Shown one piece after another: positions 1-63,893 of a DNA stretch of 63,893 nucleotides. The translations under genes and the position numbers were made by a program. The notes under the pieces are model-generated. The model was not told the DNA's origin. It searched no databases and saw only the letters and a list, made by a program, of their open reading frames with translations. This stretch comes from Polymorphobacter sp. (GTDB taxonomy: Bacteria; Pseudomonadota; Alphaproteobacteria; Sphingomonadales; Sphingomonadaceae), in NCBI GenBank assembly GCA_031422995.1, contig JANPEP010000008.1, positions 1 to 63,893 of the forward strand, read 5' to 3'. Numbering within the stretch: position 1 is the stretch's first letter; the number at the start of each line of letters is the position of its first letter.

Positions 1-32
1 CTTTTCGGACGCTGGTAAAGTCGAGCAAGCAT
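1..32 (-). CDS. 5' end of probable ETC complex I subunit (NDUFS4-like) protein, runs off window
   Basis: Minus strand ATG at 32 reads MLARLYQRPK, resembling the MxARIYxPxK N-terminus of this family; only 10 codons visible. Confidence 0.45.
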   Translation of the reverse strand, partial: MLARLYQRPK

Positions 33-96
33 GGCGCGTCCATCGCCCATCCCGGCCGGATGTTCAAGCACCGATGCCACCGCTACACTCTCTGCC

Positions 97-396
97 ATGC
101 TGCTCATCACCGGCACCATCCGCCTCCCCCCGGCCCGCCTCACCGCCGCCCGCCCTGCCATGCAGGCGATGATCGAGGCCAGCCGCGCCGAACCCGGCTG
201 CCTCGAATACAGCTATGCCGAAGACGTGCTGGTCCCCGGCCTCATGCACATCAACGAACTCTGGGACAGCCGCGCCCATTTGCAGGCGCATTTCCGCAGC
301 AACCACATCGCCGCCTGGCGCGCGCATTGGGCAGACCTTGAAATCACCGGTCGCAACCTGAAACTCTATGAAGTCGGCGACGCCGAACCGACCTAG
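97..396 (+). CDS. Antibiotic biosynthesis monooxygenase (ABM) family protein
   Basis: MLLITGTIRL...ASRAEPGCLEYSYAED...ELWDSRAHLQAHF; start moved to ATG 97. Confidence 0.85.
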   Translation: MLLITGTIRLPPARLTAARPAMQAMIEASRAEPGCLEYSYAEDVLVPGLMHINELWDSRAHLQAHFRSNHIAAWRAHWADLEITGRNLKLYEVGDAEPT

Positions 397-1406
397 TAAG
401 CCCGCGCAATCGCAAACTCGACCGTCTCGGTCAGCGCAATCCGCGCCGGGCCATTGGGGAACCCCGCCAGCGCATCGATGGCCCGCGCGCCATAATGCCG
501 GGCCCGCGCCATCGTGTCGTCCACCGCGTGGGTCGCCCGCAACAACACGCTGGCCCGCGCCAATTCCGCATCCCCCGCCGCCCGGCCGCTCATCGCCGCC
601 CGCCAGAATTCGCGCTCGTCCTCGCTGCCGCGCGCATAGGCCAAAATCACCGGCAGCGTGATTTTCCCGTCGCGGAAATCGTCGCCGGCATCCTTGCCCA
701 TCGTATCGGCGTCCGACACATAATCGATGGCATCGTCCACCAGCTGAAATGCGATCCCCAAGTTGCGGCCATAGGCTTCCAGCGCTGCCTCCACCGCTGC
801 ATCGCGCTCCGCCACGATCGCTGCAATCTGGCACGCCGCCGAAAACAGCGCCGCGGTCTTGGCGGTGATAATCTCCAGATACCGGTCTTCGCTGGTCTCG
901 ACATCGCGTTGTGCCGTCAATTGCGCCACCTCGCCCTCCGCGATGATTGCCGAGGCATGGCTGAGGATTTTCAGTACCTTGAGCGAGCCATCCTCGACCA
1001 TCAGCTCGAATGAGCGGCTGAACAGGAAATCCCCCACCAGCACGCTTGCGGGGTTGCCCCACAGCCGGTTCGCGGTCGCCTTGCCGCGTCGCAACCCCGA
1101 AGCATCGACGACATCGTCATGCAGCAAGGTCGCGGTGTGGATGAACTCCACTGCCGCTGCCAATTTGTGGTGCCGGGTCCCGGCATATTCAAGCAGCGCC
1201 GCACAACCCAGCGTCAACATCGGGCGCAGCCGCTTGCCGCCGCCGGCAATCAAATGCCCCGCCAATTCCGGGATCAACGCCACCGGGGACTGCATCCGGT
1301 CGATGATGACATGATTGACCTGAGTCAGCCCCGGCGCCGTCAACGCCACCAGCCCGGCGATGGATGGCTGGGCACGCTTGCGCAAGGGATGGACATTTGC
1401 TGACAC
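393..1406 (-). CDS. ispB: Polyprenyl diphosphate synthase
   Basis: GGKRLRP, LLHDDVVD, FQLVDDAID motifs; GTG start at 1406 with AAGGA upstream. Confidence 0.93.
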   Translation of the reverse strand: MSANVHPLRKRAQPSIAGLVALTAPGLTQVNHVIIDRMQSPVALIPELAGHLIAGGGKRLRPMLTLGCAALLEYAGTRHHKLAAAVEFIHTATLLHDDVVDASGLRRGKATANRLWGNPASVLVGDFLFSRSFELMVEDGSLKVLKILSHASAIIAEGEVAQLTAQRDVETSEDRYLEIITAKTAALFSAACQIAAIVAERDAAVEAALEAYGRNLGIAFQLVDDAIDYVSDADTMGKDAGDDFRDGKITLPVILAYARGSEDEREFWRAAMSGRAAGDAELARASVLLRATHAVDDTMARARHYGARAIDALAGFPNGPARIALTETVEFAIARAY

Positions 1407-1507
1407 AAACACTGTCCTTACCCGCTGCGCCTGCCTGCGCAAGCCCGCACCTTGCCACCGCGCGAATCCGCCGCAAAGGTGGCCGCAGCAACCAGGGGAC
1501 TGCATCC

Positions 1508-1789
1508 GTGCCAGACGAGACACTCAACGGCTATCGCGACAGCATCGACAATATCGACGCGGCGCTGGTCTTTCTGCTCGCCGAACGCTTCAAGGTGACC
1601 CAAGCCGTCGGCCGCTACAAGGCCATAGCCGGGCTGCCCGCCGCCGATCCGGGCCGCGAGGCCGACCAGGTCGCCCGCCTGCGCGCGCTGGCCGCCACTG
1701 CCAAGCTCGATCCGGAATTCAGCGAAAAATTCCTGCGCTTCATCATCAATGAAGTGATTCGCCACCATCAGGTTGCGGCGTCGGGTTGA
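1508..1789 (+). CDS. Chorismate mutase (AroQ type)
   Basis: YRDSIDNIDAALVFLLAERFKVT...DPGRE; GTG 1508 after GGGGA. Confidence 0.9.
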   Translation: MPDETLNGYRDSIDNIDAALVFLLAERFKVTQAVGRYKAIAGLPAADPGREADQVARLRALAATAKLDPEFSEKFLRFIINEVIRHHQVAASG

Positions 1790-1824
1790 TGGGCGCGGTG
1801 CCAGCCCGCGCCCATCAAAAACCC

Positions 1825-3261
1825 CTACCCCTCCAGCGCCGGCAAGGTCAGCCGCACCAGCAGCCCGCCCAGGTCCTCCGAAGCCTCCAGCGCCACCGAG
1901 CCGCCATAAATCTCCGCCACTTCGCGCGCGATCGCCAGACCAAGGCCTGTCCCCGGCTTGTCGGTGTCCAACCGCTCGCCGCGCGCAAACAGCCGTGCCC
2001 GCGCCCGCGCCGGAATCCCCGGGCCGTCGTCTTCAATGGCAATCTCCACCGTCGCCGGCCCGCCGCCCACCGTCACGAACACCCGGCCACCGCCATGCAG
2101 CGCGGCATTGTCGATCAGATTGCCCAGCATTTCATCCAGGTCCTGGCGTTCACCGCGGAAAATCCGCGTCTTGTCGCCGGCAATGTCGATCGTCACTTCG
2201 CGGCTGCCGTGAATGCGCGCCACCGTCCGGGTAATCGCTTCGATGGATGTCCAAACATCGGTCCGCGACGTCGATGCCCCGCGCCGCCCTGCCGCCCGCG
2301 CCCGCGCCAGTTGGTGGTCGACATGGCGCCGCATCACCTGCACCTGGGCCACTACCGTCTGCGCCAACGGGTCGGTACGTCCTTCGGCCTCGCCGATCAA
2401 CACGCTCATCGGCGTCTTCAAGGCGTGCGCCAGATTGCCGGCGTGGCGCCGCGCCGCCTCCGCCTGTTGCTCATTATGTTCCAGCAATTCGTTGATTTCG
2501 CCCACCAGCGGCGCAATTTCCTGCGGAAAATCCTGCCCCACCCGCTTGGCCTCGCCTGATCGGATGGCGGCAATCGCCCGGCTCACCCGCGCCAGCGGCG
2601 ACAGGCCGTAAATCGTCTGCAACGCCGACAGCGCCAGCAACGACACGCCCAGCCCGCCCAGCGACCAGAACAGGATTACCCGCACTGTCCGCACCTGCTG
2701 GTCCAGATCACGCGGCGATTGCGCCACCTGAAAGAAAAACACCGTCGGCGATCCCGGCAACCGCACATCGCGCCCCACCACGCGCAACGGTTCGCCGGCA
2801 AAACGGTCGGTGGCATATCGGCACGGCTCGCGGCATTCCGCCTGCGGCGCCGGCCCCAGCACCCGATCCCACAGCGATCGCGACCGAAACGGCTCCTGCC
2901 CCGCTGCCGACACCTGCCAATACAGCCCCGAATAAGGTTCGAAAAACCGCTGGTCGCCCAGGGGTCGCAAAAACCGCACTTCGCCGATTTCGTCCAGATC
3001 GGCGGCACTGACCATCGCCGTCAGCGCGAAATCCAGCTGGCCATCAAAATTGCGCGTGATCGCGCCCACCACCACCCGGTCCAGCGCATATCCGCCCAAC
3101 GTCAGCAGCGGGATGATCCAGAACGCCGCCAGCGCAATCATCCGCAGCCGCAACGACCCCGTCAGCGATGCCGACAACCACCGACGCCGCCCGCGCGATT
3201 CCAGCGCCGGCACGTCCGGCACCAAAATCGCCTCAGGCGGTTTCGTTGAGACTGTAGCCAA
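1825..3261 (-). CDS. Sensor histidine kinase (FeuQ/PhoQ-like)
   Basis: Two TM segments, H-box LAHALKTP, GNLIDNA, DDGPG, GTGLGLAI; exact start uncertain. Confidence 0.92.
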   Translation of the reverse strand: MATVSTKPPEAILVPDVPALESRGRRRWLSASLTGSLRLRMIALAAFWIIPLLTLGGYALDRVVVGAITRNFDGQLDFALTAMVSAADLDEIGEVRFLRPLGDQRFFEPYSGLYWQVSAAGQEPFRSRSLWDRVLGPAPQAECREPCRYATDRFAGEPLRVVGRDVRLPGSPTVFFFQVAQSPRDLDQQVRTVRVILFWSLGGLGVSLLALSALQTIYGLSPLARVSRAIAAIRSGEAKRVGQDFPQEIAPLVGEINELLEHNEQQAEAARRHAGNLAHALKTPMSVLIGEAEGRTDPLAQTVVAQVQVMRRHVDHQLARARAAGRRGASTSRTDVWTSIEAITRTVARIHGSREVTIDIAGDKTRIFRGERQDLDEMLGNLIDNAALHGGGRVFVTVGGGPATVEIAIEDDGPGIPARARARLFARGERLDTDKPGTGLGLAIAREVAEIYGGSVALEASEDLGGLLVRLTLPALEG

Positions 3262-3895
3262 GGCCGCGTGTCGTACTGATCAGGTCAGGGCCCAGCTTCT
3301 TGCGGATGCGGGTGATGAACACCTCGATGGTGTTCGAATCGCGGTCGAAATCCTGGTCATAGATATGTTCGATCAACTCGGTCCGGCTCACCACCTTGCC
3401 CTTGTGGTGCATCAGGTAGCTCAACAGCTTGAATTCCTGCGCCGTCAGTTTCACGGGCTCGCCATCCAGCGTCACCCGGCCAGATCGCGAATCGAGCCGC
3501 ACGCCGCCGGCCGTCAATTCCGATGTCGCCTGCCCAGCCGCACGGCGGATCAGCGCCCGCAACCGCGCAATCAACTCCTCGGTCTGGAACGGCTTGGCCA
3601 GATAATCGTCGGCGCCGGCATCAAGCCCGGCGACCTTGTCGGACCAGCTGTCACGCGCCGTCAGGACCAGCACCGGCATCACCTTGCCATCCTTGCGCCA
3701 GCGGTCGAGCACCGTCAGCCCGTCAAGCTCGGGCAACCCCAGGTCCAGTACCACGGCATCGTAATTTTCGGTGGTACCGAGATAATGGCCATCCTCGCCG
3801 TCACTCGCCACGTCGACAGCATAGCCAGCACCTTCAAGCGCCGATTTCAATTGGCGAAGAAGGTTCGGCTCGTCCTCGACAACCAGAACGCGCAT
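3233..3895 (-). CDS. OmpR-family response regulator (FeuP/PhoP-like)
   Basis: MRVLVVEDE, LDLGLP, GADDYLAKPF, winged-helix RGLGY. Confidence 0.95.
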   Translation of the reverse strand: MRVLVVEDEPNLLRQLKSALEGAGYAVDVASDGEDGHYLGTTENYDAVVLDLGLPELDGLTVLDRWRKDGKVMPVLVLTARDSWSDKVAGLDAGADDYLAKPFQTEELIARLRALIRRAAGQATSELTAGGVRLDSRSGRVTLDGEPVKLTAQEFKLLSYLMHHKGKVVSRTELIEHIYDQDFDRDSNTIEVFITRIRKKLGPDLISTTRGLGYSLNETA

Positions 3896-3903
3896 GTTTT
3901 CCC

Positions 3904-4200
3904 TTAATAGCTGTTGGTCCGGCGAGCTCTCTGCCCGGTCCGCGCATCAACGTCGACATTTATGACATTGCCGTTGACCAGGAATCGGAACCGATAGACC
4001 CGTGTGGCCAGATCGATATCCGCCCCCATATAGTCTCCCCGGGTCTGTGATACCACCCGGCTGCGAATGGTTTCAAACGGCATGATCTCGCCTGCCTGCA
4101 CCAGGCGGTGCACTTCGTCCTCGACTCCCGCCACCGCCGGCGAAACCAGCAAGGCCAGCGCGGCCACGCCAAACAGGAGAGAAGAAAATCGCTTGCGCAT
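3904..4200 (-). CDS. Small exported PepSY-like protein, first gene of the two-component operon
   Basis: Signal peptide, VQAGEIMPF, VDVDARTG. Confidence 0.75.
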   Translation of the reverse strand: MRKRFSSLLFGVAALALLVSPAVAGVEDEVHRLVQAGEIMPFETIRSRVVSQTRGDYMGADIDLATRVYRFRFLVNGNVINVDVDARTGQRARRTNSY

Positions 4201-4247
4201 CTTTTTACACGAAAACCCTTACAGCAAACCGCCATGGCCCCAAGGCG

Positions 4248-4264
4248 CTGAATAGGTCATGAAT
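4248..4264 (-). promoter_or_regulatory. Direct repeat ATTCAT-N5-ATTCAG, candidate OmpR-family autoregulatory site
   Basis: ctgaat aggtc atgaat with 11-bp period, ~50 bp upstream of the PepSY-RR-HK operon. Confidence 0.4.
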
Positions 4265-4416
4265 GTCATGCCCCGTGCCAATTGAATCGACTGGCGAACA
4301 AAATCAAGCGCTGTTTGACTCCAAAGGCGTACACTTTTCGATTCCTGTTGCGTGTGTGTCCGAACCAAGCCACTTGGCGCTGCACCGCACAAAATTTGAA
4401 GCCCGATACCCGACCC

Positions 4417-6225
4417 ATGCCCGAACCCATCCTCACCCTCGAAAACGCCGGCCTGCGCCAGGGCGGCAGCTGGCTGTTCCGCGGCCTCGATCTCACCATC
4501 GATGCCCGCGATCGCCTTGCGCTCATCGGCCGCAACGGCGTCGGCAAGACCACGCTGCTCAAACTCATCGCTGGTGAAATCGAGCTCGACGAAGGCCGCC
4601 GGGCGGTGTCGGCCGCGCTGAAAATCGTTCGCCTCGATCAGGACCCAAATCTAGCCGGCTTTGTCACGCTGGGGGATTATGCCCGCGCCGGCCACAACGC
4701 CCCCGCCGATCATATGCTCGATTCGGTCGCCAGCCGCCTGGGTGCCGATCTGGACCGCGATGCCGCCACGGCATCGGGTGGTGAGCGCCGCCGCGCCGCC
4801 CTCGTCCGCGCGCTCGCCGAGCAACCGGGGCTGTTGTTGCTCGACGAGCCAACCAACCACCTTGATATCGCCGCCATCGAATGGCTCGAAAACTGGCTCG
4901 ATCGCTTCAACGGCGGCATGCTCGCCATCAGCCATGATCGCACCTTCCTCACCCGGCTGACCAAAAACTGCCTGTGGCTTGATCGTGGCACGCTGCGCCG
5001 AGCCGAAGTCGGCTTTGGCGGCTTTGAAGAATGGTCGGATCGTGTCGCCGCCGAGGAAGCCAAAAACGCCTCCAAACTCGATACCAAACTGCGCGCCGAA
5101 GAACATTGGCTGCTGCGCGGTGTCACCGCCCGCCGCAGCCGCAACGAAGGCCGGCTGTCAAAACTCATCGAACTGCGCGCCACCCGCAAGGCAATGACCA
5201 CCGGGGACGCGGTCGCAAAAATCGCCACCACCGCCGACGATGGCAAGACCAAGGTGCTCATCGACGCCCTGCATATCGGCAAGAATTTCGGCGCTCGTCC
5301 CATCCTTTCGGATTTCTCGCTGCGCGTCCGACGCGGTGATCGCATCGGCATCATCGGGCCCAATGGCGCCGGCAAATCCACCTTGATAAAACTGCTGCTC
5401 GGCCAATTGGAACCCGACAGCGGCCAGATAAAGCGCGCCAAATCGCTCAACCCCACCGTCATCGACCAGCGCCGGCAGCGCCTCGACGCCGAAAATGGCG
5501 TCGGAAAAACCGTCCGCGACGTGCTCGCCGATGGCGGTGAATGGCTCGAAGTCGGCGGTGTACGCAAACACGTCGCCGGCTATCTCAAGGAATTCCTGTT
5601 CGATCCCAGCGTCATCGACGCCCCGGTCGATGGCTTTTCCGGCGGCGAACGCTCGCGGCTGCTGCTCGCCCGCGAATTCGCCACCCCGTCGAATTTGCTC
5701 GTCCTCGATGAACCGACCAACGACCTCGACATGGAAACCCTCGATCTGCTCGAGGAAGTCCTCGACGATTACGCCGGCACCGTGCTCATTGTCAGCCACG
5801 ATCGCGCCTTTCTGGATCGCGTCGTCACCATGGTCGTCGCGCTGGATGGCGAAGGCCATGCCGAAACCATTGTGGGCGGCTGGTCCGATTGGGCCGCCTT
5901 CAACAAGGAACGGCTCAGCGCGGCGCGCAAGGCCGGAAAAAACAGCGGCGCCAAGATCGCCACGTTTGAATCGGCCAAATCCAAGGCCGCCAAGCTCAGC
6001 TACAAGGACGCCCGCGAACTCGCCGAACTCCCCGCCAAAATCGAATCCTTCGCCGCCGCCATCGCCCGCCACGAGGCGGTGCTGGCCGACCCGGCGCTCT
6101 ACACCCGCGACCCCAAACGCTTCGCCAACATCATGGCGGAACTCGATCGAGTCCGCCACGACCTCGGCATCGCCGAAGCCCGCTGGCTGAGTCTGGCGGA
6201 ACTGGAAGCCGCGCTGACTTCTTGA
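4417..6225 (+). CDS. uup: ABC-F family ATPase (Uup-like)
   Basis: Two NBDs (GRNGVGKT, GPNGAGKS, SGGE, LDEPTN), no TMs, KLSYKD..ELAELP C-terminal domain. Confidence 0.88.
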   Translation: MPEPILTLENAGLRQGGSWLFRGLDLTIDARDRLALIGRNGVGKTTLLKLIAGEIELDEGRRAVSAALKIVRLDQDPNLAGFVTLGDYARAGHNAPADHMLDSVASRLGADLDRDAATASGGERRRAALVRALAEQPGLLLLDEPTNHLDIAAIEWLENWLDRFNGGMLAISHDRTFLTRLTKNCLWLDRGTLRRAEVGFGGFEEWSDRVAAEEAKNASKLDTKLRAEEHWLLRGVTARRSRNEGRLSKLIELRATRKAMTTGDAVAKIATTADDGKTKVLIDALHIGKNFGARPILSDFSLRVRRGDRIGIIGPNGAGKSTLIKLLLGQLEPDSGQIKRAKSLNPTVIDQRRQRLDAENGVGKTVRDVLADGGEWLEVGGVRKHVAGYLKEFLFDPSVIDAPVDGFSGGERSRLLLAREFATPSNLLVLDEPTNDLDMETLDLLEEVLDDYAGTVLIVSHDRAFLDRVVTMVVALDGEGHAETIVGGWSDWAAFNKERLSAARKAGKNSGAKIATFESAKSKAAKLSYKDARELAELPAKIESFAAAIARHEAVLADPALYTRDPKRFANIMAELDRVRHDLGIAEARWLSLAELEAALTS

Positions 6226-6228
6226 CAC

Positions 6229-6648
6229 TCACTCAGGAGCACGTGTTCCAATATCCTGAGCGAAACGCAGCAGATAACCGTCAGGGTCCTGGACAAGAAA
6301 CTCGCGCTGCCCCCGCTCTATCGCATCGGCGCGATACCAGCTTTCCGCAACATCGCGAAAAAGCCCGACACCCGCAGCAACGATCCTAGCACGCAGGGCC
6401 AATACATCGGCAACTTCGATTTGCAGGTTGATGCCTCTGCCGTAAGGTCGTTGGCGCTCGCCAGTCGACCAGCAACCGGCTTCTGTCTCGATCATCAACT
6501 GCGCCGGGCCAAGGTCGAGATAGGCGAAACCCGGACGCGAATAGCGCACGGAAAATCCGACCACATCAATGTAAAAAGTCAGGCTTGCGGCAAAGTCCGA
6601 ACAGGCGAGTTCCGGAACCACCGCTGCCCATCGCCGATCATTCGCCAT
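6229..6648 (-). CDS. VOC/glyoxalase/bleomycin-resistance family protein
   Basis: VPEL..DFAASLTFY, PYGRGINLQIEV, EFLVQDPDGYLLRF. Confidence 0.88.
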   Translation of the reverse strand: MANDRRWAAVVPELACSDFAASLTFYIDVVGFSVRYSRPGFAYLDLGPAQLMIETEAGCWSTGERQRPYGRGINLQIEVADVLALRARIVAAGVGLFRDVAESWYRADAIERGQREFLVQDPDGYLLRFAQDIGTRAPE

Positions 6649-6669
6649 GACCGACCCCTTGCCTTGGCG

Positions 6670-7974
6670 TCAAGCCAGCTCAACGCCCTTCACCACATCA
6701 AGCTCCACATGCGCCGCCACCACCACCAGCTTGGGCAACGCCGTCAACTTCGCCGGATCATGCTTGCGGATGAACTGCTCCACCACCGGCGCCACCTTGT
6801 CGCGCCATTTGCTGCCGTTGAAGATGCCGTAATGCCCGGCGCCCTCGGCCATGTAATAAGCCTTCTTGCTCTCATCCAGGCCGGTGGCCAGGTCGAGCGC
6901 CGCTTTGGTCTGTCCCAGGCCCGAAATATCGTCCTTCTCGCCTTCGATCGCCAGCAACGCCGTCTTGTTGATCGACGCCGGATTGACCAGCTGGCCGCGA
7001 TGCACAAACTCGCCCTTGGCAATCGCCTGGCGCTGGAACACCACATCGATCGTCTGCAAATAAAATTCCGCCGTCATGTCGCAAACCGAGCGATATTCCT
7101 CGTAAAATGCCTTCGTGGCTGCGGCCGAATCCTCATCGCCCTCAACCAGGTGCTTGAACAATTCCCAATGCGATTTCATATGGTTGGCAAGGTTCATCGA
7201 CATGAAACCGGCCAGTTGCAAAAACCCCGGATACACTTTGCGGCCGGCTCCCGGATACATCCCCGGCACCTTGGCAATCACATTCTGCTCAAACCACGCA
7301 TAGGGCCGCTCGGTCGCCAGATCGTCCACCGATGTCGGTGCCTTGCGTGTGTCCACCGGTCCGCCCATCATGGTCAGCGTCAGCGGCGTCGCCGGGTCGT
7401 TGTTGGCCGACATATAGGCTACCGCCGCATACACCGGAACCGCCGGCTGGCACACCGCCAGAATATGGCTGCCCGGGCCCAATTCACCCATGAATTCAAT
7501 CACATAATCAATGTAATCGTTCAAGTCGAACTTGCCGTCCGATGTCGGCACCAGCTTGGCATCGCGCCAATCGGTGATGTACACCTCATGGTCGGGCAAC
7601 AACCGCTCCACGGTGCCACGCAGCAGCGTGCCATAATGCCCGGACATCGGCGTAACCACCAACACCCGCGGGTCCTTGCGCCCCGAAACCGCGCGGTTGA
7701 AATGCTTCAACTGCCCGAATGGCTTGCGCGCCAAAATCTCCTCGCTCACCGCAACGCTCACCCCATCGACGATGGTCGTGTCCAGCCCGAAATCCGGCTT
7801 CCCCCGCGGCGCCGATGCATGGGCAAACACTTCCAGTCCGCGTGCAATGATCGGGCTCGACGCGATATAGGACATCGGGTTCGCCGGGCTGAGCAGCCAT
7901 TCCGACGTCTGCTGCGCCATCGTCCCCATGCCCGCCAACCAGGCACGCTGCATTTCATGCGCCGTATAAAGCAT
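6670..7974 (-). CDS. phaZ: Intracellular polyhydroxyalkanoate depolymerase
   Basis: PMSGHYGTLLRGTV, AVCQP catalytic Cys, EGEKDDISG, GHYGIFNGSKW. Confidence 0.93.
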   Translation of the reverse strand: MLYTAHEMQRAWLAGMGTMAQQTSEWLLSPANPMSYIASSPIIARGLEVFAHASAPRGKPDFGLDTTIVDGVSVAVSEEILARKPFGQLKHFNRAVSGRKDPRVLVVTPMSGHYGTLLRGTVERLLPDHEVYITDWRDAKLVPTSDGKFDLNDYIDYVIEFMGELGPGSHILAVCQPAVPVYAAVAYMSANNDPATPLTLTMMGGPVDTRKAPTSVDDLATERPYAWFEQNVIAKVPGMYPGAGRKVYPGFLQLAGFMSMNLANHMKSHWELFKHLVEGDEDSAAATKAFYEEYRSVCDMTAEFYLQTIDVVFQRQAIAKGEFVHRGQLVNPASINKTALLAIEGEKDDISGLGQTKAALDLATGLDESKKAYYMAEGAGHYGIFNGSKWRDKVAPVVEQFIRKHDPAKLTALPKLVVVAAHVELDVVKGVELA

Positions 7975-8143
7975 CAAAAATCCTCAAACCCCGGCTGGCC
8001 CCCGGCCAAGCCTTTCGCAACCGCAGCATAGACATCATAAACGGCCCGGTCACTATCGTTTGTGATGAACCCGTGACACCAACACCCACTCGCCGGCGCC
8101 CTGCGGTCATTGAGCCACACTCAAACCCCTGCTATCAGGCGCC

Positions 8144-9970
8144 ATGTCCGCACCCCAGCCAGTCCCCGATGTCGCAATTGTCGCACCCACCGCGCCGGAA
8201 GCCGCAGAGCCGCGCAAACTGTCCCGCCTCGTCCTGCTCTGGCGCTTCGCCCGCGCTTATCCCACACAGCTCGCCGCCGCGCTCACCGCGCTGGTCATCG
8301 CCGCACTTGCCACCCTTGCCATCCCGCAAGGCCTCAAACTCATCGTCGACAACGGCTTTGCCAAGGGCTCGGACCCCGCCGCCATTGCCCCCTATTTCTG
8401 GGCCATGCTCGGCATCGTCATCGTCATGGGCGTCGCCACGGCGTTCCGTTTCTATTACGTCTCCTGGATTGGGGAACGCGTCGTCGCCGATCTGCGCAAG
8501 ACCGTGCAATCCCACCTCCTCACCCTCGATCCGGTGTTTTTCGAAGAAAACCGCCCTGCCGAAATCGCCTCGCGCCTCACCGCCGATACCGCCATCATCG
8601 AGCAGGTCGTCTCGTCAGGCGCCTCGATGGCGCTGCGCAATCTGGTCATGGGCCTTGGCGGCATCGCCTATATGGCGCTCCAAAGCCCAAAGCTCACGGT
8701 GATGATGCTGCTCGTCATCCCCATCACCATCCTGCCCATCGTCTTCCTTGGCCGCCGCGTCCGCGCCATGTCGAAAACCAGCCAGGATCGCATCGCCGGC
8801 GTCGGCACCATGGTCGCCGAAGTCCTTGGCGCCATCAAGATCGTCCAGGCCTTCACCCAGGAACGCCGCGAAGCCGCCCGCTTCGGCGATGCCGTCGAAG
8901 CCGCTTTTGAAACCGCCAAGAAACGCATCCGGCTGCGCGCCGGTATGACCGCCGTCGTCATCGCGCTCATTTTCGGCGCCATCACCTTGGTCCTGTGGCA
9001 GGGCGCCCTGGATGTCATCGCCGGCAATCTCACCGGCGGCACCATCGCCGCCTTTGTCTTTGCCGCCGCCATCGTTGCCGGCGCGTTCGGCACCCTCACC
9101 GAAGTCTATGGCGACTTCATGCGCGCCGCCGGCGCCAGCGCCCGCATGGAGGAGCTGCTCGCCGCCCGCCCCGGCATCCGCGCTCCTGAAAACGCCACGC
9201 CACTGCCCACGCCGGCCAGCGGCGCGCTCTGTCTCGATCGTGTCACCTTCCATTATCCATCAAAGCCCGAAGGCGCCGCGCTGATCGATTTCAGCCTCGA
9301 TATCGCCGCGGGCGAAACCGTCGCCGTCGTCGGGCCATCAGGCGCCGGCAAATCGACGCTGTTCCAACTTGTCCAACGCTTCTACGATCCGCAATCCGGC
9401 GAAATCCGCCTCGATGGCGTCCCCCTCACCCGCGCCGACCCCAATGCCATCCGCAGCCGCATCGCCGTCGTGCCCCAGGAAACCGTCGTCTTTGCCGCCA
9501 GCGCGCTTGAAAACATCCGCTATGGCCGCCCCACCGCCACCGAAGCCGAAGTCTGGGCCGCTGCCGAGGCCGCCCATGCCGATACCTTCCTCCGCCAACT
9601 CCCCGACGGCATAAACTCCTATCTCGGCGAAGCCGGCACAAGGCTATCGGGCGGTCAGCGCCAACGCCTCGCCATCGCCCGTGCCATCCTGCGCAATGCC
9701 CCCATCCTGCTGCTCGACGAAGCCACCAGCGCCCTCGACAGCGAAAGCGAACGCCTTGTCCAGCACGCATTGGAGGGCCTGATGCACGGCCGCACAACGC
9801 TGGTCATCGCCCACCGCCTCGCCACCGTCCGCAATGCCGATCGCATCATCGTCATGGACGCGGGCCGCATCGTTGCGGAAGGGACTCACGACAAACTCAT
9901 CGCCGGCGGCGGGCTTTATGCCAAACTCGCCCGCCTCCAGTTCGACGAAGCAAGGCCGCAGGTGGCCTGA
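8144..9970 (+). CDS. ABC transporter, fused permease/ATP-binding (MsbA-like exporter)
   Basis: TM domain plus GPSGAGKS, LSGGQRQR, LLDEATSALD. Confidence 0.93.
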   Translation: MSAPQPVPDVAIVAPTAPEAAEPRKLSRLVLLWRFARAYPTQLAAALTALVIAALATLAIPQGLKLIVDNGFAKGSDPAAIAPYFWAMLGIVIVMGVATAFRFYYVSWIGERVVADLRKTVQSHLLTLDPVFFEENRPAEIASRLTADTAIIEQVVSSGASMALRNLVMGLGGIAYMALQSPKLTVMMLLVIPITILPIVFLGRRVRAMSKTSQDRIAGVGTMVAEVLGAIKIVQAFTQERREAARFGDAVEAAFETAKKRIRLRAGMTAVVIALIFGAITLVLWQGALDVIAGNLTGGTIAAFVFAAAIVAGAFGTLTEVYGDFMRAAGASARMEELLAARPGIRAPENATPLPTPASGALCLDRVTFHYPSKPEGAALIDFSLDIAAGETVAVVGPSGAGKSTLFQLVQRFYDPQSGEIRLDGVPLTRADPNAIRSRIAVVPQETVVFAASALENIRYGRPTATEAEVWAAAEAAHADTFLRQLPDGINSYLGEAGTRLSGGQRQRLAIARAILRNAPILLLDEATSALDSESERLVQHALEGLMHGRTTLVIAHRLATVRNADRIIVMDAGRIVAEGTHDKLIAGGGLYAKLARLQFDEARPQVA

Positions 9971-9974
9971 CTTC

Positions 9975-10030
9975 ACCTCTCCCCTCGCGGCAGAGGTCTA
10001 GTGACGCCGAAGGCGGCCCGGGTGAGGGGG
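9975..10030. repeat. REP/RIME-like intergenic hairpin element (family A)
   Basis: acctct...agaggt hairpin, cgcc-gaa-ggcg hairpin, gggtgagggg tail. Confidence 0.65.
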
Positions 10031-10067
10031 TCGAGGAACAACCACCGCCGCCAAAGGACCACCCCAC

Positions 10068-10550
10068 ATGCCGCCACCCCTCACCTGCCTCCTCATCGCC
10101 GCCCTCGCGGCCGCCGCATCCCCCACCCTCGCCGCCGAACCCGCGGCTGCCTTCCGCACCGTCACCCCCGAACAACTCATCTGGCACCCGGTCCCCGACA
10201 GCTTCGGCGTCGAAAGCGCCGTCATCTCCGGCAACCCCGCCCAACCCGGCCCCTATGTCATCCGCGTCCGCTTCCCGCCCCACGTCATGGACCGCCCCCA
10301 TTCCCACTCGGGCGACCGCCACGTAACCGTCATCAAGGGCACATGGTTCGCCGGCACCGGCCCCAGCTTCGATCCCGCCAAGGCCGTCGCGCTGAAACCC
10401 GGCAGCTACATGTTCCACCCTGCCAATGGCGTGCATTGGGACGGCGCCAACAGCGACGAGGAAGCCATCGTCCAGATCATCGGCACCGGCCCGATCACAT
10501 CCGCAGATGTGGACCCGAACCTGCCGTCATGGGTGAAGGTTGATCGCTAA
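10068..10550 (+). CDS. Exported cupin-domain protein
   Basis: Signal peptide, PHSH..DRHVTVIKGTW, L.PGSY..HP..GVHWDG. Confidence 0.85.
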   Translation: MPPPLTCLLIAALAAAASPTLAAEPAAAFRTVTPEQLIWHPVPDSFGVESAVISGNPAQPGPYVIRVRFPPHVMDRPHSHSGDRHVTVIKGTWFAGTGPSFDPAKAVALKPGSYMFHPANGVHWDGANSDEEAIVQIIGTGPITSADVDPNLPSWVKVDR

Positions 10551-10558
10551 AAACGTCC

Positions 10559-10578
10559 CTCTTCCGCTTGCGGGAGAG
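10559..10578. repeat. Family A hairpin (partial)
   Basis: ctcttccgc-ttg-cgggagag. Confidence 0.5.
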
Positions 10579-10676
10579 ACGAGACGCGCGCCGTCGGGAC
10601 AGCACAGGGCAGCAACAGGCAATAAGGCTTGCACCTCGAAGGGCCGGTCTATGGCGGCAAGCAACCCTTCTGCCCA

Positions 10677-10728
10677 CTCCCCCCACGTGAGCGAAGCGAA
10701 CGTAGAGTGGGGAGGGTCGGGGTGGGGG
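10677..10728. repeat. Family A element
   Basis: ctccccccac...gtggggagggtcggggtgggg; close relative of 52562-52616. Confidence 0.7.
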
Positions 10729-10763
10729 TCGCGAAGGCCCGGATTTGGGGTGGATAGTAGACG

Positions 10764-11075
10764 TCAGCAGTGACGGATCGCCGGCTCCTCTAGGCAGATG
10801 ATCTCGACACAATGATCCGGCGTTCTGATGAGGCAGGAAAAGGTCTGCTCCGCTTCCTGAAAGCGTGCGTTTGCACGATAATCGAGCAGGTAGGGCGCGT
10901 CTTCACTGATCTCTATTCCACACCCGGCGTCCATGGTTTGAATAACTAGCCTGCCACTGAACGCGCTCAAATAGTTCCAGTGGTCGCTTTCTGCATATGA
11001 CCGCAATGGGGCGTCAGCGGACGTTCCAAAAAACACGCCAACCAACCAAACGCCGAAAGAAAGAACAGCAAGCAA
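10764..11075 (-). CDS. Hypothetical protein, possibly a 5'-truncated remnant
   Basis: 103-aa ORF, lower GC than neighbours, TTG start directly against a repeat element, no recognised family. Confidence 0.4.
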   Translation of the reverse strand: MLAVLSFGVWLVGVFFGTSADAPLRSYAESDHWNYLSAFSGRLVIQTMDAGCGIEISEDAPYLLDYRANARFQEAEQTFSCLIRTPDHCVEIICLEEPAIRHC

Positions 11076-11182
11076 GCACGGGCAAAGCCCGTGCCGACGT
11101 CAGACGGGTTCGCCCGGCATAGCCGGCCGCCCCGCTGGCCGCGCTTCTGCCTGTCGGCACGTAGCTACGCTGCGCGCTCGCG
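11076..11182 (-). repeat. Structured 3'-end repeat (family B) copy 1
   Basis: Shares GGCTTTGCC hairpin, GAACYCGTCYGAC and GCCRGCG(R)GGCGG cores with four other copies; abuts SDR stop. Confidence 0.8.
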
Positions 11183-11959
11183 TCAGTGCGCGGTATACCC
11201 CCCATCCACCACCATCTCACCCCCCGTCATGAAACTCGCCTCATCCGATGCCAGGAACAGCACCGCATCGGCAATCTCGCGCGGCACGCCGAACCGCCCC
11301 ATCGCGTGCGCCGCGATCAACGCATCGCGCATCTCGTTGCCATTCTCCGCCGCCATCAACGCGCCCGCCACCATCGGCGTATCGATAAACCCCGGATGCA
11401 CCGAATTGACCCGTATCCCCAGCGGCGCCCACTCCAGCGCCGCCGCCTTGGTCAACATCAACACCCCGCCCTTTGACGCGCAATAGGCCGCCGCATTCGG
11501 CAACCCCACCTTCCCCAAAATCGACGACAGGTTGATGATCGATCCACCCCCGCCCGCCGCCATCACCGGGCCGCAATGCCGCATCCCCAGGAACACGCCG
11601 TCGAGATTGATCGACAGGATCCGCCGCCAATCCTCCAGCGTGTGCGTCATCAAATCGAGCTGGCCTCCCGCCACCCCGGCGTTGTTGACCAGCACATCCA
11701 GCTTGCCGAAACGTTCGACCGCGGTCTCCACCGCCGCCACCCATTCGCTCTCCACCGTCACATCATGCCGCAAAAACCGCGCCCGGCCCCCCGCGGCCAC
11801 AATCGACAGCGCCACCGCCTCCCCCGCCGCATCACGATCGGTCAGCATGACCGCCGCGCCCTCCGCAGCCAGCCGCCGCGCCGTCTCCGCCCCCAACCCC
11901 ATCGCTGCGCCGGTAACCAGCGCCACCTTGCCTTGCACCCGTCCCGATCGGTTGGTCAT
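11183..11959 (-). CDS. Short-chain dehydrogenase/reductase
   Basis: TGAAMGLG, NNAG, YCASK, VNSVHPG. Confidence 0.93.
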   Translation of the reverse strand: MTNRSGRVQGKVALVTGAAMGLGAETARRLAAEGAAVMLTDRDAAGEAVALSIVAAGGRARFLRHDVTVESEWVAAVETAVERFGKLDVLVNNAGVAGGQLDLMTHTLEDWRRILSINLDGVFLGMRHCGPVMAAGGGGSIINLSSILGKVGLPNAAAYCASKGGVLMLTKAAALEWAPLGIRVNSVHPGFIDTPMVAGALMAAENGNEMRDALIAAHAMGRFGVPREIADAVLFLASDEASFMTGGEMVVDGGYTAH

Positions 11960-12018
11960 CTTAACCCCCTGTCAGTCGTCTTTTGCGGCAGCATAAAGCG
12001 AGACCAAGCCACAAAAAA

Positions 12019-12084
12019 CCCCTCTCCCGCTTGCGCTCGTGCACCGTCGCGGATGCGATCTCCGTCGCGCGCGGCGGGAGAGGG
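12019..12084. repeat. Family A element with expanded loop
   Basis: ccctctcccgc...gcgggagaggg terminal stem. Confidence 0.65.
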
Positions 12085-12124
12085 TGTAACCGAACATGGG
12101 CCTTGAGGACCGAAAGCGCGCAAT

Positions 12125-12147
12125 AAAAAACCCGGGCAAAGCCCGGG
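12125..12147 (-). terminator. Rho-independent terminator of tonB-exbB-exbD-exbD
   Basis: Minus strand cccgggc-ttt-gcccggg followed by TTTTTT; hairpin is the end of family B copy 2. Confidence 0.75.
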
Positions 12148-12260
12148 CGTAGCTTGCCCCGGAAAGAGCCGGGGTCAGACGAGTTCGGCTGGCCATATGC
12201 CAGCCGCCTCGCTGGCGAACCTCTTGAAAGTCTGAGCGCAGCTATGCTGCGCCCAGCCGC
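12131..12260 (-). repeat. Structured 3'-end repeat (family B) copy 2
   Basis: gtcagacgagttcg / ccgcctcgctggc cores, gcgcagc-tat-gctgcgc hairpin; just after exbD stop. Confidence 0.75.
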
Positions 12261-12263
12261 ACT

Positions 12264-12683
12264 TCAGTTCGCATAGGCCTCATTGCCCACAAAGCCCATC
12301 TTGGTGATCCCGGCCTGCTGGGCCGCAGCCATCACCTTGTCGACAACTTCATATTTGGCCAGGCCTTCGGGACGCAGCCGCAGTTCGGGCTGGCTCGGCA
12401 TGTCTGCCGCCTGCTTCATGTACGAGCGCAGCGTCGCCTGATCGACTTCGACCTTGTTCCAATAAATGTTGGACAGAAAATCGATATCGACCTGGTTGAA
12501 CACCGGATCGACATTGGTCGGCTGGTTGGCATTGACCGGCAGATCCAGCTTCACGGCATGGGTCTGCGGCGGAATGGTGATAATGAACATGATCAGCAAC
12601 ACGAGCATGACGTCGATCAACGGCGTCGTGTTCATGTCGGTCATCGGCGCGCCGTCGCTGCTGTCGCTCATCGCCATCGACAT
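12264..12683 (-). CDS. exbD: ExbD/TolR family biopolymer transport protein
   Basis: MNTTPLIDVMLVLLIMFII. Confidence 0.92.
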   Translation of the reverse strand: MSMAMSDSSDGAPMTDMNTTPLIDVMLVLLIMFIITIPPQTHAVKLDLPVNANQPTNVDPVFNQVDIDFLSNIYWNKVEVDQATLRSYMKQAADMPSQPELRLRPEGLAKYEVVDKVMAAAQQAGITKMGFVGNEAYAN

Positions 12684-12732
12684 GGCATTACTCCTTCAAT
12701 TCCTGCAGGGCGGCATCAAGCCGCCCTGGATA

Positions 12733-13206
12733 TTACCGCGTAACTTCGCCGGCGACGGGGTTCGAAATGAACCCGATCTTCAGAAACCCGGCGCGCTGCA
12801 TGGTATAGATAACCCCGCCAACACACCGATATTCCATATCCTTGTCACCGCGGATATGAACCTCGGGCAACTCGATCTTGCCGCCCTTGGCTTCCTGCCG
12901 TGCGATCTCGTCCTTCAACGCCTTGACGCCGCGATCAAGCAGTTCCTGCTTCGTATCGACCCTGGTCTGACCCCAATAGACATCGCAATTGGCATCGACC
13001 GAGATCAACACGTTCTCGGGCTTGGTCGTCGTCGCCAGGTTCGTCACCGTCGGCAACCTGAGCGCCACGGTCTGGATCACGACGGGAACGGTGATGAGAA
13101 AGATGATGAGCAGAACCAACATGACGTCGACCAGCGGCGTCGTGTTGATCTCGGTCATCGGGCTTTCGCTACCGTCCTCTTCCGGCGATCCGATGTTCAT
13201 CGACAT
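12733..13206 (-). CDS. exbD: ExbD/TolR family biopolymer transport protein
   Basis: INTTPLVDVMLVLLIIFLI, IRGD. Confidence 0.92.
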   Translation of the reverse strand: MSMNIGSPEEDGSESPMTEINTTPLVDVMLVLLIIFLITVPVVIQTVALRLPTVTNLATTTKPENVLISVDANCDVYWGQTRVDTKQELLDRGVKALKDEIARQEAKGGKIELPEVHIRGDKDMEYRCVGGVIYTMQRAGFLKIGFISNPVAGEVTR

Positions 13207-13243
13207 GAGTCAGATGCCCTTTTCTTGGCTGCGTGCCGAACGT

Positions 13244-13969
13244 TCAGCGCGCAACCGGCTTCGGAGCAACGGCGGCCGGTGGCATCGAAGGCGTCACAAC
13301 CCGCGAACCCGAAACCAGCGCACCATGAACATCGGCAGAGAAGTTGTTGAGCTTCTCGGACACATCCTTGTTGCGGCGGATGAGCCAGTTATAGCCAAGC
13401 ACGGCCGGAACGGCGACGGCCAGACCAAGCGCGGTCATGATCAAGGCTTCACCCACCGGGCCAGCGACCTTGTCGATCGAAGCCTGACCGGCCAGACCAA
13501 TGTTGATCAGCGCGCGATAGATACCGACAACCGTCCCGAACAGACCGATGAACGGCGACGTCGAACCGACCGAAGCGAGGAACGAAAGGCCGCCCTGAAG
13601 CTTCGAGGCGACACCGTTGGTCGAACGGTTCAACGCCATCGTCACCCACTCATGCTGGTCGATCTTGTCGGTCAACCGGCCTTCGTGATGGTCCGAAGCG
13701 CGCAGGCCGTCATCAACGATCTGCTTGAACGGCGAGTTCTTGTCGAGCTTGGACGCACCCGTCTTCAGATCAGGCGCCGACCAGAATTTCTTCTCCAACG
13801 TCGCCGCTTCCGTCAGCACCTTCCGCTGGTCGATGTACTTGGTGATGATGATGTACCACGACACCAGCGACATGAAGACCAGGATCCCGAACACCGACTG
13901 GGCAATGATGCCGCCCTGCTCAAGCGCGGCCGCCAGGCCATAGGGATTTTCGACTGCGACGGTTTCCAT
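13244..13969 (-). CDS. exbB: MotA/TolQ/ExbB proton channel protein
   Basis: SPFIGLFGTVVGI, GEALIMTALGLAVAVPA; ATG 13969 after GAGGGA. Confidence 0.92.
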   Translation of the reverse strand: METVAVENPYGLAAALEQGGIIAQSVFGILVFMSLVSWYIIITKYIDQRKVLTEAATLEKKFWSAPDLKTGASKLDKNSPFKQIVDDGLRASDHHEGRLTDKIDQHEWVTMALNRSTNGVASKLQGGLSFLASVGSTSPFIGLFGTVVGIYRALINIGLAGQASIDKVAGPVGEALIMTALGLAVAVPAVLGYNWLIRRNKDVSEKLNNFSADVHGALVSGSRVVTPSMPPAAVAPKPVAR

Positions 13970-14050
13970 TGTAAAATTCCCTCGATTTTTCGTTATGTTC
14001 AATTGGTTGACTGGTCCACAGCGAGGCGCGCTGGCCCCGCCGCAGCCGGA

Positions 14051-14698
14051 TTAGCGAGCGTCCTTCAACTGCCAGCGGACTGGCTGTGACTTGGTTTCCT
14101 GCACGGGCACCCCATCACGCGTCGCCGGGTTGAAGCGGAAACGGCGCATGATGATCTTGCACGTCGCATCGTCCAGCCGCGGCGAACCGCTCGATGACGT
14201 CACGTTGCAGCTTGAAACCTTGCCATCCACATCAATGACAAAGCTGACACGAGCGACGCCCTGCTCCTCGGCGCGCCGCGACGCGTCGGGATAATCGTCT
14301 TCGCTGATGCTGTTGCCTCGGCCCCTGGGCGTGGCCGCAGTCGGCGCCTTCACGGCGGCCGGTGGCGCCGGCGGCGCCGGTGGTGTGAACACCGGAGGTG
14401 CCGTGACCGGAACCTGCTGCTGCACCGTGATCGTCGGCGCGGCTTCGGACTGCACCGAAACCTCCGGCGGCGGCACGAACGGCGGAATCTCGATGTCCTT
14501 GGGCGGCGGCGGCGGCGGTTCTTCCGGCGGCGGCACGTCTTCCTTGACGTTGACTGTTTCCAGCGGCGCAACGATCGCCTTGACGGCTTTCAATGCGAGG
14601 CCGGTGATGAAAGCGTAACCGAGCAGGATATGCAGCAAGGCAACAAGGCCCAGCGCAATCATGCGGTTTTTGCTCATCCCCTGATCAGCGTATGCCAT
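14051..14698 (-). CDS. tonB: Energy transducer TonB
   Basis: N-terminal TM with His, Pro-rich linker, YP..RRAEEQG, SSG...LD C-terminal domain. Confidence 0.92.
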   Translation of the reverse strand: MAYADQGMSKNRMIALGLVALLHILLGYAFITGLALKAVKAIVAPLETVNVKEDVPPPEEPPPPPPKDIEIPPFVPPPEVSVQSEAAPTITVQQQVPVTAPPVFTPPAPPAPPAAVKAPTAATPRGRGNSISEDDYPDASRRAEEQGVARVSFVIDVDGKVSSCNVTSSSGSPRLDDATCKIIMRRFRFNPATRDGVPVQETKSQPVRWQLKDAR

Positions 14699-15026
14699 GA
14701 GCGCTGCAGAACTCCTGTAAAAGCGAAAAGCCCGAAATCAAAAATTCATGGATTGCCGCGGGCATCAAATACCCTCAGCGCTCCCTCTCCGTTCCTGTCT
14801 TAACCGCAACCCGTGCAACGCCGCAACCGCTTTGTGACGAGAAAGGGGCAAGTCTGCATCAAAGCATATCATCGCGGTAATCTTACAATTCGGGCTTCCC
14901 CGGCGCATCAACCCGATTGTCCAGCCCCCTCATATGGTTACTTTCCATCCATTACGCACCTGTGACGAAACATCGGCACGCCAGCGCCCGTTGCAGCAGA
15001 CCGGTCTCGCGCCTAAAACATTCACC

Positions 15027-15833
15027 ATGTTCATGCCCCGAATCCCGCGCGCCCTGGCCTTTCTGGCGACCGCCACGGCCTTCCTGCTGGCCGCACCATC
15101 CGCCGCTGCGGCGCTGTCGTACGCCGATCTCGCAGACCTTACCCTTGCCGCGCCCGTCATCGCCCGCGCCACCATCACCAACAGCGAGCGCATCGCCGAC
15201 AAGGACAGCCCCGGCCTTGCCCCCGGCCACGCCCGCCTGCTGCTCACCGCCGCCGTCGATGCGGCCCTTGTGGCACCCGGTACCATTCCTGCCTCGCTCA
15301 GCTGGCTGTGGGACGCGCCGCTCGATGGCCGCAACAAGGCCCCAAAGCCAAAGGGCCAAACCATCCTCGCCTGGCTCGCCGCACCCGCGGCCGATGGCAA
15401 GACCCGCCTCATCGCCGCATCGGCGCAACAACCCTGGGACGCCGCCACCGAAGCCCGCGTCCGCACCATCGCTGTCGAGGCGCGCGGCAGCATGGCCCCC
15501 GCCATTACCGGCGTCGCCAACGGCTTTCGCGCCGATGGCACCGTCCCCGGCGAAAGCGAAAGCCAGTTCTTCCTCAACAGCGCCGGAAGCGCTGCCAACG
15601 TAACTATGATCGTCACCACAAAACCCGGCGAGGCCCGGCGCGTCGCCGTCGCCCGCGGCGATGTCATTGATGAATCAGCAACAACCGTGAAGCCCGGCAC
15701 GCTGCTGCACTATCGCCTGGCCTGCTTCCTGCCGGCGAAACTGCCCGAAGCTGCCGGCGGCGCCGATCCGGCCCTTGCCGCGGATTGGGCCGCCGCCCTC
15801 GCCAGCCTCGGCCCCTGCGGCCGCACCAAATAG
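15027..15833 (+). CDS. Exported hypothetical protein
   Basis: Signal peptide, SYADLADL start of mature part, host-like codon usage. Confidence 0.7.
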   Translation: MFMPRIPRALAFLATATAFLLAAPSAAAALSYADLADLTLAAPVIARATITNSERIADKDSPGLAPGHARLLLTAAVDAALVAPGTIPASLSWLWDAPLDGRNKAPKPKGQTILAWLAAPAADGKTRLIAASAQQPWDAATEARVRTIAVEARGSMAPAITGVANGFRADGTVPGESESQFFLNSAGSAANVTMIVTTKPGEARRVAVARGDVIDESATTVKPGTLLHYRLACFLPAKLPEAAGGADPALAADWAAALASLGPCGRTK

Positions 15834-15882
15834 CGCGAGTCCGACCTGCGGGACGCACCGGGGCAGCGAAATCTCGCTGGCC

Positions 15883-16296
15883 CTAAAAGCTCGAAATCTC
15901 CACGCCCACAGCGGCACAATCCGGATAGATATCGGGCTTGCGCGTCGAAACCCGCACGGCCTCCACGCCCTGCCGTGCCGCTACCAGCGCATAAACCTCA
16001 TGCGCCACGGTTTCCTGCAAATTGAACCGCCGGCCCGCCACCAGCGCCAGAACGGCGGTGCGCAACACGTCATAATCCCATGCCGCCGCCACGCTGTCGC
16101 ACTGCGGAAACGCCGATTCGGCCAGCCACACTTCGATGTTCAGCCGCAGCCGCTGCGGCGTCCCGATCTCGAAATCATGAAAGCCGATGTCCACCGGCAA
16201 ATCGAAATCCTCCAGCATGATCTTGCGCGTCTTTGGCGCCAACGCCAGCGGCACCAACCCACTAAGGATCGGGTGGCGAATCAAGTCATCGATCAT
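15883..16296 (-). CDS. folB: Dihydroneopterin aldolase
   Basis: IGFHDFE..PQRL, WDYD, FNLQET, KPDIYPDCAAVGVE. Confidence 0.88.
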   Translation of the reverse strand: MIDDLIRHPILSGLVPLALAPKTRKIMLEDFDLPVDIGFHDFEIGTPQRLRLNIEVWLAESAFPQCDSVAAAWDYDVLRTAVLALVAGRRFNLQETVAHEVYALVAARQGVEAVRVSTRKPDIYPDCAAVGVEISSF

Positions 16297-17051
16297 TGCG
16301 TCTTCACCATATAAGCCACGTCGCGAGACAGCCCCATCAGCCGTTGCCCGCCATCCAGAACGATCGTCTGGGCATTGAACGTCGGCGTGGCAATAATGAA
16401 CCGCAACGCCGCTACAATCTCATCCACCGCGACACCACGCCGCAGCGGATTCAGGCCATGCACCGCCTCGAAATTCTCGCGGCTCTGTGGCCCGCTCACC
16501 AATGTCACCGCCGGCGCAATCCCCGCACAGCGCAGCCGCGGCGCATAGGCCCGCGCCGTCAATTCGGTCAGCCCCTCGAGGCCGATCTTGCTCAATGTAT
16601 AGGTAAAATAGTCCGGGTTCAGCCATTCTAGCTTGGCATCGAGCATATTGACCACCAACGACGTTGCATCCGCCGGCACGGCTTCGGCAAACGCCCGCGT
16701 CAACAACGCCGGCGCCCGCAAATTCACCGCCATATGGGCATCGAATTCGGCAACCTCGAAATCCGCAATTCCGTCATAAACGAATCGCGACGCCGAATTG
16801 ACCAGCAACCCCAGCGGCGGCAACCCCTTGGCCGCCCCGACAATCCGCGCCCCCGCATCGGCACCGGCCAGGTCGGCCACCACCACAGTGGCGGTCCCGA
16901 CCTCCGCAGCCAACGCCTCGGCCTCATCCCGCGACGTGTTGCAATGGACAACCACGTGCCAGCCATCCGCCGCCAAAGCCCGCACGATCGCCGCACCGAT
17001 GCGCTTTGCACCACCGGTCACAATTGCTGTCTGATGCCGCGATCCTGTCAT
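16293..17051 (-). CDS. SDR, pteridine reductase-like
   Basis: TGGAKRIG, YTLSK; overlaps folB start. Confidence 0.88.
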   Translation of the reverse strand: MTGSRHQTAIVTGGAKRIGAAIVRALAADGWHVVVHCNTSRDEAEALAAEVGTATVVVADLAGADAGARIVGAAKGLPPLGLLVNSASRFVYDGIADFEVAEFDAHMAVNLRAPALLTRAFAEAVPADATSLVVNMLDAKLEWLNPDYFTYTLSKIGLEGLTELTARAYAPRLRCAGIAPAVTLVSGPQSRENFEAVHGLNPLRRGVAVDEIVAALRFIIATPTFNAQTIVLDGGQRLMGLSRDVAYMVKTQ

Positions 17052-17154
17052 TCCCGCCGCCCTAGCCTCCTTCGCCCCTTCCTATCAAGCCGAGCCGCCG
17101 CCGCAGGCAGCGCCGCAATTGCCCTTCCCCGCCCGCCCCCCTAAATCGGCGCCA

Positions 17155-19074
17155 ATGTCCCTGCCGCCAACCGATCGCTTCTCCGAAGAAACCGCCACCT
17201 ACACGGTGCAGGGCAAGGACACGCCCGATCTCGATCGCGGTGTCGCCGCCATCCGCAACGTCCTGCGCACCCTCCCCGCCCGCCCCGGCGTCTATCGCAT
17301 GACCGATTCGGAAGGCGCCGTGCTCTACATCGGCAAGGCCAAGGCGCTCAAAAGCCGCGTCACAAATTATACCCAGGTCGCCCGCCTCTCGCGGCGCCTG
17401 CAACGCATGGTCTCGCAAACCCGCGACATGACCATCGTCACCACCAACTCCGAATCCGAAGCGCTGCTGCTCGAAGCCCAACTCATCAAGCGCTACAGGC
17501 CCCCCTACAATGTCCTGCTCCGCGACGACAAAAGCTTCCCCTTCATATTCCTGCGGGAAGACCATGATTTCCCCCGCATTTCCAAGCACCGCGGCGCCCG
17601 CATCGGCAAGGGCAGCTACTACGGCCCCTTCGCCAGCGCCGGCGCCGTCAACACCACGCTCAACGCCCTGCAAAAGGTCTTCCTGCTGCGCTCCTGCACC
17701 GACAGTTTCTTCGCCAATCGCACCCGGCCCTGCCTCCTCCACCAGATCAAGCGCTGCTCCGCCCCCTGCACCGGCCGCATCGACGATGCCGCTTATGCTG
17801 AGCTTGTCGCCGACGCCAAATCCTTCCTCTCCGGCAAGACCCAGGAGGCGCAAAAGAAGCTTGGGCTGGCCATGCAAACCGCCGCCGAAGCCCGTGACTA
17901 TGAACTCGCCGCCGTGCTGCGTGATCGCCTCCGCGCCCTCACCTTCATCCAGAACACCCAGACGGTGAATGCCGAAGGATCCGCCAGCGATGCTGACATC
18001 GTCGCCCTCGCCGCCAAGTCCGGCGTCATGTGCCTCCAGGTGTTCTTCATCCGTGGCGGGCAAAACTGGGGCCATCGCGCCTTCTTCCCCGCCCACACCG
18101 AAGGTGTGTCCGAAGACGAAGTGCTGATGTCCTTCCTCGCCCAGCTCTACGAGGAATTGCCCCCGCCCCGCGAACTCCTCCTCGACCGCGCATTGAAGGA
18201 AGCCCCCCTCCTCGCCGACGCCCTGTCCGAAAAAGCCGGGCACCGGGTCGGCGTCCGCGCCCCGCAACGCGGCCCCAACCGCAAACTCATCGAACAGGCC
18301 GCGCGCAACGCCGTCGAAGCGCTCGATCGCCGCCAGGCCGAATCAACCACGCAGCACAAATTGCTGCGCGAACTTGCCGACCTTTTCGACCTCGGCGAGC
18401 CACCCGCCCGCATCGAAGTCTATGACAACAGCCACATCATGGGCACGAATGCACTAGGTGCCATGATCGTCGCCGGCCCCGAGGGCTTTCAGAAAAACCA
18501 GTATCGCAAGTTCAACATGAACGACGCCAGCATCACCCCCGGCGACGACTTCGCCATGATGAAGGCCATGCTGTCGCGCCGCTTCGCCCGCCTTGAAAAG
18601 GAAGACCCCGACCGGGAACGCGGCGATTGGCCCGATCTCGTCCTCATCGACGGCGGCAAGGGGCAGTTGTCCGCCGTCAACGAAGCCCTTGCCGAACTCG
18701 GCGTCGAGAACGTCTGCATCATCGGCGTCTCGAAAGGCTTTGACCGCGACGCCGGCCGCGAAACCTTCCACCTGCCCTCGGGCCGCGAACTCCACCTGCC
18801 CCCCAACGCCCCGGTGCTGTTCTTCCTGCAACGCCTGCGCGACGAAGCCCATCGCTTCGCCATCGGCGCCCACCGCGCAAAACGCAGCAAATCCATCGCC
18901 GCCAACCCCCTCGACGACGTCCCCGGCATCGGCCCGGCGCGCAAAAAGGCGCTGCTCATGCACTTCGGCACATCACGCGCGGTCAGGGGCGCCACCCTCG
19001 AAGACCTCGAACGCGCCCCCGGCATCAGCAAGGCCATGGCCGAAGCCATCCACGCCCATTTCCACCAGGGCTGA
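17155..19074 (+). CDS. uvrC: Excinuclease ABC subunit C
   Basis: PGVYRM..LYIGKAK GIY-YIG, IEVYDNSH, DGGKGQ, RDEAHRFA, HhH. Confidence 0.97.
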   Translation: MSLPPTDRFSEETATYTVQGKDTPDLDRGVAAIRNVLRTLPARPGVYRMTDSEGAVLYIGKAKALKSRVTNYTQVARLSRRLQRMVSQTRDMTIVTTNSESEALLLEAQLIKRYRPPYNVLLRDDKSFPFIFLREDHDFPRISKHRGARIGKGSYYGPFASAGAVNTTLNALQKVFLLRSCTDSFFANRTRPCLLHQIKRCSAPCTGRIDDAAYAELVADAKSFLSGKTQEAQKKLGLAMQTAAEARDYELAAVLRDRLRALTFIQNTQTVNAEGSASDADIVALAAKSGVMCLQVFFIRGGQNWGHRAFFPAHTEGVSEDEVLMSFLAQLYEELPPPRELLLDRALKEAPLLADALSEKAGHRVGVRAPQRGPNRKLIEQAARNAVEALDRRQAESTTQHKLLRELADLFDLGEPPARIEVYDNSHIMGTNALGAMIVAGPEGFQKNQYRKFNMNDASITPGDDFAMMKAMLSRRFARLEKEDPDRERGDWPDLVLIDGGKGQLSAVNEALAELGVENVCIIGVSKGFDRDAGRETFHLPSGRELHLPPNAPVLFFLQRLRDEAHRFAIGAHRAKRSKSIAANPLDDVPGIGPARKKALLMHFGTSRAVRGATLEDLERAPGISKAMAEAIHAHFHQG

Positions 19075-19078
19075 CCTG

Positions 19079-19115
19079 CCCCCCTCCCGCCGACAGGAGG
19101 GACCGGGGGTGGGGG
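19079..19115. repeat. Family A element
   Basis: ccctcc...ggagggaccgggggtggggg. Confidence 0.6.
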
Positions 19116-19145
19116 ATACACGCACTTTCCGCTATAAGCGCCCCC

Positions 19146-19520
19146 ATGACCCCCGATCCCGCCGTTATCGCCGCCCTCGCTGTCCTCCGCGACATCATCC
19201 GCGAAACCGGCAAGACCGCCGCCCCGGCTGGCCTCATCGAAACCACCAAATGGGGCCAACCCGCCTTCCTGTCCGCCACCCCGCGCACCGGCACCACCGT
19301 CCGCATCGACGCCCTTCCCGCCGAACCCGGCAAGGTCGCCATTTTCTTCCACTGCAAGACCAGCCTCGTGGAGCGCTTCCGCAGCCTCTTCCCGAATGAT
19401 TTCGAATTCCGCGGCAACCGCGCCCTCGTCCTCGACGCACACCAGCCGCTGCCCCATGAACCGATCGCCACCTGCGTCGCCCTCGCCCTCACCTATTACA
19501 AACCGGCGGCCAGGGCCTGA
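19146..19520 (+). CDS. DUF1801 (YdhG-like) domain protein
   Basis: ETTKWGQPAF, GTTVRID, FHCKTSLVERFR, FRGNRAL. Confidence 0.8.
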   Translation: MTPDPAVIAALAVLRDIIRETGKTAAPAGLIETTKWGQPAFLSATPRTGTTVRIDALPAEPGKVAIFFHCKTSLVERFRSLFPNDFEFRGNRALVLDAHQPLPHEPIATCVALALTYYKPAARA

Positions 19521-19552
19521 AGCCCAAGCCGCCGGATCGTCGGCAATCGCGC

Positions 19553-21607
19553 CTAATGCACGCAGAACGCGATATGGTCGCTGAACGTCCCGCCAATCTG
19601 CCCATAACCATGGGTCAGGTTCAACGTCGCCTCCAGCCACAATATATAAGCGCACGGGAGCAGCCCGGTGATGTTGAACGCCAGCCCGCCCGCCGCGGAA
19701 AGCGCCTGGCCATCGACAATCGCCGGATTGACCGTCGCCGGCACCGGCGCCGGCCCTTCAATATAGACGCTGCACGTCGCCAGATACGGATGATAGGCCG
19801 TGAACAGCGCGTGCAGTGACGGGGTATTGCCCGGCGTCAACGGCTCACAGCCATGCCCGATCAACTCCTCGATATCGAGCAGCAGCGCCAGCGGATAATC
19901 ATTGGCAATGCTGATCGTCGTCCCCGCCCAATCCGGATGCCGGTCAAAGGCATAGACGGTGTTGCTGAGGGCAATCCGCGGCAGCGTGTTGCCACTGATC
20001 GCCACCGCGCCAATAACCTTTCGTGCTTCGAAATTGATCGCGAACTGCGGCTTTTCCGAACGCTTGCTGTCGGCCGCCGGCGGCCCCGCCGGCACCGGCA
20101 TCCCGGCCAGGATCGGCAACCCCGCCCCCGGCCCATGCAGGTCGAACGGCTCCAGCGTCAGCTTGCGTGTATTCAACGCCGCCAGCATATGCGTCGGCGC
20201 AAACTTGCCGCCGCCATGTTGCGTCAGGTTGTTGTCGCTGGGCACCCGCACCCAGCCAGCGGCGGTGATCGGCGTCGACACCTGGATGTGCAGCGGCGGC
20301 CCGATATCCTGCTGGATGTCATAGAATTGCGGCGCGTTGTTGATGGAATAATCGGTGGTGCGCAGCTTCCATTGTCCCGGTGCCGGCAACGCCGTCGCAT
20401 CCCATTCCCAGAATTCCAGCGATCCGATGACCGTCCCGCCAATCTCCGCCTCGGTCAACGGCTGCGCCGCCCCACCCGGCAATTTCTGCGTGGTGAAGCG
20501 ATATTCGATCGGGTCGCCCGCCGGGCTGTCGGGCAACAACCCCAGCAACGGAATGCCGCCGGTAAAGGCGAATCCCCCCGCCGTCGTCGTCCCCACGCCG
20601 GTGAAATCGTTGAAGAACGGATCAACCCGATAATTGCCGACATGGTCAAAGATCGGAATGATTCCCGGCGGTGGGCACACACAGATGCACAACCGGTGGC
20701 AGACCATATAGCAGACCCAGTGGCACAGCTGATGGACATAGCGCTCGGCCTTGTGCTTCTTCACCCATTCGACAAAGCCCCGCTCGTCGTGCCTCGCCAC
20801 CACCGCGACCAACCGGGCGATTCCTTCCTTGTCGCGCACCAGCCGGCCGCTGAATTCGGCAAAACCCCGCATCTCGTCGATCGAAAAATCGTCGGTCATC
20901 GCAAAACTGTGAGTCAAGCGCAGGCACACCACCAGGCAGCGCCAGCTGCACAGCCAATAACAGATCAGCCGGCAATCGCGGTGCGGGCCGAAAATGTCTT
21001 TCAACACCGCACAATTCAGCGATGACGCACCATCGATGATCCGCTTCAAATCACCGGGCTTGCTCGCCACACTGGCCACCGCCACGGCAGAATCGCGCAG
21101 CCGCAGCACCAGCTCGCCGGGGTCCCACCGCAACCCGTCACACACCACCCGGCACACCAGATGACAGCGAACATAACACACCCAATGGCACAGCAGATGC
21201 GCGAACGCCTGCGCCTTCAGCTCGGCAACCACGGCATGAAACGCCCGCGGATCCTCGGCCTCGACCGCCTTGACCAGAACTTCGATCAACTTGGGCTGTT
21301 CGGCCAATTGCCGCAGCACACGGGTGAACGGCCCGATCTGCTCAACCGTCACCGGCTCGCGCGGCGGCCCCGCCAACAGGATGCACAACCGCACACATTC
21401 CTTGCTGCACACCCACTCACAGATCCGGTGGCACGATCCCAGCAATTGCGCCTTGTCGAGCACCTTGGCCCACAACTCGGAATCCCTGGCGCGAAACGCC
21501 TTTATCGCCGCCCCGAACAAGTCGGCATCCTTGGCCAACTGCATGATCGCCGCGCCGCCGCCACCGATGTCCTCGGCAACGTCGGACAATTCAATCGCAT
21601 CACTCAT
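19553..21607 (-). CDS. Uncharacterised 684-aa protein: four Cys-x3 repeat units plus beta-rich C-terminal region
   Basis: Long ORF with GGGGAG SD; repeats CHRICEWVCSKECVRLC, CHWVCYVRCHLVCRVVC, CRLICYWLCSWRCLVVC, CHWVCYMVCHRLCICVC. Confidence 0.85.
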   Translation of the reverse strand: MSDAIELSDVAEDIGGGGAAIMQLAKDADLFGAAIKAFRARDSELWAKVLDKAQLLGSCHRICEWVCSKECVRLCILLAGPPREPVTVEQIGPFTRVLRQLAEQPKLIEVLVKAVEAEDPRAFHAVVAELKAQAFAHLLCHWVCYVRCHLVCRVVCDGLRWDPGELVLRLRDSAVAVASVASKPGDLKRIIDGASSLNCAVLKDIFGPHRDCRLICYWLCSWRCLVVCLRLTHSFAMTDDFSIDEMRGFAEFSGRLVRDKEGIARLVAVVARHDERGFVEWVKKHKAERYVHQLCHWVCYMVCHRLCICVCPPPGIIPIFDHVGNYRVDPFFNDFTGVGTTTAGGFAFTGGIPLLGLLPDSPAGDPIEYRFTTQKLPGGAAQPLTEAEIGGTVIGSLEFWEWDATALPAPGQWKLRTTDYSINNAPQFYDIQQDIGPPLHIQVSTPITAAGWVRVPSDNNLTQHGGGKFAPTHMLAALNTRKLTLEPFDLHGPGAGLPILAGMPVPAGPPAADSKRSEKPQFAINFEARKVIGAVAISGNTLPRIALSNTVYAFDRHPDWAGTTISIANDYPLALLLDIEELIGHGCEPLTPGNTPSLHALFTAYHPYLATCSVYIEGPAPVPATVNPAIVDGQALSAAGGLAFNITGLLPCAYILWLEATLNLTHGYGQIGGTFSDHIAFCVH

Positions 21608-21895
21608 GTCACTCTCCCCAGGAACAGCAAAACAAGGCGCTCAGGCGATGATGCCTGAATGCGTTTCGATGCAACCCACGGAATTTTTATTGATCGTACA
21701 TAATTATTAATTATTGTTTACGTACGACTCTTGACAAAAAACCTACCACAAATCCTCAACGCGATATATGATTTCTTTGTTATACTACCAATGATATGCG
21801 TTTTATGGCTGCATTCACCGGCGCATGGTGCCACGTGACGCCTGCGCAATCTCTGCTATCCTGCGGGCCTCGCCAACCGCGTCGGACGCCCCCTC

Positions 21896-22588
21896 ATGAC
21901 CATCATCCTCTACACCGCCGCTACCCCCAATGGTTACAAGGTCTCGGTGGCGCTGGAGGAAATGGCGCTGCCCTATGATGTGGTGAAGATCGACCTGACC
22001 AAGGGCGAACAGAAATCCCCCGAATTCCTGGCCATCTGCCCCAATGGCCGAGTCCCGGCGCTTGTCGATGATGGATTTCCCATCTTTGAATCCGGCGCCA
22101 TCCTCATCCACCTTGCCGAAAAAACCGGGCTTTTCATGCCGTCGGACCCCCACGGCCGCAGCCGCGTCATCCAATGGCTGATGTTTCAAATGGGCGGCAT
22201 CGGCCCGATGATGGGCCAGGCCAATGTCTTCTACCGCTATTTCCCCGAAAAAATCCCCGCCGCCATCGCGCGATACCAGGGCGAGGGCCGCCGCCTGTTC
22301 ACCGTCCTCGACACCCAACTCGCCAGACACGAATATCTCGCCGGTGATTACAGCATCGCCGATATCGCCAATTGGTGCTGGGTCCGCACCGCCAAATGGT
22401 CGGGCATCGACACCGAAGGCCTGCCCCATCTCCACCGCTGGCTCGCCGCCATCGCCGAACGTCCGGCCGTCCAGCGCGGCATCACCGTCCCCGAAGCCGC
22501 CAAGATCAAGAGCGAAGACGAGGAAGAAATCCGCAAATTCACCGACCGCGCCCGCGGCCTCCTCGAAATGGGCAAACGCGAAGCTTAA
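21896..22588 (+). CDS. Glutathione S-transferase (YfcG/YghU-like)
   Basis: [30 protein letters not shown]. Confidence 0.92.
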
Positions 22589-22594
22589 ACAAAA

Positions 22595-22690
22595 CCCCTC
22601 TCCCGTAGCGCTGAAGCGTATGCGCCAGCGCATACTGGGGCGGGAGAGGGAGGGGCCCGCCCGCCTCTTGGCGGGTGGGAGGGTGAGGGC
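22595..22690. repeat. Family A composite element between convergent genes
   Basis: ccctctcccg...cgggagaggg, then cccgcc..ggcggg hairpin and gggtgaggg tail. Confidence 0.7.
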
Positions 22691-22716
22691 GGGAGACCGT
22701 CTGCCGCCACAAAACC

Positions 22717-23289
22717 CTACCGATACCCCGCCTCCACCTGCACCCCAAAACTGTTCAACGCCATGCTCACCATCACATATTGCCCAACCACAAACACCAG
22801 ATCCATCAACTGCCTGGCATCAAACCGCTCCGCCAGCCTCCCCCACGTCGCCTCCGACACAAAGTGATCCCTCACCAGCTCATCCACCGCCCGCAACAAC
22901 ACATCATCCGGCGCATCGCTACCCACCACCGGACCTGCCCGCGCCAGCGCCACATCCGCCGCCGTCATCCCGGCATGATCGAGCGCAATCGCCACATGAT
23001 GCTGCCATTCATAGGTCGCCCGGCACAGCCACCCCACCCGCAGGATCGCCAGCTCCCGATCCCGCGCCGAAAGCGACGACCGAAACAAGATCTGGTTGCC
23101 CCAGCGCCCGAACTGCCCCGCCAGTTGCGGATGATTGGCCAATGTCTTGAAAATATTGAACACCGGTGCCTCGTCTGCGCCCATCTCCCGCGGCCGATTT
23201 CCCAGCAACTGCTCCCGCAACGCCGGGTCCCAATCCTCCACCTCCAGCGGCATAATCCTTGGGCTGTCGACCCGGTGTGGCAAATCCAT
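22717..23289 (-). CDS. Carboxymuconolactone decarboxylase/AhpD family protein
   Basis: NIFKTLANHP, RDRELAILR, YEWQHH. Confidence 0.88.
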   Translation of the reverse strand: MDLPHRVDSPRIMPLEVEDWDPALREQLLGNRPREMGADEAPVFNIFKTLANHPQLAGQFGRWGNQILFRSSLSARDRELAILRVGWLCRATYEWQHHVAIALDHAGMTAADVALARAGPVVGSDAPDDVLLRAVDELVRDHFVSEATWGRLAERFDARQLMDLVFVVGQYVMVSMALNSFGVQVEAGYR

Positions 23290-23309
23290 TATGCCTTACC
23301 CCTCTGCAA

Positions 23310-23711
23310 TCACCCCCGGCGCTGGCCGTCCGCCGCTGCAACCACCACCAGCAACACGATCAACGCCACGCTATATTCGCTGCCACCGGTGCCATGCTCC
23401 CCGACGAACCAGCCAAGATGGCGATGGATCAGCATAATCCCGCCAATTGCGATTACCAGCAAGCCAGCCGCCGCCGGCCGCACCTGCCGCCCCAGCAACA
23501 GGCAGGCCCCCGCCACAATCTCCACCGCCGTGATCGCCCACACCAGCACCAGCCCCGCCGGAAACCCCTGCGCCTCCAGGAACTTGGCAAATTGCGGAAT
23601 CGAACCATTGGCGATCCGCATGATCGCATGCGCCATGAAGAACACCGCCGTCATCACCCGCGCCAGTACCAGCGCCGTCGGCAGCTTCACAAACGGGAAT
23701 CGCGGCGTCAC
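23310..23711 (-). CDS. DoxX family membrane protein
   Basis: FFMAHAIMR, EIVAG, GWFVGEHGTGGSEY. Confidence 0.85.
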   Translation of the reverse strand: MTPRFPFVKLPTALVLARVMTAVFFMAHAIMRIANGSIPQFAKFLEAQGFPAGLVLVWAITAVEIVAGACLLLGRQVRPAAAGLLVIAIGGIMLIHRHLGWFVGEHGTGGSEYSVALIVLLVVVAAADGQRRG

Positions 23712-23735
23712 TGCGTCACGACCTGGCGATTCCCG

Positions 23736-24329
23736 TCACACCTTGTCCGAATACAAAAATCGCCCGCCGCCCATCCGCGCCAGCACCTGCCGCAAATCCG
23801 CTTCCGTCACCGTGAAGCAACCCTGCGACCGCCCCAGCTTGCCCATATCCCGCGCCATCGCTTCGGTCACATAGGGCGCCGTATGGATCACAATCGCCCG
23901 CTCCAGTGCATTGTTGTTGGTCGCGTCCAGCCCTGACAGCCGCATCGACCGGCCATGCTTGCCGACATATTCGTCACCGGTGACAAACGCCCCGGCACAA
24001 CTCGCATAACTGCCATCGGCGTTCGAAAACTGCTTCAACCAGCCGCTGTGCGATGGGTCCGACCCACGGCCATGCGCCACCAGCATCGATGTCGTCACCC
24101 CCGAAACCATGTCCACCAAATGGAACCGCCGTTCACGCGAGGGCTGGCTGTAATCTGCAATCGCCATCACATCGCCGCGCTTTACCGCACTGCGGTGCCG
24201 CCCATAGGATGCCATCGCCCGCGTCATCAAACGTGCATCAAGCGTCGACGGCATGGCGGCCCGCGCTGGCACCACCAGCGCCGCCGCACCGGCTGCCGCA
24301 ACTCCCAAAAACCCGCGACGATCGAGCAA
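23736..24329 (-). CDS. L,D-transpeptidase catalytic domain (YkuD_2-type) protein, Tat-exported
   Basis: DRRGFL Tat signal, VAHGRGSD, RAIVIH, GRSQGC. Confidence 0.87.
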   Translation of the reverse strand: MLDRRGFLGVAAAGAAALVVPARAAMPSTLDARLMTRAMASYGRHRSAVKRGDVMAIADYSQPSRERRFHLVDMVSGVTTSMLVAHGRGSDPSHSGWLKQFSNADGSYASCAGAFVTGDEYVGKHGRSMRLSGLDATNNNALERAIVIHTAPYVTEAMARDMGKLGRSQGCFTVTEADLRQVLARMGGGRFLYSDKV

Positions 24330-24357
24330 ACATCAGTCCTTCGTGCAATTCCGGCGG

Positions 24358-25029
24358 TCAAATCCCGCGGAAGGTCGCAAAGTCCGCCAGCGCCGCCCGC
24401 GCCGGACGCGCTGCATTGGCTGGATCTGCTTCATCCTTAAAGCCAATCGCCATCCCGGTGAAGAGCATCCGGTCCTCGGGTATCCCGATAAAGTCTCGGA
24501 TTGTCGCAGGATAGATCGCCCAGCACTCCTGCGGGCACGAATCGAGCCCCTCCTCGCGCAACAACAGCATCAGCGATTGCAAATACATCCCCAGGTCGCT
24601 CCACTGCGGCGGCCCCATGGTCTTCGCCACCGTGCAGAACAGCGCCACCGGCGCGCCAAAGAACTGGAAATTGCGCGCGAACCACATCATCCGCTGCATC
24701 TTGTCCTCGCGCGGAATGCCCAGCGCCCGATACAACTCCTCCCCCACGGCAAAGCGATAATCCTTGTACGGCGATGCCAGCCCCTTGGGGTAAATGTCAT
24801 ACTCGGTCGGCTCGCCACCCGGATTTTCGGCCATCCGCGTCCGCATGATCGCCTTCAGCTCCGCCAGCGGCGCCCCCGCCACCACATCGATGTGCCAGGG
24901 CTGCACATTCCCCCCCGATGGCGCGCGTCCTGCTGCCTCGACAACGCGCCGAATTACCGCCGGATCGACTGGCGTATCCAGGAATCCCCGCACCGATCGG
25001 CGCGACGCAACCGCTTCACTCACCTTCAT
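24358..25029 (-). CDS. Nitroreductase family protein
   Basis: RRSVRGF, APSGGNVQPW, FFGAP. Confidence 0.92.
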   Translation of the reverse strand: MKVSEAVASRRSVRGFLDTPVDPAVIRRVVEAAGRAPSGGNVQPWHIDVVAGAPLAELKAIMRTRMAENPGGEPTEYDIYPKGLASPYKDYRFAVGEELYRALGIPREDKMQRMMWFARNFQFFGAPVALFCTVAKTMGPPQWSDLGMYLQSLMLLLREEGLDSCPQECWAIYPATIRDFIGIPEDRMLFTGMAIGFKDEADPANAARPARAALADFATFRGI

Positions 25030-25078
25030 GGCGTTTCCCCCACTTTCATCACGCCCCCGAATTGCCTAGGGATAGCGT

Positions 25079-25639
25079 GTGTTGTCCAGCCTCCCCAATC
25101 TGCTGACCCTCAGCCGGATCTTCGCCGTGCCGCTGCTCGTGGCGCTGATGTGGGGCACCGGCCATTGGCAATGGTTCACCGCCTTCATCCTGTTCACCAT
25201 CGCCGGCCTCACCGATTATCTCGATGGCTATCTCGCCCGTGCCCAGGGCACCGTCTCCAAAATCGGCGTCTTTCTCGATCCGATTGCCGACAAGATCATG
25301 GTCGCCGCCGTCATTGTCATGCTCATCCATTCGGGCCTCGTCCATGGCTTTGCCGTCATCGCCGCGATGATCATCCTGTTGCGTGAAATCATCGTTTCGG
25401 GCCTGCGCGAATATCTCGCCAGCCTCCAGGTCTCGCTGCCGGTCTCGGCGCTGGCCAAATGGAAAACCGCCTTCCAGATGATCGCGCTCGGCGCCCTCGT
25501 CCTTGCCGGCTCGGCCCCTGTCCTCATGCCCTGGCTGCCAGCACTCGAAATCGGCATCATCAGCCTGTGGATCGCCGCCGGCCTCACCCTCATCACCGGC
25601 TATGATTATCTCCGCGTCGGCCTGAAACATATGGCCTGA
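25079..25639 (+). CDS. pgsA: CDP-diacylglycerol--glycerol-3-phosphate 3-phosphatidyltransferase
   Basis: PNLLTLSR, DYLDGYLAR, FLDPIADK. Confidence 0.95.
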   Translation: MLSSLPNLLTLSRIFAVPLLVALMWGTGHWQWFTAFILFTIAGLTDYLDGYLARAQGTVSKIGVFLDPIADKIMVAAVIVMLIHSGLVHGFAVIAAMIILLREIIVSGLREYLASLQVSLPVSALAKWKTAFQMIALGALVLAGSAPVLMPWLPALEIGIISLWIAAGLTLITGYDYLRVGLKHMA

Positions 25640-25890
25640 TGCAGATTCTCTACTTCGCCTGGGTCCGGGAACGCATCGGCACCGCCGAAGAATCGCTCAC
25701 GCCGCCACCCGAAACCACCACCGTCGGCGCCCTGCTCGATTGGCTCGCCACCCGCTCCCCCGGCCACGCTGCGGCGCTGGCCGATCGCAGCGCCCTACGC
25801 TTCGCCCTCGACCAGGATTTCGTCGGCCCCGACACCCCCCTCGGCGGCGCCCGCGAAATCGCTATCTTCCCCCCCGTAACCGGTGGATGA
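25639..25890 (+). CDS. moaD: Molybdopterin synthase sulfur carrier subunit
   Basis: YFAWVRE, C-terminal FPPVTGG. Confidence 0.95.
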   Translation: MQILYFAWVRERIGTAEESLTPPPETTTVGALLDWLATRSPGHAAALADRSALRFALDQDFVGPDTPLGGAREIAIFPPVTGG

Positions 25891-25903
25891 AGCAAAAAAC
25901 CAA

Positions 25904-25955
25904 CTCCCTCCTCCCTGTGGGGAGGGCGACTCGCCAAAGGCGAGCGGGGTGGGGG
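25904..25955. repeat. Family A element between moaD and moaE
   Basis: ctccctcctccctgtggggagggcgactcgc-caaag-gcgagcggggtggggg; near twin of 28316-28391. Confidence 0.75.
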
Positions 25956-25978
25956 TCCCGCTCGCACCGCCCGTGCCC

Positions 25979-26407
25979 ATGATCACCACCCGCACCCAAT
26001 CCGCCCCCTTCGACACCGCCGCCGAATCCGCCGCCATCACCGCAGGCCGCACCGACATAGGCGCCCTCGTCACCTTCACCGGCCTCGTCCGCGACACGCA
26101 ACTCACCCTCGAACATTATCCCGCGATGACCGATCGGCAACTCGCCGCCATCGCCCGCCAAGCCGAAACCCGCTGGCCGATCCTCGCCGGCACCGTCATC
26201 CACCGCCACGGCAGTCTCGCCCCCGGCGATCCCATCGTCCTTGTCGCCATCGCCAGCGCCCACCGCGCCGCCGCGTTCGAAGCCGCCGAATTCCTCATGG
26301 ACTGGCTCAAAACCCGCGCGCCCTTCTGGAAACACGAAGCCGGCAGCGGCTGGGTCGCCGCCAAAGCCAGTGACGACACCGCCGCCAACCGTTGGGACAA
26401 GCCATGA
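25979..26407 (+). CDS. moaE: Molybdopterin synthase catalytic subunit
   Basis: FTGLVR, LEHYPAM, HR, FLMDWLKTRAPFWK. Confidence 0.93.
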   Translation: MITTRTQSAPFDTAAESAAITAGRTDIGALVTFTGLVRDTQLTLEHYPAMTDRQLAAIARQAETRWPILAGTVIHRHGSLAPGDPIVLVAIASAHRAAAFEAAEFLMDWLKTRAPFWKHEAGSGWVAAKASDDTAANRWDKP

Positions 26408-27084
26408 AACCCATCCTCTACCAATATCAAATCTCGCCCTTCTGCGACAAAGTCCGCCGCGCCATGCACCTCAAGGGCCTTGCCTGGGACACCGTCGAAG
26501 TCCCCATCATCCCCGGCAAATACAAGGCCATCAGCCCCACCGGAAAATTCCCGGCTGTCGATTTCGGCGGCACGATCGTCGTCGATTCAACCGATATCAT
26601 CGCCCATCTCGATACCATCGTTGCCGAGCCGCGCCTCATCCCCGCCGATTCGCGGCAGCGCGCCGATGCCCTCATCCTCGAGGACTGGGCCGACGAAAGC
26701 CTGTATTTCTACGATCTCACCATGCGCAACTGGCCGCAGAACCGCGCCTGGTTCATCAACGATCTGCTCCACGCCGAAACCGGCCTCAAACGCCGCATCA
26801 TGGCCGCCATGATCCCCGGCCCGCTCAAAAAAGTCGCCAACACCCAGGGCCTTGGCCGCAAATCCGAGGCGCAGGTCACCGCCGAACTCGCCCGTCACTA
26901 TGATGGCCTTGCCGCCAAACTCACTGGCAACGACTGGCTCGTCGGCGACCAGATCAGCATCGCCGATCTCGCCGTCCGATCGATGGTCTTCGTCCTCGAT
27001 CGCACCGTCGAAGGCAAGGCACTCACCACCGCCCGCCCGGCGCTCGCCGCCTGGAGCCAGCGCGTCGATGCGGCAACGACATGA
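26404..27084 (+). CDS. Glutathione S-transferase family protein
   Basis: SPFCDKVR, GKFP, DSTDI, SIADLA; ATGA overlap with moaE. Confidence 0.88.
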   Translation: MKPILYQYQISPFCDKVRRAMHLKGLAWDTVEVPIIPGKYKAISPTGKFPAVDFGGTIVVDSTDIIAHLDTIVAEPRLIPADSRQRADALILEDWADESLYFYDLTMRNWPQNRAWFINDLLHAETGLKRRIMAAMIPGPLKKVANTQGLGRKSEAQVTAELARHYDGLAAKLTGNDWLVGDQISIADLAVRSMVFVLDRTVEGKALTTARPALAAWSQRVDAATT

Positions 27085-27147
27085 TCGGGCTTCCCAGCAT
27101 CAGGGCGACACGGTAAAAGGCCGATCATAACCGGGGGAACGACGATC

Positions 27148-27756
27148 ATGGACAATATTGAACCACAGGCACCAATAAATGACGGCGTCATCGGCGCCAT
27201 GAGCGATGTCCTCGCCCGCAACTGGGGCTGGGTGATGCTGCGCGGCGTCCTCGGCATCATTATCGGCGTGCTGGCATTGTCGATGCCGATGGCCGCCATC
27301 GGCGCGCTGGTGCTGTTGTTCGCGCTCTATTCGATCGCCGATGGCATCGTCGCCATCATTTCCGCCGTTCGCGCCGCCAGCAAGGATCAACGCTGGGGCT
27401 GGTACCTCGTCTCGGGGCTGGTCAGCCTCGGTGCCGCCGCCGTCGCACTGTTCATGCCCATCGTCGCGGTCAAGGTCTTCCTCTACATCATGGCGTTCTG
27501 GGCAATCCTTGGCGGCACCGCGCTGCTCATCGCCGCCTTCAAACTCGATATCGAACATGGCCGCTGGGTGCTCATCCTCGGCGGTGCGCTCTCGGTGCTG
27601 TGGGGCGTCTTGCTGCTGTTCCAGCCGGCGGTCGGGGCGCTGGTGCTGGCGCTGTGGTTCGGCGTCTACACCCTCACCTTCGGCATCATCCTGGTCGTCC
27701 TCGCCTTCAAGCTGCGCAGCGGCGCCGAAAAGCTCAAGGCGCGGCTGACGGCCTGA
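27148..27756 (+). CDS. HdeD/DUF308 family membrane protein
   Basis: NWGWVMLRG, multiple hydrophobic segments. Confidence 0.85.
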   Translation: MDNIEPQAPINDGVIGAMSDVLARNWGWVMLRGVLGIIIGVLALSMPMAAIGALVLLFALYSIADGIVAIISAVRAASKDQRWGWYLVSGLVSLGAAAVALFMPIVAVKVFLYIMAFWAILGGTALLIAAFKLDIEHGRWVLILGGALSVLWGVLLLFQPAVGALVLALWFGVYTLTFGIILVVLAFKLRSGAEKLKARLTA

Positions 27757-27796
27757 CTGGCTTCGGACCGCGTCGCCTGCTATGCGGGCGCCGCGG

Positions 27797-28179
27797 TCAG
27801 AGGATCGGGCGATCGCCGCTGCGTCAGCAGGGGAGGAAAGTCCGGGCTCCACGGAACGCGGTGCCGGGTAACACCCGGCGAGGGTGACCTCAGGGAAAGT
27901 GCCACAGAGAGCAGACCGCCGATGGGCTCCTTTCGGGGAGAGACAGGCAAGGGTGAAAGGGTGCGGTAAAAGCGCACCGCGCGATGGGCAACCAAAGCGG
28001 CATGGCAAACCCCACCGGGAGCAAGACCGAATAGGGACGGCACGGACCTTCGGGTCCAGGGCAGGAACCGGCCCCGCCGTCCGGGTTGGTTGCTTGAGGC
28101 GCCGGGCAACCGGCGTCCTAGAGGAATGATCGTCCAGAAGTTTCGGCTTCAGACAGAACCCGGCTTACAGATCCTCTGA
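27797..28179 (+). ncRNA. rnpB: RNase P RNA, class A
   Basis: GAGGAAAGTCCGGGCT, GAAAGTGCCACAGA, AGACAGAACCCGGCTTA; terminal tcagaggatc/gatcctctga helix. Confidence 0.97.
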
Positions 28180-28180
28180 T

Positions 28181-28295
28181 CGCAGCGCGGCCAGCGCGCA
28201 GCGCAGCAGCGCGCGGAGTCGCGCAAGATCGGCCAGCGAGGCGGACAGCTTCGCTGGCCGAACTCGTCTGACGTCAGCATGGGCTTTGCCCATGC
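28181..28295 (+). repeat. Structured 3'-end repeat (family B) copy 3
   Basis: ggccagcgaggcgg...gaactcgtctgac...gcatgggctttgcccatgc directly after rnpB. Confidence 0.8.
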
Positions 28296-28315
28296 CCTTG
28301 CTTCCTTCTTCCTAA

Positions 28316-28391
28316 CTCCCTCCCCCCTGTGGGGAGGGCGACTCGCGCCGTTGACCTCCGGTCGCCTACGGCTGCGCGAGCGGGGTGGGGG
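28316..28391. repeat. Family A element with expanded loop
   Basis: Same ends as 25904-25955, loop replaced by a longer internal hairpin. Confidence 0.75.
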
Positions 28392-28430
28392 TGCCGCCCG
28401 CAGAGAATAAAGAAAGCCAGAAAGCAAGAA

Positions 28431-28542
28431 GCGCGGGCAAAGCCCACGCCGTCGGACGGGTTCGGCGCGCTTCGCCCGCGCCGCCCCGCCGGCCGAGCTT
28501 GCGCGAGTCCGCGCAGCTACGCTGCGCGCGGCCGCGGCTGCG
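28431..28542 (-). repeat. Structured 3'-end repeat (family B) copy 4
   Basis: gggcaaagccc, gtcggacgggttcg, ccgccccgccggccgagcttg, gcgcagctacgctgcgc; overlaps stop of the TPR gene. Confidence 0.8.
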
Positions 28543-30334
28543 CATCAAACGCCACCGTCAACCTTTCCGCCTCACTCTCAAACCCCGTCGTCCCATGCCA
28601 GAAATACGACGGAAACAGCACCAGCCGCCCCGCCGCCGGCACCACCACCCGCCTTGCCTCCAGCGTCAGCCCCAGCGCCGCCTCCGGCACCCCGAACGCC
28701 AGCGCCCCGCCCGTCCCCGCCGCCACCTCCGCCGGCACCCCGATATACAGCGCCGAACTCATCCACCCCTCCGGATGCACGTGGCTGACATGGAATCCCT
28801 GCTCCTTCAACCGCACCGACCATGATCCGGCCAGCGCAATCCGCCCGGTGTTGCGCCCCAGAAACGGATGCCCGGCATCACGCGGCAACCCGGCAATCGC
28901 TGCCTCCACCGTCGCCACCACAGCGTCCTGCAACGCCCGCACCACCGGGTCAACGCTGTCGAACAACCGCCCACGCGTCTGCGTGCCCCCCCGCAACGAT
29001 TGCTCCGCCGGCGCCGCCAGCGTCACGTGCATCCGCGTCAACACCGGCGCCAGATCATCCAGAAACCCGCGCAAGTCGCTCCACCCAGCCGGCACCACCA
29101 GGTCCTGCACCATCACCAGCCGGTCATAATCCGCCAGCCATGCCTCCCGCGCATCGCCCATCAACCGCCAGATGATCGTCAACAGCGCCCAGGGGGATTG
29201 CGCCATCGGTGCCAACCGCGTCGCCGCCAGCGCACACGCTTCGGCCCGCGCCAGATCGCCCGTCTGCAAGAACAGGTGCGCCAGGTGATTCTGCACCCCC
29301 AGACTCTGCTGGTCCGCCGCCAACGCCGCCGCAATCGCTGCCGGTGCATCTCCCATCACCGTCAACGCCGCAATCCGCGCCATCGTCCAGTCGCCATGCG
29401 GACCATGCGCGACCTCGGCTGCGGCCGCCCATTCCAGCATCGCCGCCGCATCACCCACCGCCCGCGCCGTGCCGATTGCCGCCACCCACACCGCGCGATC
29501 CATCGGCCTTTGCAACGCCTGCCGATACCCGGCCAAGGCTTCGGCCCCGCGCCCGATCTGCGGCAACAGCAACGCCAGCGCATCCTGCGCCTCCACATAC
29601 CCCGGCGTGGCCGCAATCACCGCCCGATATTGCGCCACCGCCTCGTCAAACCGCCCCAACTCCGCCAGCACCGCCGCCCGCGTCGAACCCGTCTCGGGCG
29701 CCGTCAAACCATCGCGCATCGCCTGCTCAAACGCCGCCAGCGCCGCCTCGGGCTCGCCAATCATCCGCAGCCCCGTCGCCAGATTATGCCGCGCCCGCAA
29801 ATCCCGCGGGTTGATCGCCAACACCCGCCGCCACGCCGCCACCGCCGCTACCGGCTGCCCACGTTGCTGCTCCAGAAACGCCAATGCACTCCACGCCCGG
29901 GCGTCCTTGGGTGCCAACGCCGTGGCCCGCCCCGCCGCCATCTCGGCAACGTCCCAATCCGCATCCCTGGCCGCGCCCAGAGCCAGATTGATCCACGCCT
30001 CCACATGCCCCGGCGCCGCCGCAACGGCCTTGCGCAGCGCCGCCATCGATCCGGCGGCATCCCCCATCGCGCCCAACAGATTGGCGTAACTGTTCCAGAT
30101 CCCGGCATTGCCCGGCGCCGCCGCCAATGCTGACTCATACAAGGACCGCGCTTCATCCCGCCGCCCCTGCAATTCTGCCGCAATCGCCCGCAAATACAGC
30201 GCGTCCGGGTGCGCACGCGCCGCCATCGACAAGCTGCGCAGCGCCTGTTCCGCACCTGCCCCGGCACCCGATTGCAATAACCCCAGCGCCCGCTGCAACA
30301 CCGCCATGTCGGCGGCTGCCAACCCCGCGATCAC
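28517..30334 (-). CDS. TPR-repeat protein fused to putative 2OG-Fe(II) oxygenase
   Basis: Multiple TPR-like helices, QSLRGGTQT, HVSHVHPEGW, FPSYFWHGT, RLTVAFD; GTG start overlapping upstream stop (ATG 30307 is an alternative). Confidence 0.85.
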   Translation of the reverse strand: MIAGLAAADMAVLQRALGLLQSGAGAGAEQALRSLSMAARAHPDALYLRAIAAELQGRRDEARSLYESALAAAPGNAGIWNSYANLLGAMGDAAGSMAALRKAVAAAPGHVEAWINLALGAARDADWDVAEMAAGRATALAPKDARAWSALAFLEQQRGQPVAAVAAWRRVLAINPRDLRARHNLATGLRMIGEPEAALAAFEQAMRDGLTAPETGSTRAAVLAELGRFDEAVAQYRAVIAATPGYVEAQDALALLLPQIGRGAEALAGYRQALQRPMDRAVWVAAIGTARAVGDAAAMLEWAAAAEVAHGPHGDWTMARIAALTVMGDAPAAIAAALAADQQSLGVQNHLAHLFLQTGDLARAEACALAATRLAPMAQSPWALLTIIWRLMGDAREAWLADYDRLVMVQDLVVPAGWSDLRGFLDDLAPVLTRMHVTLAAPAEQSLRGGTQTRGRLFDSVDPVVRALQDAVVATVEAAIAGLPRDAGHPFLGRNTGRIALAGSWSVRLKEQGFHVSHVHPEGWMSSALYIGVPAEVAAGTGGALAFGVPEAALGLTLEARRVVVPAAGRLVLFPSYFWHGTTGFESEAERLTVAFDAQPRPRAA

Positions 30335-30828
30335 CCGCCCGGCCACGGCCGCCAGGCCGCCCGTTCCGCCTCCAGCACCGCCAGCCGCTCGGCACCAAAC
30401 CCTCGGCCCAATTGCGCCGCCAAATCTTCTGCCGCCTTCGCCGTGCCATTGCCGCCACCGGCCGCCAGCTTCGCCCAAACCCAGGCCCTGCCGGTATCGG
30501 CCCGCACGCCATGCCCGCCGGCCAATGCCTTGGCCAATGCCAGCTGCGCCGGTGCATAGCCGCGGTTCGCCGCCCGTAACCACCATCCAACCGCCGCCGC
30601 GCCATCGGCGCCGCCACCCAAGCCCTTGGCGGCCATTACCCCCATCAGTGTTTCCGCAATCGCCGAACCGCGATCCGCCACCGGCCGCAACTTGGCCCGC
30701 GCCGCCGCATAATCCCCCGCTGCATAGGCCGAAAGCCCGGCTTCCAGCGCCGCAGCCGCGCTTTCCACGGCAACAGCCGGGCTCGCAATCAACCCCGCAG
30801 CAAATCCCGCCACTATCCGCCGCATCAT
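30331..30828 (-). CDS. Sel1-repeat exported protein
   Basis: Signal peptide, WWLRAANRGYAPAQLAL...GHGV. Confidence 0.82.
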   Translation of the reverse strand: MMRRIVAGFAAGLIASPAVAVESAAAALEAGLSAYAAGDYAAARAKLRPVADRGSAIAETLMGVMAAKGLGGGADGAAAVGWWLRAANRGYAPAQLALAKALAGGHGVRADTGRAWVWAKLAAGGGNGTAKAAEDLAAQLGRGFGAERLAVLEAERAAWRPWPGG

Positions 30829-30864
30829 CAAATTCGCTTCATCATCGTGCCCGGCCATACCGCG

Positions 30865-32928
30865 TCACCCGGACCGCAGCAACGCCACCCCGGCATCGCG
30901 CTCGAACAAATACAACAGCGTCCGCGCCGCCTGCCCCCGTGGCCCCGCCAAGCCACCATCCCGGTCCAGCAACAAGCGCGCATCATCCCGCGCCATGCCG
31001 ACGAACTTTGCCGTCCGCTCCGGGTCCGCCAGCCGAAATGCCGCCTCCCCCGATTGCCTTACCCCCAAAATCTCTCCCGCCCCGCGCAACCGCAAATCCT
31101 CCTCGGCAATCCGAAAGCCGTCATTGGTCTCGCGCATCAGTTTCAACCGCGATCGTGCCGTCTCGCTCAAGTCCCCACCGCGCAGCATCAGGCACACCGA
31201 ACGCCCCTCACCGCGCCCCACCCGCCCGCGCAACTGGTGCAATTGCGCCAGCCCGAACCGCTCCGCTGCCTCGATGATCATCAACGTCGCATTGGGCACA
31301 TCCACCCCCACTTCGATCACCGTCGTCGCCACCAGCAACCCCAACGCGCCGCTCGAAAACGCCGCCATCACCGCATCCTTCTCCGCCGGCTTCATCCGCC
31401 CATGCACCAGGCCCACGCCCCCCCCGAACCGTGCCCGCAACATCGTTGCGCGCAATTCCGCCGCTGCCTCATCCCCCGTCTCGGACCCTTCGACCAACGG
31501 ACACACCCAATACGCCTGCCCACCGTTCGAAAGATGCCGCCCCAACCCCTCCACAACTTCGTCCATCCGCTCCACGGCCATCACCCGCGTCTCGATCGGC
31601 TGTCGCCCCGGTGGCAATTCATCGATCTGCGAGCCATCCATCTCGCCATAATTGGTCAGCGCCAAACTCCGCGGAATCGGCGTCGCCGTCATCGCCAGCA
31701 AATGCGGCGGCGCCTTGGCCTTGCCCGCCAGCAACAACCGCTGCGCCACCCCGAACCGGTGCTGCTCATCCACCACCACCAGCCCCAGGTCGTGATAATC
31801 CACTGCCTCCTGGAAAATCGCATGCGTCCCGATCAATATGTCGATCCTTCCCATCGCCAGATCGCTCAGCAAATCCGCTCGCAACTTGCCCTTGTCGCGC
31901 CCCGTCAAAATCGCCACCCGCACCGGCAACCCCGCCACCATCTTCGAAATGCTGGCAAAATGCTGCCGCGCCAAAATCTCTGTCGGCGCCAGCAACGCCG
32001 CCTGCGCCCCGGCCTCCACCGCCACCAGCATCGAAACCAGCGCCACCAGCGTCTTGCCCGAACCCACATCGCCCTGCAGCAACCGCAGCATCGGCGACGA
32101 TTGCGCCATGTCGCCGGCAATCTCCCCCAGCACCCTTCGCTGAGCCCCCGTTAGCGCCCATGGCAACCCCGCCACCAAGGGCCGCGTCAACCGCCCATCC
32201 CCCGCCAACGCGCGTCCCTTGCGCTCCCGCGTATCCCGCCGCACCAGCAACAACGCCAGCTGGTTGGCCAGCAACTCGTCATAGGCCAGGCGATCCTTGG
32301 CCTTCCCCTCCCCCACCAGGTCATGCGCCGCCGCCAAAGCCGCCCGCCACCCGCTCCAGCCATGCCGCTCCAGCACGCTCGGCTCGATCCACTCCGGCAA
32401 TTCCGGCGCCCGCTCCAGCGCCAGCCCGACAATCTGCCCCATGCGCTTGTTGGTGACACCTTCGGTCAACGGATACACCGGCTCGCGCAGCATCGGCCCC
32501 ATGGCTTCGCCCGGCATCGAAATCTCGGGGTGCGAGATCTGCAATGTCTGGCCATATCGGTCCAATTTCCCCGAAATCCGCCGCATCTCCTGCACCGGCA
32601 ATTTCGATTTCGCCCAGGCCCCGGATTGCCCAAAAAACACCAGGTCGATCCATTGCCCGCCGCTATCCACCGCCCGCACCCGCAGCGGGCTCCTCGGGCC
32701 GCCGCTGTCGTGCCGCACGATCGTCAGCGTCACCACCACCGGCCGCCCCACCAGCGACTCGTCGATCCGCTCCACCTGCACCCGCTCGATCGCCATGATC
32801 GGCAAATGAAACACCAGATCCAGCGCCCGCGTCAGCTTCAGCCGCACCAGCTGCTTGACCAGCGCACTACCAACGCCCTTCAACGTGGCGGTCTCGGCAA
32901 ACAGTGGGTTGAGGATGGCGGGCCGCAT
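30865..32928 (-). CDS. recG: ATP-dependent DNA helicase RecG
   Basis: QGDVGSGKT, DEQHRFG, TATPIPR, QLRGRVGRG. Confidence 0.97.
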   Translation of the reverse strand: MRPAILNPLFAETATLKGVGSALVKQLVRLKLTRALDLVFHLPIMAIERVQVERIDESLVGRPVVVTLTIVRHDSGGPRSPLRVRAVDSGGQWIDLVFFGQSGAWAKSKLPVQEMRRISGKLDRYGQTLQISHPEISMPGEAMGPMLREPVYPLTEGVTNKRMGQIVGLALERAPELPEWIEPSVLERHGWSGWRAALAAAHDLVGEGKAKDRLAYDELLANQLALLLVRRDTRERKGRALAGDGRLTRPLVAGLPWALTGAQRRVLGEIAGDMAQSSPMLRLLQGDVGSGKTLVALVSMLVAVEAGAQAALLAPTEILARQHFASISKMVAGLPVRVAILTGRDKGKLRADLLSDLAMGRIDILIGTHAIFQEAVDYHDLGLVVVDEQHRFGVAQRLLLAGKAKAPPHLLAMTATPIPRSLALTNYGEMDGSQIDELPPGRQPIETRVMAVERMDEVVEGLGRHLSNGGQAYWVCPLVEGSETGDEAAAELRATMLRARFGGGVGLVHGRMKPAEKDAVMAAFSSGALGLLVATTVIEVGVDVPNATLMIIEAAERFGLAQLHQLRGRVGRGEGRSVCLMLRGGDLSETARSRLKLMRETNDGFRIAEEDLRLRGAGEILGVRQSGEAAFRLADPERTAKFVGMARDDARLLLDRDGGLAGPRGQAARTLLYLFERDAGVALLRSG

Positions 32929-32962
32929 TGCGTCAACGACCTAGCATGCTGCGCAGCCAACT

Positions 32963-32996
32963 AAAAACGCCGGCGACCTCGCGGCCACCGGCGTTT
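32963..32996 (-). terminator. Rho-independent terminator after the Cys-pair peptide gene
   Basis: Minus strand aaacgccggtggcc-gcga-ggtcgccggcg followed by TTTTT. Confidence 0.75.
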
Positions 32997-33018
32997 CCAT
33001 CAGTCAGGTCTCAACTGC

Positions 33019-33162
33019 TCAGCAGCAGTCGAGCACCGCGTCGCAGCACGCGGCCGCAGCCACGCAACAGGCACTGGCCGCCTTGGCCACGGCCACAGGA
33101 TTGGCCGCAAGCGCAGCCGTCGAAGCGAACAGCAAACCTGCTGCAAGAATGATCTTCTTCAT
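33019..33162 (-). CDS. 47-aa secreted peptide with CC-x5-CC-x5-CC (putative metal-binding)
   Basis: MKKIILAAGLLFASTAALA signal peptide then ANPVAVAKAASACCVAAAACCDAVLDCC; own terminator. Confidence 0.75.
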   Translation of the reverse strand: MKKIILAAGLLFASTAALAANPVAVAKAASACCVAAAACCDAVLDCC

Positions 33163-33197
33163 GATGTGTCTTTCAAAAACGAAAAAAAGGAATAAAC

Positions 33198-33515
33198 TCA
33201 AGCTATCCCAATTCGCGGCGGCGGCACATCCGGTGCCACATTCACCGCTGGGGACCCCTCCGTCACCCGCGGAAAAATCATCGCCATCGACCAGCCTGTC
33301 ACCACCGCAACCCGCGCCGGCTCCGGTTGCACCAGACAGGCCAGGCACGCCATGTCACACCCCATGGTCGGCATTGCCTGCCCATGATCACGGCCACCAT
33401 CCATCATACCCGCTTTAGTCATGCCCGCGTCCGTCACCGGGCACGCCATAACCGGCGTCACCGCACCGATCATCAGGATCGTCGCAGCAAGCATGATACG
33501 CAAAAGGCCGAACAT
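33198..33515 (-). CDS. DUF2946/CutF/CruR-like CxxC...PPP leader protein
   Basis: Signal-like N-terminus, Met-rich linker, CDMACLAC, C-terminal PDVPPPR. Confidence 0.65.
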   Translation of the reverse strand: MFGLLRIMLAATILMIGAVTPVMACPVTDAGMTKAGMMDGGRDHGQAMPTMGCDMACLACLVQPEPARVAVVTGWSMAMIFPRVTEGSPAVNVAPDVPPPRIGIA

Positions 33516-33668
33516 CTGCTTCACAATGGTCAAACTACCGCCAAGGCGCAACCGTGACAAGACGGCGCTTGAGCCACAGCCACCGCCTATCTATGAACAC
33601 TTCATATTCATCGACCGTGCTGCAAAACCTGCAGCGCGGATTTTGCATTTTCACTGGGGCCCGCCGCC

Positions 33669-33950
33669 ATGGACGAACCGGTCAGTCATGATCACCGCCT
33701 CCGTCGCCTGCGCTTCCGCGCCTGGCACCGCGGCACCCGCGAAGCCGATCTGATGATCGGCGGCTTTGCCGATCGCTACGCCGCCACCTGGACCGACACC
33801 GAACTCAAATGGTTTGAAGCCCTGCTTGATGAACAGGATGTCGACGTCATGGGCTGGGCCTTCGGTACGATCGAAGCCCCGGCCGCCTTCCACGGCCCGC
33901 TGCTCGATGCACTCAGAAAGCTCGACTATGTCGCTCTCACCATGCGTTGA
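33669..33950 (+). CDS. sdhE: Succinate dehydrogenase flavinylation factor
   Basis: RLRFRAWHRGTREADL; directly upstream of mfd. Confidence 0.92.
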   Translation: MDEPVSHDHRLRRLRFRAWHRGTREADLMIGGFADRYAATWTDTELKWFEALLDEQDVDVMGWAFGTIEAPAAFHGPLLDALRKLDYVALTMR

Positions 33951-33956
33951 CCACGG

Positions 33957-36900
33957 GTGATCGATCTCCGCCGCTTCACCGCCGCCACCACCCCGCTCAC
34001 CCTCGCCCGCTGCGCCCCCGGCTTCCTCCCCTGGCTGATGGCCGACGCCGCCCGCGCCGCGAGCGGGAGAGCCGTGTTCATCGCCGCCGACGACAGCTCC
34101 GCCCGCGCCCTCGCCGAAGCCGCCAACTATTTCGCCCCCGAAATCGAGGTCATCACCCTTCCCGCCTGGGATTGCCTGCCCTACGACCGCGCCTCCCCCG
34201 GCTTGCGGGTCGCCGCCGAACGCCTCGCCGCGCTGGCCGCGCTCGCCGAACCGCCGACCCGCGCCCAGCTCGTCGTCACCACCGTCAACGCCGTTACCCA
34301 GCGCACCCTGCCCCCCGTCCGCATCGCCGCCCTCACCGCATTGATCAAACCCGGCACCCGCATCGATCGCGATGCTCTCGCCAAAAAACTCGCCGCCAAC
34401 GGCTATGTCCGCACCGATACCGTCGTCGAAGCCGGCGAATATGCCGTCCGCGGCTCGCTCCTCGATCTCATGCCCGCCGGCTCGGATCACGCTTTGCGCC
34501 TCGATTTCTTCGGCGACGAAGTCGAAACCCTGCGCAAATTCGATCCCGCCACCCAGCGCACGCTCGGCAATGCCGAAGGCTTCACTCTGCTCCCCGTCAG
34601 CGAAGTCCTGCTCGATGAAACCCGCGTCCGCAATTTCCGCGGCAGCTATCTCGAACGCTTCGGCGCCACCGCCACCGGCGATCCGCTCTACGAAGCCGTC
34701 AGCGACAGCCGCCGCCTCGCCGGCATGGAGCATTGGCTGCCGCTGTTCGAACCCGAACTCACCACCGTCTTCGATTATCTCGGGCCACACGCCGTCATCG
34801 TCCGCGAACACGGCGCCGACAAGGCCGCCGAGGATCGCTTCGCCGCCATCGCCGATTATCACGACAACCGCACCGCCGCGCTCTCGGGCAAAAAAGGCAG
34901 CTACCGCCCGCTGCCGCCCCACGCCCTCTACCTCGCTCCCACCGAATGGTCGGCGCTGCTCAAATCCCGCACCGTCCACATCGCCAGCCCTTACGGCGTC
35001 CCCGATGGCACCCTCAACACCATCGATTGCGACGCCGATCCGGCGCGCGACTTCGCCCCCGAACGCATCGCCCAGGCCAATGGCGGCCCGCCGGTCTATG
35101 CCGAAATCAAGACCCATATCGACACCCGTCGCAAGGCCGGCGATCGCATCATCCTCGCCAGCTACTCGAACGGCGCCCGCGAACGCCTCAAGGGCCTGCT
35201 GTCCGACGAAGGGATCACCAACCTCGCCGATGCCGATAGCTGGCAACAGGCCCTCGGCCTCACCGCCAAGCACCAGGTCGCCCTCACCGTCGTCCCCCTC
35301 GAACACGGCTTCACCCGCACGGAGCCCAAAAGCAACCTCCTCGTCCTCACCGAGCAGGACATGCTCGGCGACCGCCTCGTCCGCCGCAAGCGCAGCGCGC
35401 GCAAGGCCGACGCCTTCATGGCCGAACTCGCCATGCTCACCCCGGGCGATCTCCTCGTCCACCGCGAACACGGCATCGGCCGCTACGAAGGCCTTGTTGC
35501 CATCGAAATCGCCCGCCGCCCGCATGATTGCGTCGCCCTCACCTATGATGGCGGCTCCAAACTCTACGTCCCCGTCGAAAACATCGATGTCCTCTCCCGC
35601 TACGGCACCGAATCCGAAGGCATAGCGCTGGATAAACTCGGCGGCGTCGCCTGGGCCACCCGCCGCGGCAAGATGAAGGACCGCATCCGCGAAATCGCTG
35701 GTGAACTCCTCTCCACCGCCGCCGCCCGCGCGCTCCGTGAAGCCGAACCCGCCATCCCCGATCCCCATGGCTACGCGGCTTTCTCCGACAAATTCCCCTA
35801 TGTCGAAACCGATGACCAGCTGCGCGCCATCGATGATGTCCTCGCCGATCTCGCCAGCGGCCGCCCCATGGACCGCCTCGTATGCGGCGATGTCGGCTTC
35901 GGCAAAACCGAAGTCGCCCTGCGCGCCGCCTATGCCGCCGCCCTCTCCGGCATGCAGGTCGCCGTCGTCTGCCCGACGACGCTCCTCGCCCGCCAGCATT
36001 TCGCCGGCTTCACCGAGCGTTTCGCCGGCCTCCCCATCATCGTCCGCCAACTCAGCCGCCTCGTCACTGCCAATGACGCCAAGGCCACCCGCGAAGGCCT
36101 CGCCGATGGCACGGTGGACATTGTGGTGGGCACCCACGCCATCCTCGCCAAATCCATCGAATTCAAACGCCTCGGCCTCGTCGTCGTCGACGAGGAACAG
36201 CGCTTCGGCGTCACCCACAAGGAACGCCTCAAATCGCTGAAGGCCGACGTTCACGTCCTCACCCTCACCGCCACCCCCATCCCGCGCACCCTGCAAATGG
36301 CCCTCACCGGCTTGCGCGAAATGTCGATCATCGCCACCCCGCCGGTCGATCGCCTCGCCGTGCGGACCTATGTCATGCCGTTCGATGAAGTGGTTTTGCG
36401 CGAAGCCCTGCTCCGCGAACATTACCGCGGCGGGCAAAGCTTCTTCGTCGTCCCCCGCATCGCCGATCTGCCCGACATCGAACAGTTCATCCGCGAGCAA
36501 ATCCCCGAGATCAAACCCGTCACCGCCCATGGCCAGATGTCGCCCACCGAAGTCGAAGACCGCATGAGCGCCTTTTACGACAAGCGCTACGACGTGCTGC
36601 TCTCCACCACGATCATCGAATCCGGCCTCGACATTCCCAGCGCCAACACCCTCATCGTCCACCGCGCCGATCGCTTCGGCCTCGCCCAGCTTTACCAGAT
36701 CCGTGGCCGCGTCGGCCGCGCCAAAACCCGCGCCTATGCTTATCTCACCACCCCCGCCGACCAGAGCATCACCGAAGGCGCCGAAAAACGCCTGCAAGTC
36801 CTCTCCGCCCTCGACACCCTAGGCGCCGGTTTCCAACTCGCCAGCCATGATCTCGATCAACGCGGCGCCGGCAATCTGCTGGGCGACGAACAATCCGGCC

Positions 36901-37544
36901 ACATCAAGGAAATCGGCTTCGAACTCTACCAATCGATGCTGGAGGAAGCGATCCTCGAAGCCCAGGCCAGCGCCCGCGGCGTCAAACCCCCGGCCGAAGC
37001 CTTCAGTCCCCAAATCACCGCCGAAGTCCCCATCCTCATCCCCGAGGATTATGTCCCGGACCTCAACGTCCGCATGGCGCTCTACCGCCGCCTCAATGAA
37101 ATGCAGGGCCGCCAGGACATCGATGGCTTCGCCGCCGAAATGATCGACCGCTTCGGGCCGCTGCCACTCGAAGCCGCCAACCTGCTCGCCATCATCGAGA
37201 TAAAGCTCTCCTGCCTCGCCGCTGGCGTCGCCAAGCTGGAGGCCGGCATCAAAGGCGGCCTCATCACCTTCCAGGCCGACAGTTTCGCCAACCCCGAAGG
37301 CCTGCTCGCCTGGCTCGGTCGCCTCGGCCCCCGCGCCAAAATCCGCCCCGACAACAAGCTTTTCATCGCTGCCGACTGGGCGTCCGATCACACCCGTCTC
37401 AAGGGCGCCCTGCAACTCGCCACCACACTGGCCAAACTCGCCTCAGGCGCGACCCTCAAACCCGCTGCGCCAAAAGCAACCCCAATCGCCAAGCCGCTCC
37501 CACCCCGCCCCAATGTCTTCAAGGCCAAGGTCAAGAATCGCTAG
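33957..37544 (+). CDS. mfd: Transcription-repair coupling factor
   Basis: WDCLPYDR, CarD-like [26 protein letters not shown]-terminus. Confidence 0.97.
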
Positions 37545-37709
37545 GCACGGGCAGCGGCGGCCAACGCCCGCTTCACAGTGCGAACACCTAGAATTCGCCA
37601 AAAGCATTGAACGCAACGCAACCAGAACGCATCGTCAACCACAGCCATACGCCCTGCAACATCGTTAACGATTCGTCAACATCTTACCTTTCACAATCAT
37701 ACCTTGAAA

Positions 37710-37812
37710 TAGTGCAGATGCACTAAGCCTTCGAATCCCAAACACTGAAAAAACCGGGGCTTCCCTATCGTTTGAATCGCCATTGCATCGCTTTCGTGGT
37801 GCAAATGCACTA
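37710..37812. promoter_or_regulatory. Two copies of 16-bp palindrome TRGTGCARATGCACTA (37710-37725, 37797-37812)
   Basis: tagtgcagatgcacta and tggtgcaaatgcacta in an AT-rich region upstream of a LuxR-type regulator. Confidence 0.6.
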
Positions 37813-37821
37813 TGGTTGCCA

Positions 37822-38847
37822 ATGTCGAATCCTGCATATGCTGGGTTATCGACCGACCGGGGGTGCGCCATTCCAGTCCAGACACACCGCATGATCGCTG
37901 CCATCTACGATGGCGTCTTCGGCATCCCCCTCACCGGTTTTCAACGCTTCGCCGTCGATTGCATCGGCACCGTCATCGATCATGATTCTGCTGTCTGGAT
38001 CAACGGCATCAACCATGAAAACCAGGTCCACAGCTGCCTGCTCGTCAACCAGCCCGATACGCTCATCGCGCGCTACATGGCCGATTATGCCGGCATCGAT
38101 CTCGTCCGCAACCACGCCGTTCGCGCCCCCGGCCGTGCCTTCCGCATTGAAGACACCATGCCGCTGGACGCCTGGCGCAACCACCCCGCCTATCGCGAAC
38201 TCTGGCGCCCTGCCGGCATCGAACACGCCATGGCCCTCGCCGCGCTCGATCCCATCTCGCAACTCATGGAACTCATCGTGCTCTGGCGTTCCGATGCCGC
38301 CCGGCCCTTCACCCGCACCGATGTCCAGGCGCTGGAATCCATCGCCCCCCACGCCATCGCCGCCTGGCGCCATCGCCAACTGGCGCATCTTCACGAGCAG
38401 GCGGCCGAACGCCCCGCCCTCCACCACGGCGTCCGCGGCAATGCCGTGTGTGATGGCAGTGGCACGATCTACGCCTCCGATCCGCATTTCAACGCCACCA
38501 TGCGCCAACATTTCACCGGCTGGCATGGCCCTCGTCTACCCGATGGCGTCACCGCCATGTTGCGCAGCAATCGCACCACGCACACCCTCGCCGGGTTGAA
38601 TTTCACCCTCACTTTCGGCGAACTGCGTCATTTATTGTCCATCAGCGTCGCCAACAATGCGCCTCTCACCAATGCCGAATTGCGCGTCGCCACGCTTTAC
38701 GCCGAAGGCCGCACCAACGCCCAGATCGCATCCACACTCGGCATCACCAGATCGACCGTCCGCAACCAGATTGCCGCTGCCTATCGCAAGCTCGATATCC
38801 ATTCCAAGGCCGAACTTGCCCGCCGCATCCCGCAAACCCCGGCCTGA
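37822..38847 (+). CDS. LuxR-type HTH regulator with N-terminal GAF-like sensor domain
   Basis: LTNAELRVA...GRTNAQIA..LGI..STVRNQI...YRKL; start uncertain (37822 or 37891). Confidence 0.85.
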   Translation: MSNPAYAGLSTDRGCAIPVQTHRMIAAIYDGVFGIPLTGFQRFAVDCIGTVIDHDSAVWINGINHENQVHSCLLVNQPDTLIARYMADYAGIDLVRNHAVRAPGRAFRIEDTMPLDAWRNHPAYRELWRPAGIEHAMALAALDPISQLMELIVLWRSDAARPFTRTDVQALESIAPHAIAAWRHRQLAHLHEQAAERPALHHGVRGNAVCDGSGTIYASDPHFNATMRQHFTGWHGPRLPDGVTAMLRSNRTTHTLAGLNFTLTFGELRHLLSISVANNAPLTNAELRVATLYAEGRTNAQIASTLGITRSTVRNQIAAAYRKLDIHSKAELARRIPQTPA

Positions 38848-38869
38848 ATGCGCCGATTGCCACAATCGT

Positions 38870-38887
38870 CCGTCACAAAACTGTAAC
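38870..38887 (+). promoter_or_regulatory. Pho box (PhoB site)
   Basis: CCGTCAC-AAAA-CTGTAAC upstream of DUF47/pit genes. Confidence 0.65.
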
Positions 38888-38948
38888 TTTTCCCTTCGCC
38901 CAGCCTCCACAACGCGCTAAAAGACTCGTTGCCAGGGGAGCCGCCAAA

Positions 38949-40064
38949 ATCGACCAGATCGCTGCACTGCCCTATCGCCAGGATGCCGATGGCTCGATGC
39001 GCCTGTTGCTCATCACCTCGCGAGACACAAAACGCTGGGTGCTGCCCAAGGGCAATCCCATCCGCGGTCTCGAACCCCATCTCGCCGCCGCCCGTGAAGC
39101 CTATGAGGAAGCCGGCATCACCGGCATCCCCTGCCCCAGTGCGCTAGGCTCCTACCGTTACGACAAACGCCGCGGCAACGGCTCGGTGCGCAGCCTCAGT
39201 GTCGATGTCTTCCCGCTGGCCTTTGTCGCCCAACTCGAAACCTGGCCCGAACAGGCCGAACGCGATGTCCGCTGGTTCACCCTCCCCGAAGCCGCCAACG
39301 CCGTCGACGAAGCCGATCTCGGTGCCATCATCGGCGCCTTCCAACACCCCACGCCCTCTCCCGGCATCGCCGAACGCCTGGCACTCGGTGCCCGGCGCCG
39401 GATCGAAGAAAGGATCCCGCAATTGCAATGGTTCCAGGCACTCATGCCCAAACAGGGCCGGTTCTTCGAACTGTTCGAAGCGCACGCCCTCACCCTCGTT
39501 GCTGGCGCCGATGCCCTGGCAAAGCTGCTCGAAGGCGGCACCACCATCGATCATTATTGCAAGCAGATCTTCGATCTTGAACAACAGGCCGATGATATCG
39601 CCCGCACCGTCCTTCAGGATGTGCGCCGCACCTTCGTTACCCCGTTCGATCGCTCGGCCATCACCGGCCTCATCAGCGCGATGGACGACGCCATCGACCA
39701 GATGAACGCCACCGCCAAATCGATCACCCTGTTCGAAGTCACCAAATTCGCGCCCCACATGCGCGACATGGCCGGCATCATCGTCGAAGCCGCACGGGTG
39801 CTGGCCGAAGCCATCCCGCTGCTGCGCTCGATCAACAGCAACAGCGCCCGCCTCCACGATCTCACCGCCCGCCTTATCAAAATCGAAGGCGATGCCGACG
39901 ACATCCACGACGCCGGCGTCAAGACGCTGTTCAAGGCCAATGGCGAAGCCACCGCCCTAGCCTTCGTCGTCGGCCGCGAAATCTACGGCCATCTCGAAAA
40001 GGTCGTCGACCGCTTCGAAGATGTCGCCAACGAAATCCAGGGCCTCGCGATCGACCACGCATAG
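38949..40064 (+). CDS. NUDIX hydrolase fused to DUF47 (PhoU-like) phosphate transport regulator; probable ATC start
   Basis: QIAALPYR, WVLPKG, AAAREAYEEAG nudix box; FVTPFDR, EGDADDIH DUF47; GGGGAG 8 nt before ATC 38949; first ATG is 38997. Confidence 0.88.
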   Translation: MDQIAALPYRQDADGSMRLLLITSRDTKRWVLPKGNPIRGLEPHLAAAREAYEEAGITGIPCPSALGSYRYDKRRGNGSVRSLSVDVFPLAFVAQLETWPEQAERDVRWFTLPEAANAVDEADLGAIIGAFQHPTPSPGIAERLALGARRRIEERIPQLQWFQALMPKQGRFFELFEAHALTLVAGADALAKLLEGGTTIDHYCKQIFDLEQQADDIARTVLQDVRRTFVTPFDRSAITGLISAMDDAIDQMNATAKSITLFEVTKFAPHMRDMAGIIVEAARVLAEAIPLLRSINSNSARLHDLTARLIKIEGDADDIHDAGVKTLFKANGEATALAFVVGREIYGHLEKVVDRFEDVANEIQGLAIDHA

Positions 40065-40073
40065 GGCCTGAAA

Positions 40074-41075
40074 ATGACCATGCTCAGCCTGCCGATGCTC
40101 TACGCCCTCATCGCGGTGGCGCTGGCGTTCGATTTCCTCAACGGCCTCCACGATGCGGCAAATTCCATAGCCACCGTCGTTTCCACCCGCGTCCTGCGCC
40201 CGCAACACGCCGTCGCCTGGGCGGCCTTCTTCAACTTCATCGCCTTCCTGTTCTTCGGGCTCCACGTCGCCGAAACCGTGGGCAAGGGTATCGTCGACGC
40301 CAACATCGTCGATCCACAAGTCGTCTTCGGCGCGCTCGTCGGCGCCATCACCTGGAACGTCATCACCTGGCTGCTCGGCATCCCGTCCAGCAGCAGCCAT
40401 GCCCTCATCGGCGGCCTCATCGGCGCCGGCTTTGCCAAGGGCGGCAGCGCCGCCATCGTCTGGGCCGGCGTCATGAAAACCGCCTCGGCCATCTTCCTGT
40501 CCCCGGCCATCGGCCTCATGCTGGCCATGCTGCTCGTCCTCCTCGTCTCATGGCTCTGCCTGCGCCTGACCCCGCAAGCCGCCGACAGCCGCTTTCGCCG
40601 CCTGCAACTCGTCTCCGCCTCGCTCTATTCGCTCGGCCATGGCGGCAATGATGCGCAAAAAACCATGGGCATCATCGCCGTGCTGCTCTATTCCCAGGGT
40701 CAGCTTCAGGGCAATTTCCACGTGCCCTTCTGGGTCGTCATTTCCTGCCAGGCTGCAATGGCACTCGGTACCCTGCTTGGCGGCTGGCGCATCGTCCACA
40801 CAATGGGCTCAAAGATTACCCGCCTCACCCCGATGCAGGGTTTCTGCGCCGAAACCGGCGGCGCCATCACCCTCTTTGCCGCTACCTGGCTCGGCGTGCC
40901 GGTCTCCACCACCCACACCATCACCGGCGCCATCGTCGGCGTCGGCGCCTCGCGGCGACTTTCGGCGGTGCGCTGGAGCGTCGCCAGCAGCATCGTCATC
41001 GCCTGGGTGCTCACCCTGCCCGCCGCCGCCCTCATCGCCGCCCTGGTCTACAAACTCACCGCCGCGATCGGCTGA
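40074..41075 (+). CDS. pit: Inorganic phosphate transporter (PiT family)
   Basis: NGLHDAANSIAT, PSSSSHA, HGGNDAQKTMG, PVSTTH. Confidence 0.95.
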   Translation: MTMLSLPMLYALIAVALAFDFLNGLHDAANSIATVVSTRVLRPQHAVAWAAFFNFIAFLFFGLHVAETVGKGIVDANIVDPQVVFGALVGAITWNVITWLLGIPSSSSHALIGGLIGAGFAKGGSAAIVWAGVMKTASAIFLSPAIGLMLAMLLVLLVSWLCLRLTPQAADSRFRRLQLVSASLYSLGHGGNDAQKTMGIIAVLLYSQGQLQGNFHVPFWVVISCQAAMALGTLLGGWRIVHTMGSKITRLTPMQGFCAETGGAITLFAATWLGVPVSTTHTITGAIVGVGASRRLSAVRWSVASSIVIAWVLTLPAAALIAALVYKLTAAIG

Positions 41076-41236
41076 CCAACGCAATCAGCGCTTTACGCCA
41101 CCGCACATCCTTGCAAAACTGGTGTTTCTGCAGTCTTGATTGCACAATAATCAACACCGGGGGGTGGCATGGCCAAATCGACCAGATCGAAACCGCCATC
41201 GGCCCGGCCAGTGTCCACTGGCAGGCCCAGCGGCGC

Positions 41237-42823
41237 ATGAAGCGCGAGGCCGCCCCGCAATCCTGGCTCCCGATGGTCGTCATCGCGCTTGGCCAATTCC
41301 TGATGTCCTTCAACATCGCTGCGCTCTCTATGTCGATCGGGCCGATGGTCGAAACCTTCAAGACAGCCCCCACCACCATCGGCACAGCCATCGTTGTCTA
41401 CTCCCTCGCCGTCGCCGCCTTCATCATGCTCGGTGCCCGCCTCGGGCAGATGTTCGGCTCGTTGCTGGTGTTCCGCATCGCTGTCATCATCATCGGCATC
41501 GCCATGGCGCTTGTGGCGCTTGCCCCGTCGATTGCCGTCGTCATCGCGGCCCAGGGCCTTGCCGGCTTTGCCGCCGCCGCGCTCGTCCCCACCCTCGTCG
41601 TGCTCATCACCACCAATTACCAAGGCGCCCAACAGGCCCGCGCCCTTGGCCTGCTCGGCTCCGCCGGCGCCGCCGCTGCCGTCCTTGGCTTCCTTGTCGG
41701 CGGCACCCTCGGCACGCTCGCCAGCTGGCGTTATGCCTTCGCCCTGCTGGTCCCCATCGCCCTCATCGCACTGGCACTCAGCCGCCGGGTCACGCCGGTC
41801 GACGCCCGGCCCGGCGTCACCATCGATGGCGTTGGCGTCGTCCTTGCTGCTGCCGCCATCATCATGCTCAGCTTCGGTTTTGATAATCTCACCCGCTGGG
41901 GCGTGCTTCTCGCCGGCCCCGGCGCGCCGTTCGATCTGCTCGGCATCTCCCCGGCACCCGCCATGATTCTCGCCGGCATCCTGCTCGGCCAGGCGTTTTT
42001 CGCCTGGGCCCGCAAACGCACATTGGCGGGCAAATCACCGCTGCTCGCACTCGAAGTCATCGAATCGCCCGGCGAACGTGCCGCCGTCTTCACCCTGTTC
42101 ATCGTCGTCATCATCGAAGCCTGTGTCAGCTTCCTTGTCCCGCTCTACATCATGATCGTCCAGGGCCAGAGCAGCCTGCAAACCGGCTTCGCCATCATGC
42201 CCTTCAACCTCTCGGTGTTCTTTGCCGCCATGTTCGTCGTCCGGCTCTACGATCGCCTGCCACCGCGCACCATCGCCCGCCTGGCGCTGCTGCTCATCGC
42301 CGCCGGCATGGCCTGGCTGGCGCTCGTGATGCGCAATGATTGGACCAGCATGCCGGTCATCATCGGCCTCGTCACCATCGGCGCTGCCCAGGGCGCCCTG
42401 ATGACCCTGTTGTTCAACGTGCTCGTCACTGCCGCACCGCGCCAATTCGCCGGCGATGTCGGCTCGGTGCGCGGCACCGCCATCAATCTCGCCTTCTCCG
42501 TCGGCACGGCCGTCTCGGGTGCGCTTGCCGTCGGCCTGCTCACCGCCATCGTCATGGCCAATCTTTCGGGCAACCCGCTCATCCCCGCCAACCTTGTTGC
42601 CGAAGTCGGTCTCAACACCGTCAACTTCGTCAGCAACGACCATCTGCGCGATCTGCTCGCCGAAACCAGCGCCACCCCCGATCAACTCGCCCAGGCCATC
42701 CTCATCAACACCGAAGCCCGCCTGCGTGCCCTCAAAATCGCCTTCCTGCTGCTCGCCGGCCTCACCCTTCTCGCCATCATCCCCACCGGAAAACTCGCCG
42801 GCAGCACGCCGCACAAACGCTAG
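41237..42823 (+). CDS. MFS transporter (DHA2-like)
   Basis: Many TM segments, GARLGQMFG motif-A-like, SWRYAF. Confidence 0.87.
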   Translation: MKREAAPQSWLPMVVIALGQFLMSFNIAALSMSIGPMVETFKTAPTTIGTAIVVYSLAVAAFIMLGARLGQMFGSLLVFRIAVIIIGIAMALVALAPSIAVVIAAQGLAGFAAAALVPTLVVLITTNYQGAQQARALGLLGSAGAAAAVLGFLVGGTLGTLASWRYAFALLVPIALIALALSRRVTPVDARPGVTIDGVGVVLAAAAIIMLSFGFDNLTRWGVLLAGPGAPFDLLGISPAPAMILAGILLGQAFFAWARKRTLAGKSPLLALEVIESPGERAAVFTLFIVVIIEACVSFLVPLYIMIVQGQSSLQTGFAIMPFNLSVFFAAMFVVRLYDRLPPRTIARLALLLIAAGMAWLALVMRNDWTSMPVIIGLVTIGAAQGALMTLLFNVLVTAAPRQFAGDVGSVRGTAINLAFSVGTAVSGALAVGLLTAIVMANLSGNPLIPANLVAEVGLNTVNFVSNDHLRDLLAETSATPDQLAQAILINTEARLRALKIAFLLLAGLTLLAIIPTGKLAGSTPHKR

Positions 42824-42886
42824 CACCACTTGCACCCACCGCCACTTCAGGCAAAAATCACATCACCACGACTGGAAGGCAAACCC

Positions 42887-43642
42887 ATGAACTGGAAAAC
42901 CCAGGCTGCCCTGGCCACCATCCTCGCGCTGCTCGGCTTCACCATCCTGTTCAATCCGGTCAACACCGTCACCGCCGCCGGCAGCATCGTGCCCTGGCTG
43001 CTGTTCGCCGGCGCCACCATTCAATTCCTGTCGGTTTTCTTTCGCAGCCGCCGCACCTTCCGGCTGGTCCTCGTCCCCAGCCTCATCGGTGCGTTGCTGC
43101 TCTATGCGGGCGCTTCGATGAAGTTCGGTGATCCTGCCACCGTCGGCCCCATCTCGCTGGCCTTCGTCCTCGCCCTCGTGCTGCTCGGCTCGGCGGCGGC
43201 CAAGGGCTTTCTCGCCTATGGGCTGCAACGCTCGAAATACCTGCTCTACATCCTCGCTTCCGCCGTGCTCTCGGCACTCCTCGGCCTCATTGTGTTCTTC
43301 AGCTGGTCCACCGTCTCCGCCGGCCTGATCGGCGTGTTCATCGGCCTTGAACTCATTGCCGATGCCGTTGTCATGGGCAGCCTGGCGCTGCGCGAACGCG
43401 ATGGGGAGGAAGCCATGGAAAGCCTCGGCCTCGATCCCGCCACCGAAGCGGCCAAGAAAGCCGCCGCTGCCGAAGCCGCAGTCGCCGCCGCGGCAAAATC
43501 AGCCGCCGCCGCTGCCGCGCGCGCCACCGCGCCGCCAACGCCGGCCGCCGATGCCGCCGCTATCGACGTCCTGCAACAGGCGCAAATCCCTGATGCTGCT
43601 CCCGTCACCCCGGTCAAACCCCCGGCAGACCCCGCCAACTGA
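42887..43642 (+). CDS. HdeD/DUF308-like membrane protein with Ala/Pro-rich tail
   Basis: About six hydrophobic segments, GVFIGLELI; GGAAGG SD. Confidence 0.7.
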   Translation: MNWKTQAALATILALLGFTILFNPVNTVTAAGSIVPWLLFAGATIQFLSVFFRSRRTFRLVLVPSLIGALLLYAGASMKFGDPATVGPISLAFVLALVLLGSAAAKGFLAYGLQRSKYLLYILASAVLSALLGLIVFFSWSTVSAGLIGVFIGLELIADAVVMGSLALRERDGEEAMESLGLDPATEAAKKAAAAEAAVAAAAKSAAAAAARATAPPTPAADAAAIDVLQQAQIPDAAPVTPVKPPADPAN

Positions 43643-43672
43643 CTGGCACCATACCGCCGAACACCCCCCGCA

Positions 43673-44614
43673 CTACCCCTGAACCACGCACCGAAACCCG
43701 ATGTGACACGTCGAAGTGTCAATCGATTCGGCGTGCCGCGCCGCCGGGCGATAGCGTTTGCAATAACTCGGCGCACATAAAAAACTGCCGCCTTTCAACA
43801 CCTTTTGCGGAATAGGCGCAGCCAAAGTCGAAGCCGGATCCAGCGTCCCTGCCACCGGCCCGCGCGGATTCTTCGGCACGCAACACGCCTTGCCCGCATC
43901 CGCTTCAAATCCCACCTGAAACCAATCCTGCGTCCACTCCCAGGTGTTGCCGATCATGTCGTACAAGCCATAACCATTGGCCGGAAAAGACCCCACCGGC
44001 GCGGTTCCCTCCCACCCATCTTCCTTGTTGTTTTCAAACGGGAATTTCCCCTGCCAGGTGTTCGCCATATGCTTGCCCCCCGGCCGGAACACCGCCCCCC
44101 AGGCATAGGTCGCCCCCTCCAGCCCGCCCCGCGCCGCAAATTCAAATTCCGCCTCCGTCGGCAAATCCTTGCCCGCCCACACCGCAAACGCCAGCGCATC
44201 GGCATAGGCCACATGCACCACCGGATGGTCATCCATCCCGGCTATCGAGGACTCCGGACCCTGCGGATGCCGCCAATCCGCGCCCCGCCGCAAATCCCAC
44301 CACTGCGACCAATCCCTGGTGTCCACCGGCCCGCGGGTTTTCCTGAACACCAGGCTCCCGGCATACAGCATATCGGGCAAGGCACCGGGATAATCCGCCG
44401 CCAAAGGCACCATCTCCGCCACCGTCACATGGCCGGTCGCGCTGACGAATTCGGCAAATTGCGCATTGGTCACGGCTCGTGCGTCAATCCAGAAATCATC
44501 CACCTCAACCAGATGCGCCGGCGCCTCCTCGGCATATCCGTCATCGGCACCCATCCGGAACCGCCCGCCAGGCACCCGCACCATGCCTCGGTGTATCACT
44601 GTCGCATCCGCCAT
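43673..44614 (-). CDS. Formylglycine-generating enzyme (SUMF1) family protein
   Basis: FRMG, HPVVHV, LPTEAEFEFAARGG, DMIGNTWEW, KGGSFLCAPSYCKRYR, GFR. Confidence 0.92.
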   Translation of the reverse strand: MADATVIHRGMVRVPGGRFRMGADDGYAEEAPAHLVEVDDFWIDARAVTNAQFAEFVSATGHVTVAEMVPLAADYPGALPDMLYAGSLVFRKTRGPVDTRDWSQWWDLRRGADWRHPQGPESSIAGMDDHPVVHVAYADALAFAVWAGKDLPTEAEFEFAARGGLEGATYAWGAVFRPGGKHMANTWQGKFPFENNKEDGWEGTAPVGSFPANGYGLYDMIGNTWEWTQDWFQVGFEADAGKACCVPKNPRGPVAGTLDPASTLAAPIPQKVLKGGSFLCAPSYCKRYRPAARHAESIDTSTCHIGFRCVVQG

Positions 44615-44685
44615 CCCCGGTCCCTCGATTTCGCGCCAATTCTAATCGCTTGCGGCTGCGCGAACGTCCATTTCAGGTCAATCGC

Positions 44686-46473
44686 TCAACCGGTGAATTC
44701 CTTTGCCTGCCAGTTCTCGCAAAACAGCTCCAGTGCCTGCACCTTCATCGGCACGGCAACCTTGTATCCCTGCACCGAATCACACCCCGCCAACCGCGTC
44801 GCCTCCAATTGCGCCTCGTCCTCCACGCCTTCGGCCACCACCGTCAGCCCCAATTGCTTGGACAATCGCACCACGGTCTCCACCACCACCCGCTCACGCG
44901 GCGCGCCCGTTAGGCCCAGGGTGAAACTCCGGTCCAGCTTGATCGAATCAATCGGCAGTCGCGCCATCCACGCCAGCGACGAATATCCCGTGCCAAAATC
45001 ATCCAGCGCGATCTTCACCCCGCTGGCCCGCAGCCCCGACAACAGATGCACCGCGCCGCGCATATCCTCGATCAACGCGCCTTCGGTCACCTCCAGCGTC
45101 AACCGGTGCCGCGCCAACCCCGAATCAAGCAACGCTGCCTCCAGTGCCGCGACAAAGCCGGGGTCTGCCAGGTCCGCCGGCGTCACATTTAGACTCAACT
45201 TCAACCGCGCCAACGCCCCGGTCCATTGCGCCGCGTTCATCATCGCCCGCGCCCGGATATGCCGGCCCAGCTTGATCGCCATCTCCGCCGATGCCGCGGT
45301 TTCCAGCAACGTCTCCGCCGGCAACAGCCCCAACTCGGGATGCTCCCACCGCACAAGCGCCTCAACCGCCACAATCCGCCCGGTGACCAGCGACAGCTGC
45401 GGCTGAAAAACCAGCGATATGTCCCCATTTTCAATGGCATCATGCAAGTCGGATTCCAGGTCCGCCATCCGCGTCAACGGGTCGCCGCCGGGCTCGGCCT
45501 GGAACACTTCCACCGTGCCCGCATCGCCCGCCCGCGCCGATGCCAGCGCCGAACTCGCCCGGCGAATCAACGCCGCCGCATCATCCTCGGGCTCTCCCGG
45601 CGCCTCATCATTGCTCGCGGCAATCCCCACCCGGCCTGACAAGTGGATGACATGGTCGTCCACCACGAACGGCCGCTCGAACGCCTGCCCCAATCCATGC
45701 GCCAGCCGCGTCGCATCGCCCAGCATCACTGGCCCGGCCATCGCGACGCCAAACTCCGCCGCCGCCAGCCGCGACAACAGCCGCGCCTCTGCCAGGGAGC
45801 TTCCCGGGCTGCGGGCATCGACAATCTGGCTCAACCGTATCGCCACCGCGCTCAACACCCGGTCCGCCACCGCCCGGCCATACGCCGCGTTGATCTGCGC
45901 AAACCGCCCCACCCCAACTGCCAGCACAAACACCGGCTGCGGCCGTTCCGGCACCGCCAGCAACATGGTGATCCACTGCTGCAACTGGTCACCCGTCGCC
46001 AGCCCGGTCAGCGAATCATGCCGGCCGCGTTCGCTCCCGGCCTCGCCGTCGCCATTCTCCAGCAATGCCGCCGCCGCATCGGCCAGCCGCCGCGCGTGCC
46101 GCGCCGTCAATCGCAACGCATTGCCAAATGCCGCGCTGCCGAACGGACTGACCAGCACGCCCGTCGCCCCGGCATCATGCGCCGCGCCGGTCGCCGCCGA
46201 ATCCGAACGCGACAACAGCACCAGCATCGCCCCGCGGCGCAATTCCACGGCCTTGCCCAAGGATCGCGCCACCACCAGCCCCTGCGCCAGCGCGCCGCGC
46301 GCATCCACCACCACCAGCCGCGCCGGCTCCGCCTCAAACCGCTCATCGGCCTTTTCGGAACGCCGCTCGATGCGCGGCACCATGCCCGTCACCGCAACCG
46401 CCGCCGCCACTTCATCGGCATAGCGCGGCGACACGATCAACACCGGTTCCGCCGCAATCGAGGCCATTGTCAT
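44686..46473 (-). CDS. Receiver-like + degenerate GGDEF + EAL protein (probable c-di-GMP phosphodiesterase)
   Basis: HDSLTGL, AAAEF in place of GGDEF, EAL, DDFGTGYSS, EGVE, QGY. Confidence 0.88.
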   Translation of the reverse strand: MTMASIAAEPVLIVSPRYADEVAAAVAVTGMVPRIERRSEKADERFEAEPARLVVVDARGALAQGLVVARSLGKAVELRRGAMLVLLSRSDSAATGAAHDAGATGVLVSPFGSAAFGNALRLTARHARRLADAAAALLENGDGEAGSERGRHDSLTGLATGDQLQQWITMLLAVPERPQPVFVLAVGVGRFAQINAAYGRAVADRVLSAVAIRLSQIVDARSPGSSLAEARLLSRLAAAEFGVAMAGPVMLGDATRLAHGLGQAFERPFVVDDHVIHLSGRVGIAASNDEAPGEPEDDAAALIRRASSALASARAGDAGTVEVFQAEPGGDPLTRMADLESDLHDAIENGDISLVFQPQLSLVTGRIVAVEALVRWEHPELGLLPAETLLETAASAEMAIKLGRHIRARAMMNAAQWTGALARLKLSLNVTPADLADPGFVAALEAALLDSGLARHRLTLEVTEGALIEDMRGAVHLLSGLRASGVKIALDDFGTGYSSLAWMARLPIDSIKLDRSFTLGLTGAPRERVVVETVVRLSKQLGLTVVAEGVEDEAQLEATRLAGCDSVQGYKVAVPMKVQALELFCENWQAKEFTG

Positions 46474-46668
46474 CCCTTTGTGGCCGTTGGCACCGTCTCT
46501 CAACACGTCTTACCAATTCCTGGGACCAATTCTTAAGCATCGTAAACCGTCTGCGCCAGTGACTTCGCCACCAATATGCGCCCAAACGCGCCCAATCCGG
46601 CGCAATCCCCGCCTCTCACCTCTGCGGGCTGGACTTCACCGGCCCGCATCGCCACCTTGCACGGCACA

Positions 46669-47706
46669 ATGCATCTCGCCCCCCTCCTTGATCGCCCTGC
46701 GGCGCCGGCATCGCCGCTCGTCGATCCTTTCGGCCGCGCCATCTCCTATCTGCGCGTCTCGGTCACCGATCGCTGCGATTTCCGCTGCGTCTATTGCATG
46801 CCCGAAAACATGGTCTTCCTGCCCAAGGCCGAAGTGCTCAGCCTCGAAGAAATTGATCGTCTCGCCACTGCCTTCATCCATCGCGGCACCCGCAAGCTCC
46901 GCCTCACCGGTGGCGAGCCGCTGGTCCGCCGCGGCATCATCGATCTCGTCACCTCGCTCGGCCGCCACCTCAAATCCGGCGCCCTCGATGAACTCACCCT
47001 CACCAGCAACGGCTCGCAACTGGCGCGCTTCGCTGCCGATCTGCACGCCGCCGGCGTCCGCCGCGTCAACGTCAGCCTCGATACGCTCGACCCGGCAAAG
47101 TTCACCGAGATCACCCGCTGGGGGCGCCTGCCACAAGTGCTCGAAGGCATCGCCGCCGCCAGCGCCGCCGGCCTCCACATCAAACTCAACATGGTGGCGC
47201 TCGCCGGCGTCAACGATGCCGAAGTCGAAGCCATGCTGGCCTTCGCGGCGCACGGCGGCCATGATCTGGTGCTCATCGAAACCATGCCGCTTGGCGAAAT
47301 CGGCGTCGATCGCGTCGATCACTATTTGCCGCTCTCCCGTGTCCGCGCCGATCTCGCAACCCGCTGGACCCTGCACGATCTGCCCGACAATACCGGCGGC
47401 CCCGCCCGCTATGTCCGCATCGGCGAAACCGGCCAACGCCTCGGCTTCATCACCCCCCTCACCCATAATTTCTGCGAAAGCTGCAATCGCGTCCGCCTCA
47501 CCGCCACTGGCCAGCTCTACATGTGCCTCGGCCAGGATGATGTCGCCGATCTGCGCTCGGTCATCCGTTCGTCCCCAGACGACGTCGCGCTCCATGCCGC
47601 CCTCGATGAAGCCATCAGCCGCAAACCCAAGGGCCATGATTTTGTCATCGATCGGCGCGCCGCCGCTCCCGCCGTGCGTCGCCACATGAGCGTCACCGGT
47701 GGATAA
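46669..47706 (+). CDS. moaA: GTP 3',8-cyclase
   Basis: CDFRCVYC radical SAM motif, CESCNR, C-terminal MSVTGG. Confidence 0.96.
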
Positions 47707-48487
47707 TTCACCCGCGCCTGATCCCAAACTCGCGCTCCTCGTCTCCGACACCGAAGCCGCAGAAGCTGGCGGAGAGGCTCTTCGCGCGCGCTACAACTTC
47801 GTCCCGGTCCGCGATGCCGATATCGTCGTCGCCCTCGGCGGTGATGGCTTCCTGCTCCACACCCTCCACGAAGCTCTGTCGGCCAGCGACCCGAAACCGA
47901 TGTTCGGCATGAACCTCGGCACCGTCGGCTTCATGATGAACGAATTCATCGAAGACGATCTGCTCGCCCGCATCACCGCTGCCCGGGCCTTCACCCTCCA
48001 CCCGCTGCTGATGACCGCCGAAACCGTCCGCGGCGAAATCATCACCTCACCGGCCATCAACGAAGTCTCGCTGCTGCGCGAAACCCGCCAGACGGCCAAG
48101 ATCGAAATCGCCATCGATGGCCAGGTTCGCATGGAGGAACTCATCTGCGACGGCGTCCTCGTCGCCACCCCCGCCGGCTCCACCGCCTACAACCTCTCCG
48201 CCAACGGCCCCATATTGCCCCTGCAATCGGACCTGCTCGCCCTCACGCCCATCAGCCCGTTTCGCCCCCGGCGCTGGCGCGGCGCCCTCCTGCCCCAGGC
48301 CAGCGTCATCGAATTCCGCGTCCGCGAGGCCAGCAAGCGCCCCGTGTCTGCCGTCGCCGATCAACGCGAAGTTCGCGATGTCGCCTGCGTCCGTGTCGTC
48401 ACCGACAAATCGATCCGCCTGCAGCTGCTCTTCGACCCAGGCTATGCGCTGGATGATCGCATCGTCCTCGAACAATTCGCGAGTTGA
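47699..48487 (+). CDS. nadK: NAD kinase
   Basis: [18 protein letters not shown]. Confidence 0.93.
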
Positions 48488-48508
48488 TGGCCGGCGGCGC
48501 ATAACCAC

Positions 48509-48537
48509 TTGCCCCTCGCCAATCCCCCCGCTATAGC
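48509..48537 (+). promoter_or_regulatory. Putative sigma70 promoter for tRNA-Asn
   Basis: TTGCCC-N17-TATAGC upstream of the tRNA. Confidence 0.5.
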
Positions 48538-48554
48538 CCCCCACCTTGCCCTGT

Positions 48555-48629
48555 TCCGCGGTAGCTCAGTGGTAGAGCAGACGACTGTTAATCGTCTGGT
48601 CGTAGGTTCGAATCCTACCCGCGGAGCCA
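48555..48629 (+). tRNA. tRNA-Asn (GTT)
   Basis: Cloverleaf TCCGCGG/CCGCGGA, anticodon loop CTGTTAA, GGTTCGAATCC, encoded CCA. Confidence 0.97.
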
Positions 48630-48733
48630 TTCCCTCACCAATCGCCAGCGCATTGGTCGGCCCGGCAAAACCATTCACCCCTGCGACAGCGATACGCTTG
48701 TAAAGACTTCGGCAACCACAAAGGGTCGCCGCC

Positions 48734-49906
48734 ATGAAACCTGTCCGCCTGCTCCCCCTCGCTACCCTGCTGCTCGCCGGCGGCTGCACCCTTGATTATG
48801 CCGATGGCTATGCCCCCAACTACCCCGCCGGCTATGACTCCGGCATGGGCAGCGGCCAATTCAACCAACCGGGTGATCAATTCGGTGGCCAGGACGTCGC
48901 TTCGATCGACGTCTTCCTCGCCCCGCTCACCCAATATGGCCGCTGGACCGACAGCCGCTATGGCCGCGCCTTCCTGCCCAATGCCCCGCAAGGCTGGCGC
49001 CCCTATGTCAACGGCCGCTGGGGCGAAAACCGCCTGTGGATCAGCGATGATCCCTGGGGCTGGGCCACCGACCACTACGGCCGCTGGGGCCATGATGATC
49101 GCATCGGCTGGGTCTGGGTGCCCGGCACCGAATGGGCACCCTCCTGGGTCGCCTGGCGGGAGGACGAGCAACAGGATGTCGCCGGCTGGGCCCCCATCCC
49201 GCCGGGAATCGCCTATTCGGTGGGCGTCGGCTTCGGCACCGGCTTCGGCAGCCCCTGGGGCTATGACAATTACAACAGCTGGTACGGCCCCAGCTGGGTC
49301 TGGGTGCCCCGCGGCAACATCTATCGCCCCGGCTTCGGTGGCGGCACCCTGCCTTGGCAAGGCGGCAACAATTATTGGCGCGGCAGCCATTGGAACCACA
49401 ATGGCGGCTACAATCGCGGCCATAACGGCAACAACAACGCCTGGAACAACAATGGTCGCCCAGGCGGTGGCCGTCCCAACGGTGGTCGCCCCAACGATGG
49501 CCGCCCCTACACTCCCCGCCCGGGCGTCGGCGAGGCCATCGGCGGCAGCATCGCGGGCCTTCCGCCACGCGGGCGTCCCGGCGGCGCCTATCAAGGCAAC
49601 AACCGTCCTTCCGGGCAATATCAAGGGACGGACGGACAGTATCAGGGTCGCCCCTCGGGGCAATATCAGGGCACCGGCACATCGCGTCCGCCGCGCAATA
49701 CCGATGGCGGCACCAGCCTTGGCGAATCCATCGGCGGCAACATGGCCCGGCCGCCGGCGCAGCAGACGTCCAACCGTCCGGCACAGCCTGCGTATAACCC
49801 ACCGCAACAGGCCTATAACGCCCCGACGCCACGCGCCGAACGCCCCGAACCACCCCAACGCCAATCCCCGGCAACACCGGAACGCAGCGACGAAAGGCCT
49901 CAGTAA
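48734..49906 (+). CDS. Putative lipoprotein with DUF6600-like Trp/Gly-rich domain and disordered Gly/Arg/Pro/Gln tail
   Basis: Signal ending LLAGGC; L..YGRW, WRPY.NGRW, PWGWATDHYGRW, WVPGTEWAPSWVAWR. Confidence 0.8.
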   Translation: MKPVRLLPLATLLLAGGCTLDYADGYAPNYPAGYDSGMGSGQFNQPGDQFGGQDVASIDVFLAPLTQYGRWTDSRYGRAFLPNAPQGWRPYVNGRWGENRLWISDDPWGWATDHYGRWGHDDRIGWVWVPGTEWAPSWVAWREDEQQDVAGWAPIPPGIAYSVGVGFGTGFGSPWGYDNYNSWYGPSWVWVPRGNIYRPGFGGGTLPWQGGNNYWRGSHWNHNGGYNRGHNGNNNAWNNNGRPGGGRPNGGRPNDGRPYTPRPGVGEAIGGSIAGLPPRGRPGGAYQGNNRPSGQYQGTDGQYQGRPSGQYQGTGTSRPPRNTDGGTSLGESIGGNMARPPAQQTSNRPAQPAYNPPQQAYNAPTPRAERPEPPQRQSPATPERSDERPQ

Positions 49907-50024
49907 CCGCGGCAAATCCGCGACAATCTGGCAACAATCACGTCCGTCATGGCCTTGATGCCACAATAAACTTGCGCTTTTCGCGGCGCTGCACACTATC
50001 GGATTTCAGTGTGCGGGAGCAGCA

Positions 50025-51470
50025 ATGGCGGCAATCACGGCCTTTGACGAAATGTACGGCTTCGGCGCTGCCACCGAAGGCGCCGCCGTAACCGGCGCTT
50101 ATCGCTCGCTGCAAAACTGGCTCGATCACTCCCCACCCGAACTCATGGCCGCAAGGCGCCGTCAGGCCGAGCTGTTCTTCCGCCGCATCGGCATCACCTT
50201 TGCCGTCTATGGTGATCCCGATGCCGCTGAACGCCTGATCCCCTTCGACATCGTCCCCCGCATCCTCGCCCGCGCCGAATGGGACGGGCTGGAGGCCGGC
50301 CTCAAGCAACGCGTCCGCGCCCTCAACGCCTTTCTCGCCGATGTCTATGGCGCCCGCGACATCCTGCGTGCCAACATCCTGCCCGAAGAACTCGTCCTCC
50401 AGAATCCGGGCTATTGCCTGCACATGGCCGGCAAAAAACCCCCCGGCGGCGTCTGGACCCACATCGCCGGCATCGATCTCGTCCGCACCAGCCCCAATGA
50501 ATTCTACGTACTGGAGGACAACGCCCGTACCCCGTCCGGCGTCTCCTACATGCTCGAAAATCGCGAGGTGATGCTCAAACTCGTTCCCGAGCTCTTCGAC
50601 CAGGTCAAGGTCGCCCCCGTCGAAACCTATCCCGAAGCGCTGCTTGAAACCCTCGCCTCGGTCAGCCCGCGCCGCAGCCGCAACGGCAGCGCACCGGTTT
50701 GCGTCCTCCTCACCCCCGGCCGCCACAACAGCGCCTTTTACGAACACAGCTTCCTCGCCGACAAACTCGGCATCGAACTTGTCGAAGGCTCGGACCTCTT
50801 CGTCCGCGACGACATCGTCTACATGCGCACCACCGAAGGGCCTGAGCGTGTCGACGTTATCTACCGCCGCCTCGACGATGCCTTCATCGATCCGCTGGTC
50901 TTCAACCCCTCATCGATGCTTGGCGTCCCCGGCCTCATGGCCGCCTATGGCGCCGGCAATGTCACGCTCGCCAACGCTGTCGGCACCGGCGTCGCCGATG
51001 ACAAGGCAATCTACAGCTACATGCCGGAAATCATTCGCTTCTACACCGGCGAGGAACCCATCCTCAACAACGTCCCGACTTGGCGCTGCCGTGAACCCGA
51101 TGCACTCGGCTATGTCCTCGATCACCTCGCCGAACTCGTCGTAAAGGAAGTCGATGGCTCGGGTGGCTATGGCATGCTCATCGGCCCCCACGCCCCACAA
51201 GCCACTCTCGCCGCTTTCGCTGCCAAGCTGAAGGCCCACCCCGAAAAATTCATCGCCCAACCCACGCTGGCGCTCAGCACCTGCCCCACCGCCACCGACG
51301 CCGGCATCGCCCCCCGCCACGTCGACCTCCGCCCCTTCGTGCTGACGGGGGCGCATGACGTGAAAATCGTCCCCGGCGGCCTCACCCGCGTCGCCATGAC
51401 ACCCGGGTCGCTGGTGGTAAATTCGAGCCAGGGCGGCGGCACCAAAGACACATGGGTGGTCGATGATTAG
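50025..51470 (+). CDS. Circularly permuted type 2 ATP-grasp protein
   Basis: GITFAVY, LEDNARTPSGVSY, VIYRRLDD, VVNSSQGGGTKDTWV. Confidence 0.93.
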   Translation: MAAITAFDEMYGFGAATEGAAVTGAYRSLQNWLDHSPPELMAARRRQAELFFRRIGITFAVYGDPDAAERLIPFDIVPRILARAEWDGLEAGLKQRVRALNAFLADVYGARDILRANILPEELVLQNPGYCLHMAGKKPPGGVWTHIAGIDLVRTSPNEFYVLEDNARTPSGVSYMLENREVMLKLVPELFDQVKVAPVETYPEALLETLASVSPRRSRNGSAPVCVLLTPGRHNSAFYEHSFLADKLGIELVEGSDLFVRDDIVYMRTTEGPERVDVIYRRLDDAFIDPLVFNPSSMLGVPGLMAAYGAGNVTLANAVGTGVADDKAIYSYMPEIIRFYTGEEPILNNVPTWRCREPDALGYVLDHLAELVVKEVDGSGGYGMLIGPHAPQATLAAFAAKLKAHPEKFIAQPTLALSTCPTATDAGIAPRHVDLRPFVLTGAHDVKIVPGGLTRVAMTPGSLVVNSSQGGGTKDTWVVDD

Positions 51471-51583
51471 CGCCGCGCCGCGAGCGCGCGCACCGCGCGC
51501 CGACAGGCGCAAGCTCGGCCGGCGGGGCGGCGCGCGCTCCTGCGCGCTGAACCCGTCCGACGTCACGACGCGGCTTTGCCGCG
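51471..51583 (+). repeat. Structured 3'-end repeat (family B) copy 5
   Basis: gcaagctcggccggcggggcgg...gaacccgtccgac...cgcggctttgccgcg immediately after the stop. Confidence 0.8.
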
Positions 51584-51610
51584 GCGCCGCCAATCATCGG
51601 AAATTACGAC

Positions 51611-52552
51611 GTGTTATCTAGAACCGCCTCCAACCTCTACTGGATGGGCCGCTACCTCGAGCGTGCCGATTTCACCGCCCGCCTCATCGAGGCCACGCAG
51701 CGTCTCGCCGCCCTGCCCTCCTCCTACGGCGGCGCCGGCAACGCCTGGCAGTCTGCGTTGGCGGCAACCTGGATGACCCACGCCTACAAGGATCGCGGCC
51801 TCGCCCTTGACGAGCATCAGGTCAGCGATTTCCTCACTCTCGACCCCGCCAACCCCTCCTCCATCCGCTCCAGCCTCGAAGCGGCGCGCGACAACGCCCG
51901 CTCGGTCCGCACCGCCCTGACCGAGGAAGCCTGGGAGGCCATCAACACCGCCTGGCTCGAAATCTCGCGCTATGGCACCCATCTCGACAGCCGCGATGCC
52001 GTCGGGCCCCTTCTCGATCTTGTCAAGCAAGCCGTCGCCGCCTTCGAAGGCGCCGCCCAACGCACCATGTTGCGCGGCGATGCCTTCTGGTTCGTCAACC
52101 TCGGCTCCGCCATCGAACGTGCGGACAATTCCGCCCGGCTGCTCGACGTCAAATACCATCTGCTCCTCCCGCGCGGCGAAACCGTCGGCGGCAGCCTCGA
52201 TTATTTCCAATGGACAACCATCCTGCGCACCGTCTCCGCCATGACCGCCTATCGCTGGGTCTATCGCGACACCGTCAAACCCTGGCTCGTGGCCGATCTG
52301 CTCATCCTCAACCGCCAGATCCCGCGCAGCCTTGCTTCCTGCTACGACGAACTGCTCCGTCATCTCGATCTGCTCGCCAGCGTCACCGGCAAGCGCGGCC
52401 CCGCCCACCGCCTCGCCTCGGCCGGCCACGCCCGCCTGTCACAATCCAACATCGACAAGATTTTCGCCGATGGCCTCCACGAATTCCTCACCAATTTCAT
52501 CACCGACAACAACAAGCTCGGCGAAGCCATCGCCGAGCAATATCTCTTCTAG
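51611..52552 (+). CDS. Alpha-E domain protein (DUF403)
   Basis: LSRTA..LYWMGRYLERA, IERAD..ARLLDVKY, PRS. Confidence 0.93.
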   Translation: MLSRTASNLYWMGRYLERADFTARLIEATQRLAALPSSYGGAGNAWQSALAATWMTHAYKDRGLALDEHQVSDFLTLDPANPSSIRSSLEAARDNARSVRTALTEEAWEAINTAWLEISRYGTHLDSRDAVGPLLDLVKQAVAAFEGAAQRTMLRGDAFWFVNLGSAIERADNSARLLDVKYHLLLPRGETVGGSLDYFQWTTILRTVSAMTAYRWVYRDTVKPWLVADLLILNRQIPRSLASCYDELLRHLDLLASVTGKRGPAHRLASAGHARLSQSNIDKIFADGLHEFLTNFITDNNKLGEAIAEQYLF

Positions 52553-52561
52553 CTTCACCTT

Positions 52562-52616
52562 CTCCCTCCCCCCACTTGAGCGCAGCGAAATCAGAGTGGG
52601 GAGGGTTGGAGTGGGG
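52562..52616. repeat. Family A element
   Basis: ccctcccccac...gtggggagggttggagtgggg. Confidence 0.7.
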
Positions 52617-52635
52617 TTTCACCACAAGGACCAAG

Positions 52636-53508
52636 ATGCGCATAAAAGTCGCCTATTCCACCACCTATGACTACGCCAAGCTCGCCAGCGACGTCGTTCA
52701 GCTGCTCCGCGTCGAACCCTGCGGCCATCACGACCAGCACATCGTCCAATGGCGGCTCGACACCGATACCGATGGCCATCTGCGCCGCGGCACCGATGTC
52801 TTCGGCAACATCACTCATATGTTCTACGCCGATGCCCCCATCCGCCGCCTTGCCCTCCACGTCACCGGCGAAGTCGATACCAACGAAACCCATGGCGTGC
52901 TGCGCGGCACTGCCGAGCCCCTTCCCTCCAGCGTCTTCCTGCGCACCACCCCGCTCAGCACCGCCGACGACGCCATCCGCAACTTCGCCCGGGCCAGCAC
53001 CGGTGCCGATCCGCTCGAAACCTGCCACAATCTCCTCACCGGCCTCTACGACCGCATGACCTTCGATGCCGATGTCACCCACAGCCACACCGATGCCATC
53101 CACGCCTTTGCCCTCCAGGCCGGCGTCTGTCAGGATTACAGCCACATCTTCGTCGCCGCCGCCCGCCACCTCGGCATCCCCGCCCGCTATGTCTCGGGCC
53201 ACCTCGTCCGCGCCGATGGTCTCGTCACCCAGCCGGCTGGCCACGCCTGGGTGGAAACCCACCTCCCCGATCTCGGCTGGGTCGGCTTCGATCCGACCAA
53301 CGGCATGTCGACCACCGACGCCTATCTGCGTGTCGCCATCGGCCTCGATTATCTCGATGCGGCCCCGGTGCGCGGCGCCCGGCGCGGCGGCGGCGCCGAA
53401 ACCATGGTCGTCAGCGTCACGGCCAGTGATGGCCGGCTTGCGCCGGTTGGCAGTGATGGCCGGCTTGCACCCGCGCCGTCCCAGTCGCAAAGTCAGTCGC
53501 AAGCGTGA
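52636..53508 (+). CDS. Transglutaminase family protein
   Basis: GVCQD, ARYVSG, HAW, FDPTN catalytic triad motifs. Confidence 0.93.
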   Translation: MRIKVAYSTTYDYAKLASDVVQLLRVEPCGHHDQHIVQWRLDTDTDGHLRRGTDVFGNITHMFYADAPIRRLALHVTGEVDTNETHGVLRGTAEPLPSSVFLRTTPLSTADDAIRNFARASTGADPLETCHNLLTGLYDRMTFDADVTHSHTDAIHAFALQAGVCQDYSHIFVAAARHLGIPARYVSGHLVRADGLVTQPAGHAWVETHLPDLGWVGFDPTNGMSTTDAYLRVAIGLDYLDAAPVRGARRGGGAETMVVSVTASDGRLAPVGSDGRLAPAPSQSQSQSQA

Positions 53509-53558
53509 CAACATCAGATCGCGCGCAACTAAGCCAGTTCAGCAGGGAAACACCGGCA

Positions 53559-54326
53559 ATGACCTATTGCGTCGGCATCCTGGTCCGCGAAGGCCTTGTG
53601 ATGATGGGCGACACCCGCACCAACGCCGGCGTCGACAACATTTCCACCTATCGAAAACTCCGCGTCCTCGAAACCGGCCCGGATCGCGTCATCGCCGTCG
53701 CTTCGGCCGGCAGCCTCTCGGTCACCCAAAGCGCGCTCAGCCGCGCCGCCCTCGGTATCACCATGCCCGACAGCGCCGAACCCGAATTCGTCGCCTCCGC
53801 CCCCACGGTGTTTCGCGCCGCCCAAATCATCGGCCAGGCGCTCAGCGACGCCAAATCCTCGATCGATCTCGTCGTCAAGGATGACAAGGTCTCCACCGAT
53901 GCCACCTTGCTCTTCGCCGGCACCATCGATGGCCGCAAACCCCGAATGTTCCTCATCTATGGCGCCGGCAATTTCATCGAATGCCTGCCCGACACACCCT
54001 TCCTGCAAATCGGCGAACACAAATACGGCAAGCCCGTCCTCGATCGCATGGTCAATTTCGAAACCCCCCTCGCCGAAGCCATCAAGATCGCGCTGATTTC
54101 GTTCAGCGCGACGATGCGCTCCAACCTCGCCGTCGGCCTGCCCATCGATCTCATCACCGTCCGCACCGGCGTGTCCAAGGTCGAACTCTCGCACCGCATC
54201 GATTCCGACGACAGCTACTACCGCGAAATCAACGACCGCTGGTCAAATGCCCTCAGGGCAGCCGCCGCCGCCATCCCCCTCCCCAGCTACGCCAGCGAAC
54301 CCGACCGCGAAGCCCTTTACGACTGA
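53559..54326 (+). CDS. Proteasome-type protease (Anbu)
   Basis: MTYCVG N-terminal Thr, DTRTNAGVD, QIGEHKYGKP, MRSNLAVGLP. Confidence 0.92.
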   Translation: MTYCVGILVREGLVMMGDTRTNAGVDNISTYRKLRVLETGPDRVIAVASAGSLSVTQSALSRAALGITMPDSAEPEFVASAPTVFRAAQIIGQALSDAKSSIDLVVKDDKVSTDATLLFAGTIDGRKPRMFLIYGAGNFIECLPDTPFLQIGEHKYGKPVLDRMVNFETPLAEAIKIALISFSATMRSNLAVGLPIDLITVRTGVSKVELSHRIDSDDSYYREINDRWSNALRAAAAAIPLPSYASEPDREALYD

Positions 54327-54333
54327 CGTCCTG

Positions 54334-54371
54334 CTCCCCTCCCGCCTGCGGGAGGGGCCGGGGGTTGGGGG
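54334..54371. repeat. Family A element between convergent genes
   Basis: cccctcccgc-ct-gcgggagggg then ccgggggttggggg. Confidence 0.7.
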
Positions 54372-54376
54372 AATCC

Positions 54377-55600
54377 CTACGCCGGAACCCCCTGCGCCAC
54401 CCCCACAGGGTCCCGCCGCAACCACAGCAGCACCGCCAGGAACAACCCGACAAACGCCACCGCCGTCATCGCCAGGTACCCCAGCGCCGCACGCCCCGTC
54501 GGTTGCAGATATTCATACAACTCGCCGGACATCAGCGTCGTCACCGCCTGTGCCGGTGCCGACGCCAGCGCCATGTAAATCATCTGCGCCGTCGGTGTCC
54601 GCTCATCCCCGTGCATCCCCTGGATCATCCGCATCGCCCCCAGGAACGTCGCGGCAAACGTCCCGGCGTGCATCACCTGCAACCCGTAAAGCGCCCACAC
54701 CGGCGGCAAGGTCGCCAGTGCCGTCCAGCGGATGACCGCCGAAATCGCCCCCACCAAAATCAGTGTCTCGGGCGCAAACTTCTCCGTCCACCGCGCCAGG
54801 AAAATCAAAAACCCAACCTCGGCAATCACCCCGATCGACCAAAGATTCCCCGAAAGCGTCGAGGAAAGCTGCTGGTTGTTGGTCCAGATCAACGTCCCCG
54901 CCACATAGAAATAACTATGCGTCGCCTGGATCAGCCCCGCGGCAAAGATCAACAGCGCGAACTTGCGATCCTTGAGCATCCCCACACCCGCCGCCAGCCG
55001 CTGCCCAAACGGCGCCTCGCGGTCCCCCGCCACCGGCTCGGGCTTCATCCACGCCGCCGCCACAATGAGCAGCGCCGAAACCCCGAACAACCACCCCCAG
55101 ATCGCCCACTCGCCAAAGCGGTCGATCAACATCCCCACCGCACTCGACCCGACAACAAACGCCGCCGATGCCAACCCGCGCGCCAAGCCGTAACGCGGCC
55201 AGCCATAGCGCGTCAGCCGCAACAACGCCGCCTCGACCACCGGCAGCAACCCCCAGAACGCCACGTCCATCAACAGGATGATGGCAAACACCGCGGCAAA
55301 GCTGGTTACGAACCACAATGACCCGAAGCCGACCGTCATCAACGCCGCAAACAGGAACATTGGCGCCCGTCGATCGCTGCGCCCATCCGCCCAGGCCGCG
55401 GTCAACGGCCCGGCAATGATCCGCGAAAACCCACCGATCGCCAACACCAGGCCAATTTGGGACCCCGAAAACCCATGCGCCTTCTCCAGCCACACCGGCA
55501 GAAACGGCACCAGACAGCCAAAGCCGGCAAAAAACAGGCACGCCAGCAAGGTGGCGCGCACACCCGGGCGAGTGAGATTGGACAACAACGATTCGGTCAT
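54377..55600 (-). CDS. MFS transporter (HcaT-like)
   Basis: PFLPVWL, YGLARGLAS, GVIAEV, QVMHAGTF. Confidence 0.87.
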   Translation of the reverse strand: MTESLLSNLTRPGVRATLLACLFFAGFGCLVPFLPVWLEKAHGFSGSQIGLVLAIGGFSRIIAGPLTAAWADGRSDRRAPMFLFAALMTVGFGSLWFVTSFAAVFAIILLMDVAFWGLLPVVEAALLRLTRYGWPRYGLARGLASAAFVVGSSAVGMLIDRFGEWAIWGWLFGVSALLIVAAAWMKPEPVAGDREAPFGQRLAAGVGMLKDRKFALLIFAAGLIQATHSYFYVAGTLIWTNNQQLSSTLSGNLWSIGVIAEVGFLIFLARWTEKFAPETLILVGAISAVIRWTALATLPPVWALYGLQVMHAGTFAATFLGAMRMIQGMHGDERTPTAQMIYMALASAPAQAVTTLMSGELYEYLQPTGRAALGYLAMTAVAFVGLFLAVLLWLRRDPVGVAQGVPA

Positions 55601-55702
55601 GCCGCACCATGGCGAGGCGATACGGACTTGTCATCAACGCCGGTGACAGAGCACATCTCTCGCGCCATACAAGCGCCAACAAATGACCTTGGGGACAGCA
55701 TC

Positions 55703-56479
55703 ATGACCATACCCGCGCTCTTCGACCTGACCGGCCAGACCGCCCTCATCACCGGCTCCTCGCGCGGCATCGGCAAGGCGATCGCCCACCGCATGGCCGA
55801 ACACGGTGCCAATGTGATCATTTCCAGCCGCAAGGCCGATGCCTGCGAAGCCACCGCCGCCGAAATCAACGCGGCGGTGGGCCGCACCGCCGCCGTCGTC
55901 ATCCCCGCCAACATCGCCGACAAGGCCAGCCTGCAAAACCTCGTCGACACCACCGTCGCCCGCTTCGCCCAGATCGACATCCTCGTCTGCAACGCCGCGT
56001 CCAACCCCTATTTCGGCCCCCAGGACGGCATCACCGATGATCAGTTCAACAAGATCATGCAGAACAACATCCTCGCCAACCATTGGCTGATCAACATGGT
56101 CGCCCCCGCCATGCGCACCCGCAAATCCGGCAACGTCACCATCATCTCGTCGCTGGGCGGCATCAAGGGCTCCCCCGTCATCGGCGCCTATTGCATCTCA
56201 AAGGCTGCCGACATGCAGATGGCGCGCAACATGGCGGTCGAATTCGGCCCCCACGGCGTCCGCGTCAACGCCATCGCCCCCGGCCTCATCAAGACCGATT
56301 TCGCCAAGGCGCTGTGGGACAACCCGGACATCCTCAAATCCGCCACCAGCACCGCGCCCCTGCGCCGCATCGGCCTCCCCGATGAAATCGCCGGCATCGC
56401 CGTCATGCTGGCCAGCCCCGCCGGCGGCTTCATCACCGGCCAGACACTCGTTGCCGACGGCGGCGTCAGCATTAGCTGA
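55703..56479 (+). CDS. Short-chain dehydrogenase/reductase
   Basis: TGSSRGIG, YCISK, NAIAPG. Confidence 0.93.
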   Translation: MTIPALFDLTGQTALITGSSRGIGKAIAHRMAEHGANVIISSRKADACEATAAEINAAVGRTAAVVIPANIADKASLQNLVDTTVARFAQIDILVCNAASNPYFGPQDGITDDQFNKIMQNNILANHWLINMVAPAMRTRKSGNVTIISSLGGIKGSPVIGAYCISKAADMQMARNMAVEFGPHGVRVNAIAPGLIKTDFAKALWDNPDILKSATSTAPLRRIGLPDEIAGIAVMLASPAGGFITGQTLVADGGVSIS

Positions 56480-56530
56480 CGCGCCCACAAAAGCGCCGGC
56501 GTAAGCATCAGCTGAAGCGCCCTCAACAGC
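56461..56530 (+). repeat. Imperfect tandem duplication (36-nt period) of the SDR 3' end
   Basis: 56461-56494 vs 56497-56530, 29 of 34 bases identical. Confidence 0.7.
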
Positions 56531-56559
56531 AAAGGGCCCGGAGTCACCCCCGGGCCCTT
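56531..56559 (-). terminator. Terminator hairpin after PEP-CTERM gene
   Basis: aagggcccgg...ccgggccctt; homologous to 57376-57404. Confidence 0.65.
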
Positions 56560-56583
56560 CCCTGTTCGTGACGAAACGAAGTC

Positions 56584-57219
56584 TTACGCGGCAACCGCAC
56601 CACGGCGGCGACGTGCTGCCACACCAACCAGGCCAAAGCCCGCAATCAACATCGCCCAGGTCGCTGGCTCAGGAACATTGCCGCCGCTGATCGACACATT
56701 GTCGAGCGCGGGGCCCGAAGGCGTGTTGTCGATGCTGGTGAATGCCAGCGTCGAAACCGTCGTTCCAGCGACGAAATCATAGGTATAGGTCACCCAACCC
56801 ATCGCGCCGGCCGATGTCGTGCCGTTCGTGGTGAAAGTGTAAGGCGTCGGTGCACCACCATTGATGGTCACATTCAACGTCTTCAAAGGCGGCGTGCCAT
56901 CGGGATTGCCGGCCATGTCAAAGCTCACCTTGTAACGCCCGCCAACCACGGTCGTGACATTCTGCGAAACGCTGCCGCCGGCCAGCGCCGAAAGATCAAG
57001 GCTGCGCGTGCCGTTCGACGCCTGCCAATAGGTGCCGATCCAATCGATGCCGGCACCGCCGATCGTCCAGCCGCTGATGTCCGTGTTGCCAGCGGACAGC
57101 GTGTTGAAACCGCCGCCTGGCGCATTGAGGCCAGCCTCAAAGCTGCCGTTGACGATGGTGGCCGCCTGGGCGGACCCGGCGAGCAAGGCGGCGGCAGCAA
57201 CAGCGAACATAAAGCGCAT
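56584..57219 (-). CDS. PEPxxWA-CTERM sorted protein with choice-of-anchor C/DUF642-like domain
   Basis: Signal peptide, NGSFE, GPALDNVS, VPEPATWAMLIAGFGLVG.AARRRR. Confidence 0.92.
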   Translation of the reverse strand: MRFMFAVAAAALLAGSAQAATIVNGSFEAGLNAPGGGFNTLSAGNTDISGWTIGGAGIDWIGTYWQASNGTRSLDLSALAGGSVSQNVTTVVGGRYKVSFDMAGNPDGTPPLKTLNVTINGGAPTPYTFTTNGTTSAGAMGWVTYTYDFVAGTTVSTLAFTSIDNTPSGPALDNVSISGGNVPEPATWAMLIAGFGLVGVAARRRRGAVAA

Positions 57220-57262
57220 GAAAAACCCCTGAGAGACGAAGGTTGAATACTCAAAAAGTTAA

Positions 57263-57347
57263 GCAAGAATTATGCCAAATGCCTTACTTGTTGAAATCAT
57301 TCACATCAAGATCGTTACGCTCTCGAAAACTGTAAAGCCTACCGACA
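57263..57347 (-). promoter_or_regulatory. Sigma54 promoter plus TGT-N11-ACA enhancer
   Basis: Minus strand TGGCATAATTCTTGC (57263-57277); tgtaaagcctaccgaca (57331-57347). Confidence 0.8.
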
Positions 57348-57375
57348 CTATCCTTCGATAACCGCCCATAAACGA

Positions 57376-57404
57376 AAAAAGGCCCGGAGTTTCCCCCGGG
57401 CCCT
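57376..57404 (-). terminator. Rho-independent terminator
   Basis: ggcccgg...ccgggcc hairpin followed by a T run on minus strand. Confidence 0.75.
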
Positions 57405-57426
57405 TGTTCCTCTGTCAGGCGGCGTT

Positions 57427-58047
57427 TCAGGCTGCAACAACGCTCCGGCGGCGCCGTGCCGCAACACCAACCAGGCCGAAACCAGCGATCAACATCGCCC
57501 ATGTCGCCGGCTCAGGCACAGCGTTCAAGGACACCGACACATTGTCGAGCGCAGGGCCCCAGGCACTATTTGCCGCACCACTGGTGAACATCAGCGTCGC
57601 CGCGCCATCATCGGCGGTGAAGGTGAAACCCTTGGGCGACCATGTCAGCGGATAACCCGCCTGCCCGACCTGGGTCAGGAAAGTCGTGTTATCGGCCGAT
57701 GCCGAAAAGTCCTTCAACGCCGGACCATTGTCGGGGTTGGCCGAAAGGTCGAAAGAAACCGTGTACGTGCGCCCGGCAATAGTCGCAAACGTCTGCGAAA
57801 CGCTGCCCGGCGCGCCGCCCGAAAGGTCAACACTGCGGCTGCCATTCGAAGCATTCCAATAGCTGCCGATGTAATCGACGCCGCCGCCGCCAACCGTCCA
57901 ACCAGCAATCGAAGTCGAATCACCAGCACTGACCGACGTGAACCCGCCAGGGCTGATGCCCACCTCAAAGCTGCCGTTGACGATCGTCGCGGCCTGGGCC
58001 GATCCCGCCAAAAGCATCGCAGCAGCGGTTGCAAACATCACACGCAC
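57427..58047 (-). CDS. PEPxxWA-CTERM sorted protein, paralog of 56584-57219
   Basis: GTG 58047 after GGAGA; AQAATIVNGSFE...GPALDNVS...VPEPATWAMLIAGFGLVG. Confidence 0.92.
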   Translation of the reverse strand: MRVMFATAAAMLLAGSAQAATIVNGSFEVGISPGGFTSVSAGDSTSIAGWTVGGGGVDYIGSYWNASNGSRSVDLSGGAPGSVSQTFATIAGRTYTVSFDLSANPDNGPALKDFSASADNTTFLTQVGQAGYPLTWSPKGFTFTADDGAATLMFTSGAANSAWGPALDNVSVSLNAVPEPATWAMLIAGFGLVGVAARRRRSVVAA

Positions 58048-58087
58048 GGGAATCTCCACAAAAAAACGTCGATCTATTAACTTCCAA

Positions 58088-58172
58088 GCAAGAATTATGC
58101 CAAACGCCTTACTCATTGAAATCATTCAAACAGCAAAATCCCTTGCCATCGAAACTGTAAAATCCACCGACA
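58088..58172 (-). promoter_or_regulatory. Sigma54 promoter plus TGT-N11-ACA enhancer
   Basis: Identical TGGCATAATTCTTGC (58088-58102); tgtaaaatccaccgaca (58156-58172); same spacing as first copy. Confidence 0.8.
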
Positions 58173-58195
58173 CTTTCGGTCAAAAATCCGGTCGC

Positions 58196-58903
58196 TCACT
58201 CCAGCTCGAATGCCATCGTCACATTGACCGTCAACGCCACTTCGCCCGGCGCCACCGGCGTCGATGCTTCCTTGTCCATCCGCGCCATCGACATCACCGG
58301 CCGCGGTCCCGGCTCGAACCCGGCACTTTCCGAAATCGTCACGATCCGCCGCACCCGCATCCCGGCCGCCCCGGCATAAAGTTCGGCCCGCGCCCGCGCC
58401 GTCTTCACGGCGGCAACCCGCGCTTCATCCAGCGCCGCATCGCTGTTCTCCACGCGGAAATTCGGCCCCGAAATCTGGTTTGCCCCCACACCGACCAGCG
58501 TATCCAGCAACTTGCCGGTCTGCTCGATCTTGCGAATGCGCAACGATACCATGTTGTTGGCCTGATACCCCGTCAGCACCGGCGACTGATTCTCCACATA
58601 ACGATATTGTGGCTGCAAACTCAGGCCCGTCGTCTGGATATCACGATCGGCAATCCCGGCCTTTTTCACCGCCGCCACCACGGCATTCATCCGCACCGCA
58701 TTCTCCGCCATCGCCGCGGTCGCCGTCGGCGCCGATGTCACCACCCCACCCGAAACCTCGGCAATATCCGGCGCCCGCGTCACCCGGCCTTCGGCAACCA
58801 CGGTCAACACCGTCGGCGCCGGCACTGGCACCGGTTGCGCAAACGCGCCATTTGCCGTCACCAACCCAAGTGCCGCTGCCATCAACGCGTTACGCTTCTT
58901 CAT
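58196..58903 (-). CDS. SIMPL/DUF541 periplasmic protein
   Basis: EGRV..APDIA, DIQT..LSLQPQY, GANQISGPNF, PGE. Confidence 0.9.
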   Translation of the reverse strand: MKKRNALMAAALGLVTANGAFAQPVPVPAPTVLTVVAEGRVTRAPDIAEVSGGVVTSAPTATAAMAENAVRMNAVVAAVKKAGIADRDIQTTGLSLQPQYRYVENQSPVLTGYQANNMVSLRIRKIEQTGKLLDTLVGVGANQISGPNFRVENSDAALDEARVAAVKTARARAELYAGAAGMRVRRIVTISESAGFEPGPRPVMSMARMDKEASTPVAPGEVALTVNVTMAFELE

Positions 58904-59027
58904 GAATTTCACCTTCATCCTGCAGCAAAATGCAACATCCCCGCCGGCCCCATCAACGAACGGGGCCAACGGGGATGCACGCTGGTTCGTTCATCCCCGC
59001 TTTCGCAAGGCTGAACAAAGCCCGGCC

Positions 59028-59288
59028 TCAGGCGCCGCGCTTGCTCTGGACAAGGCGGTACAGCCACAACAGCACGACAGCGCCCAGGATCGACATGATC
59101 CAGCCCGGCGCCGTCCCGTCCCGATACCAGCCAAACACCGAACTGCCGACAAACCGCGCCAGAAAGGCTCCGGCCACGCCGATCAGCATCGTCACCCAGA
59201 ACCCGCCGGGATCCTTGCCCGGCGACAGCCATTTGGCCAGCGCACCTACGATAACCCCGATAAGTCCCGTCCAGATCAAGCTCAACAT
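59028..59288 (-). CDS. GlsB/YeaQ/YmgE family (transglycosylase-associated) membrane protein
   Basis: GVIVGALAKWLSPGKDPGG, SILGAVVLLWLY. Confidence 0.9.
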   Translation of the reverse strand: MLSLIWTGLIGVIVGALAKWLSPGKDPGGFWVTMLIGVAGAFLARFVGSSVFGWYRDGTAPGWIMSILGAVVLLWLYRLVQSKRGA

Positions 59289-59513
59289 GCCGCATTCTCC
59301 CAGGCCGCAAATTGCAACCACACATGGTCGTGATACCAGACTGCCCTTCCATCTCGCCCATGGCAATCACCACTGAAATCAGCAGGCCCTGTGGCACTGT
59401 CACCGAGTCAGGCTCAAATTTTGCCTTCGCTCTGCCACACTCCTGCGCTATGAGGCAGTTGCAGGTAGTGGCGTATTCATGTAATACAGTCATCACCAAA
59501 GGACTGATAGAGC

Positions 59514-60692
59514 ATGAACATGCACAACAAGCTGCCAGATGCCGCGTCGGCAGACGTCTATGATTTCCAGGCTGATGCGAGCAGTGGCGCGCAACGGCGC
59601 TGGCTGAAACCGCTGTTGATCACGCTTGTCGTCGCGGCGGCGGCCTTTGGCTTGTGGAAGGTGTTCGGCCCCAAACCCGCCGTTGCCCCCGTCGTCGCCA
59701 CTGTCCCCGAAGTGACGGTCATCGTCCCGGGCACCACGCTGGTTGCAGATCAGGTCAACGCCCCCGGCTCGATCGCTGCCCGGCGTGATGTCGCCGTCGG
59801 TGTTCAGGGTGAAGGCGGCCGCGTGACTCAGGTCCTCGTCGATCCGGGCCAGATGGTTGGCAAGGGCCAGATCCTCGCCCGCATTGACAATGCCGTCCAG
59901 GTTCAGCAGTCGGCCCAGCTCGCCGCATCCGTCCGGTCCGCCCAGGCCGATGCACAGCTTGCCGAAAATGATCTCGGCCGGGCTCAGGCGCTGGTCTCTC
60001 GCGGATTTGTGTCCAAGGCGGACGTCGACAAGCGCATCGCCTCACGTGATGGCGCCCGCGCTCGGGTCGATGTCGCCCGTGCCCAGCTCGCTGAATCAAA
60101 CGCCCGACTCGAACGCCTCGATGTTCGCGCCCCCGCTGCCGGCCTTGTGCTGTCGCGCACCGTCGAAGTCGGCCAGGTCGTCTCACCCGGCACCGCGCTG
60201 TTCCGCCTCGCCGAAGGTGGCGTCCTCGAAATGCGCGCCCAGGTCGCGGAGCAGGATCTTGCCCGCCTGAAATCCGGCATGGCCGCCAGTGTTACGCCCA
60301 TTGGCTCAACCATCGAATATCGCGGCCGCATCTGGCTGCTCGATCCGGTCATCGATGCCGTCAGCCGTCAGGGCATCGCCCGCATCGCCGTGCCCTATTC
60401 GCCCGGGCTCCGCGTTGGCGCCTTTGCCAAAACCCGCATCGCCGCCGGTGAAGCAAGCAAGCCCGTCCTGCCGCAATCCGCCGTGCAGGTCGATGAAAAG
60501 GGCAATTATGTCCTCGTCGTCGGTGCGGGCAACAAGGTCGAACGCCGCGCCATCGCCATCGGCAGCGTCGGTGATCAGGGTGTCAGCATCGCGTCCGGTC
60601 TGAATGGCACCGAAAAAGTTGTCGCCAGCGCCGGCGCCTTCCTGCGGGCTGGCGAAAAAATAAACCCCGTCACTGCCAAAACGGCCGGTTAA
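59514..60692 (+). CDS. RND efflux periplasmic adaptor subunit
   Basis: N-terminal TM, V.KGQILARID, VRAPAAG, LPQSAV. Confidence 0.92.
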   Translation: MNMHNKLPDAASADVYDFQADASSGAQRRWLKPLLITLVVAAAAFGLWKVFGPKPAVAPVVATVPEVTVIVPGTTLVADQVNAPGSIAARRDVAVGVQGEGGRVTQVLVDPGQMVGKGQILARIDNAVQVQQSAQLAASVRSAQADAQLAENDLGRAQALVSRGFVSKADVDKRIASRDGARARVDVARAQLAESNARLERLDVRAPAAGLVLSRTVEVGQVVSPGTALFRLAEGGVLEMRAQVAEQDLARLKSGMAASVTPIGSTIEYRGRIWLLDPVIDAVSRQGIARIAVPYSPGLRVGAFAKTRIAAGEASKPVLPQSAVQVDEKGNYVLVVGAGNKVERRAIAIGSVGDQGVSIASGLNGTEKVVASAGAFLRAGEKINPVTAKTAG

Positions 60693-60701
60693 GGCACCCC
60701 C

Positions 60702-63700
60702 ATGCGCAACATTTCCAGCTGGTCGATCAAAAATCCGGTCCCGCCGATCGTGCTCTTCGCCATGCTCACGCTGGCCGGCATCGTCAGCTTCATGTCGATG
60801 GACATCAACGACAATCCGGACATCGATTTCCCCGCGGCGCAAGTCATCGTCAACCAACCCGGCGCCGCCCCGGCCGAAATGGAAACGCAAGTCACCCAGC
60901 GCGTCGAAGCCGCTGTCCGTGGCATCAGCGGCGTCGATGAAATCACCTCCTATGTTTCCGAAGGCCAATCACGCACCAGCGTGCAATTCGCCATCGGCAC
61001 GCCCGTCGATCGCGGCGTCAACGATGTCCGCGACGCCATCGCCAACATCCGCAGCGACTTGCCGCAAGGCATCCTCCAGCCCCAGGTCCAGCGCATGGAC
61101 ATCTCGGGTGGCCCCATTGCCTATATCTCGGTCGAAGCCGTCGACATGACGCTCGAAGAACTCAGCTGGTTCGTCGACAACACCGTCGCCAAGCGGCTGC
61201 TTGCCATCCCCGGCATGGCCCAGGTCCGGCGCGGTGGCGGCGTCAACCGCGAAATCCGCGTCATCCTCGATCCGTCGCGCATGCAGGCCTATGGTCTCAC
61301 CGCTTCGCAGGTCAACGATCAACTCCGCCTCGTCAACATGAACGCCGCCGGCGGCCGCACCGAAATCGCCGGCTCCGAACAATCGGTCCGCGTGCTTGGC
61401 AACGCTGCCGATGCCCGCCGCCTCGGCGAAACCCAGATCTCCGTCAGCGGCGGCCGTACCATCCGCCTCGACGACATCGCCACCGTGCGTGACAGCTTCG
61501 CCGAACAACGCTCCATCTCCAAAATGGACGGCCGCCAGGTCCTCAGCTTTTCGCTCACCAAGTCCAAGGGCTCGTCCGACGTAACCGTCTATGAGGAAGC
61601 CCAGAAAGTCATCGAGAAGCTCAAGCTGGAAAACCCGCGCGTCAAGTTCACTCAGCTGTTCACGTCGGTCGAATACACCAAGCAGCAATATCATTCCGCC
61701 ATCGCCGCGATGATCGAAGGCGCGCTGCTCGCCGTCATCGTCGTCTTCGTCTTCCTGCGGGATTGGCGCGCCACCCTCATCTCCGCAGTCGCCATCCCGC
61801 TGTCGGCAATCCCGGCGTTCTGGTTCCTCGATCTGATGGGCTTCTCGCTCAACGTCCTCAGCTTGCTGGCACTCAGCCTCGTCGCCGGCGTGCTTGTCGA
61901 TGATGCCATCGTCGAAATCGAAAACATCGTCCGCCACATGCGCATGGGCAAATCCGCCTATCAGGCCTCGATGGACGCTGCCGACGAGATCGGCCTCGCC
62001 GTCGTCGCCACCACCATGGCCATCGTCGCCGTCTTCCTCCCCGTCGGCCTGATGCCCGGCATCTCGGGGCAATTTTTCAAGAACTTCGGCTTCACCGTCG
62101 TCGTCTCGGTCCTGCTCAGCCTCGCCGTGGCGCGCATGATCACGCCGATGCTCGCCGCCTTCTTCCTCAAATCCCATGGCCAGGCCGAACATGGCGAAGG
62201 CGCCTGGGTGAAATGGTACATGAACATCCTGCGCTGGTGCCTGCGCAACCGCTGGAAAACCGTCGCGCTCGGCGGCGTTGCACTCGTCGCCACCGTGGCC
62301 AGCTTCGCCACCCTGCCGGTCACCTTCCAGCCGCCGCAGAACACCGATTTCAGCCAGGTCACCATCGCCCTTCCGCCTGGCTCGACTCTGGCGCAAACCG
62401 TCGCTGTCTCGGACAAAGCTGCGGCCATCCTGCACACGTCGCCAGTTGTCGAACGCGTCTTTTCCGATAGCGATATCGGCCGCGGCGAAATCTTCATGAC
62501 GCTGAAAAAGGACCGCAAGGTCACCAGCGTCGAATTCGAACGCGACATGGCGCCAAGGCTCCAGGCTATCCCCGATGCGCGCGTCAACTTCCAATCGCAA
62601 AGCGGCGGTTTCAATGGCCGCGATCTCTCGGTCGTCCTCGCCGGCAGCGATCCCGTGCTGCTCGAATCCTCGGCATTGAAGGTCGTTGACGAACTGCGCG
62701 GCCTCAAGGAAGTCCGTCAGCCACGCATCGAAGGCGATGTCCGCCGCCCGGAAATCACCGTCACGCCGCGGTTTGCAGTGGCCGCTGAAATGGGCGTCAC
62801 CACCGCTGCCCTGTCCGAAACCATCCGCATCGCCACGCTCGGCGACATCGATCAGAACGTCGCTAAATTCTCGCTCTCCGATCGCCAGATCCCCATCCGC
62901 GTCGCTCTCGCCGAAGATTCGCGGCGCAGCATCGCAACGCTCGAAAACTTGCCAGTGCCGACAATGAATGGCGGATCGGTGCCATTGAAGGTCGTCGCCG
63001 ACATCAGCTTCGGCGCCGGCGCCACCGAATTGCGCCGCTACAATCAACAGCGCCGTGTCATGATCGGTGCCGATCTCGCTCCTGGCCTCGTCTCCGGCGA
63101 TGCCCAGCCCAAGATTGATGCACTGCCCTCCATCAAGAACCTGCCCGCTGGCGTCGAAAAAATCACCCTTGGTCAGGACAAGTGGCAGGCCGAACTCTTC
63201 GTCAATTTCATCATCGCCGTCATCGCCGGCGTGCTGCTGGTGTTCGCCGTCCTCGTGCTGCTCTACAAACGGGTGCTACCGCCGTTCGTCAACATGGGCT
63301 CGCTGCTCCTCGCCCCACTGGGTGGCGGCATCGCGCTCCACCTCACCGGCACCGCCGTGTCGATGCCGGTCTTCATCGGGCTCCTGATGCTGCTCGGCAT
63401 CGTCGCCAAAAACTCCATCCTGCTCGTCGACATGGCCATCGAGGAAATGTCCAAGGGCGTCGAACGCACCGCCGCCATCCTCGAAGCGGGGCACAAGCGC
63501 GTGCAGCCGATCGTCATGACCACAATCGCCATGGTCGCCGGCATGCTGCCCATCGCGCTCTCGCTCGGCGGCGATGCCAGCTTCCGTGCCCCCATGGGCA
63601 TCGTCGTCATCGGCGGCCTCATCATGTCAACCGCCCTCACCCTCGTCATCGTGCCGGCCAGCTTCAGCCTCGCGGTCGGCGCCGAAGAATGGCTGGCCCC

Positions 63701-63785
63701 GCGCATGAAACGCTGGTTCACCAACAACGAAGACACTTCGGCAAAGCCCGGCGACCCCAGCCCGGCGCCACAACCGGCGGAGTGA
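60702..63785 (+). CDS. RND efflux permease (AcrB/AcrD/AcrF family)
   Basis: PGAAPAEMETQVT, GVLVDDAIVEIENI, KNSILLVD, PIVMTT. Confidence 0.95.
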   Translation: MRNISSWSIKNPVPPIVLFAMLTLAGIVSFMSMDINDNPDIDFPAAQVIVNQPGAAPAEMETQVTQRVEAAVRGISGVDEITSYVSEGQSRTSVQFAIGTPVDRGVNDVRDAIANIRSDLPQGILQPQVQRMDISGGPIAYISVEAVDMTLEELSWFVDNTVAKRLLAIPGMAQVRRGGGVNREIRVILDPSRMQAYGLTASQVNDQLRLVNMNAAGGRTEIAGSEQSVRVLGNAADARRLGETQISVSGGRTIRLDDIATVRDSFAEQRSISKMDGRQVLSFSLTKSKGSSDVTVYEEAQKVIEKLKLENPRVKFTQLFTSVEYTKQQYHSAIAAMIEGALLAVIVVFVFLRDWRATLISAVAIPLSAIPAFWFLDLMGFSLNVLSLLALSLVAGVLVDDAIVEIENIVRHMRMGKSAYQASMDAADEIGLAVVATTMAIVAVFLPVGLMPGISGQFFKNFGFTVVVSVLLSLAVARMITPMLAAFFLKSHGQAEHGEGAWVKWYMNILRWCLRNRWKTVALGGVALVATVASFATLPVTFQPPQNTDFSQVTIALPPGSTLAQTVAVSDKAAAILHTSPVVERVFSDSDIGRGEIFMTLKKDRKVTSVEFERDMAPRLQAIPDARVNFQSQSGGFNGRDLSVVLAGSDPVLLESSALKVVDELRGLKEVRQPRIEGDVRRPEITVTPRFAVAAEMGVTTAALSETIRIATLGDIDQNVAKFSLSDRQIPIRVALAEDSRRSIATLENLPVPTMNGGSVPLKVVADISFGAGATELRRYNQQRRVMIGADLAPGLVSGDAQPKIDALPSIKNLPAGVEKITLGQDKWQAELFVNFIIAVIAGVLLVFAVLVLLYKRVLPPFVNMGSLLLAPLGGGIALHLTGTAVSMPVFIGLLMLLGIVAKNSILLVDMAIEEMSKGVERTAAILEAGHKRVQPIVMTTIAMVAGMLPIALSLGGDASFRAPMGIVVIGGLIMSTALTLVIVPASFSLAVGAEEWLAPRMKRWFTNNEDTSAKPGDPSPAPQPAE

Positions 63786-63840
63786 GCCCGACCTGAAACT
63801 GCTCCGCCCTTTCGAGCTGCCGGCGACGCCTTTCCACCGG

Positions 63841-63893
63841 ATGCGGCTGGCGGCCACGCTGCTGCTGCTGGCGATGGCCTGTGTCTTCGCCGC
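63841..63893 (+). CDS. 5' end of probable DUF445-family membrane protein, runs off window
   Basis: MRLAATLLLLAMACVFA resembles the DUF445 N-terminal helix; could start at CTG 63793. Confidence 0.45.
   Translation, partial: MRLAATLLLLAMACVFA

Follow-up and report, generated by a model that had tools for sequence, protein, structure and literature searches.

Sequence and copies of the repeat

Five genes of a 63,893-nt stretch of a Polymorphobacter sp. genome (the window, contig JANPEP010000008.1) are followed by copies of one structured repeat, here called Family B, raising the question of what kind of element it is and how it came to lie at gene ends. An earlier note, made from the sequence alone, proposed either a structure-conserved 3′-UTR or terminator element or a non-autonomous single-stranded DNA (ssDNA) element. 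The data presented here suggest that Family B is a new REP/BIME-like variant that probably acts as DNA.

The 3.0-Mb genome contains 52 copies, five of them in the window, each about 125 bases long with three hairpins and covarying stems. The coordinates, strands, and cores noted earlier for the window copies were all confirmed, as were the neighboring genes (SDR, exbD, TPR/2OG-oxygenase, and ATP-grasp by Pfam; RNase P by Rfam). A search for the paired-core pattern gave 20 matches in the genome and none in five dinucleotide-shuffled genomes, and reversed-pattern controls returned 0 matches in 41 genomes. Compensatory pairing of the two cores, as originally claimed, is upheld by two-sided changes at 14 of 22 base pairs among 51 sequences; covariation reached 140 cells versus 42 in shuffled and 17–37 in slid controls, counts that are inflated by relatedness of the sequences. 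The pairing is, however, interrupted by conserved unpaired bases, namely a bulged T (135/148), a G/AA loop (119/148), and a C·A mismatch (122/148), as counted in 148 strictly parsed copies from a pool of 192; these persist even at loci whose paired bases have been replaced (L165-L167). GNA triloops lie mostly on the gene strand (68, vs. 18 on the opposite strand), in keeping with the earlier description, but the AAA loop named with them is present only on the strand opposite. The GGC-TTT-GCC hairpin motif is found in 42 of the 52 copies, followed by a tail that is pyrimidine-rich, as had been noted, though rarely a T run. By rough typing, all combinations of 5′ hairpin and core types occur, indicating mosaic modules, and most copies are less than 90% identical to their nearest neighbor copy.

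Within the window, copy 1 (11076..11190, minus strand; 5′ hairpin type GACAGG, left core 11139-11127, terminal GGC-TTT-GCC loop 11089-11081) abuts the stop codon of an SDR oxidoreductase ORF (11183..11959, minus), and its site is empty in 5/5 congeners examined. Copy 2 (12131..12263, minus), which is diverged and has an extra small hairpin, lies 3′ of exbD (12264..12683, minus); its terminal hairpin is followed by a T6 run and is terminator-like. Decayed copies retaining the hairpin and T run occupy this site in two congeners (G002 and G017), and three other congeners have a native terminator there. Copy 3 (28181..28295, plus) begins at the 3′ end of the class A RNase P RNA (rnpB; 27797..28183, plus), a site at which congeners have a copy, a variant, a remnant, or nothing. 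It faces copy 4 (28431..28543, minus), and nested between the two is an unrelated G/C-run repeat (28316..28391) of DUF559 type, a type that also flanks DUF559 nuclease genes in congeners. Copy 4 sits at the end of a TPR/2OG-Fe(II) oxygenase ORF (28517..30586, minus), where the final codons have given way to its 5′ hairpin, which provides a TAG stop; the C-terminus reads …AFDA-QPRPRAA* with the copy, versus …DA-LPV* and …DA-VPVV* in two relatives. Copy 5 (51471..51583, plus) fills the operon gap between a circularly permuted ATP-grasp gene (50025..51470, plus) and the next gene, and is without a pyrimidine tail.

Placement and mobility

The claim that copies always share the orientation of the upstream gene holds for the five in the window; genome-wide it applies to 47 of the 50 copies for which an upstream gene was called, and reversed copies exist. 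Most co-oriented copies abut the stop codon of that gene, or rnpB or ffs. Similar proportions were recovered in four other sets (94/114 copies) and in metagenome loci (88/104), and reversed or tail-less copies were found inside operons. TAG is the stop codon in 19/43 host genes as compared with 475/2528 genes genome-wide (p 2e-4), and in 20/23 filled as compared with 10/53 unfilled orthologs (p 3e-8). A G precedes the stop codon in 26 of 38 filled orthologs, among which TAG is common; that G is part of the host's last codon.

Family B is present in 24/24 congeners and in 22/112 genera of the Sphingomonadaceae; class-wide genomes, one per family, gave 0/150 matches among other Alphaproteobacteria. 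Relatives may have nothing at an orthologous site, a copy in one or the other orientation, or a different repeat. Among 27 orthologous ATP-grasp gaps, Family B fills six in forward orientation plus one partially and two in reverse, the remainder being DUF559-type (seven plus one partial), empty (nine), or other (one). For five genes, 23/76 orthologous ends are filled in the nearest clade. A tandem trimer with a period of ~143 nt was also observed; the 2-nt overlap at tandem junctions is the sole duplication-like sign, relatives being too diverged for target-site comparison. Family B thus behaves as a mobile element, and the mobility and structural conservation suggested earlier are borne out by the empty and filled sites, the occurrence of both orientations at one site, and the tandem copies.

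Composition of flanking genes

Genes beside Family B copies carry a polar shift in base composition. It was measured at fourfold-degenerate sites as G/(G+C), normalized within each gene and codon family. On either side of a copy, the strand whose 3′ direction leads to the copy has an excess of G and a deficit of C; this extends over ~200 nt upstream and ~450 nt downstream, with a sign independent of gene orientation and fork direction. Convergent downstream genes shift by +0.185 (n=24; control +0.042, n=70, p 5e-5), upstream-side genes pointing towards the copy by +0.071 (n=82; control +0.023, p 2.5e-4), and co-oriented downstream genes by −0.088 (n=31; control −0.009, n=170, p 3e-4), where controls come mostly from this one genome, gene calls were made in-house, and relatives are not independent. 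The shift does not change sign between leading (+0.108) and lagging (+0.111) genes, is seen in tandem contexts (35/40), and remains when the last 30 nt of genes are left out (+0.103, 61/79, vs. +0.014). In the window, the last 30–210 nt of the oxygenase ORF and of the ATP-grasp gene shift by +0.12 and +0.19, respectively. Other genomes, with same-locus controls, were positive in 47/54 and 28/31 cases against a control mean of +0.012 (n=178). Filled orthologs exceed unfilled ones in 5/5 genes (n=23 vs. 52, p 7e-4); the same test in a second clade, with some filled sites misclassified, was not significant (p 0.11).

Taken from sequence composition, these data point to a probable local C-to-G mutation halo around the copies. 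The halo is not unique to Family B: at the ATP-grasp gap, orthologs filled by DUF559-type repeats shift as much (+0.257) as those filled by Family B (+0.251), with empty sites at +0.044, although filled and empty sites here largely represent two clades. DUF559-type repeats mostly amplify the replichore skew (−0.07 on lagging, +0.105 on leading genes), while Family B is polar on both. Control convergent gaps shift by +0.04 to +0.09, a direct count of C>G changes near filled sites was marginal (0.134 vs. 0.092, p 0.06), and the halo showed no relation to copy divergence (rho 0.21, p 0.27, n=31). A second dnaE (ImuC), which is known to cause G:C->C:G changes, is present in 4/4 other genomes but was not found in this one. 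We infer that the copies are likely places where the chromosome has repeatedly been nicked and repaired, with the halo as the record, a cause that some of these controls weaken; the geometry of the halo matches bidirectional 5′->3′ resection.

Search for a mobilizing enzyme

No dedicated nuclease or other mobilizing enzyme was found for Family B. Y1 transposase (PF01797) was found in 0/5 genomes, with the positive control matched in 6/14; Y2 was likewise found in 0/5, its control also without a match; and reverse transcriptase was found in 1/5. No transposase was seen among 181 of the 278 neighbor genes selected, and GIY-YIG and DUF559 genes carry repeats of their own rather than Family B. The linked mobilizing gene that the earlier note had in view therefore did not emerge from this search, and because no such enzyme was found, the mechanism of mobility stays inferred. 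The sole enriched neighbor is an orphan terminase-small-subunit-like gene (RxDGWTP family), with nine distinct examples among 473 adjacent genes as compared with five among ~2985 genes in this genome, the profile for the family having been built from eight of the nine.

Proposed mechanism and alternatives

The reading we somewhat favor takes Family B for a REP/BIME-like element that is non-autonomous and polar, with three hairpins, and whose folded single strand is likely nicked by a putative trans-acting nuclease. Its observed base consists of the structure, the orientation bias, the empty and filled sites, the tandem copies, the mosaic modules, the TAG enrichment, and the halo. The gene-strand hairpins, with their GNA triloops, bulged T, G/AA loop, and C·A mismatch, would present the recognition surface. 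Putative nicks or breaks at a copy would be processed 5′->3′, leaving the strand that points towards the copy single-stranded on each side; exposed cytosines could then be damaged and refilled as G, and the longer halo on the 3′ side would be expected if the gene strand were cut more often. The same nick-and-copy process may also move and shuffle copies. Surviving copies would be those inserted immediately 3′ of a functional end, where their 5′ TAG can take over as stop codon and their last hairpin might be adopted for weak termination; in reverse orientation, copies would persist mainly within operons.

That the repeat instead works as RNA, as a 3′-UTR terminator or stabilizer or a protein-binding motif spread by gene conversion, seems unlikely to us, though it accounts for a good deal: the strong co-orientation with the upstream transcript (rnpB and ffs included), the hairpin with its pyrimidine tail, the old exbD copies that retain just the last hairpin and T run, and the reversed or tail-less state of copies inside operons. 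The skew would then be a product of transcription, through R-loops or antisense read-through, or of selection favoring C-rich Rho sites, and the control convergent gaps, with a weaker skew of the same sign, are consistent with this. Against it, the transcribed strand has no excess of G·U wobbles (24 vs. 19 and 12 vs. 12), RNA folding energy is equal between strands (26/52 copies), and at least six T in the first 8 nt after the element occur in 6/49 copies, indicating few canonical terminators; nor does tail T content follow operon context. The skew also changes sign in downstream genes that are co-oriented, and in tandem contexts it is seen on the upstream side; neither observation is predicted by non-template exposure or rut selection. 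The terminator half of the original proposal is accordingly weak, fitting old copies in which the last hairpin and T run outlive the core, whereas the ssDNA half is favored by the gene-strand GNA triloops, the missing G·U excess, and the DNA polarity of the flank skew.

Alternatively, the repeat could be the orphaned terminal structure or target of a mobile cassette with the terminase-small-subunit-like gene, whose product would attach to the hairpins and bring in a trans-acting nuclease such as a GTA or phage large terminase. We regard this as improbable. The gene, besides being the only enriched neighbor, matches PHROG 4044 (E 1.6e-19); Family B model matches adjoin it in 8/77 gene-centered loci (on both sides in four), and a reversed copy starts 0–15 nt past the conserved TGTAGGA(C/A)AG gene end in several non-syntenic contexts. 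Four of these eight loci are, however, one syntenic locus, other repeat families also abut the motif, 0/5 homologs in this genome are flanked by Family B, and neither Pfam nor PHROG identifies a nuclease domain in the protein, whose Atlas neighbors are unnamed. A bolder combination, equally doubtful, is that the copies are programmed DNA-nicking sites: transposase-less, clade-specific hairpins bound by domesticated terminase-small-subunit proteins and cut by a nuclease in trans, which would spread themselves and act as local C-to-G mutators of core gene ends. Slightly more doubtful still is that no dedicated enzyme is involved, host hairpin processing and repair (SbcCD-like cleavage, fork or R-loop processing, and recombination between copies) maintaining, shuffling, and spreading the repeat, with the halo a side effect common to many hairpin repeats. 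The failure to find a linked enzyme, the mosaic and mostly divergent copies, and the disturbance of local skew by DUF559-type repeats are all compatible with this; yet generic palindrome correction would erase the conserved mismatches and bulges, which are retained, and DUF559-type repeats amplify replichore skew where Family B is polar on both replichores.

How REP-like CGTC repeats spread without a linked transposase is described as an open question (PMC3733652), and Family B offers a sharp handle on spread: its fold is defined and its bulges do not vary, its sites can be compared filled and empty, and it leaves a footprint that can be measured in the codons nearby. If the halo is a record of repair, then the chromosomes of bacteria would contain local mutators, centered on repeats, by which the ends of rho, pckA, ettA, and other core genes are altered whichever way replication runs; codon-usage and selection analyses would be biased by it, and recurrent ssDNA exposure would be mappable from composition alone.

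Comparison with known repeat families

As the earlier note had surmised, Family B does not correspond to a named RNA family: Rfam covariance models, Flavo-1 included, gave no match (window at the gathering cut-off; copies 3 and 4 at E<=10; 11 loci at E<=0.05), and none was found in the literature searched. Flavo-1 (RF01705; PMC2864571) is likewise structured, intergenic, present in many copies within one clade, and variable in its inner hairpin, but it differs in sequence and phylum, and its matches are reported as indistinctly sense or antisense (PMC9723704). Classical MITEs (Correia/RUP/ERIC) have terminal inverted repeats, which Family B lacks, its 5′ and 3′ consensus ends not being complementary.

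Family B resembles GTAG-tagged REP/BIME elements with RAYT, which, as characterized in PMC3733652, are extragenic and lie at gene 3′ ends between tandem or convergent genes, often give a TAG stop with their termini, have imperfect stems, and occur as facing pairs, in tandem arrays, and as mosaics that include other repeats. A REP is, however, a single palindrome of 20–40 nt, as opposed to three hairpins over ~125 nt, and Family B is further set apart by its strong polarity towards one gene and the lack of a Y1 transposase match in the five genomes. The description of REP/BIME in the part of PMC3733652 used here does not mention a flanking mutation halo, and no description of such a repeat-centered halo in bacteria was found in the literature searched. 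A parallel is seen in yeast, where bidirectional 5′->3′ resection leaves mutated C to the left and mutated G to the right on the top strand; these 5′C-3′G single-switch clusters resemble the halo in losing top-strand C on the left and G on the right (PMC6786661). The yeast clusters form acutely, span kilobases, consist of APOBEC-driven C->T changes in a eukaryote, and have been genetically shown to arise at double-strand breaks, whereas the halo is an evolutionary composition shift over 200–450 nt, mainly C/G at fourfold sites, with a proposed cause.

That Family B is a diverged member of a described alphaproteobacterial family, either the CIR elements of Caulobacter or the CGTC-REP/SRM repeats cut by Ssn, is very improbable. 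The CcrM-associated CIR1-4, compared by review description only (PMC2229807), are similar in being ~110 bp, intergenic, built of arms and linker, without a terminal inverted repeat, and frequently with GANTC. The CIR GANTC is at or in the terminal loop, however, while in Family B it lies in the 3′ arm of the first hairpin in 27/52 copies and is missing from about half; Family B also has three hairpins, showed no TA termini, and was not found outside one family (0/150, as above). CGTC-REP/NTS/SRM are hairpin repeats abundant in Alphaproteobacteria (PMC11893778), and the opposite strand of the Family B core begins CGTC, but here the GTC is paired into the stem, the 8–9 bp stem and CCA tail of the CGTC-REP layout are not seen, and the published SRM pattern occurs in 0/52 and 0/192 copies, with 39 matches elsewhere in the genome. 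Small GIY-YIG genes exist in these genomes, and the five loci inspected are flanked by CGTC/TGTC repeats and none by Family B. Ssn, a GIY-YIG single-strand nuclease (PMC11893778), provides the best working model of how a small nuclease could cleave folded ssDNA next to a tagged hairpin.

Copies, fold and taxonomic range

Re-inspection of the sequence located all five Family B copies of the earlier note at their reported positions in the window, behind the SDR, exbD, rnpB, TPR/2OG-oxygenase and ATP-grasp genes (copies 1–5, respectively). A profile grown from these five returned 53 matches in the source genome, G000 (3.0 Mb, 322 contigs), 52 of them at E<1e-3 and the other a palindromic self-hit. 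The paired-core pattern occurred 20 times in G000 and 0 times in five shuffled genomes. Two truncated remnants, at C121:5153-5285 and C92:29122-29226 of G000, escaped the profile search; one is fused to a DUF559-type repeat, an unrelated G/C-run repeat.

Read on the gene strand, that is, in its transcript orientation, the element opens with a short GC-GNA-GC start, followed by hairpin H1, which has a variable tip and a 3' arm with GACTCG or GACAGG, and by a linker. H2 then consists of GGCC-R-GCG-R-GG-CGG, a variable tip, and CCG-AA-C-Y-CG-T-C-Y-GAC; H3, closed by GGC-TTT-GCC, precedes a pyrimidine-rich tail, and some copies add a fourth hairpin. The covariation first noticed among five copies extends to a larger set: two-sided changes affect 14 of 22 pairs in 51 aligned copies, exceeding shuffled and slid controls, a figure that is not a probability because the copies are related. 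Strict parsing left 148 copies from a pool of 192. Among them, G-C outnumbers A-T in the first R-Y pair (90 vs 49) and in the second (102 vs 29); unpaired features are likewise conserved, namely the G/AA loop (119), a bulged T (135), and a C·A mismatch (122). The genus's second clade has a variant with changed paired bases in which the GGCC/GAC base and the G/AA loop are retained. An identical 13-nt insertion that includes a GANTC site interrupts the right core of three copies in G000 (C92:34291, C200:20235, C105:14232). The earlier note recognised no named RNA family in the element, and Rfam gave none: the window scan returned RNase P and one tRNA only, copies 3–4 gave nothing credible at E<=10, and 11 further loci gave SRP RNA only.

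A covariance model matched all 24 congeners examined (from 3 to at least 51 matches per genome), 29 of 150 genomes and 22 of 112 genera within Sphingomonadaceae, and 0 of 150 alphaproteobacterial genomes sampled class-wide; 16 genomes of other families yielded one weak match. Among the matches listed, true copies occur in Sandarakinorhabdus glacialis, Polymorphobacter (P. arshaanensis among them), Allosphingosinicella, and Sphingomonas, and loose-pattern matches on GTDB contigs outside sphingomonads are mostly due to chance. Viral contigs, phages, and plasmids gave 0 Family B matches.

Position and host genes

The claim that copies always share the orientation of the upstream gene holds as a strong bias (47/50 copies in G000, p 4e-11, by our own gene calls), but not as a rule, as reversed copies exist, the majority of them in operon gaps or ahead of gene starts. 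The 47 co-oriented copies comprise 43 at a stop codon, one after rnpB, one after ffs, and two that were not placed. Co-orientation was also found for 94 of 114 copies in three other genera plus congeners, and for 88 of 104 in metagenome loci. Hosts are ordinary genes (39 scanned), including rho, rpoZ, infB, infC, rpsI, rpmG, glnA, pckA, TonB receptors, and dehydrogenases, and high codon adaptation is not overrepresented among them (p 0.52, n=41).

Insertion sites and mobility

Family B is very probably a mobile repeat. Empty and filled sites both occur: of 27 orthologous ATP-grasp gaps, nine are empty, six hold a forward copy (plus one partial), and two a reversed copy; the others contain the DUF559-type repeat (seven, plus one partial) or something else (one). 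At least two unrelated families of repeats have landed in this 4-nt gap between ATP-grasp and the next gene (window 50025-52552; L172-L198). No copy occupies the SDR site in 5/5 congeners; at the exbD site, three congeners have a native terminator and two a decayed copy. One congener carries a tandem trimer, and H1 types and core types occur in free combination. Copy 4 took the place of the last host codons, and a TAG stop is found in 20/23 filled orthologs versus 10/53 unfilled ones. GTAG REPs also provide TAG stops (PMC3733652).

Family B has no terminal inverted repeats, and we found no convincing half-elements split by a gene in G000. Outward-facing pairs within 1.5 kb were absent from six well-assembled genomes, as judged by a short pattern that detects only part of the copies. 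One copy in genome G063 (L276:1650-2529) has its 5' end fused midway into a 3' fragment of rpoD, possibly through rearrangement mediated by the element or as an artefact of assembly; a toxin-antitoxin pair lies on one side and a DNA methyltransferase gene on the other.

DNA or RNA

We consider it likely that Family B acts as DNA rather than RNA. The gene strand shows no excess of G·T wobbles (24 vs 19 on the other strand in H2; 12 vs 12 in H3), and RNA folding energy does not separate the strands (26/52 copies); DNA folding energy leans slightly to the gene strand (37/52). GNA triloops are stable in DNA; the count of GC-GNA-GC is 68 on the gene strand against 18 on the opposite strand, with ~4 expected. 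The rival reading as a transcription terminator is weak: old exbD copies retain H3 and a T run, but just 6 of 49 parsed copies carry at least six T among the 8 nt that follow H3. Tail T content shows no significant relation to operon context or to divergence, and the tail is missing from copy 5, which lies within an operon, and from its orthologs there. We take termination to be an occasional, secondary role of Family B. Coverage in the RNA runs examined was limited to rnpB of other organisms.

A compositional halo around copies

Genes flanking Family B copies show a local shift of G against C at fourfold sites, here termed the halo. As G000 is strongly replichore-skewed (fourfold-site G of 0.56 in leading and 0.22 in lagging genes), the raw skew trend was normalised within gene and then within codon family. 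In the pool of G000, congeners, and three other genera, convergent downstream genes gain G near the copy (+0.185, n=24, vs +0.042 at control convergent gaps, n=70), as do upstream-side genes pointing at it (+0.071, n=82, vs +0.023), whereas G is depleted in co-oriented downstream genes (-0.088, n=31, vs -0.009, n=170); most of these controls come from one genome. The G-rich strand is the one pointing 3' to the copy, on both sides and regardless of which strand is transcribed, and the sign is identical on leading and lagging genes. The halo reaches ~200 nt upstream and ~450 nt downstream; upstream, it persists in tandem contexts (35/40) and without the last 30 nt (61/79). Set against same-locus controls, the upstream halo was positive in 47/54 and 28/31 cases in other genomes, and, among nearer-clade orthologs of rho, pckA, ETF-QO, ettA, and pmbA, filled exceeded unfilled sites in 5/5 genes (23 vs 52, p 7e-4).

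Several results count against the halo. The second-clade contrast between filled and unfilled orthologs, whose sites are partly misclassified, was not significant; a direct C>G count was marginal (p 0.06), the halo shows no trend with copy divergence, and within the window a raw skew flip is clear only at the copy 3/4 pair. Twofold-site versions (A->G, C->T) were not significant after normalisation, and the raw A->G trend was rejected as mostly replichore and expression confounding. Also against it, DUF559-filled ATP-grasp orthologs are shifted as much as Family B-filled ones, a contrast confounded by clade. In G000, DUF559-type repeats mainly show amplified replichore skew in neighbouring genes and no polar halo. 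On balance, there is a good likelihood that the halo is real and tied to Family B.

Convergent control gaps of G000 commonly hold further uncatalogued repeat families, such as the GCCTCCGGCGG…GGGGCC type and units with GTGTCGACTT, which may explain part of the control-gap skew. DUF559-type repeats (window 28316-28391; L219, L220, L224, L225) stand in inverted orientation on either side of DUF559 nuclease genes. The GC skew of the window is about -0.2, and G000 orthologs are often extreme in fourfold-site G (0.14-0.23, or 0.64), most congeners lying at 0.3-0.55; loss of a repair function in G000 is possible.

Whether nicking and resection cause the halo we judge evenly balanced. Recurrent nicks or breaks at folded Family B would be followed by short gaps and mutagenic refill. 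In yeast, bidirectional 5'->3' resection leaves top-strand C lost to the left and G lost to the right (PMC6786661), a geometry that the halo matches. ImuB/ImuC yield G:C->C:G changes in Caulobacter (PMC3901139); ImuC as a required cause is unsupported (PMC3901139, PMC7198004), as a second dnaE was found in four other genomes and not in G000, for which the search gave a single dnaE.

Search for a partner enzyme

The linked mobilising gene sought since the earlier note did not emerge. Copies in other genomes adjoin 473 genes, 278 of them small or atypically placed, and the 181 of these that were scanned included no transposase. Y1 transposases (0/5 genomes), Y2 (0/5, with a silent control), and RT (1/5) were rejected as partners on genome counts; DUF559 and small GIY-YIG genes each have their own repeats, and HNH, MmcB-like, DUF2726, PIN, and Fic neighbours were single occurrences. 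Close pairs of copies in G063 and G133 were rejected as mobility cassettes, the flanked sequences being an rpoD fragment and a gene resembling dihydropteroate synthase (so named from its translation, without a family call), not a mobility enzyme.

The sole enriched neighbour family is an orphan HTH protein with an RxDGWTP motif, matching a phage terminase small subunit (TerS). A gene-centred search found a copy beside the TerS-like gene in 8/77 loci, four of which are one syntenic locus; other repeats also abut the upstream motif of these genes, and none of the five homologs in G000 is flanked by Family B. We treat the protein as a lead only. The orphan genes (L632-L708; G000 C175, C50, C174, C99), up to eight per genome, have a sharp upstream motif, TCCTACA followed by an AACC…GGTT palindrome, and may be a mobile unit or insertion hotspot; hairpin repeats belonging to several families often adjoin the motif. 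At L202/L632 and L633 (G008, G017), the TerS-like gene is immediately followed by a SRAP (abasic-site ssDNA) gene, and each of these two genes has a reversed Family B copy in front of it.

Comparison with known systems

No description of the Family B repeat, nor of a bacterial repeat-centred halo, was found in the literature searched, which was largely open-access. Inspection, together with the Rfam negatives, led us to drop integron attC sites, IS91 ends, group II intron domain V, and self-cleaving ribozymes. On the features tested, Family B is outside the GTAG, CGTC/SRM, classical MITE, and Rfam families; it also departs from CIR in two features described in a review. Ssn nucleases provide a precedent for a small protein able to cut ssDNA next to a tagged hairpin (PMC11893778); by analogy, Family B probably works like such Ssn-type cutting beside a hairpin, although it fails the SRM test. 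More broadly, and again by analogy, Family B works like a REP/BIME-type non-autonomous element.

Follow-up and report, generated by a model that had tools for sequence, protein, structure and literature searches.

The cysteines of P0001, a 684-residue protein of no described family, fall into four regular stripes that pair two by two; the pairing, its antiparallel register and the two-stripe unit are established by sequence analysis of the family, and the helices that carry the stripes are predicted. In our best explanation, to which we give an even chance, two ladders of five disulfides, together with a C199-C309 bond, would staple a new helical domain that carries Ig-like domains, and the protein would have its job after a release without a signal. 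Within this reading it is likely that the rungs are S-S bonds, and a job outside the cytosol, in adhesion, a matrix or a protein coat, is plausible, if slightly short of an even bet.

Cysteine stripes and their pairing

The open reading frame of P0001 (minus strand) is real, encodes 26 cysteines and lies in the window, that is, the whole stretch of 63,893 nucleotides that was analysed. Its GC3 of 0.79 is similar to that of neighbouring genes. A sigma70-like site at 21737-21710 scores 10/12, and 0.7 such sites are expected by chance. A contig of run X1, possibly the source sample, covers 18500-22204 with 7 substitutions and 0 gaps. The features of the locus are as follows, with their basis in brackets.

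19146..19520, plus strand: DUF1801 gene that shares with the P0001 gene an insertion flanked by uvrC and the GST gene; the partnership is not conserved
19553..21607, minus strand: gene for P0001, 26 Cys, no signal peptide (open reading frame and homologues)
19556..19900, minus strand: predicted second Ig-like beta-sandwich, residues 570-684 (fold search with 96 residues aligned, Z up to 8.8, rmsd 3.1)
19901..20662, minus strand: predicted first Ig-like beta-sandwich, approximate limits 316-569, into which variable aromatic hairpins are inserted (fold search)
20663..20674, minus strand: PPPG linker, near the point of N-/C-module exchange among relatives (homologue comparison)
20669..21124, minus strand: ladder module 2, residues 162-313, duplicate of module 1 (hhalign)
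20675..20725, minus strand: stripe 4, C295, C299, C303, C307, C311, plus C309 (covariation)
20924..20974, minus strand: stripe 3, C212, C216, C220, C224, C228 (covariation)
21011..21013, minus strand: C199, off-stripe partner of C309 in an eleventh pair (covariation)
21134..21607, minus strand: ladder module 1, residues 1-158, eight predicted helices (fold prediction)
21140..21190, minus strand: stripe 2, C140, C144, C148, C152, C156 (covariation, tree, couplings)
21383..21433, minus strand: stripe 1, C59, C63, C67, C71, C75 (covariation, tree, couplings)
21614..21619, minus strand: Shine-Dalgarno-like GGGGAG, 6 nt before the ATG (sequence)
21710..21737, minus strand: sigma70-like promoter match TTGTCA-16-AATAAT (consensus match only)

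All four C-x3-C-x3-C-x3-C-x3-C stripes (residues 59-75, 140-156, 212-228 and 295-311) are exact, just as an earlier note on this DNA had described them. When the first 314 residues were shuffled, one five-Cys stripe arose in 9/20,000 shuffles and two in none, and only 2 of the genome's 32,516 six-frame ORFs contain one, the second being a CG-repeat. Five cysteines per stripe is true of P0001 itself, but most relatives have six per stripe position set. The suggestion that units 1/3 and 2/4 share register as a doubled pair was borne out by hhalign, in which modules 1 and 2 align with a probability of 100% (E 3e-49).

Counted over 151 non-redundant relatives as both / only first / only second / neither, the pairs read 146/0/0/5 for 59-156, 66/0/2/83 for 67-148, 125/0/9/17 for 71-144, 98/6/0/47 for 79-136, 142/2/1/6 for 224-299, 122/2/3/24 for 232-291 and 117/0/1/33 for 199-309. 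The register of the covarying pairs is antiparallel, running from 59-156 to 79-136 and from 212-311 to 232-291, plus 199-309. On a tree of 118 sequences, built with the Cys columns left out, 58/60 changes were shared for the 7 testable register pairs, compared with 133/816 for 164 other pairs. The three strongest mean-field couplings are rungs, and the Cys count is even in 131/151 relatives, where 76 would be expected. Since cysteines are gained and lost in pairs and in register, the partners should be stripes 1 and 2 in one ladder and 3 and 4 in the other, which favours the disulfide zipper that the earlier note had offered as one of its options.

From covariation and register, the rungs between stripes 1 and 2 were assigned as 59-156, 63-152, 67-148, 71-144 and 75-140; those between stripes 3 and 4 are 212-311, 216-307, 220-303, 224-299 and 228-295. 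The position sums (215 in ladder 1, 523 in ladder 2) correspond to nested antiparallel pairing of CX3C helices, and the paired stripes are separated by 64 residues (1-2) and 66 residues (3-4), i.e. about 65 residues forming three predicted helices. In ladder 2 just two pairs are variable enough for a good test, 224-299 and 232-291 (the sixth rung of the family), and the other rungs of this ladder were assigned because of their register and symmetry with ladder 1. Rungs 75-140, 212-311, 216-307 and 220-303 barely vary, with rare losses that are mostly single, and we infer their pairing because they are near-invariant. The C199-C309 pair was absent from the earlier account of the protein.

Predicted domains, relatives and module exchange

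The N-module is confidently predicted (pLDDT 96, pTM 0.93) to form one compact domain of all four units, in which helix begins at residue 7 (pLDDT over 90). No solved fold among 48,161 chains matched it (best Z 4.5), no Csp chain was among the fold-search matches listed, and Foldseek against PDB and BFVD gave no match at E 0.001 or better. A PDB sequence search with P0001 returned only de novo helical designs (E 0.02 or worse), and the ESM Atlas only unnamed clusters under 0.9 and Ig leads, with nothing for the N-module. The C-terminal ~370 residues, formerly considered unassignable, are predicted to be two Ig-like beta-sandwiches: two-domain fold matches cover residues 316-684 (Z 8.3-8.8), and residues 574-684 match a beta-sandwich over 96 aligned residues (Z 8.8, rmsd 3.1), in support of the fused beta domain that had been proposed. 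In the second sandwich C587 and C652 are near-invariant and C682 is mostly unpaired. Tandem Ig/FnIII-like adhesin or scaffold domains (6xi3, RbmA 4be5, MG domains of alpha2-macroglobulin) likewise have two beta-sandwiches (Z 8.3-8.8). However, this is a generic fold likeness with 6-12% identity and tied matches, and such adhesins and scaffolds are secreted with signals, whereas P0001 has none.

Far from being an orphan, P0001 has relatives at 79 genome loci in 14 phyla and in many metagenomes, the hosts being scattered soil and sediment microbes, both bacteria and archaea. Cultured isolates of Sinomonas, Humibacillus and Solirubrobacter are among them. Pfam, NCBIfam and PHROGs have no family for it; the only NCBIfam row was HuaA (E 0.97). 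A repeat homologue search gave the same 30 proteins, and no description of the family was found in the mostly non-subscription literature searched. The gene was found in 0/83 candidate viral contigs and in none of the plasmids searched. Comparison of relatives shows, at the level of alignments, that N- and C-modules have been exchanged between families: P0019 and P0013 are 33% identical in N and 84% in C, L015 and L073 are 75% identical in N and 26% in C, and cousins bear transthyretin-like domains where P0001 has the helical module. By the same kind of evidence the family lacks a signal-like segment, as 149 N-termini, judged by start position and hydropathy, showed no hydrophobic leader, and the earlier statement that P0001 has no signal peptide stands.

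Several domain matches were taken as generic helix matches, namely CATASP (20/88 members, best E 1.4e-5, scores below cut-off in the three proteins whose scores were shown), Ddi2_HDD and Nif11 (2/88 members, E 0.019). A CX3CH heme motif was rejected, since its first Cys has a ladder partner, the motif is absent in P0001 and there is no export signal.

Nature of the rungs and site of action

Paired loss extends beyond the stripes. It is seen for the beta-domain pair 351-390 (33/0/0/103) and in 20 cousins with transthyretin-like domains in place of the ladder (147-260, 19/0/0/1; 10-140, 7/0/0/13), and judging from these alignments it is ordinary structural disulfide behaviour. Lost cysteines are replaced by A, R, S, Y, L, T or V, with His and Met together making up 6/482 substitutions. 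Five or six S-S rungs fit badly between rigid ideal helices; in a flexible two-helix model six S-S rungs close with <5 degrees of backbone change. We propose that the protein would fold reduced in the cytosol with its thiols already face to face, leave the cell without using a signal peptide, probably through lysis, and probably be oxidised only afterwards, the ladder zipping up when oxygen or an oxidase is met. In 9 of 159 loci of the family, L112 and L145 among them, the gene adjoins one for a DUF1360-like CxxC membrane protein, a candidate for the oxidation. The Cys pairs of two predicted antiparallel helix pairs would thereby close into disulfide ladders of five to six rungs each, and the stapled helical domain would be a very stable body bearing two predicted Ig-like binding or assembly domains. 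Several points count against this explanation. The bacterial cytosol is reducing, the export route is hypothetical, and the rungs are kept in hosts from mostly anaerobic groups (6+6 in L073 and L019, 4+6 in L023). In addition, 44/118 sequences have R/Y or R/W at the central rung 67/148, a bulky combination for helices ~6 A apart. The DUF1360-like gene is missing in the window genome and in 49/51 hosts searched; PF07098 was an insensitive model for this subfamily.

The retention of rungs in anaerobe-group hosts and the missing signal peptide would both suit a cytosolic thiol-metal ladder, which we nevertheless regard as unlikely. Each rung would be a two-coordinate S-M-S bridge (Cu(I), Ag(I) or Hg(II)); more ions might sit between i/i+4 cysteines along each helix, and ten or more soft metal ions would be stored or buffered. 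MNIO genes, which are linked to copper, are near in 6/159 loci of the family. Six S-Cu-S rungs are readily modelled (CA-CA 7.7-7.9 A) and fit the flexible model at lower strain than S-S rungs (cost 1.17 vs 2.25); two-coordinate metal rungs suit the modelled geometry equally well. H137, H141 and H296, which flank the stripes, are conserved in 139, 117 and 122 of 151 relatives, and in Csp3 Cu(I) is bound both by the CXXXC motif of a single helix and between neighbouring helices (PMC5171941). Against metal rungs stand the pairing that reaches beta-strand cysteines and stripe-less cousins, the rarity of His and Met as substitutes, and the fact that Cys is lost singly in Csp3 (exactly one in 11/94, two in none) as opposed to in pairs in the P0001 family, although this Csp3 control is shallow (66% vs 40% mean identity, one variable position). 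The neighbourhood survey of homologues that had been proposed brought up no metal-gene enrichment: no heavy-metal family with at least two members occurred in either batch of 140 nearest neighbours (280/447 scanned), CopA-like genes are near in 2/159 loci and Csp3 in 0/159. A PF03860 scan of host genomes gave 0/51, with a 21-position model that is insensitive.

It is improbable that P0001 serves as a cytosolic redox buffer or sensor, whose reversible disulfides would take up oxidant (up to 22 electrons) and be reduced again, or would switch the state of the helical domain. A leaderless protein with paired thiols would fit such a role, and the divergent neighbour of the gene, a GST, resembles GSH-dependent disulfide oxidoreductases, with an E of 3.6e-53 that falls below the family cut-off. 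However, the GST is a resident neighbour of uvrC, which it adjoins in 5/5 congeners without the P0001 gene, and it was rejected as a functional partner; glutathione, mycothiol or thioredoxin would presumably be cheaper, and the swappable Ig domains with Cys pairs of their own would be left unexplained.

A toxin or bacteriocin, released by lysis or injected, would carry a locked membrane-active helical module that opens on reduction in the target, with the Ig domains choosing the receptor. A helical N-terminus with a beta C-terminus, variable tips and module exchange would agree with this, as would the eCIS marker Pvc16_N, which is commoner in hosts (21/51) than in two class samples (19/201 and 21/201) and in a matched comparison (5/15 vs 36/397, p 0.011); genome size and kinship confound these comparisons. 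In the window genome, eCIS genes lie on another contig (C221), and eCIS genes are near in 2/159 loci. Yet Pvc16_N is absent from 30/51 hosts and present in 16/60 congeners. The stripe helices contain H, R, E and K residues and do not span membranes, the loci surveyed showed no small immunity-like gene as a conserved neighbour, and cousins swap the helical module for transthyretin-like domains. Moreover, eCIS cargo has an unstructured N-terminal loading leader, which P0001 lacks. Overall, we hold such a role to be quite improbable. In one host (G058) a Pvc16 match lies 9 kb from the family gene, outside any eCIS operon.

The metal core of the earlier note, with all four stripes lining one four-helix core in Cys4 layers or around a Cu(I) chain, appears very improbable, unlike the zipper and the beta domain of the same proposal. 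The four units do form one compact predicted domain, and weak signals do connect its halves (136-232 with phi 0.49-0.57, and some couplings of H8 with H12 and H16), but the strongest cross-half couplings are between the non-Cys helices H5-H9 and cysteines pair two by two, not in fours. Natural one-ladder proteins with one stripe pair and intact starts (L191, from an isolate genome, L079 and P0174) exist, hence a four-helix Cys core is not required. Like P0001, Csp1 and Csp3 (DUF326, PF03860) have many cysteines on one helix face, and Csp3 is leaderless as well; according to PMC5171941, however, Csp is a ~135-aa four-helix bundle without disulfides, and the P0001 family has Ig domains. Spacings of 3 and 4 are mixed in Csp3 (467 and 741) and strictly 4 in the P0001 family (6 and 2286), and a Csp3 alignment (120 hits) matched the two halves by hhalign at probabilities of 4.6% and 1.5%, over 19 non-Cys columns. 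Pairwise covariation, the one-ladder forms, this lack of profile similarity and the rare replacement of Cys by His or Met together disfavour a Csp-like core.

A giant RiPP-type substrate with cysteines modified by MNIO or radical SAM enzymes is scarcely credible: besides the MNIO neighbours, one pair of which (L141) looks operonic, and the faint Nif11 match, TIGR03975 rSAM genes are near in 3/159 loci, but ~150/159 loci including the window have neither neighbour, most such clusters hold their own small precursor-like gene, the cysteines sit in a well-folded predicted domain, and CXXX-repeat/MNIO precursors are short with a conserved adjacent modifying enzyme, the P0001 family being neither.

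Related systems and possible significance

Nested disulfides between i/i+4 cysteines of two antiparallel helices, the layout predicted here, are present in the twin-CX3C small Tim proteins. They also occur in alpha-hairpinins, including six-Cys nigellin-1.1, in which C1X3C2-Xn-C3X3C4 helix pairs are disulfide-linked (PMC11591084). Those are eukaryotic peptides of 2-3 rungs, with 4-6 Cys and a loop of 4-20 residues, whereas P0001 is prokaryotic, 684 aa long and without a secretion signal, with 5-6 rungs and two ladders in a 313-residue domain. The clusterin disulfide domain has five antiparallel disulfides along a helix, as predicted here, but according to PMC12527946 it is eukaryotic and ER-secreted, with irregular spacing and a partner strand broken into short helices. 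The Foldseek match between the N-module and clusterin was not significant (E 0.59).

The spore-envelope proteins CsxA/CsxC and ExsY/CotY are likewise not known to have signal peptides. Being Cys-rich, disulfide-stabilised and self-assembling (bioRxiv 10.64898/2026.09.03.749163), they would offer a model for P0001, although they have SPOCS or other folds and are found only in Bacillota spores, and Bacillota account for 0/79 genome loci of the P0001 family. No Pfam or NCBIfam match to a SPOCS or CotY/ExsY domain was obtained in P0001.

Should the rungs prove to be disulfides, both bacteria and archaea would make proteins with 11-13 disulfides without the Sec/Dsb route, and the site and means of oxidation become the question. 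The 150-residue module, whose fold has no solved relative, would then be a natural, regular stapled helix pair of five to six rungs, of use as a hyperstable scaffold. Metal-binding rungs would instead represent a second soft-metal storage architecture, unrelated to Csp. One may further speculate, as an unlikely but far-reaching reading, that no longer regular cystine ladders between helices are known than these, with six rungs in each of two ladders and a fold that the PDB lacks, and that the family belongs to an unrecognised guild of leaderless, disulfide-built prokaryotic proteins oxidised outside Sec/Dsb. Its members would be ladder-Ig proteins, transthyretin-Ig proteins and a 440-aa Cys-ended partner with a common C-terminal Ig module, and in bacteria and archaea that do not sporulate they would assemble into a cross-linked matrix or coat. 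Oxidation might occur on lysis or through a dedicated CxxC membrane protein of the DUF1360 type.

Gene, family and predicted fold

The open reading frame at 19553-21607 on the minus strand encodes a 684-aa protein (P0001) with 26 Cys, of which 22 lie within helical residues 1-313 (the N-module), and it contains exactly the four C-x3-C-x3-C-x3-C-x3-C stripes quoted in the earlier note. One five-Cys stripe arose in 9 of 20,000 shuffles, and two stripes in none. That the gene is real is supported by its codon bias, by a ribosome site and a match to a sigma70-like promoter, and by an ungapped contig covering 18500-22204, from a sequencing run (X1) that is possibly of the source sample. Since uvrC directly abuts the GST gene in all five congeners tested and the P0001 gene is present in only 2 of 61 genus genomes, it is an acquired insertion; it was not found in the viral contigs or plasmids searched. 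Over 19076-19555, a low-depth X1 contig links uvrC to the P0001 gene without the DUF1801 gene, an order also seen at locus L004. Elsewhere in the window, ORFs at 12264-14698 look by eye like a TonB-ExbB-ExbD-ExbD cluster, and intergenic ~27756-28150 presumably resembles RNase P RNA.

P0001 matched no family in Pfam, NCBIfam or PHROG, and our literature search found no description of its family. It had been called an orphan, a label that did not hold: relatives were found in protein clusters, in 79 genome loci and in metagenomes (80 of 189 kept), the homologue search giving 30 clusters and 586 representatives at E <=0.001 (150 of them listed). The genome loci comprise 43 Actinomycetota, 11 Pseudomonadota, 10 Acidobacteriota, 5 Chloroflexota and ten phyla seen once each, including two archaea. 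The nearest named homologues, at 66-78% identity, all come from Alphaproteobacteria, and three of the four belong to Sphingomonadales; 48 of the 50 host genomes searched (of 79 hosts) have one match each. We rate the family as unnamed and its structural principle as already known, here in a new variant.

The full-length model (pLDDT 91.7, pTM 0.65) has 16 helices followed by beta structure; modelled alone, the N-module reaches pLDDT 95.6 and pTM 0.93. The beta domain anticipated after the PPP linker takes the form, in the model, of two Ig-like sandwiches (the C-module) with generic fold matches (Z up to 8.8). Against 48,161 chains the best Z of the N-module was 4.5, well below the 13-14 often reached by helical models without relatedness, and Foldseek found no match in PDB or BFVD. 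This suggests, but does not prove, that the fold is new; the prediction is of a helical domain to which no solved structure is related.

Cysteine register and modules

From 300 N-module hits, 221 of which span both ladders (stripes 1+2 and 3+4), 151 sequences remained at <85% identity after fragments were dropped. Family stripes lengthen to six positions each, and Cys presence and absence match in antiparallel register, with constant position sums of 215 and 523.

Cys pairs in 151 N-modules (rung, pair between two stripes; both / only first / only second / neither)
Rung 59-156: 146/0/0/5
Rung 63-152: 146/1/2/2
Rung 67-148: 66/0/2/83
Rung 71-144: 125/0/9/17
Rung 75-140: 151/0/0/0
Rung 79-136: 98/6/0/47
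Rung 212-311: 145/4/0/2
Rung 216-307: 148/3/0/0
Rung 220-303: 148/2/0/1
Rung 224-299: 142/2/1/6
Rung 228-295: 147/1/3/0
Rung 232-291: 122/2/3/24
Off-stripe pair 199-309: 117/0/1/33

The near-invariant rungs vary too little for a direct pairing test, and in the few cases where one of their Cys is lost, its partner mostly stays. On a FastTree of 118 sequences built without the Cys columns, register pairs shared 58 of 60 possible changes against 133 of 816 for other pairs, so kinship does not explain the pairing. Rungs account for the three strongest mean-field couplings, 131 of 151 sequences have an even number of Cys (76 expected), and in P0001 all 22 N-module Cys are assigned to 11 pairs.

The N-module halves are duplicates (profile alignment probability 100%, E 3e-49), which bears out the doubled pair proposed earlier. 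The same C-module as in P0001 follows 129 of the 151 N-modules, another long beta region follows 11, and 11 are partial; mosaic relatives show module exchange near the PPP linker. The absence of a signal peptide was also correctly noted: Met stands at the module start in 143 of 149 sequences, the N-termini are acidic (149 sequences), and the 23 longer open frames contain no strongly hydrophobic stretch (maximum 1.87, 10-residue window). On sequence evidence, the cysteines are paired in antiparallel register, the two-stripe module is duplicated, the Ig modules are swappable and there is no leader.

Chemistry of the rungs

The family is leaderless yet looks disulfide-built. We favour the reading that S-S rungs would form after non-Sec release and yield a hyperstable binding or structural protein, and give it an even chance. 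In its favour we count the off-stripe pair; beta-strand Cys, namely the pair 351-390 (33/0/0/103) and the near-invariant C587 and C652; paired Cys in 20 cousins with the same C-module but two transthyretin-like domains, which likewise start straight in the domain; the scarcity of His and Met (together 6 of 482) among replacements of lost Cys; and the lack of a recurring heavy-metal family among 280 of 447 nearest neighbours scanned. In a shallow control of 94 sequences of the copper storage protein Csp3, one Cys was lost in 11 and two in none; Csp3 is reported not to form disulfides, and its Cu(I) is held both by CXXXC motifs and between neighbouring helices (PMC5171941). Precedents are the nested CX3C helix pairs of alpha-hairpinins, with two or three disulfides (PMC11591084), and the five antiparallel disulfides of clusterin (PMC12527946). 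The P0001 ladder would act as a much lengthened alpha-hairpinin staple, although P0001 itself lies outside that family. For self-assembly stabilised by disulfides, Cys-rich spore proteins are a precedent (bioRxiv 10.64898/2026.09.03.749163), but no P0001-family host belongs to Bacillota.

Against disulfides we count the frequent R/Y at 67/148, the rungs retained in hosts of anaerobe groups, the conserved His flanking the stripes, and geometry. A rigid-helix model is strained at five or six S-S rungs; in a flexible one, six rungs can be closed as S-S (CA-CA 5.5-5.9 A) or, at lower cost, as S-Cu-S (7.7-7.9 A), so that modelled geometry does not discriminate. Metal rungs are unlikely. That the paired Cys form a redox buffer is distinctly improbable, and that the protein is a toxin still less probable.

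Slimmer again are the prospects of a Csp-like core. P0001 is not a Csp, and two-stripe proteins with intact starts and beta domains directly after exist (L191, L079, P0174); that of L191, 437 aa, comes from an isolate genome and has a ribosome site. P0126 is also two-stripe, with a long N-terminal extension, and all four have five or six full rungs. Cross-half couplings are strongest between non-Cys helices H5-H9 and weaker at H8-H12 and H8-H16. Given these one-ladder proteins and couplings, a four-stripe core is not required; the common four-helix Cys core proposed earlier becomes unnecessary, while the two ladders could still adjoin.

In the C-module, C587 and C652 are near-invariant. C682 (19562-19564) is conserved, but 146 of 211 C-modules (C587, no C612, C652, C682) offer it no obvious partner; it might join two molecules or serve a metal as third ligand.

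Neighbours and cousins

No conserved operon was found around P0001-family genes.

Neighbours at 159 loci, near-duplicates included
BTAD regulator: 14
DUF1360-like CxxC membrane protein: 9
440-aa Cys-ended protein of unnamed family: 6
MNIO: 6
RiPP rSAM: 3
eCIS genes: 2
CopA-like: 2
Csp3: 0

With MNIO and RiPP rSAM genes at so few loci, a RiPP substrate is scarcely credible. MNIO-partner clusters occur at L052:10225-12249, L081:3517-4644, L015:3756-5572 and L141:3-890, the first two with a ~80-aa CxxC protein outside every NCBIfam precursor family. Directly upstream of the P0001-family gene, L006:2363-3842 and L090:2179-3658 hold an ATP-grasp-like ligase ORF (by eye) and a 145-aa protein that resembles a precursor and carries KEFK/KLEKFE repeats.

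Loci of two recurring neighbours
DUF1360-like protein: L037:7433-7828, L046:5513-5848, L069:7455-7859, L112:4299-4661, L145:5772-6131, L216, L217
440-aa protein: L027:6650-7969, L030, L033, L069:6084-7391, L151, L152, L217:37-1389

The small DUF1360-like protein carries a third Cys besides its invariant CFxC motif. It adjoins P0001-family genes or other Cys-rich unknowns and may serve as a disulfide oxidase or help in export. Its subfamily is rare (2 of 51 hosts, in both next to the P0001-family gene) and gave 8 hits in 201 class genomes; of the two strong ones, one adjoins a Cys/Trp-rich protein, the other the 440-aa protein and BTAD. The available parts of papers naming the subfamily describe no function. 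The window's genome lacks the gene, and L218 carries a distant relative among phage-like genes. The 440-aa protein is leaderless, rich in Cys at its ends and in Ser/Thr in its core, matches nothing in Pfam, NCBIfam or PHROG, and is encoded 31-87 bp upstream of the P0001-family gene in three loci.

The eCIS marker Pvc16_N occurs in 21 of 51 hosts; for comparison, two class samples have it at ~10% and 16 of 60 congeners carry it. This modest, confounded enrichment may mark a lysis-release lifestyle. A 5.2-kb contig of the window's genome (C221) has eCIS-like genes, with a Pvc16_N hit and, by eye, sheath and tube. Peptidases (S53/S8, C1, A4, M4), metallophosphoesterases and phospholipase C recur as neighbours at low frequency (L005, L015, L017, L021, L056, L057 and L093), and by eye several of them show no clear signal peptide.

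Cousin families (P0064, P0067, P0072, P0073 and others; L192:4365-6197; L193:3818-5917) share the C-terminal Ig module and are leaderless, with two transthyretin-like domains (the type with paired Cys) or other beta repeats at the N-terminus. The L192 cousin adjoins an ORF resembling, by eye, a Tat-exported tyrosinase.

Follow-up and report, generated by a model that had tools for sequence, protein, structure and literature searches.

A CutF-like leader ahead of a small six-cysteine peptide gene: a conserved pair in alphaproteobacteria and its possible role in copper buffering

What are two small open reading frames doing between recG and sdhE in a Polymorphobacter sp. genome, and why should a gene of 47 codons be preceded by an ORF more than twice its length? 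The window analysed here, a stretch of 63,893 nt of contig JANPEP010000008.1 from a genome that is 97.9% complete (G000), carries in the minus-strand recG-sdhE interval a leader ORF, a spacer, a peptide ORF and a terminator hairpin, in that order. An earlier note on this DNA had described a 105-aa leader, a 35-nt spacer, a 47-aa peptide and a terminator flanked by recG and sdhE. We recovered each of these elements, and Pfam identified the flanking genes as RecG and SdhE. The features are as follows.

33532..33560, minus strand: candidate sigma70-like promoter, TTGTCA-N17-TAGTTT, proposed from sequence
33198..33515, minus strand: CutF-like leader ORF, 105 aa, from translation and equivalents at 46 of 51 loci
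33336..33359, minus strand: CDMACLAC codons (C53-x3-C57-x2-C60), predicted metal-sensing motif, from sequence
33213..33233, minus strand: PDVPPPR codons, leader residues 95-101, predicted stall motif, from sequence
33209-33189, minus strand: second weak hairpin, then U7, from folding
33163..33197, minus strand: U-rich spacer of 35 nt, 18 of them T, from sequence
33174-33169, minus strand: weak Shine-Dalgarno-like GAAAGA, in a predicted weak hairpin of the spacer
33019..33162, minus strand: peptide gene, 47 aa, CC-x5-CC-x5-CC, ending CCVAAAACCDAVLDCC, from translation
32963..32996, minus strand: intrinsic terminator-like hairpin with GC stem, GCGA loop and U5, from folding

The terminator hairpin, which a simple terminator scan missed, is predicted at -32.9 kcal/mol (z = -4.41, with 0 of 200 shuffles as stable) and sets the leader-peptide unit apart from recG. 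The peptide is hidden inside a longer ORF call, as had been claimed, since the ORF list places it within a 109-aa GTG-started ORF (33348-33019). The recG-sdhE gap measures 740 nt in the window versus ~80-110 nt in all five congeneric genomes, none of which has a leader or peptide match at this site. Given the short gap in the congeners, the unit is therefore a lineage-specific insert of ~640 bp. This insert carries no enzyme gene, in agreement with the statement that no modifying enzyme is adjacent, and it also contains a terminator-like hairpin on the plus strand just upstream of sdhE (33615-33639). Elsewhere in the window, downstream of recG and a Sel1 protein, positions 28517-30586 (minus strand) encode a TPR-repeat protein whose C-terminal part is a putative 2OG-Fe(II) oxygenase domain, and the ORF-list translations at ~27780-28150 resemble those that an RNase P RNA gene would yield.

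The bare CC-x5-CC-x5-CC motif occurs three times in the six frames of G000, so the motif alone is no proof of a gene; the proof lies in its conservation across 115 clusters with a dN/dS of 0.11. At E up to 10 an iterated profile search found 117 clusters: 115 with at least one CC pair and two false matches without Cys. An unindexed search gave 80 representatives at E up to 0.001. The dN/dS value comes from 18 distinct genes of the main clade, where 41 of 63 variable columns are third positions. Cys spacing is exactly 5/5 in 115 of 180 sequence entries, and the remainder have shorter spacings or fewer Cys. The peptide is thus a real, unnamed family under purifying selection. Its records come from the Sphingomonadales and Rhodobacteraceae, the titled ones from Sphingomonas, Novosphingobium, Erythrobacter, Blastomonas, Sphingomicrobium, Sphingorhabdus, Sphingobium, Paracoccus and Gemmobacter.

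The distribution is patchy: the peptide was found in at least 12 of 351 genomes of the window's family, with no more than 19 candidates scored in each genome, and in the family around locus L052 (homologous loci carry L numbers) 7 of 301 genomes matched, three being true members and four matching profile positions 1-28 only. Profiles were needed to find the family, since a single-sequence search with the window peptide was nearly blank (one relative only); against 150 family genomes it gave one clear match, the others being signal-peptide noise at E 0.02-1. Seven weak matches from a class-wide profile search of 400 genomes were rejected because four lack the peptide and three match the signal part only. 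A plasmid tblastn with a 49-aa peptide query found no match, which we take as low sensitivity for a low-complexity query of that length, the clade being clearly mobile. Gene callers often miss or mis-start the peptide, and its records read 'hypothetical protein' where named, bar two JGI labels ('cysteine synthase' and 'mevalonate pyrophosphate decarboxylase') that are impossible for a 49-aa peptide. Pfam gave no family at a useful score; Phage_coatGP8 matched 3 of 72 members (best E 2e-4), which we read as signal plus Ala-helix composition and set aside. A PDB sequence search returned only signal-region matches (E 0.13-0.62), and ESM Atlas neighbours of the peptide are unnamed clusters.

The predicted Sec signal spans residues 1-19 (MKK, a hydrophobic core and A-L-A at -3/-1), leaving a predicted mature 28-mer, ANPVAVAKAASACCVAAAACCDAVLDCC. 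By eye there is no lipobox at the predicted cleavage site, and a lipoprotein reading was dropped. Among 72 aligned members, picked for having six Cys, A17 is present in all 72, A19 in 71 and each of the six Cys in 71-72, and the A-x-A at the predicted cleavage site is retained across the family. A single-chain structure model of low confidence (pLDDT 60) has two helices, with a helix at 22-42 and residues 43-47 unstructured, and puts the last Cys pair outside the helix. Plotted on an ideal helical wheel, the six Cys share an arc of 140 degrees (320 to 100 degrees) with small or hydrophobic residues that are conserved, and the charged Lys27, Asp41 and Asp45 lie opposite at 180-220 degrees. The mature peptide is hydrophobic (GRAVY 1.4) and 21% Cys. 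A metallothionein-like chelator had been suggested, and a small Cys-rich peptide it is, but the predicted Ala-rich helix without His or Lys-rich spacers makes this only a loose fit.

Several variants of the peptide were also observed. A 38-aa subfamily (P0104-P0130; L086:1501-1617 and L087:1498-1614) ends H-x-x-A-K-x-C-G-L-P-C-C and has three Cys only, with no leader at L086 or L087 and the L087 copy directly before a TonB-dependent receptor gene. In the longer members P0093, P0241 and P0243 the 7-residue Cys repeat is extended to four to six units, presumably approaching the look of the Csp helix repeat. At L033:1498-1614, near a contig end, the 5' half of the peptide copy is swapped for other sequence, probably by insertion. 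The homologous locus L069 is present in 20 sequencing runs, one of them on record as RNA, and the contig from that run covers the leader end and the peptide and ends at the terminator; DNA carry-over is likely because the library also has a 158-kb contig.

We tabulated 51 peptide loci, leaving out the duplicates L031, L034, L035, L043, L083, L092 and L093, the truncated L033 and the peptide-less L091. A CxxxC...PP leader ends just upstream of the peptide in 46 of these, compared with 26 of 6000 random ATGs of G000. Since one mobile clade contributes 29 of the 51 loci and four are nearly identical, 15 of 20 lineages, after collapsing near-identical loci, is the fairer count. The five leaderless loci are L082 and L084-L087. 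The homologue search that had been proposed as a check on the pair thus came out in its favour.

The window leader has a signal-like N-terminus (by eye Arg6, a hydrophobic stretch at 7-19 and V-M-A before Cys25), then Cys25, a Met/Gly-rich linker, a CxxxCxxC motif and the C-terminal PDVPPPR; it would be 108 aa long if the in-frame GTG at 33524 serves as start. C53 and C57 are invariant in an alignment of four leaders. The PPP lies at residues 98-100 of 105, within the last 15, and 40 residues from the CxxxC. The CxxxC-to-xPPR spacing is 37-42 residues over 13 lineages, and the distance from the leader PPR to the peptide ATG is 52-70 nt. CutF-like leaders are defined by sequence rules rather than by a Pfam family (PMC8456105, PMC9973294), and the window leader is below the 150-170 aa limit, has no Pfam domain, contains CxxxC and a PP in its last 15 residues, and has a same-strand gene 35 nt downstream where the rule allows up to 1000 nt; the signal peptide that the rules also ask for is a judgement by eye. 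The proposed resemblance to a characterised class of upstream leaders therefore stands under the rule-based definition. Its assignment to the DUF2946 type does not: 0 of 7 leaders matched PF11162 at E up to 10 (HMMER filters hide E above ~0.1), and the RAPP and long spacer of CruR are absent. Nor did the window leader match any Pfam or NCBIfam family. The sensing motif had been given as CxxC; a Cys motif is indeed present, but the form common to the homologues and CutF is the CxxxC of C53-C57. A leader profile scored the L052 leader at only 5.8% probability, so leaders of different lineages are linked by pattern rather than by demonstrated homology.

At L061:2638-3150 the leader stop codon is lost and leader and peptide form one ORF, which may reflect natural variation or an error in sequencing; protein P0221 is a similar-looking fusion. 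The islands of L044 (7031-7417) and L047 (6824-7192) have another small ORF with a signal and a His/Cys cluster, which precedes an OEP efflux gene and resembles CzcI-type leaders; the L044 copy has no Pfam match.

Upstream of many homologues we found a putative transcriptional layer that the earlier note had overlooked, together with the leaderless members. The motif GTAAC-N16/17-CGAA is present in 30 of 51 loci and 7 of 20 lineages versus 5 of 6000 random ATGs, and it matches the SigF consensus GTAACC-N16-CGAA (PMC3511200). In 29 loci the site precedes the leader start by ~10-20 nt; in L082, which has no leader, it immediately precedes the peptide. The same type of motif precedes the sigF-nrsF pair of G000; on contig C200 (L099; 18012 and 20157) this pair and a convergent exported-protein gene each have TGTAAC-N16/17-CGAA. 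The window copy has no SigF-type site upstream of its leader. At the position of the homologues' site stands TTGTCA-N17-TAGTTT, which ends 7 nt before GTG 33524. It agrees with the consensus at 8 of 12 positions, too few for the scan threshold, and the same loose pattern lies no more than 60 nt from 3 of 6000 random ATGs; this candidate would yield a leaderless mRNA. SigF reportedly responds to chromium and cadmium in Caulobacter. In Azospira it reportedly responds to reactive chlorine and drives the scavenger peptide MrpX (PMC4436054), and it regulates the copper-binding bufferins (PMC11626156). Given these responses to Cr, Cd and chlorine, a SigF-type promoter does not single out copper. One stretch of 12 kb (L107:1-12000) has eight SigF-type motifs along with the leader-peptide unit, making it a compact SigF regulon island whose genes, with labels partly by eye, include MNIO, DUF2063-like, DoxX-like, sigma and nrsF-like.

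To model a translational switch, we forbade pairing under a ribosome stalled on the leader and computed the opening cost of the peptide's binding region. The mean cost fell from 8.0 to 5.2 kcal/mol on modelled stalling over 28 distinct sequences, mostly of one clade, masking in itself cutting the cost somewhat in any sequence. The fraction of 60 shuffles per lineage that equalled the gain was 0.00-0.03 in 4 of 13 lineages, including that of the window, and above 0.05 in the other nine; when a longer stretch was folded, the Polymorphobacter copy had no gain from stalling (6.8 to 7.9 kcal/mol). Leader tails of differing sequence are predicted to pair with the GGAG site, both in L052 and in the large mobile clade. 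The weak hairpins of the spacer region in the window are no better than shuffles (z about -0.6 to -0.8), and no conservation of the one at 33209-33189 was observed among homologues. These models are no more than suggestive of a stalled ribosome opening the peptide's ribosome-binding site.

A Pfam scan of 82 of 112 extracted ORFs at 19 loci showed that the neighbourhoods of the homologues point to metal or thiol stress. Rhodobacteraceae members sit among copper chaperone genes. L052 and L080 are flanked by SCO1/SenC and DUF411, with PCuAC also at L052, and L101 is likewise among SCO/PCuAC genes. The main clade (L042, L044) and L038 are flanked by MerR, cation efflux and OEP genes, L051 by cation efflux and TonB receptor genes, and L100 lies near a P-type ATPase end and a MerR gene (by eye). 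At least three loci (L084, L088, L090) lie among thiol-redox genes. The leaderless peptide of L084 is placed between msrB-msrA and an ECF sigma-nrsF pair, L088 and L090 are beside a pyridine nucleotide-disulfide oxidoreductase gene, and L088 and L089 beside thioredoxin, L088 having DsbD_TM as well. L081 is directly preceded by MNIO and DUF2063, and one locus adjoins SBF/LMWPc genes, presumably an ars operon. No metal or redox neighbours were present in the stretch seen at L037, L065, L085, L086 or the window.

With the gene pair, its spacing, its terminator, the purifying selection and the family-wide linkage established, we favor the explanation that a CutF-like leader senses periplasmic copper, stalls at PPP and turns on an exported six-Cys peptide that buffers copper, and we give this about an even chance (0.5). 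By this account, the motifs suggest a single transcript beginning shortly ahead of the leader, driven by a SigF-type promoter in many homologues and by a sigma70-like one in the window. The leader would sense periplasmic copper during its own export, and, by analogy with CutF, copper at the CxxxC would prolong the stall. The stalled ribosome would then melt the pairing of the last leader codons with the peptide's ribosome-binding site. Signal peptidase is predicted to free an unmodified 28-residue amphipathic helix bearing three Cys pairs seven apart on one face. Several such helices may associate, hold Cu(I) via thiolates and buffer the periplasm as a one-helix version of the Csp bundle. Along a helix, Cys seven residues apart lie too far from each other for one ion to bridge them, and the binding of several metals would thus take a number of helices, as in Csp. 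Counting against this explanation are the five leaderless loci of 51, the window copy without a SigF site or adjoining metal genes, and the free thiols of a Sec-exported peptide, which may be oxidised in the periplasm. The mixed outcome of the stalling model, the SigF responses to agents other than copper, the loci among thiol-redox genes, the low-confidence structure model and the weight of one mobile clade among the 51 loci also count against it.

The same kind of switch and peptide might instead serve another soft metal or metalloid (Cd, Hg, Ag or As(III)), which we think unlikely. The MerR, cation-efflux and OEP genes of the commonest clade, the SBF/LMWPc locus and the Cd and Cr response of SigF would all suit it, as would E. 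coli R773 ArsD, whose vicinal pairs Cys112-113 and Cys119-120 have the same CC-x5-CC spacing (PMC4562236). However, the ArsD likeness is a match of spacing only, the Rhodobacteraceae members lie among copper chaperone genes, and Cys-type CutF-like leaders mostly precede copper genes (PMC9973294). There is likewise a small chance that the peptide serves as a sacrificial thiol antioxidant of the periplasm, a Cys counterpart of MrpX that hypochlorite or oxidants driven by metals would oxidise and CcdA/thioredoxin-type systems would restore, with the leader Cys reading redox state. SigF-NrsF controls MrpX in Azospira (PMC4436054) and the redox genes beside L084 and L088-L090 fit such a role. Yet a scavenger needs no fixed spacing, whereas most entries are exactly 5/5 with a conserved one-face pattern, and copper-chaperone and efflux contexts are equally common. 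More improbable is a reversed sign or a role in supply: metal would end the stall and so switch off the peptide, which would be a copper store or donor for SCO/PCuAC, and the window hairpin and U7 could be an attenuator. CruR does repress with copper (PMC9426467), L052, L080 and L101 lie among SCO/PCuAC genes and the window has the hairpin at 33209-33189 followed by U7, but this hairpin is neither better than shuffles nor seen conserved, the PPPR and short spacer resemble CutF rather than CruR (RAPP, 162-nt spacer), and a stress-induced SigF promoter fits defence.

Could the peptide be a RiPP precursor, its Cys modified by an MNIO of the bufferin type or some other enzyme that acts in trans ahead of Sec export? 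The earlier note had raised this option and our searches leave it weak and quite improbable. Bufferins are Sec-exported, SigF-regulated Cys peptides (PMC11626156), MNIO is present in 6 of 10 other peptide-bearing genomes, the L106 unit directly follows MNIO and DUF2063 genes on the same strand, and L107 and L108 have theirs ~8 kb from MNIO. On the other side, MNIO (PF05114) had no match in G000 or in 4 of the 10 other carriers, two of those being 99-100% complete, and inspection by eye finds separate bufferin-type precursors in two or more of the three MNIO clusters (L106, L108). None of the 72 peptide members matched the precursor family DUF2282 (the other precursor type, BUF_6/12Cys, has no Pfam model), and no modifying enzyme recurred beside the peptide in the Pfam scan of 19 loci, the genome-wide search covering the MNIO family only. 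The co-location with bufferin genes in three genomes is better explained by shared SigF control. It is hardly credible, finally, that we are dealing with a disulfide-based envelope or signalling peptide, or that the window copy is a decayed constitutive remnant. The hydrophobicity of the mature peptide, the weak Phage_coatGP8 matches and the weak Shine-Dalgarno, lacking SigF site and absence from five of five congeners of the window copy could be read in that way, but both ORFs, the six Cys, their spacing and the terminator are intact in the window, and the metal and redox neighbourhoods and the Cys-sensor leader would be left unexplained.

Beyond the copper-switch explanation, we tentatively propose a broader picture, which as a whole we regard as doubtful. 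Unmodified Sec-exported peptides of 20-30 residues would self-assemble into a Cys-lined helical bundle, a minimal periplasmic copper store; control would require two keys, an ECF sigma factor making the mRNA and a metal-sensing nascent chain licensing its translation; and the 700-bp unit may move between alphaproteobacteria as a stand-alone module. CutF- and CruR-type leaders have been described as switches for enzymes, transporters and chaperones, while here a micropeptide would be gated, in a unit that travels on metal-resistance islands. If the peptide does bind Cu(I) unmodified in the periplasm, it would be an alternative to bufferins that needs no enzyme, and possibly an analogue of Csp with a single helix. 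At ~600 bp the unit offers a compact model of how CutF-like stalling acquires its sign and its metal specificity, and it might be used as a part in biosensing or metal recovery.

Among the nearest known systems is CutF-cutO of Rhodobacter capsulatus, in likeness of motif and spacing taken from published numbering rather than from a direct sequence alignment. CutF has C69xxxC73 and P109EPEGPPPRL118, giving 40 residues from C73 to P114 (PMC8456105). When copper is present or EF-P is missing, the ribosome halts at the PPP of CutF, and a stem-loop that covers the cutO ribosome-binding site is opened (bioRxiv 10.1101/2025.02.05.636593). Shared with CutF are a small upstream ORF with a signal-like N-terminus, a CxxxC with an upstream Cys, a C-terminal PPPR, 40 residues from CxxxC to PPP, a short spacer, a same-strand target and, in several lineages, predicted pairing over the downstream ribosome-binding site. 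Unlike in CutF, the target is a 38-50-aa Cys peptide followed immediately by a terminator rather than an oxidase, transporter or chaperone, and many copies add a SigF-type promoter where cutF expression is described as apparently not Cu-regulated. CruR (DUF2946) of Bordetella pertussis also has a Cys motif and a C-terminal Pro-Pro motif in an upstream ORF, with RAPP ~45 residues after its CXXC as against 37 residues from C60 and 40 from C57 to the PPP in the window. It differs from the leader described here, which has no PF11162 match, PPPR in place of RAPP and a spacer of 35 rather than 162 nt, and it acts by Rho-dependent termination, with copper repressing (PMC9426467).

On the side of the peptide, bufferins share Cys and, on the predictions made here, Sec export, SigF-NrsF control and a proposed role in periplasmic copper buffering (PMC11626156), but the present peptide has no MNIO/DUF2063 partner in G000, differs in sequence, and is shorter, predicted to be helical, built on vicinal Cys pairs and putatively leader-gated. 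Csp copper storage proteins likewise present Cys on one face of alpha-helices. In the Csp bundles, Cu(I) is bound by Cys of neighbouring helices, and these Cys withstand oxidation (PMC5171941); a Csp is a single-chain four-helix bundle with CXXXC and inter-helix sites, whereas here there is one short predicted helix with CC pairs that would need to oligomerise to resemble it, and no Pfam or PDB sequence match to Csp. MrpX of Azospira suillum, a periplasmic peptide of a SigF regulon, is likewise small, signal-bearing and rich in one sulfur amino acid, but it is Met-rich and charged with a cognate reductase in its operon, while the present peptide is Cys-patterned, hydrophobic and preceded by a leader (PMC4436054). 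As to the small, Cys-rich metallothioneins, with which it shares presumed thiolate metal binding, the peptide departs from them in its signal peptide, its predicted helix and its lack of a Pfam metallothionein match. The bacterial forms SmtA/BmtA and MymT are cytoplasmic and non-helical when apo.

In the literature searched, which covered few subscription papers, the peptide family is undescribed, and its motifs and one accession matched no paper; the accessible part of an MNIO survey (PMC12452194) makes no mention of it. Named CutF-like targets in the accessible part of PMC9973294 are efflux, TonB, chaperone and HupE/UreJ genes, and File S1 of that paper, which lists CutF-like genes with their neighbours, might include leaders of this family. 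Set beside these systems, the locus would place a familiar type of switch on a type of target that is as yet undescribed.
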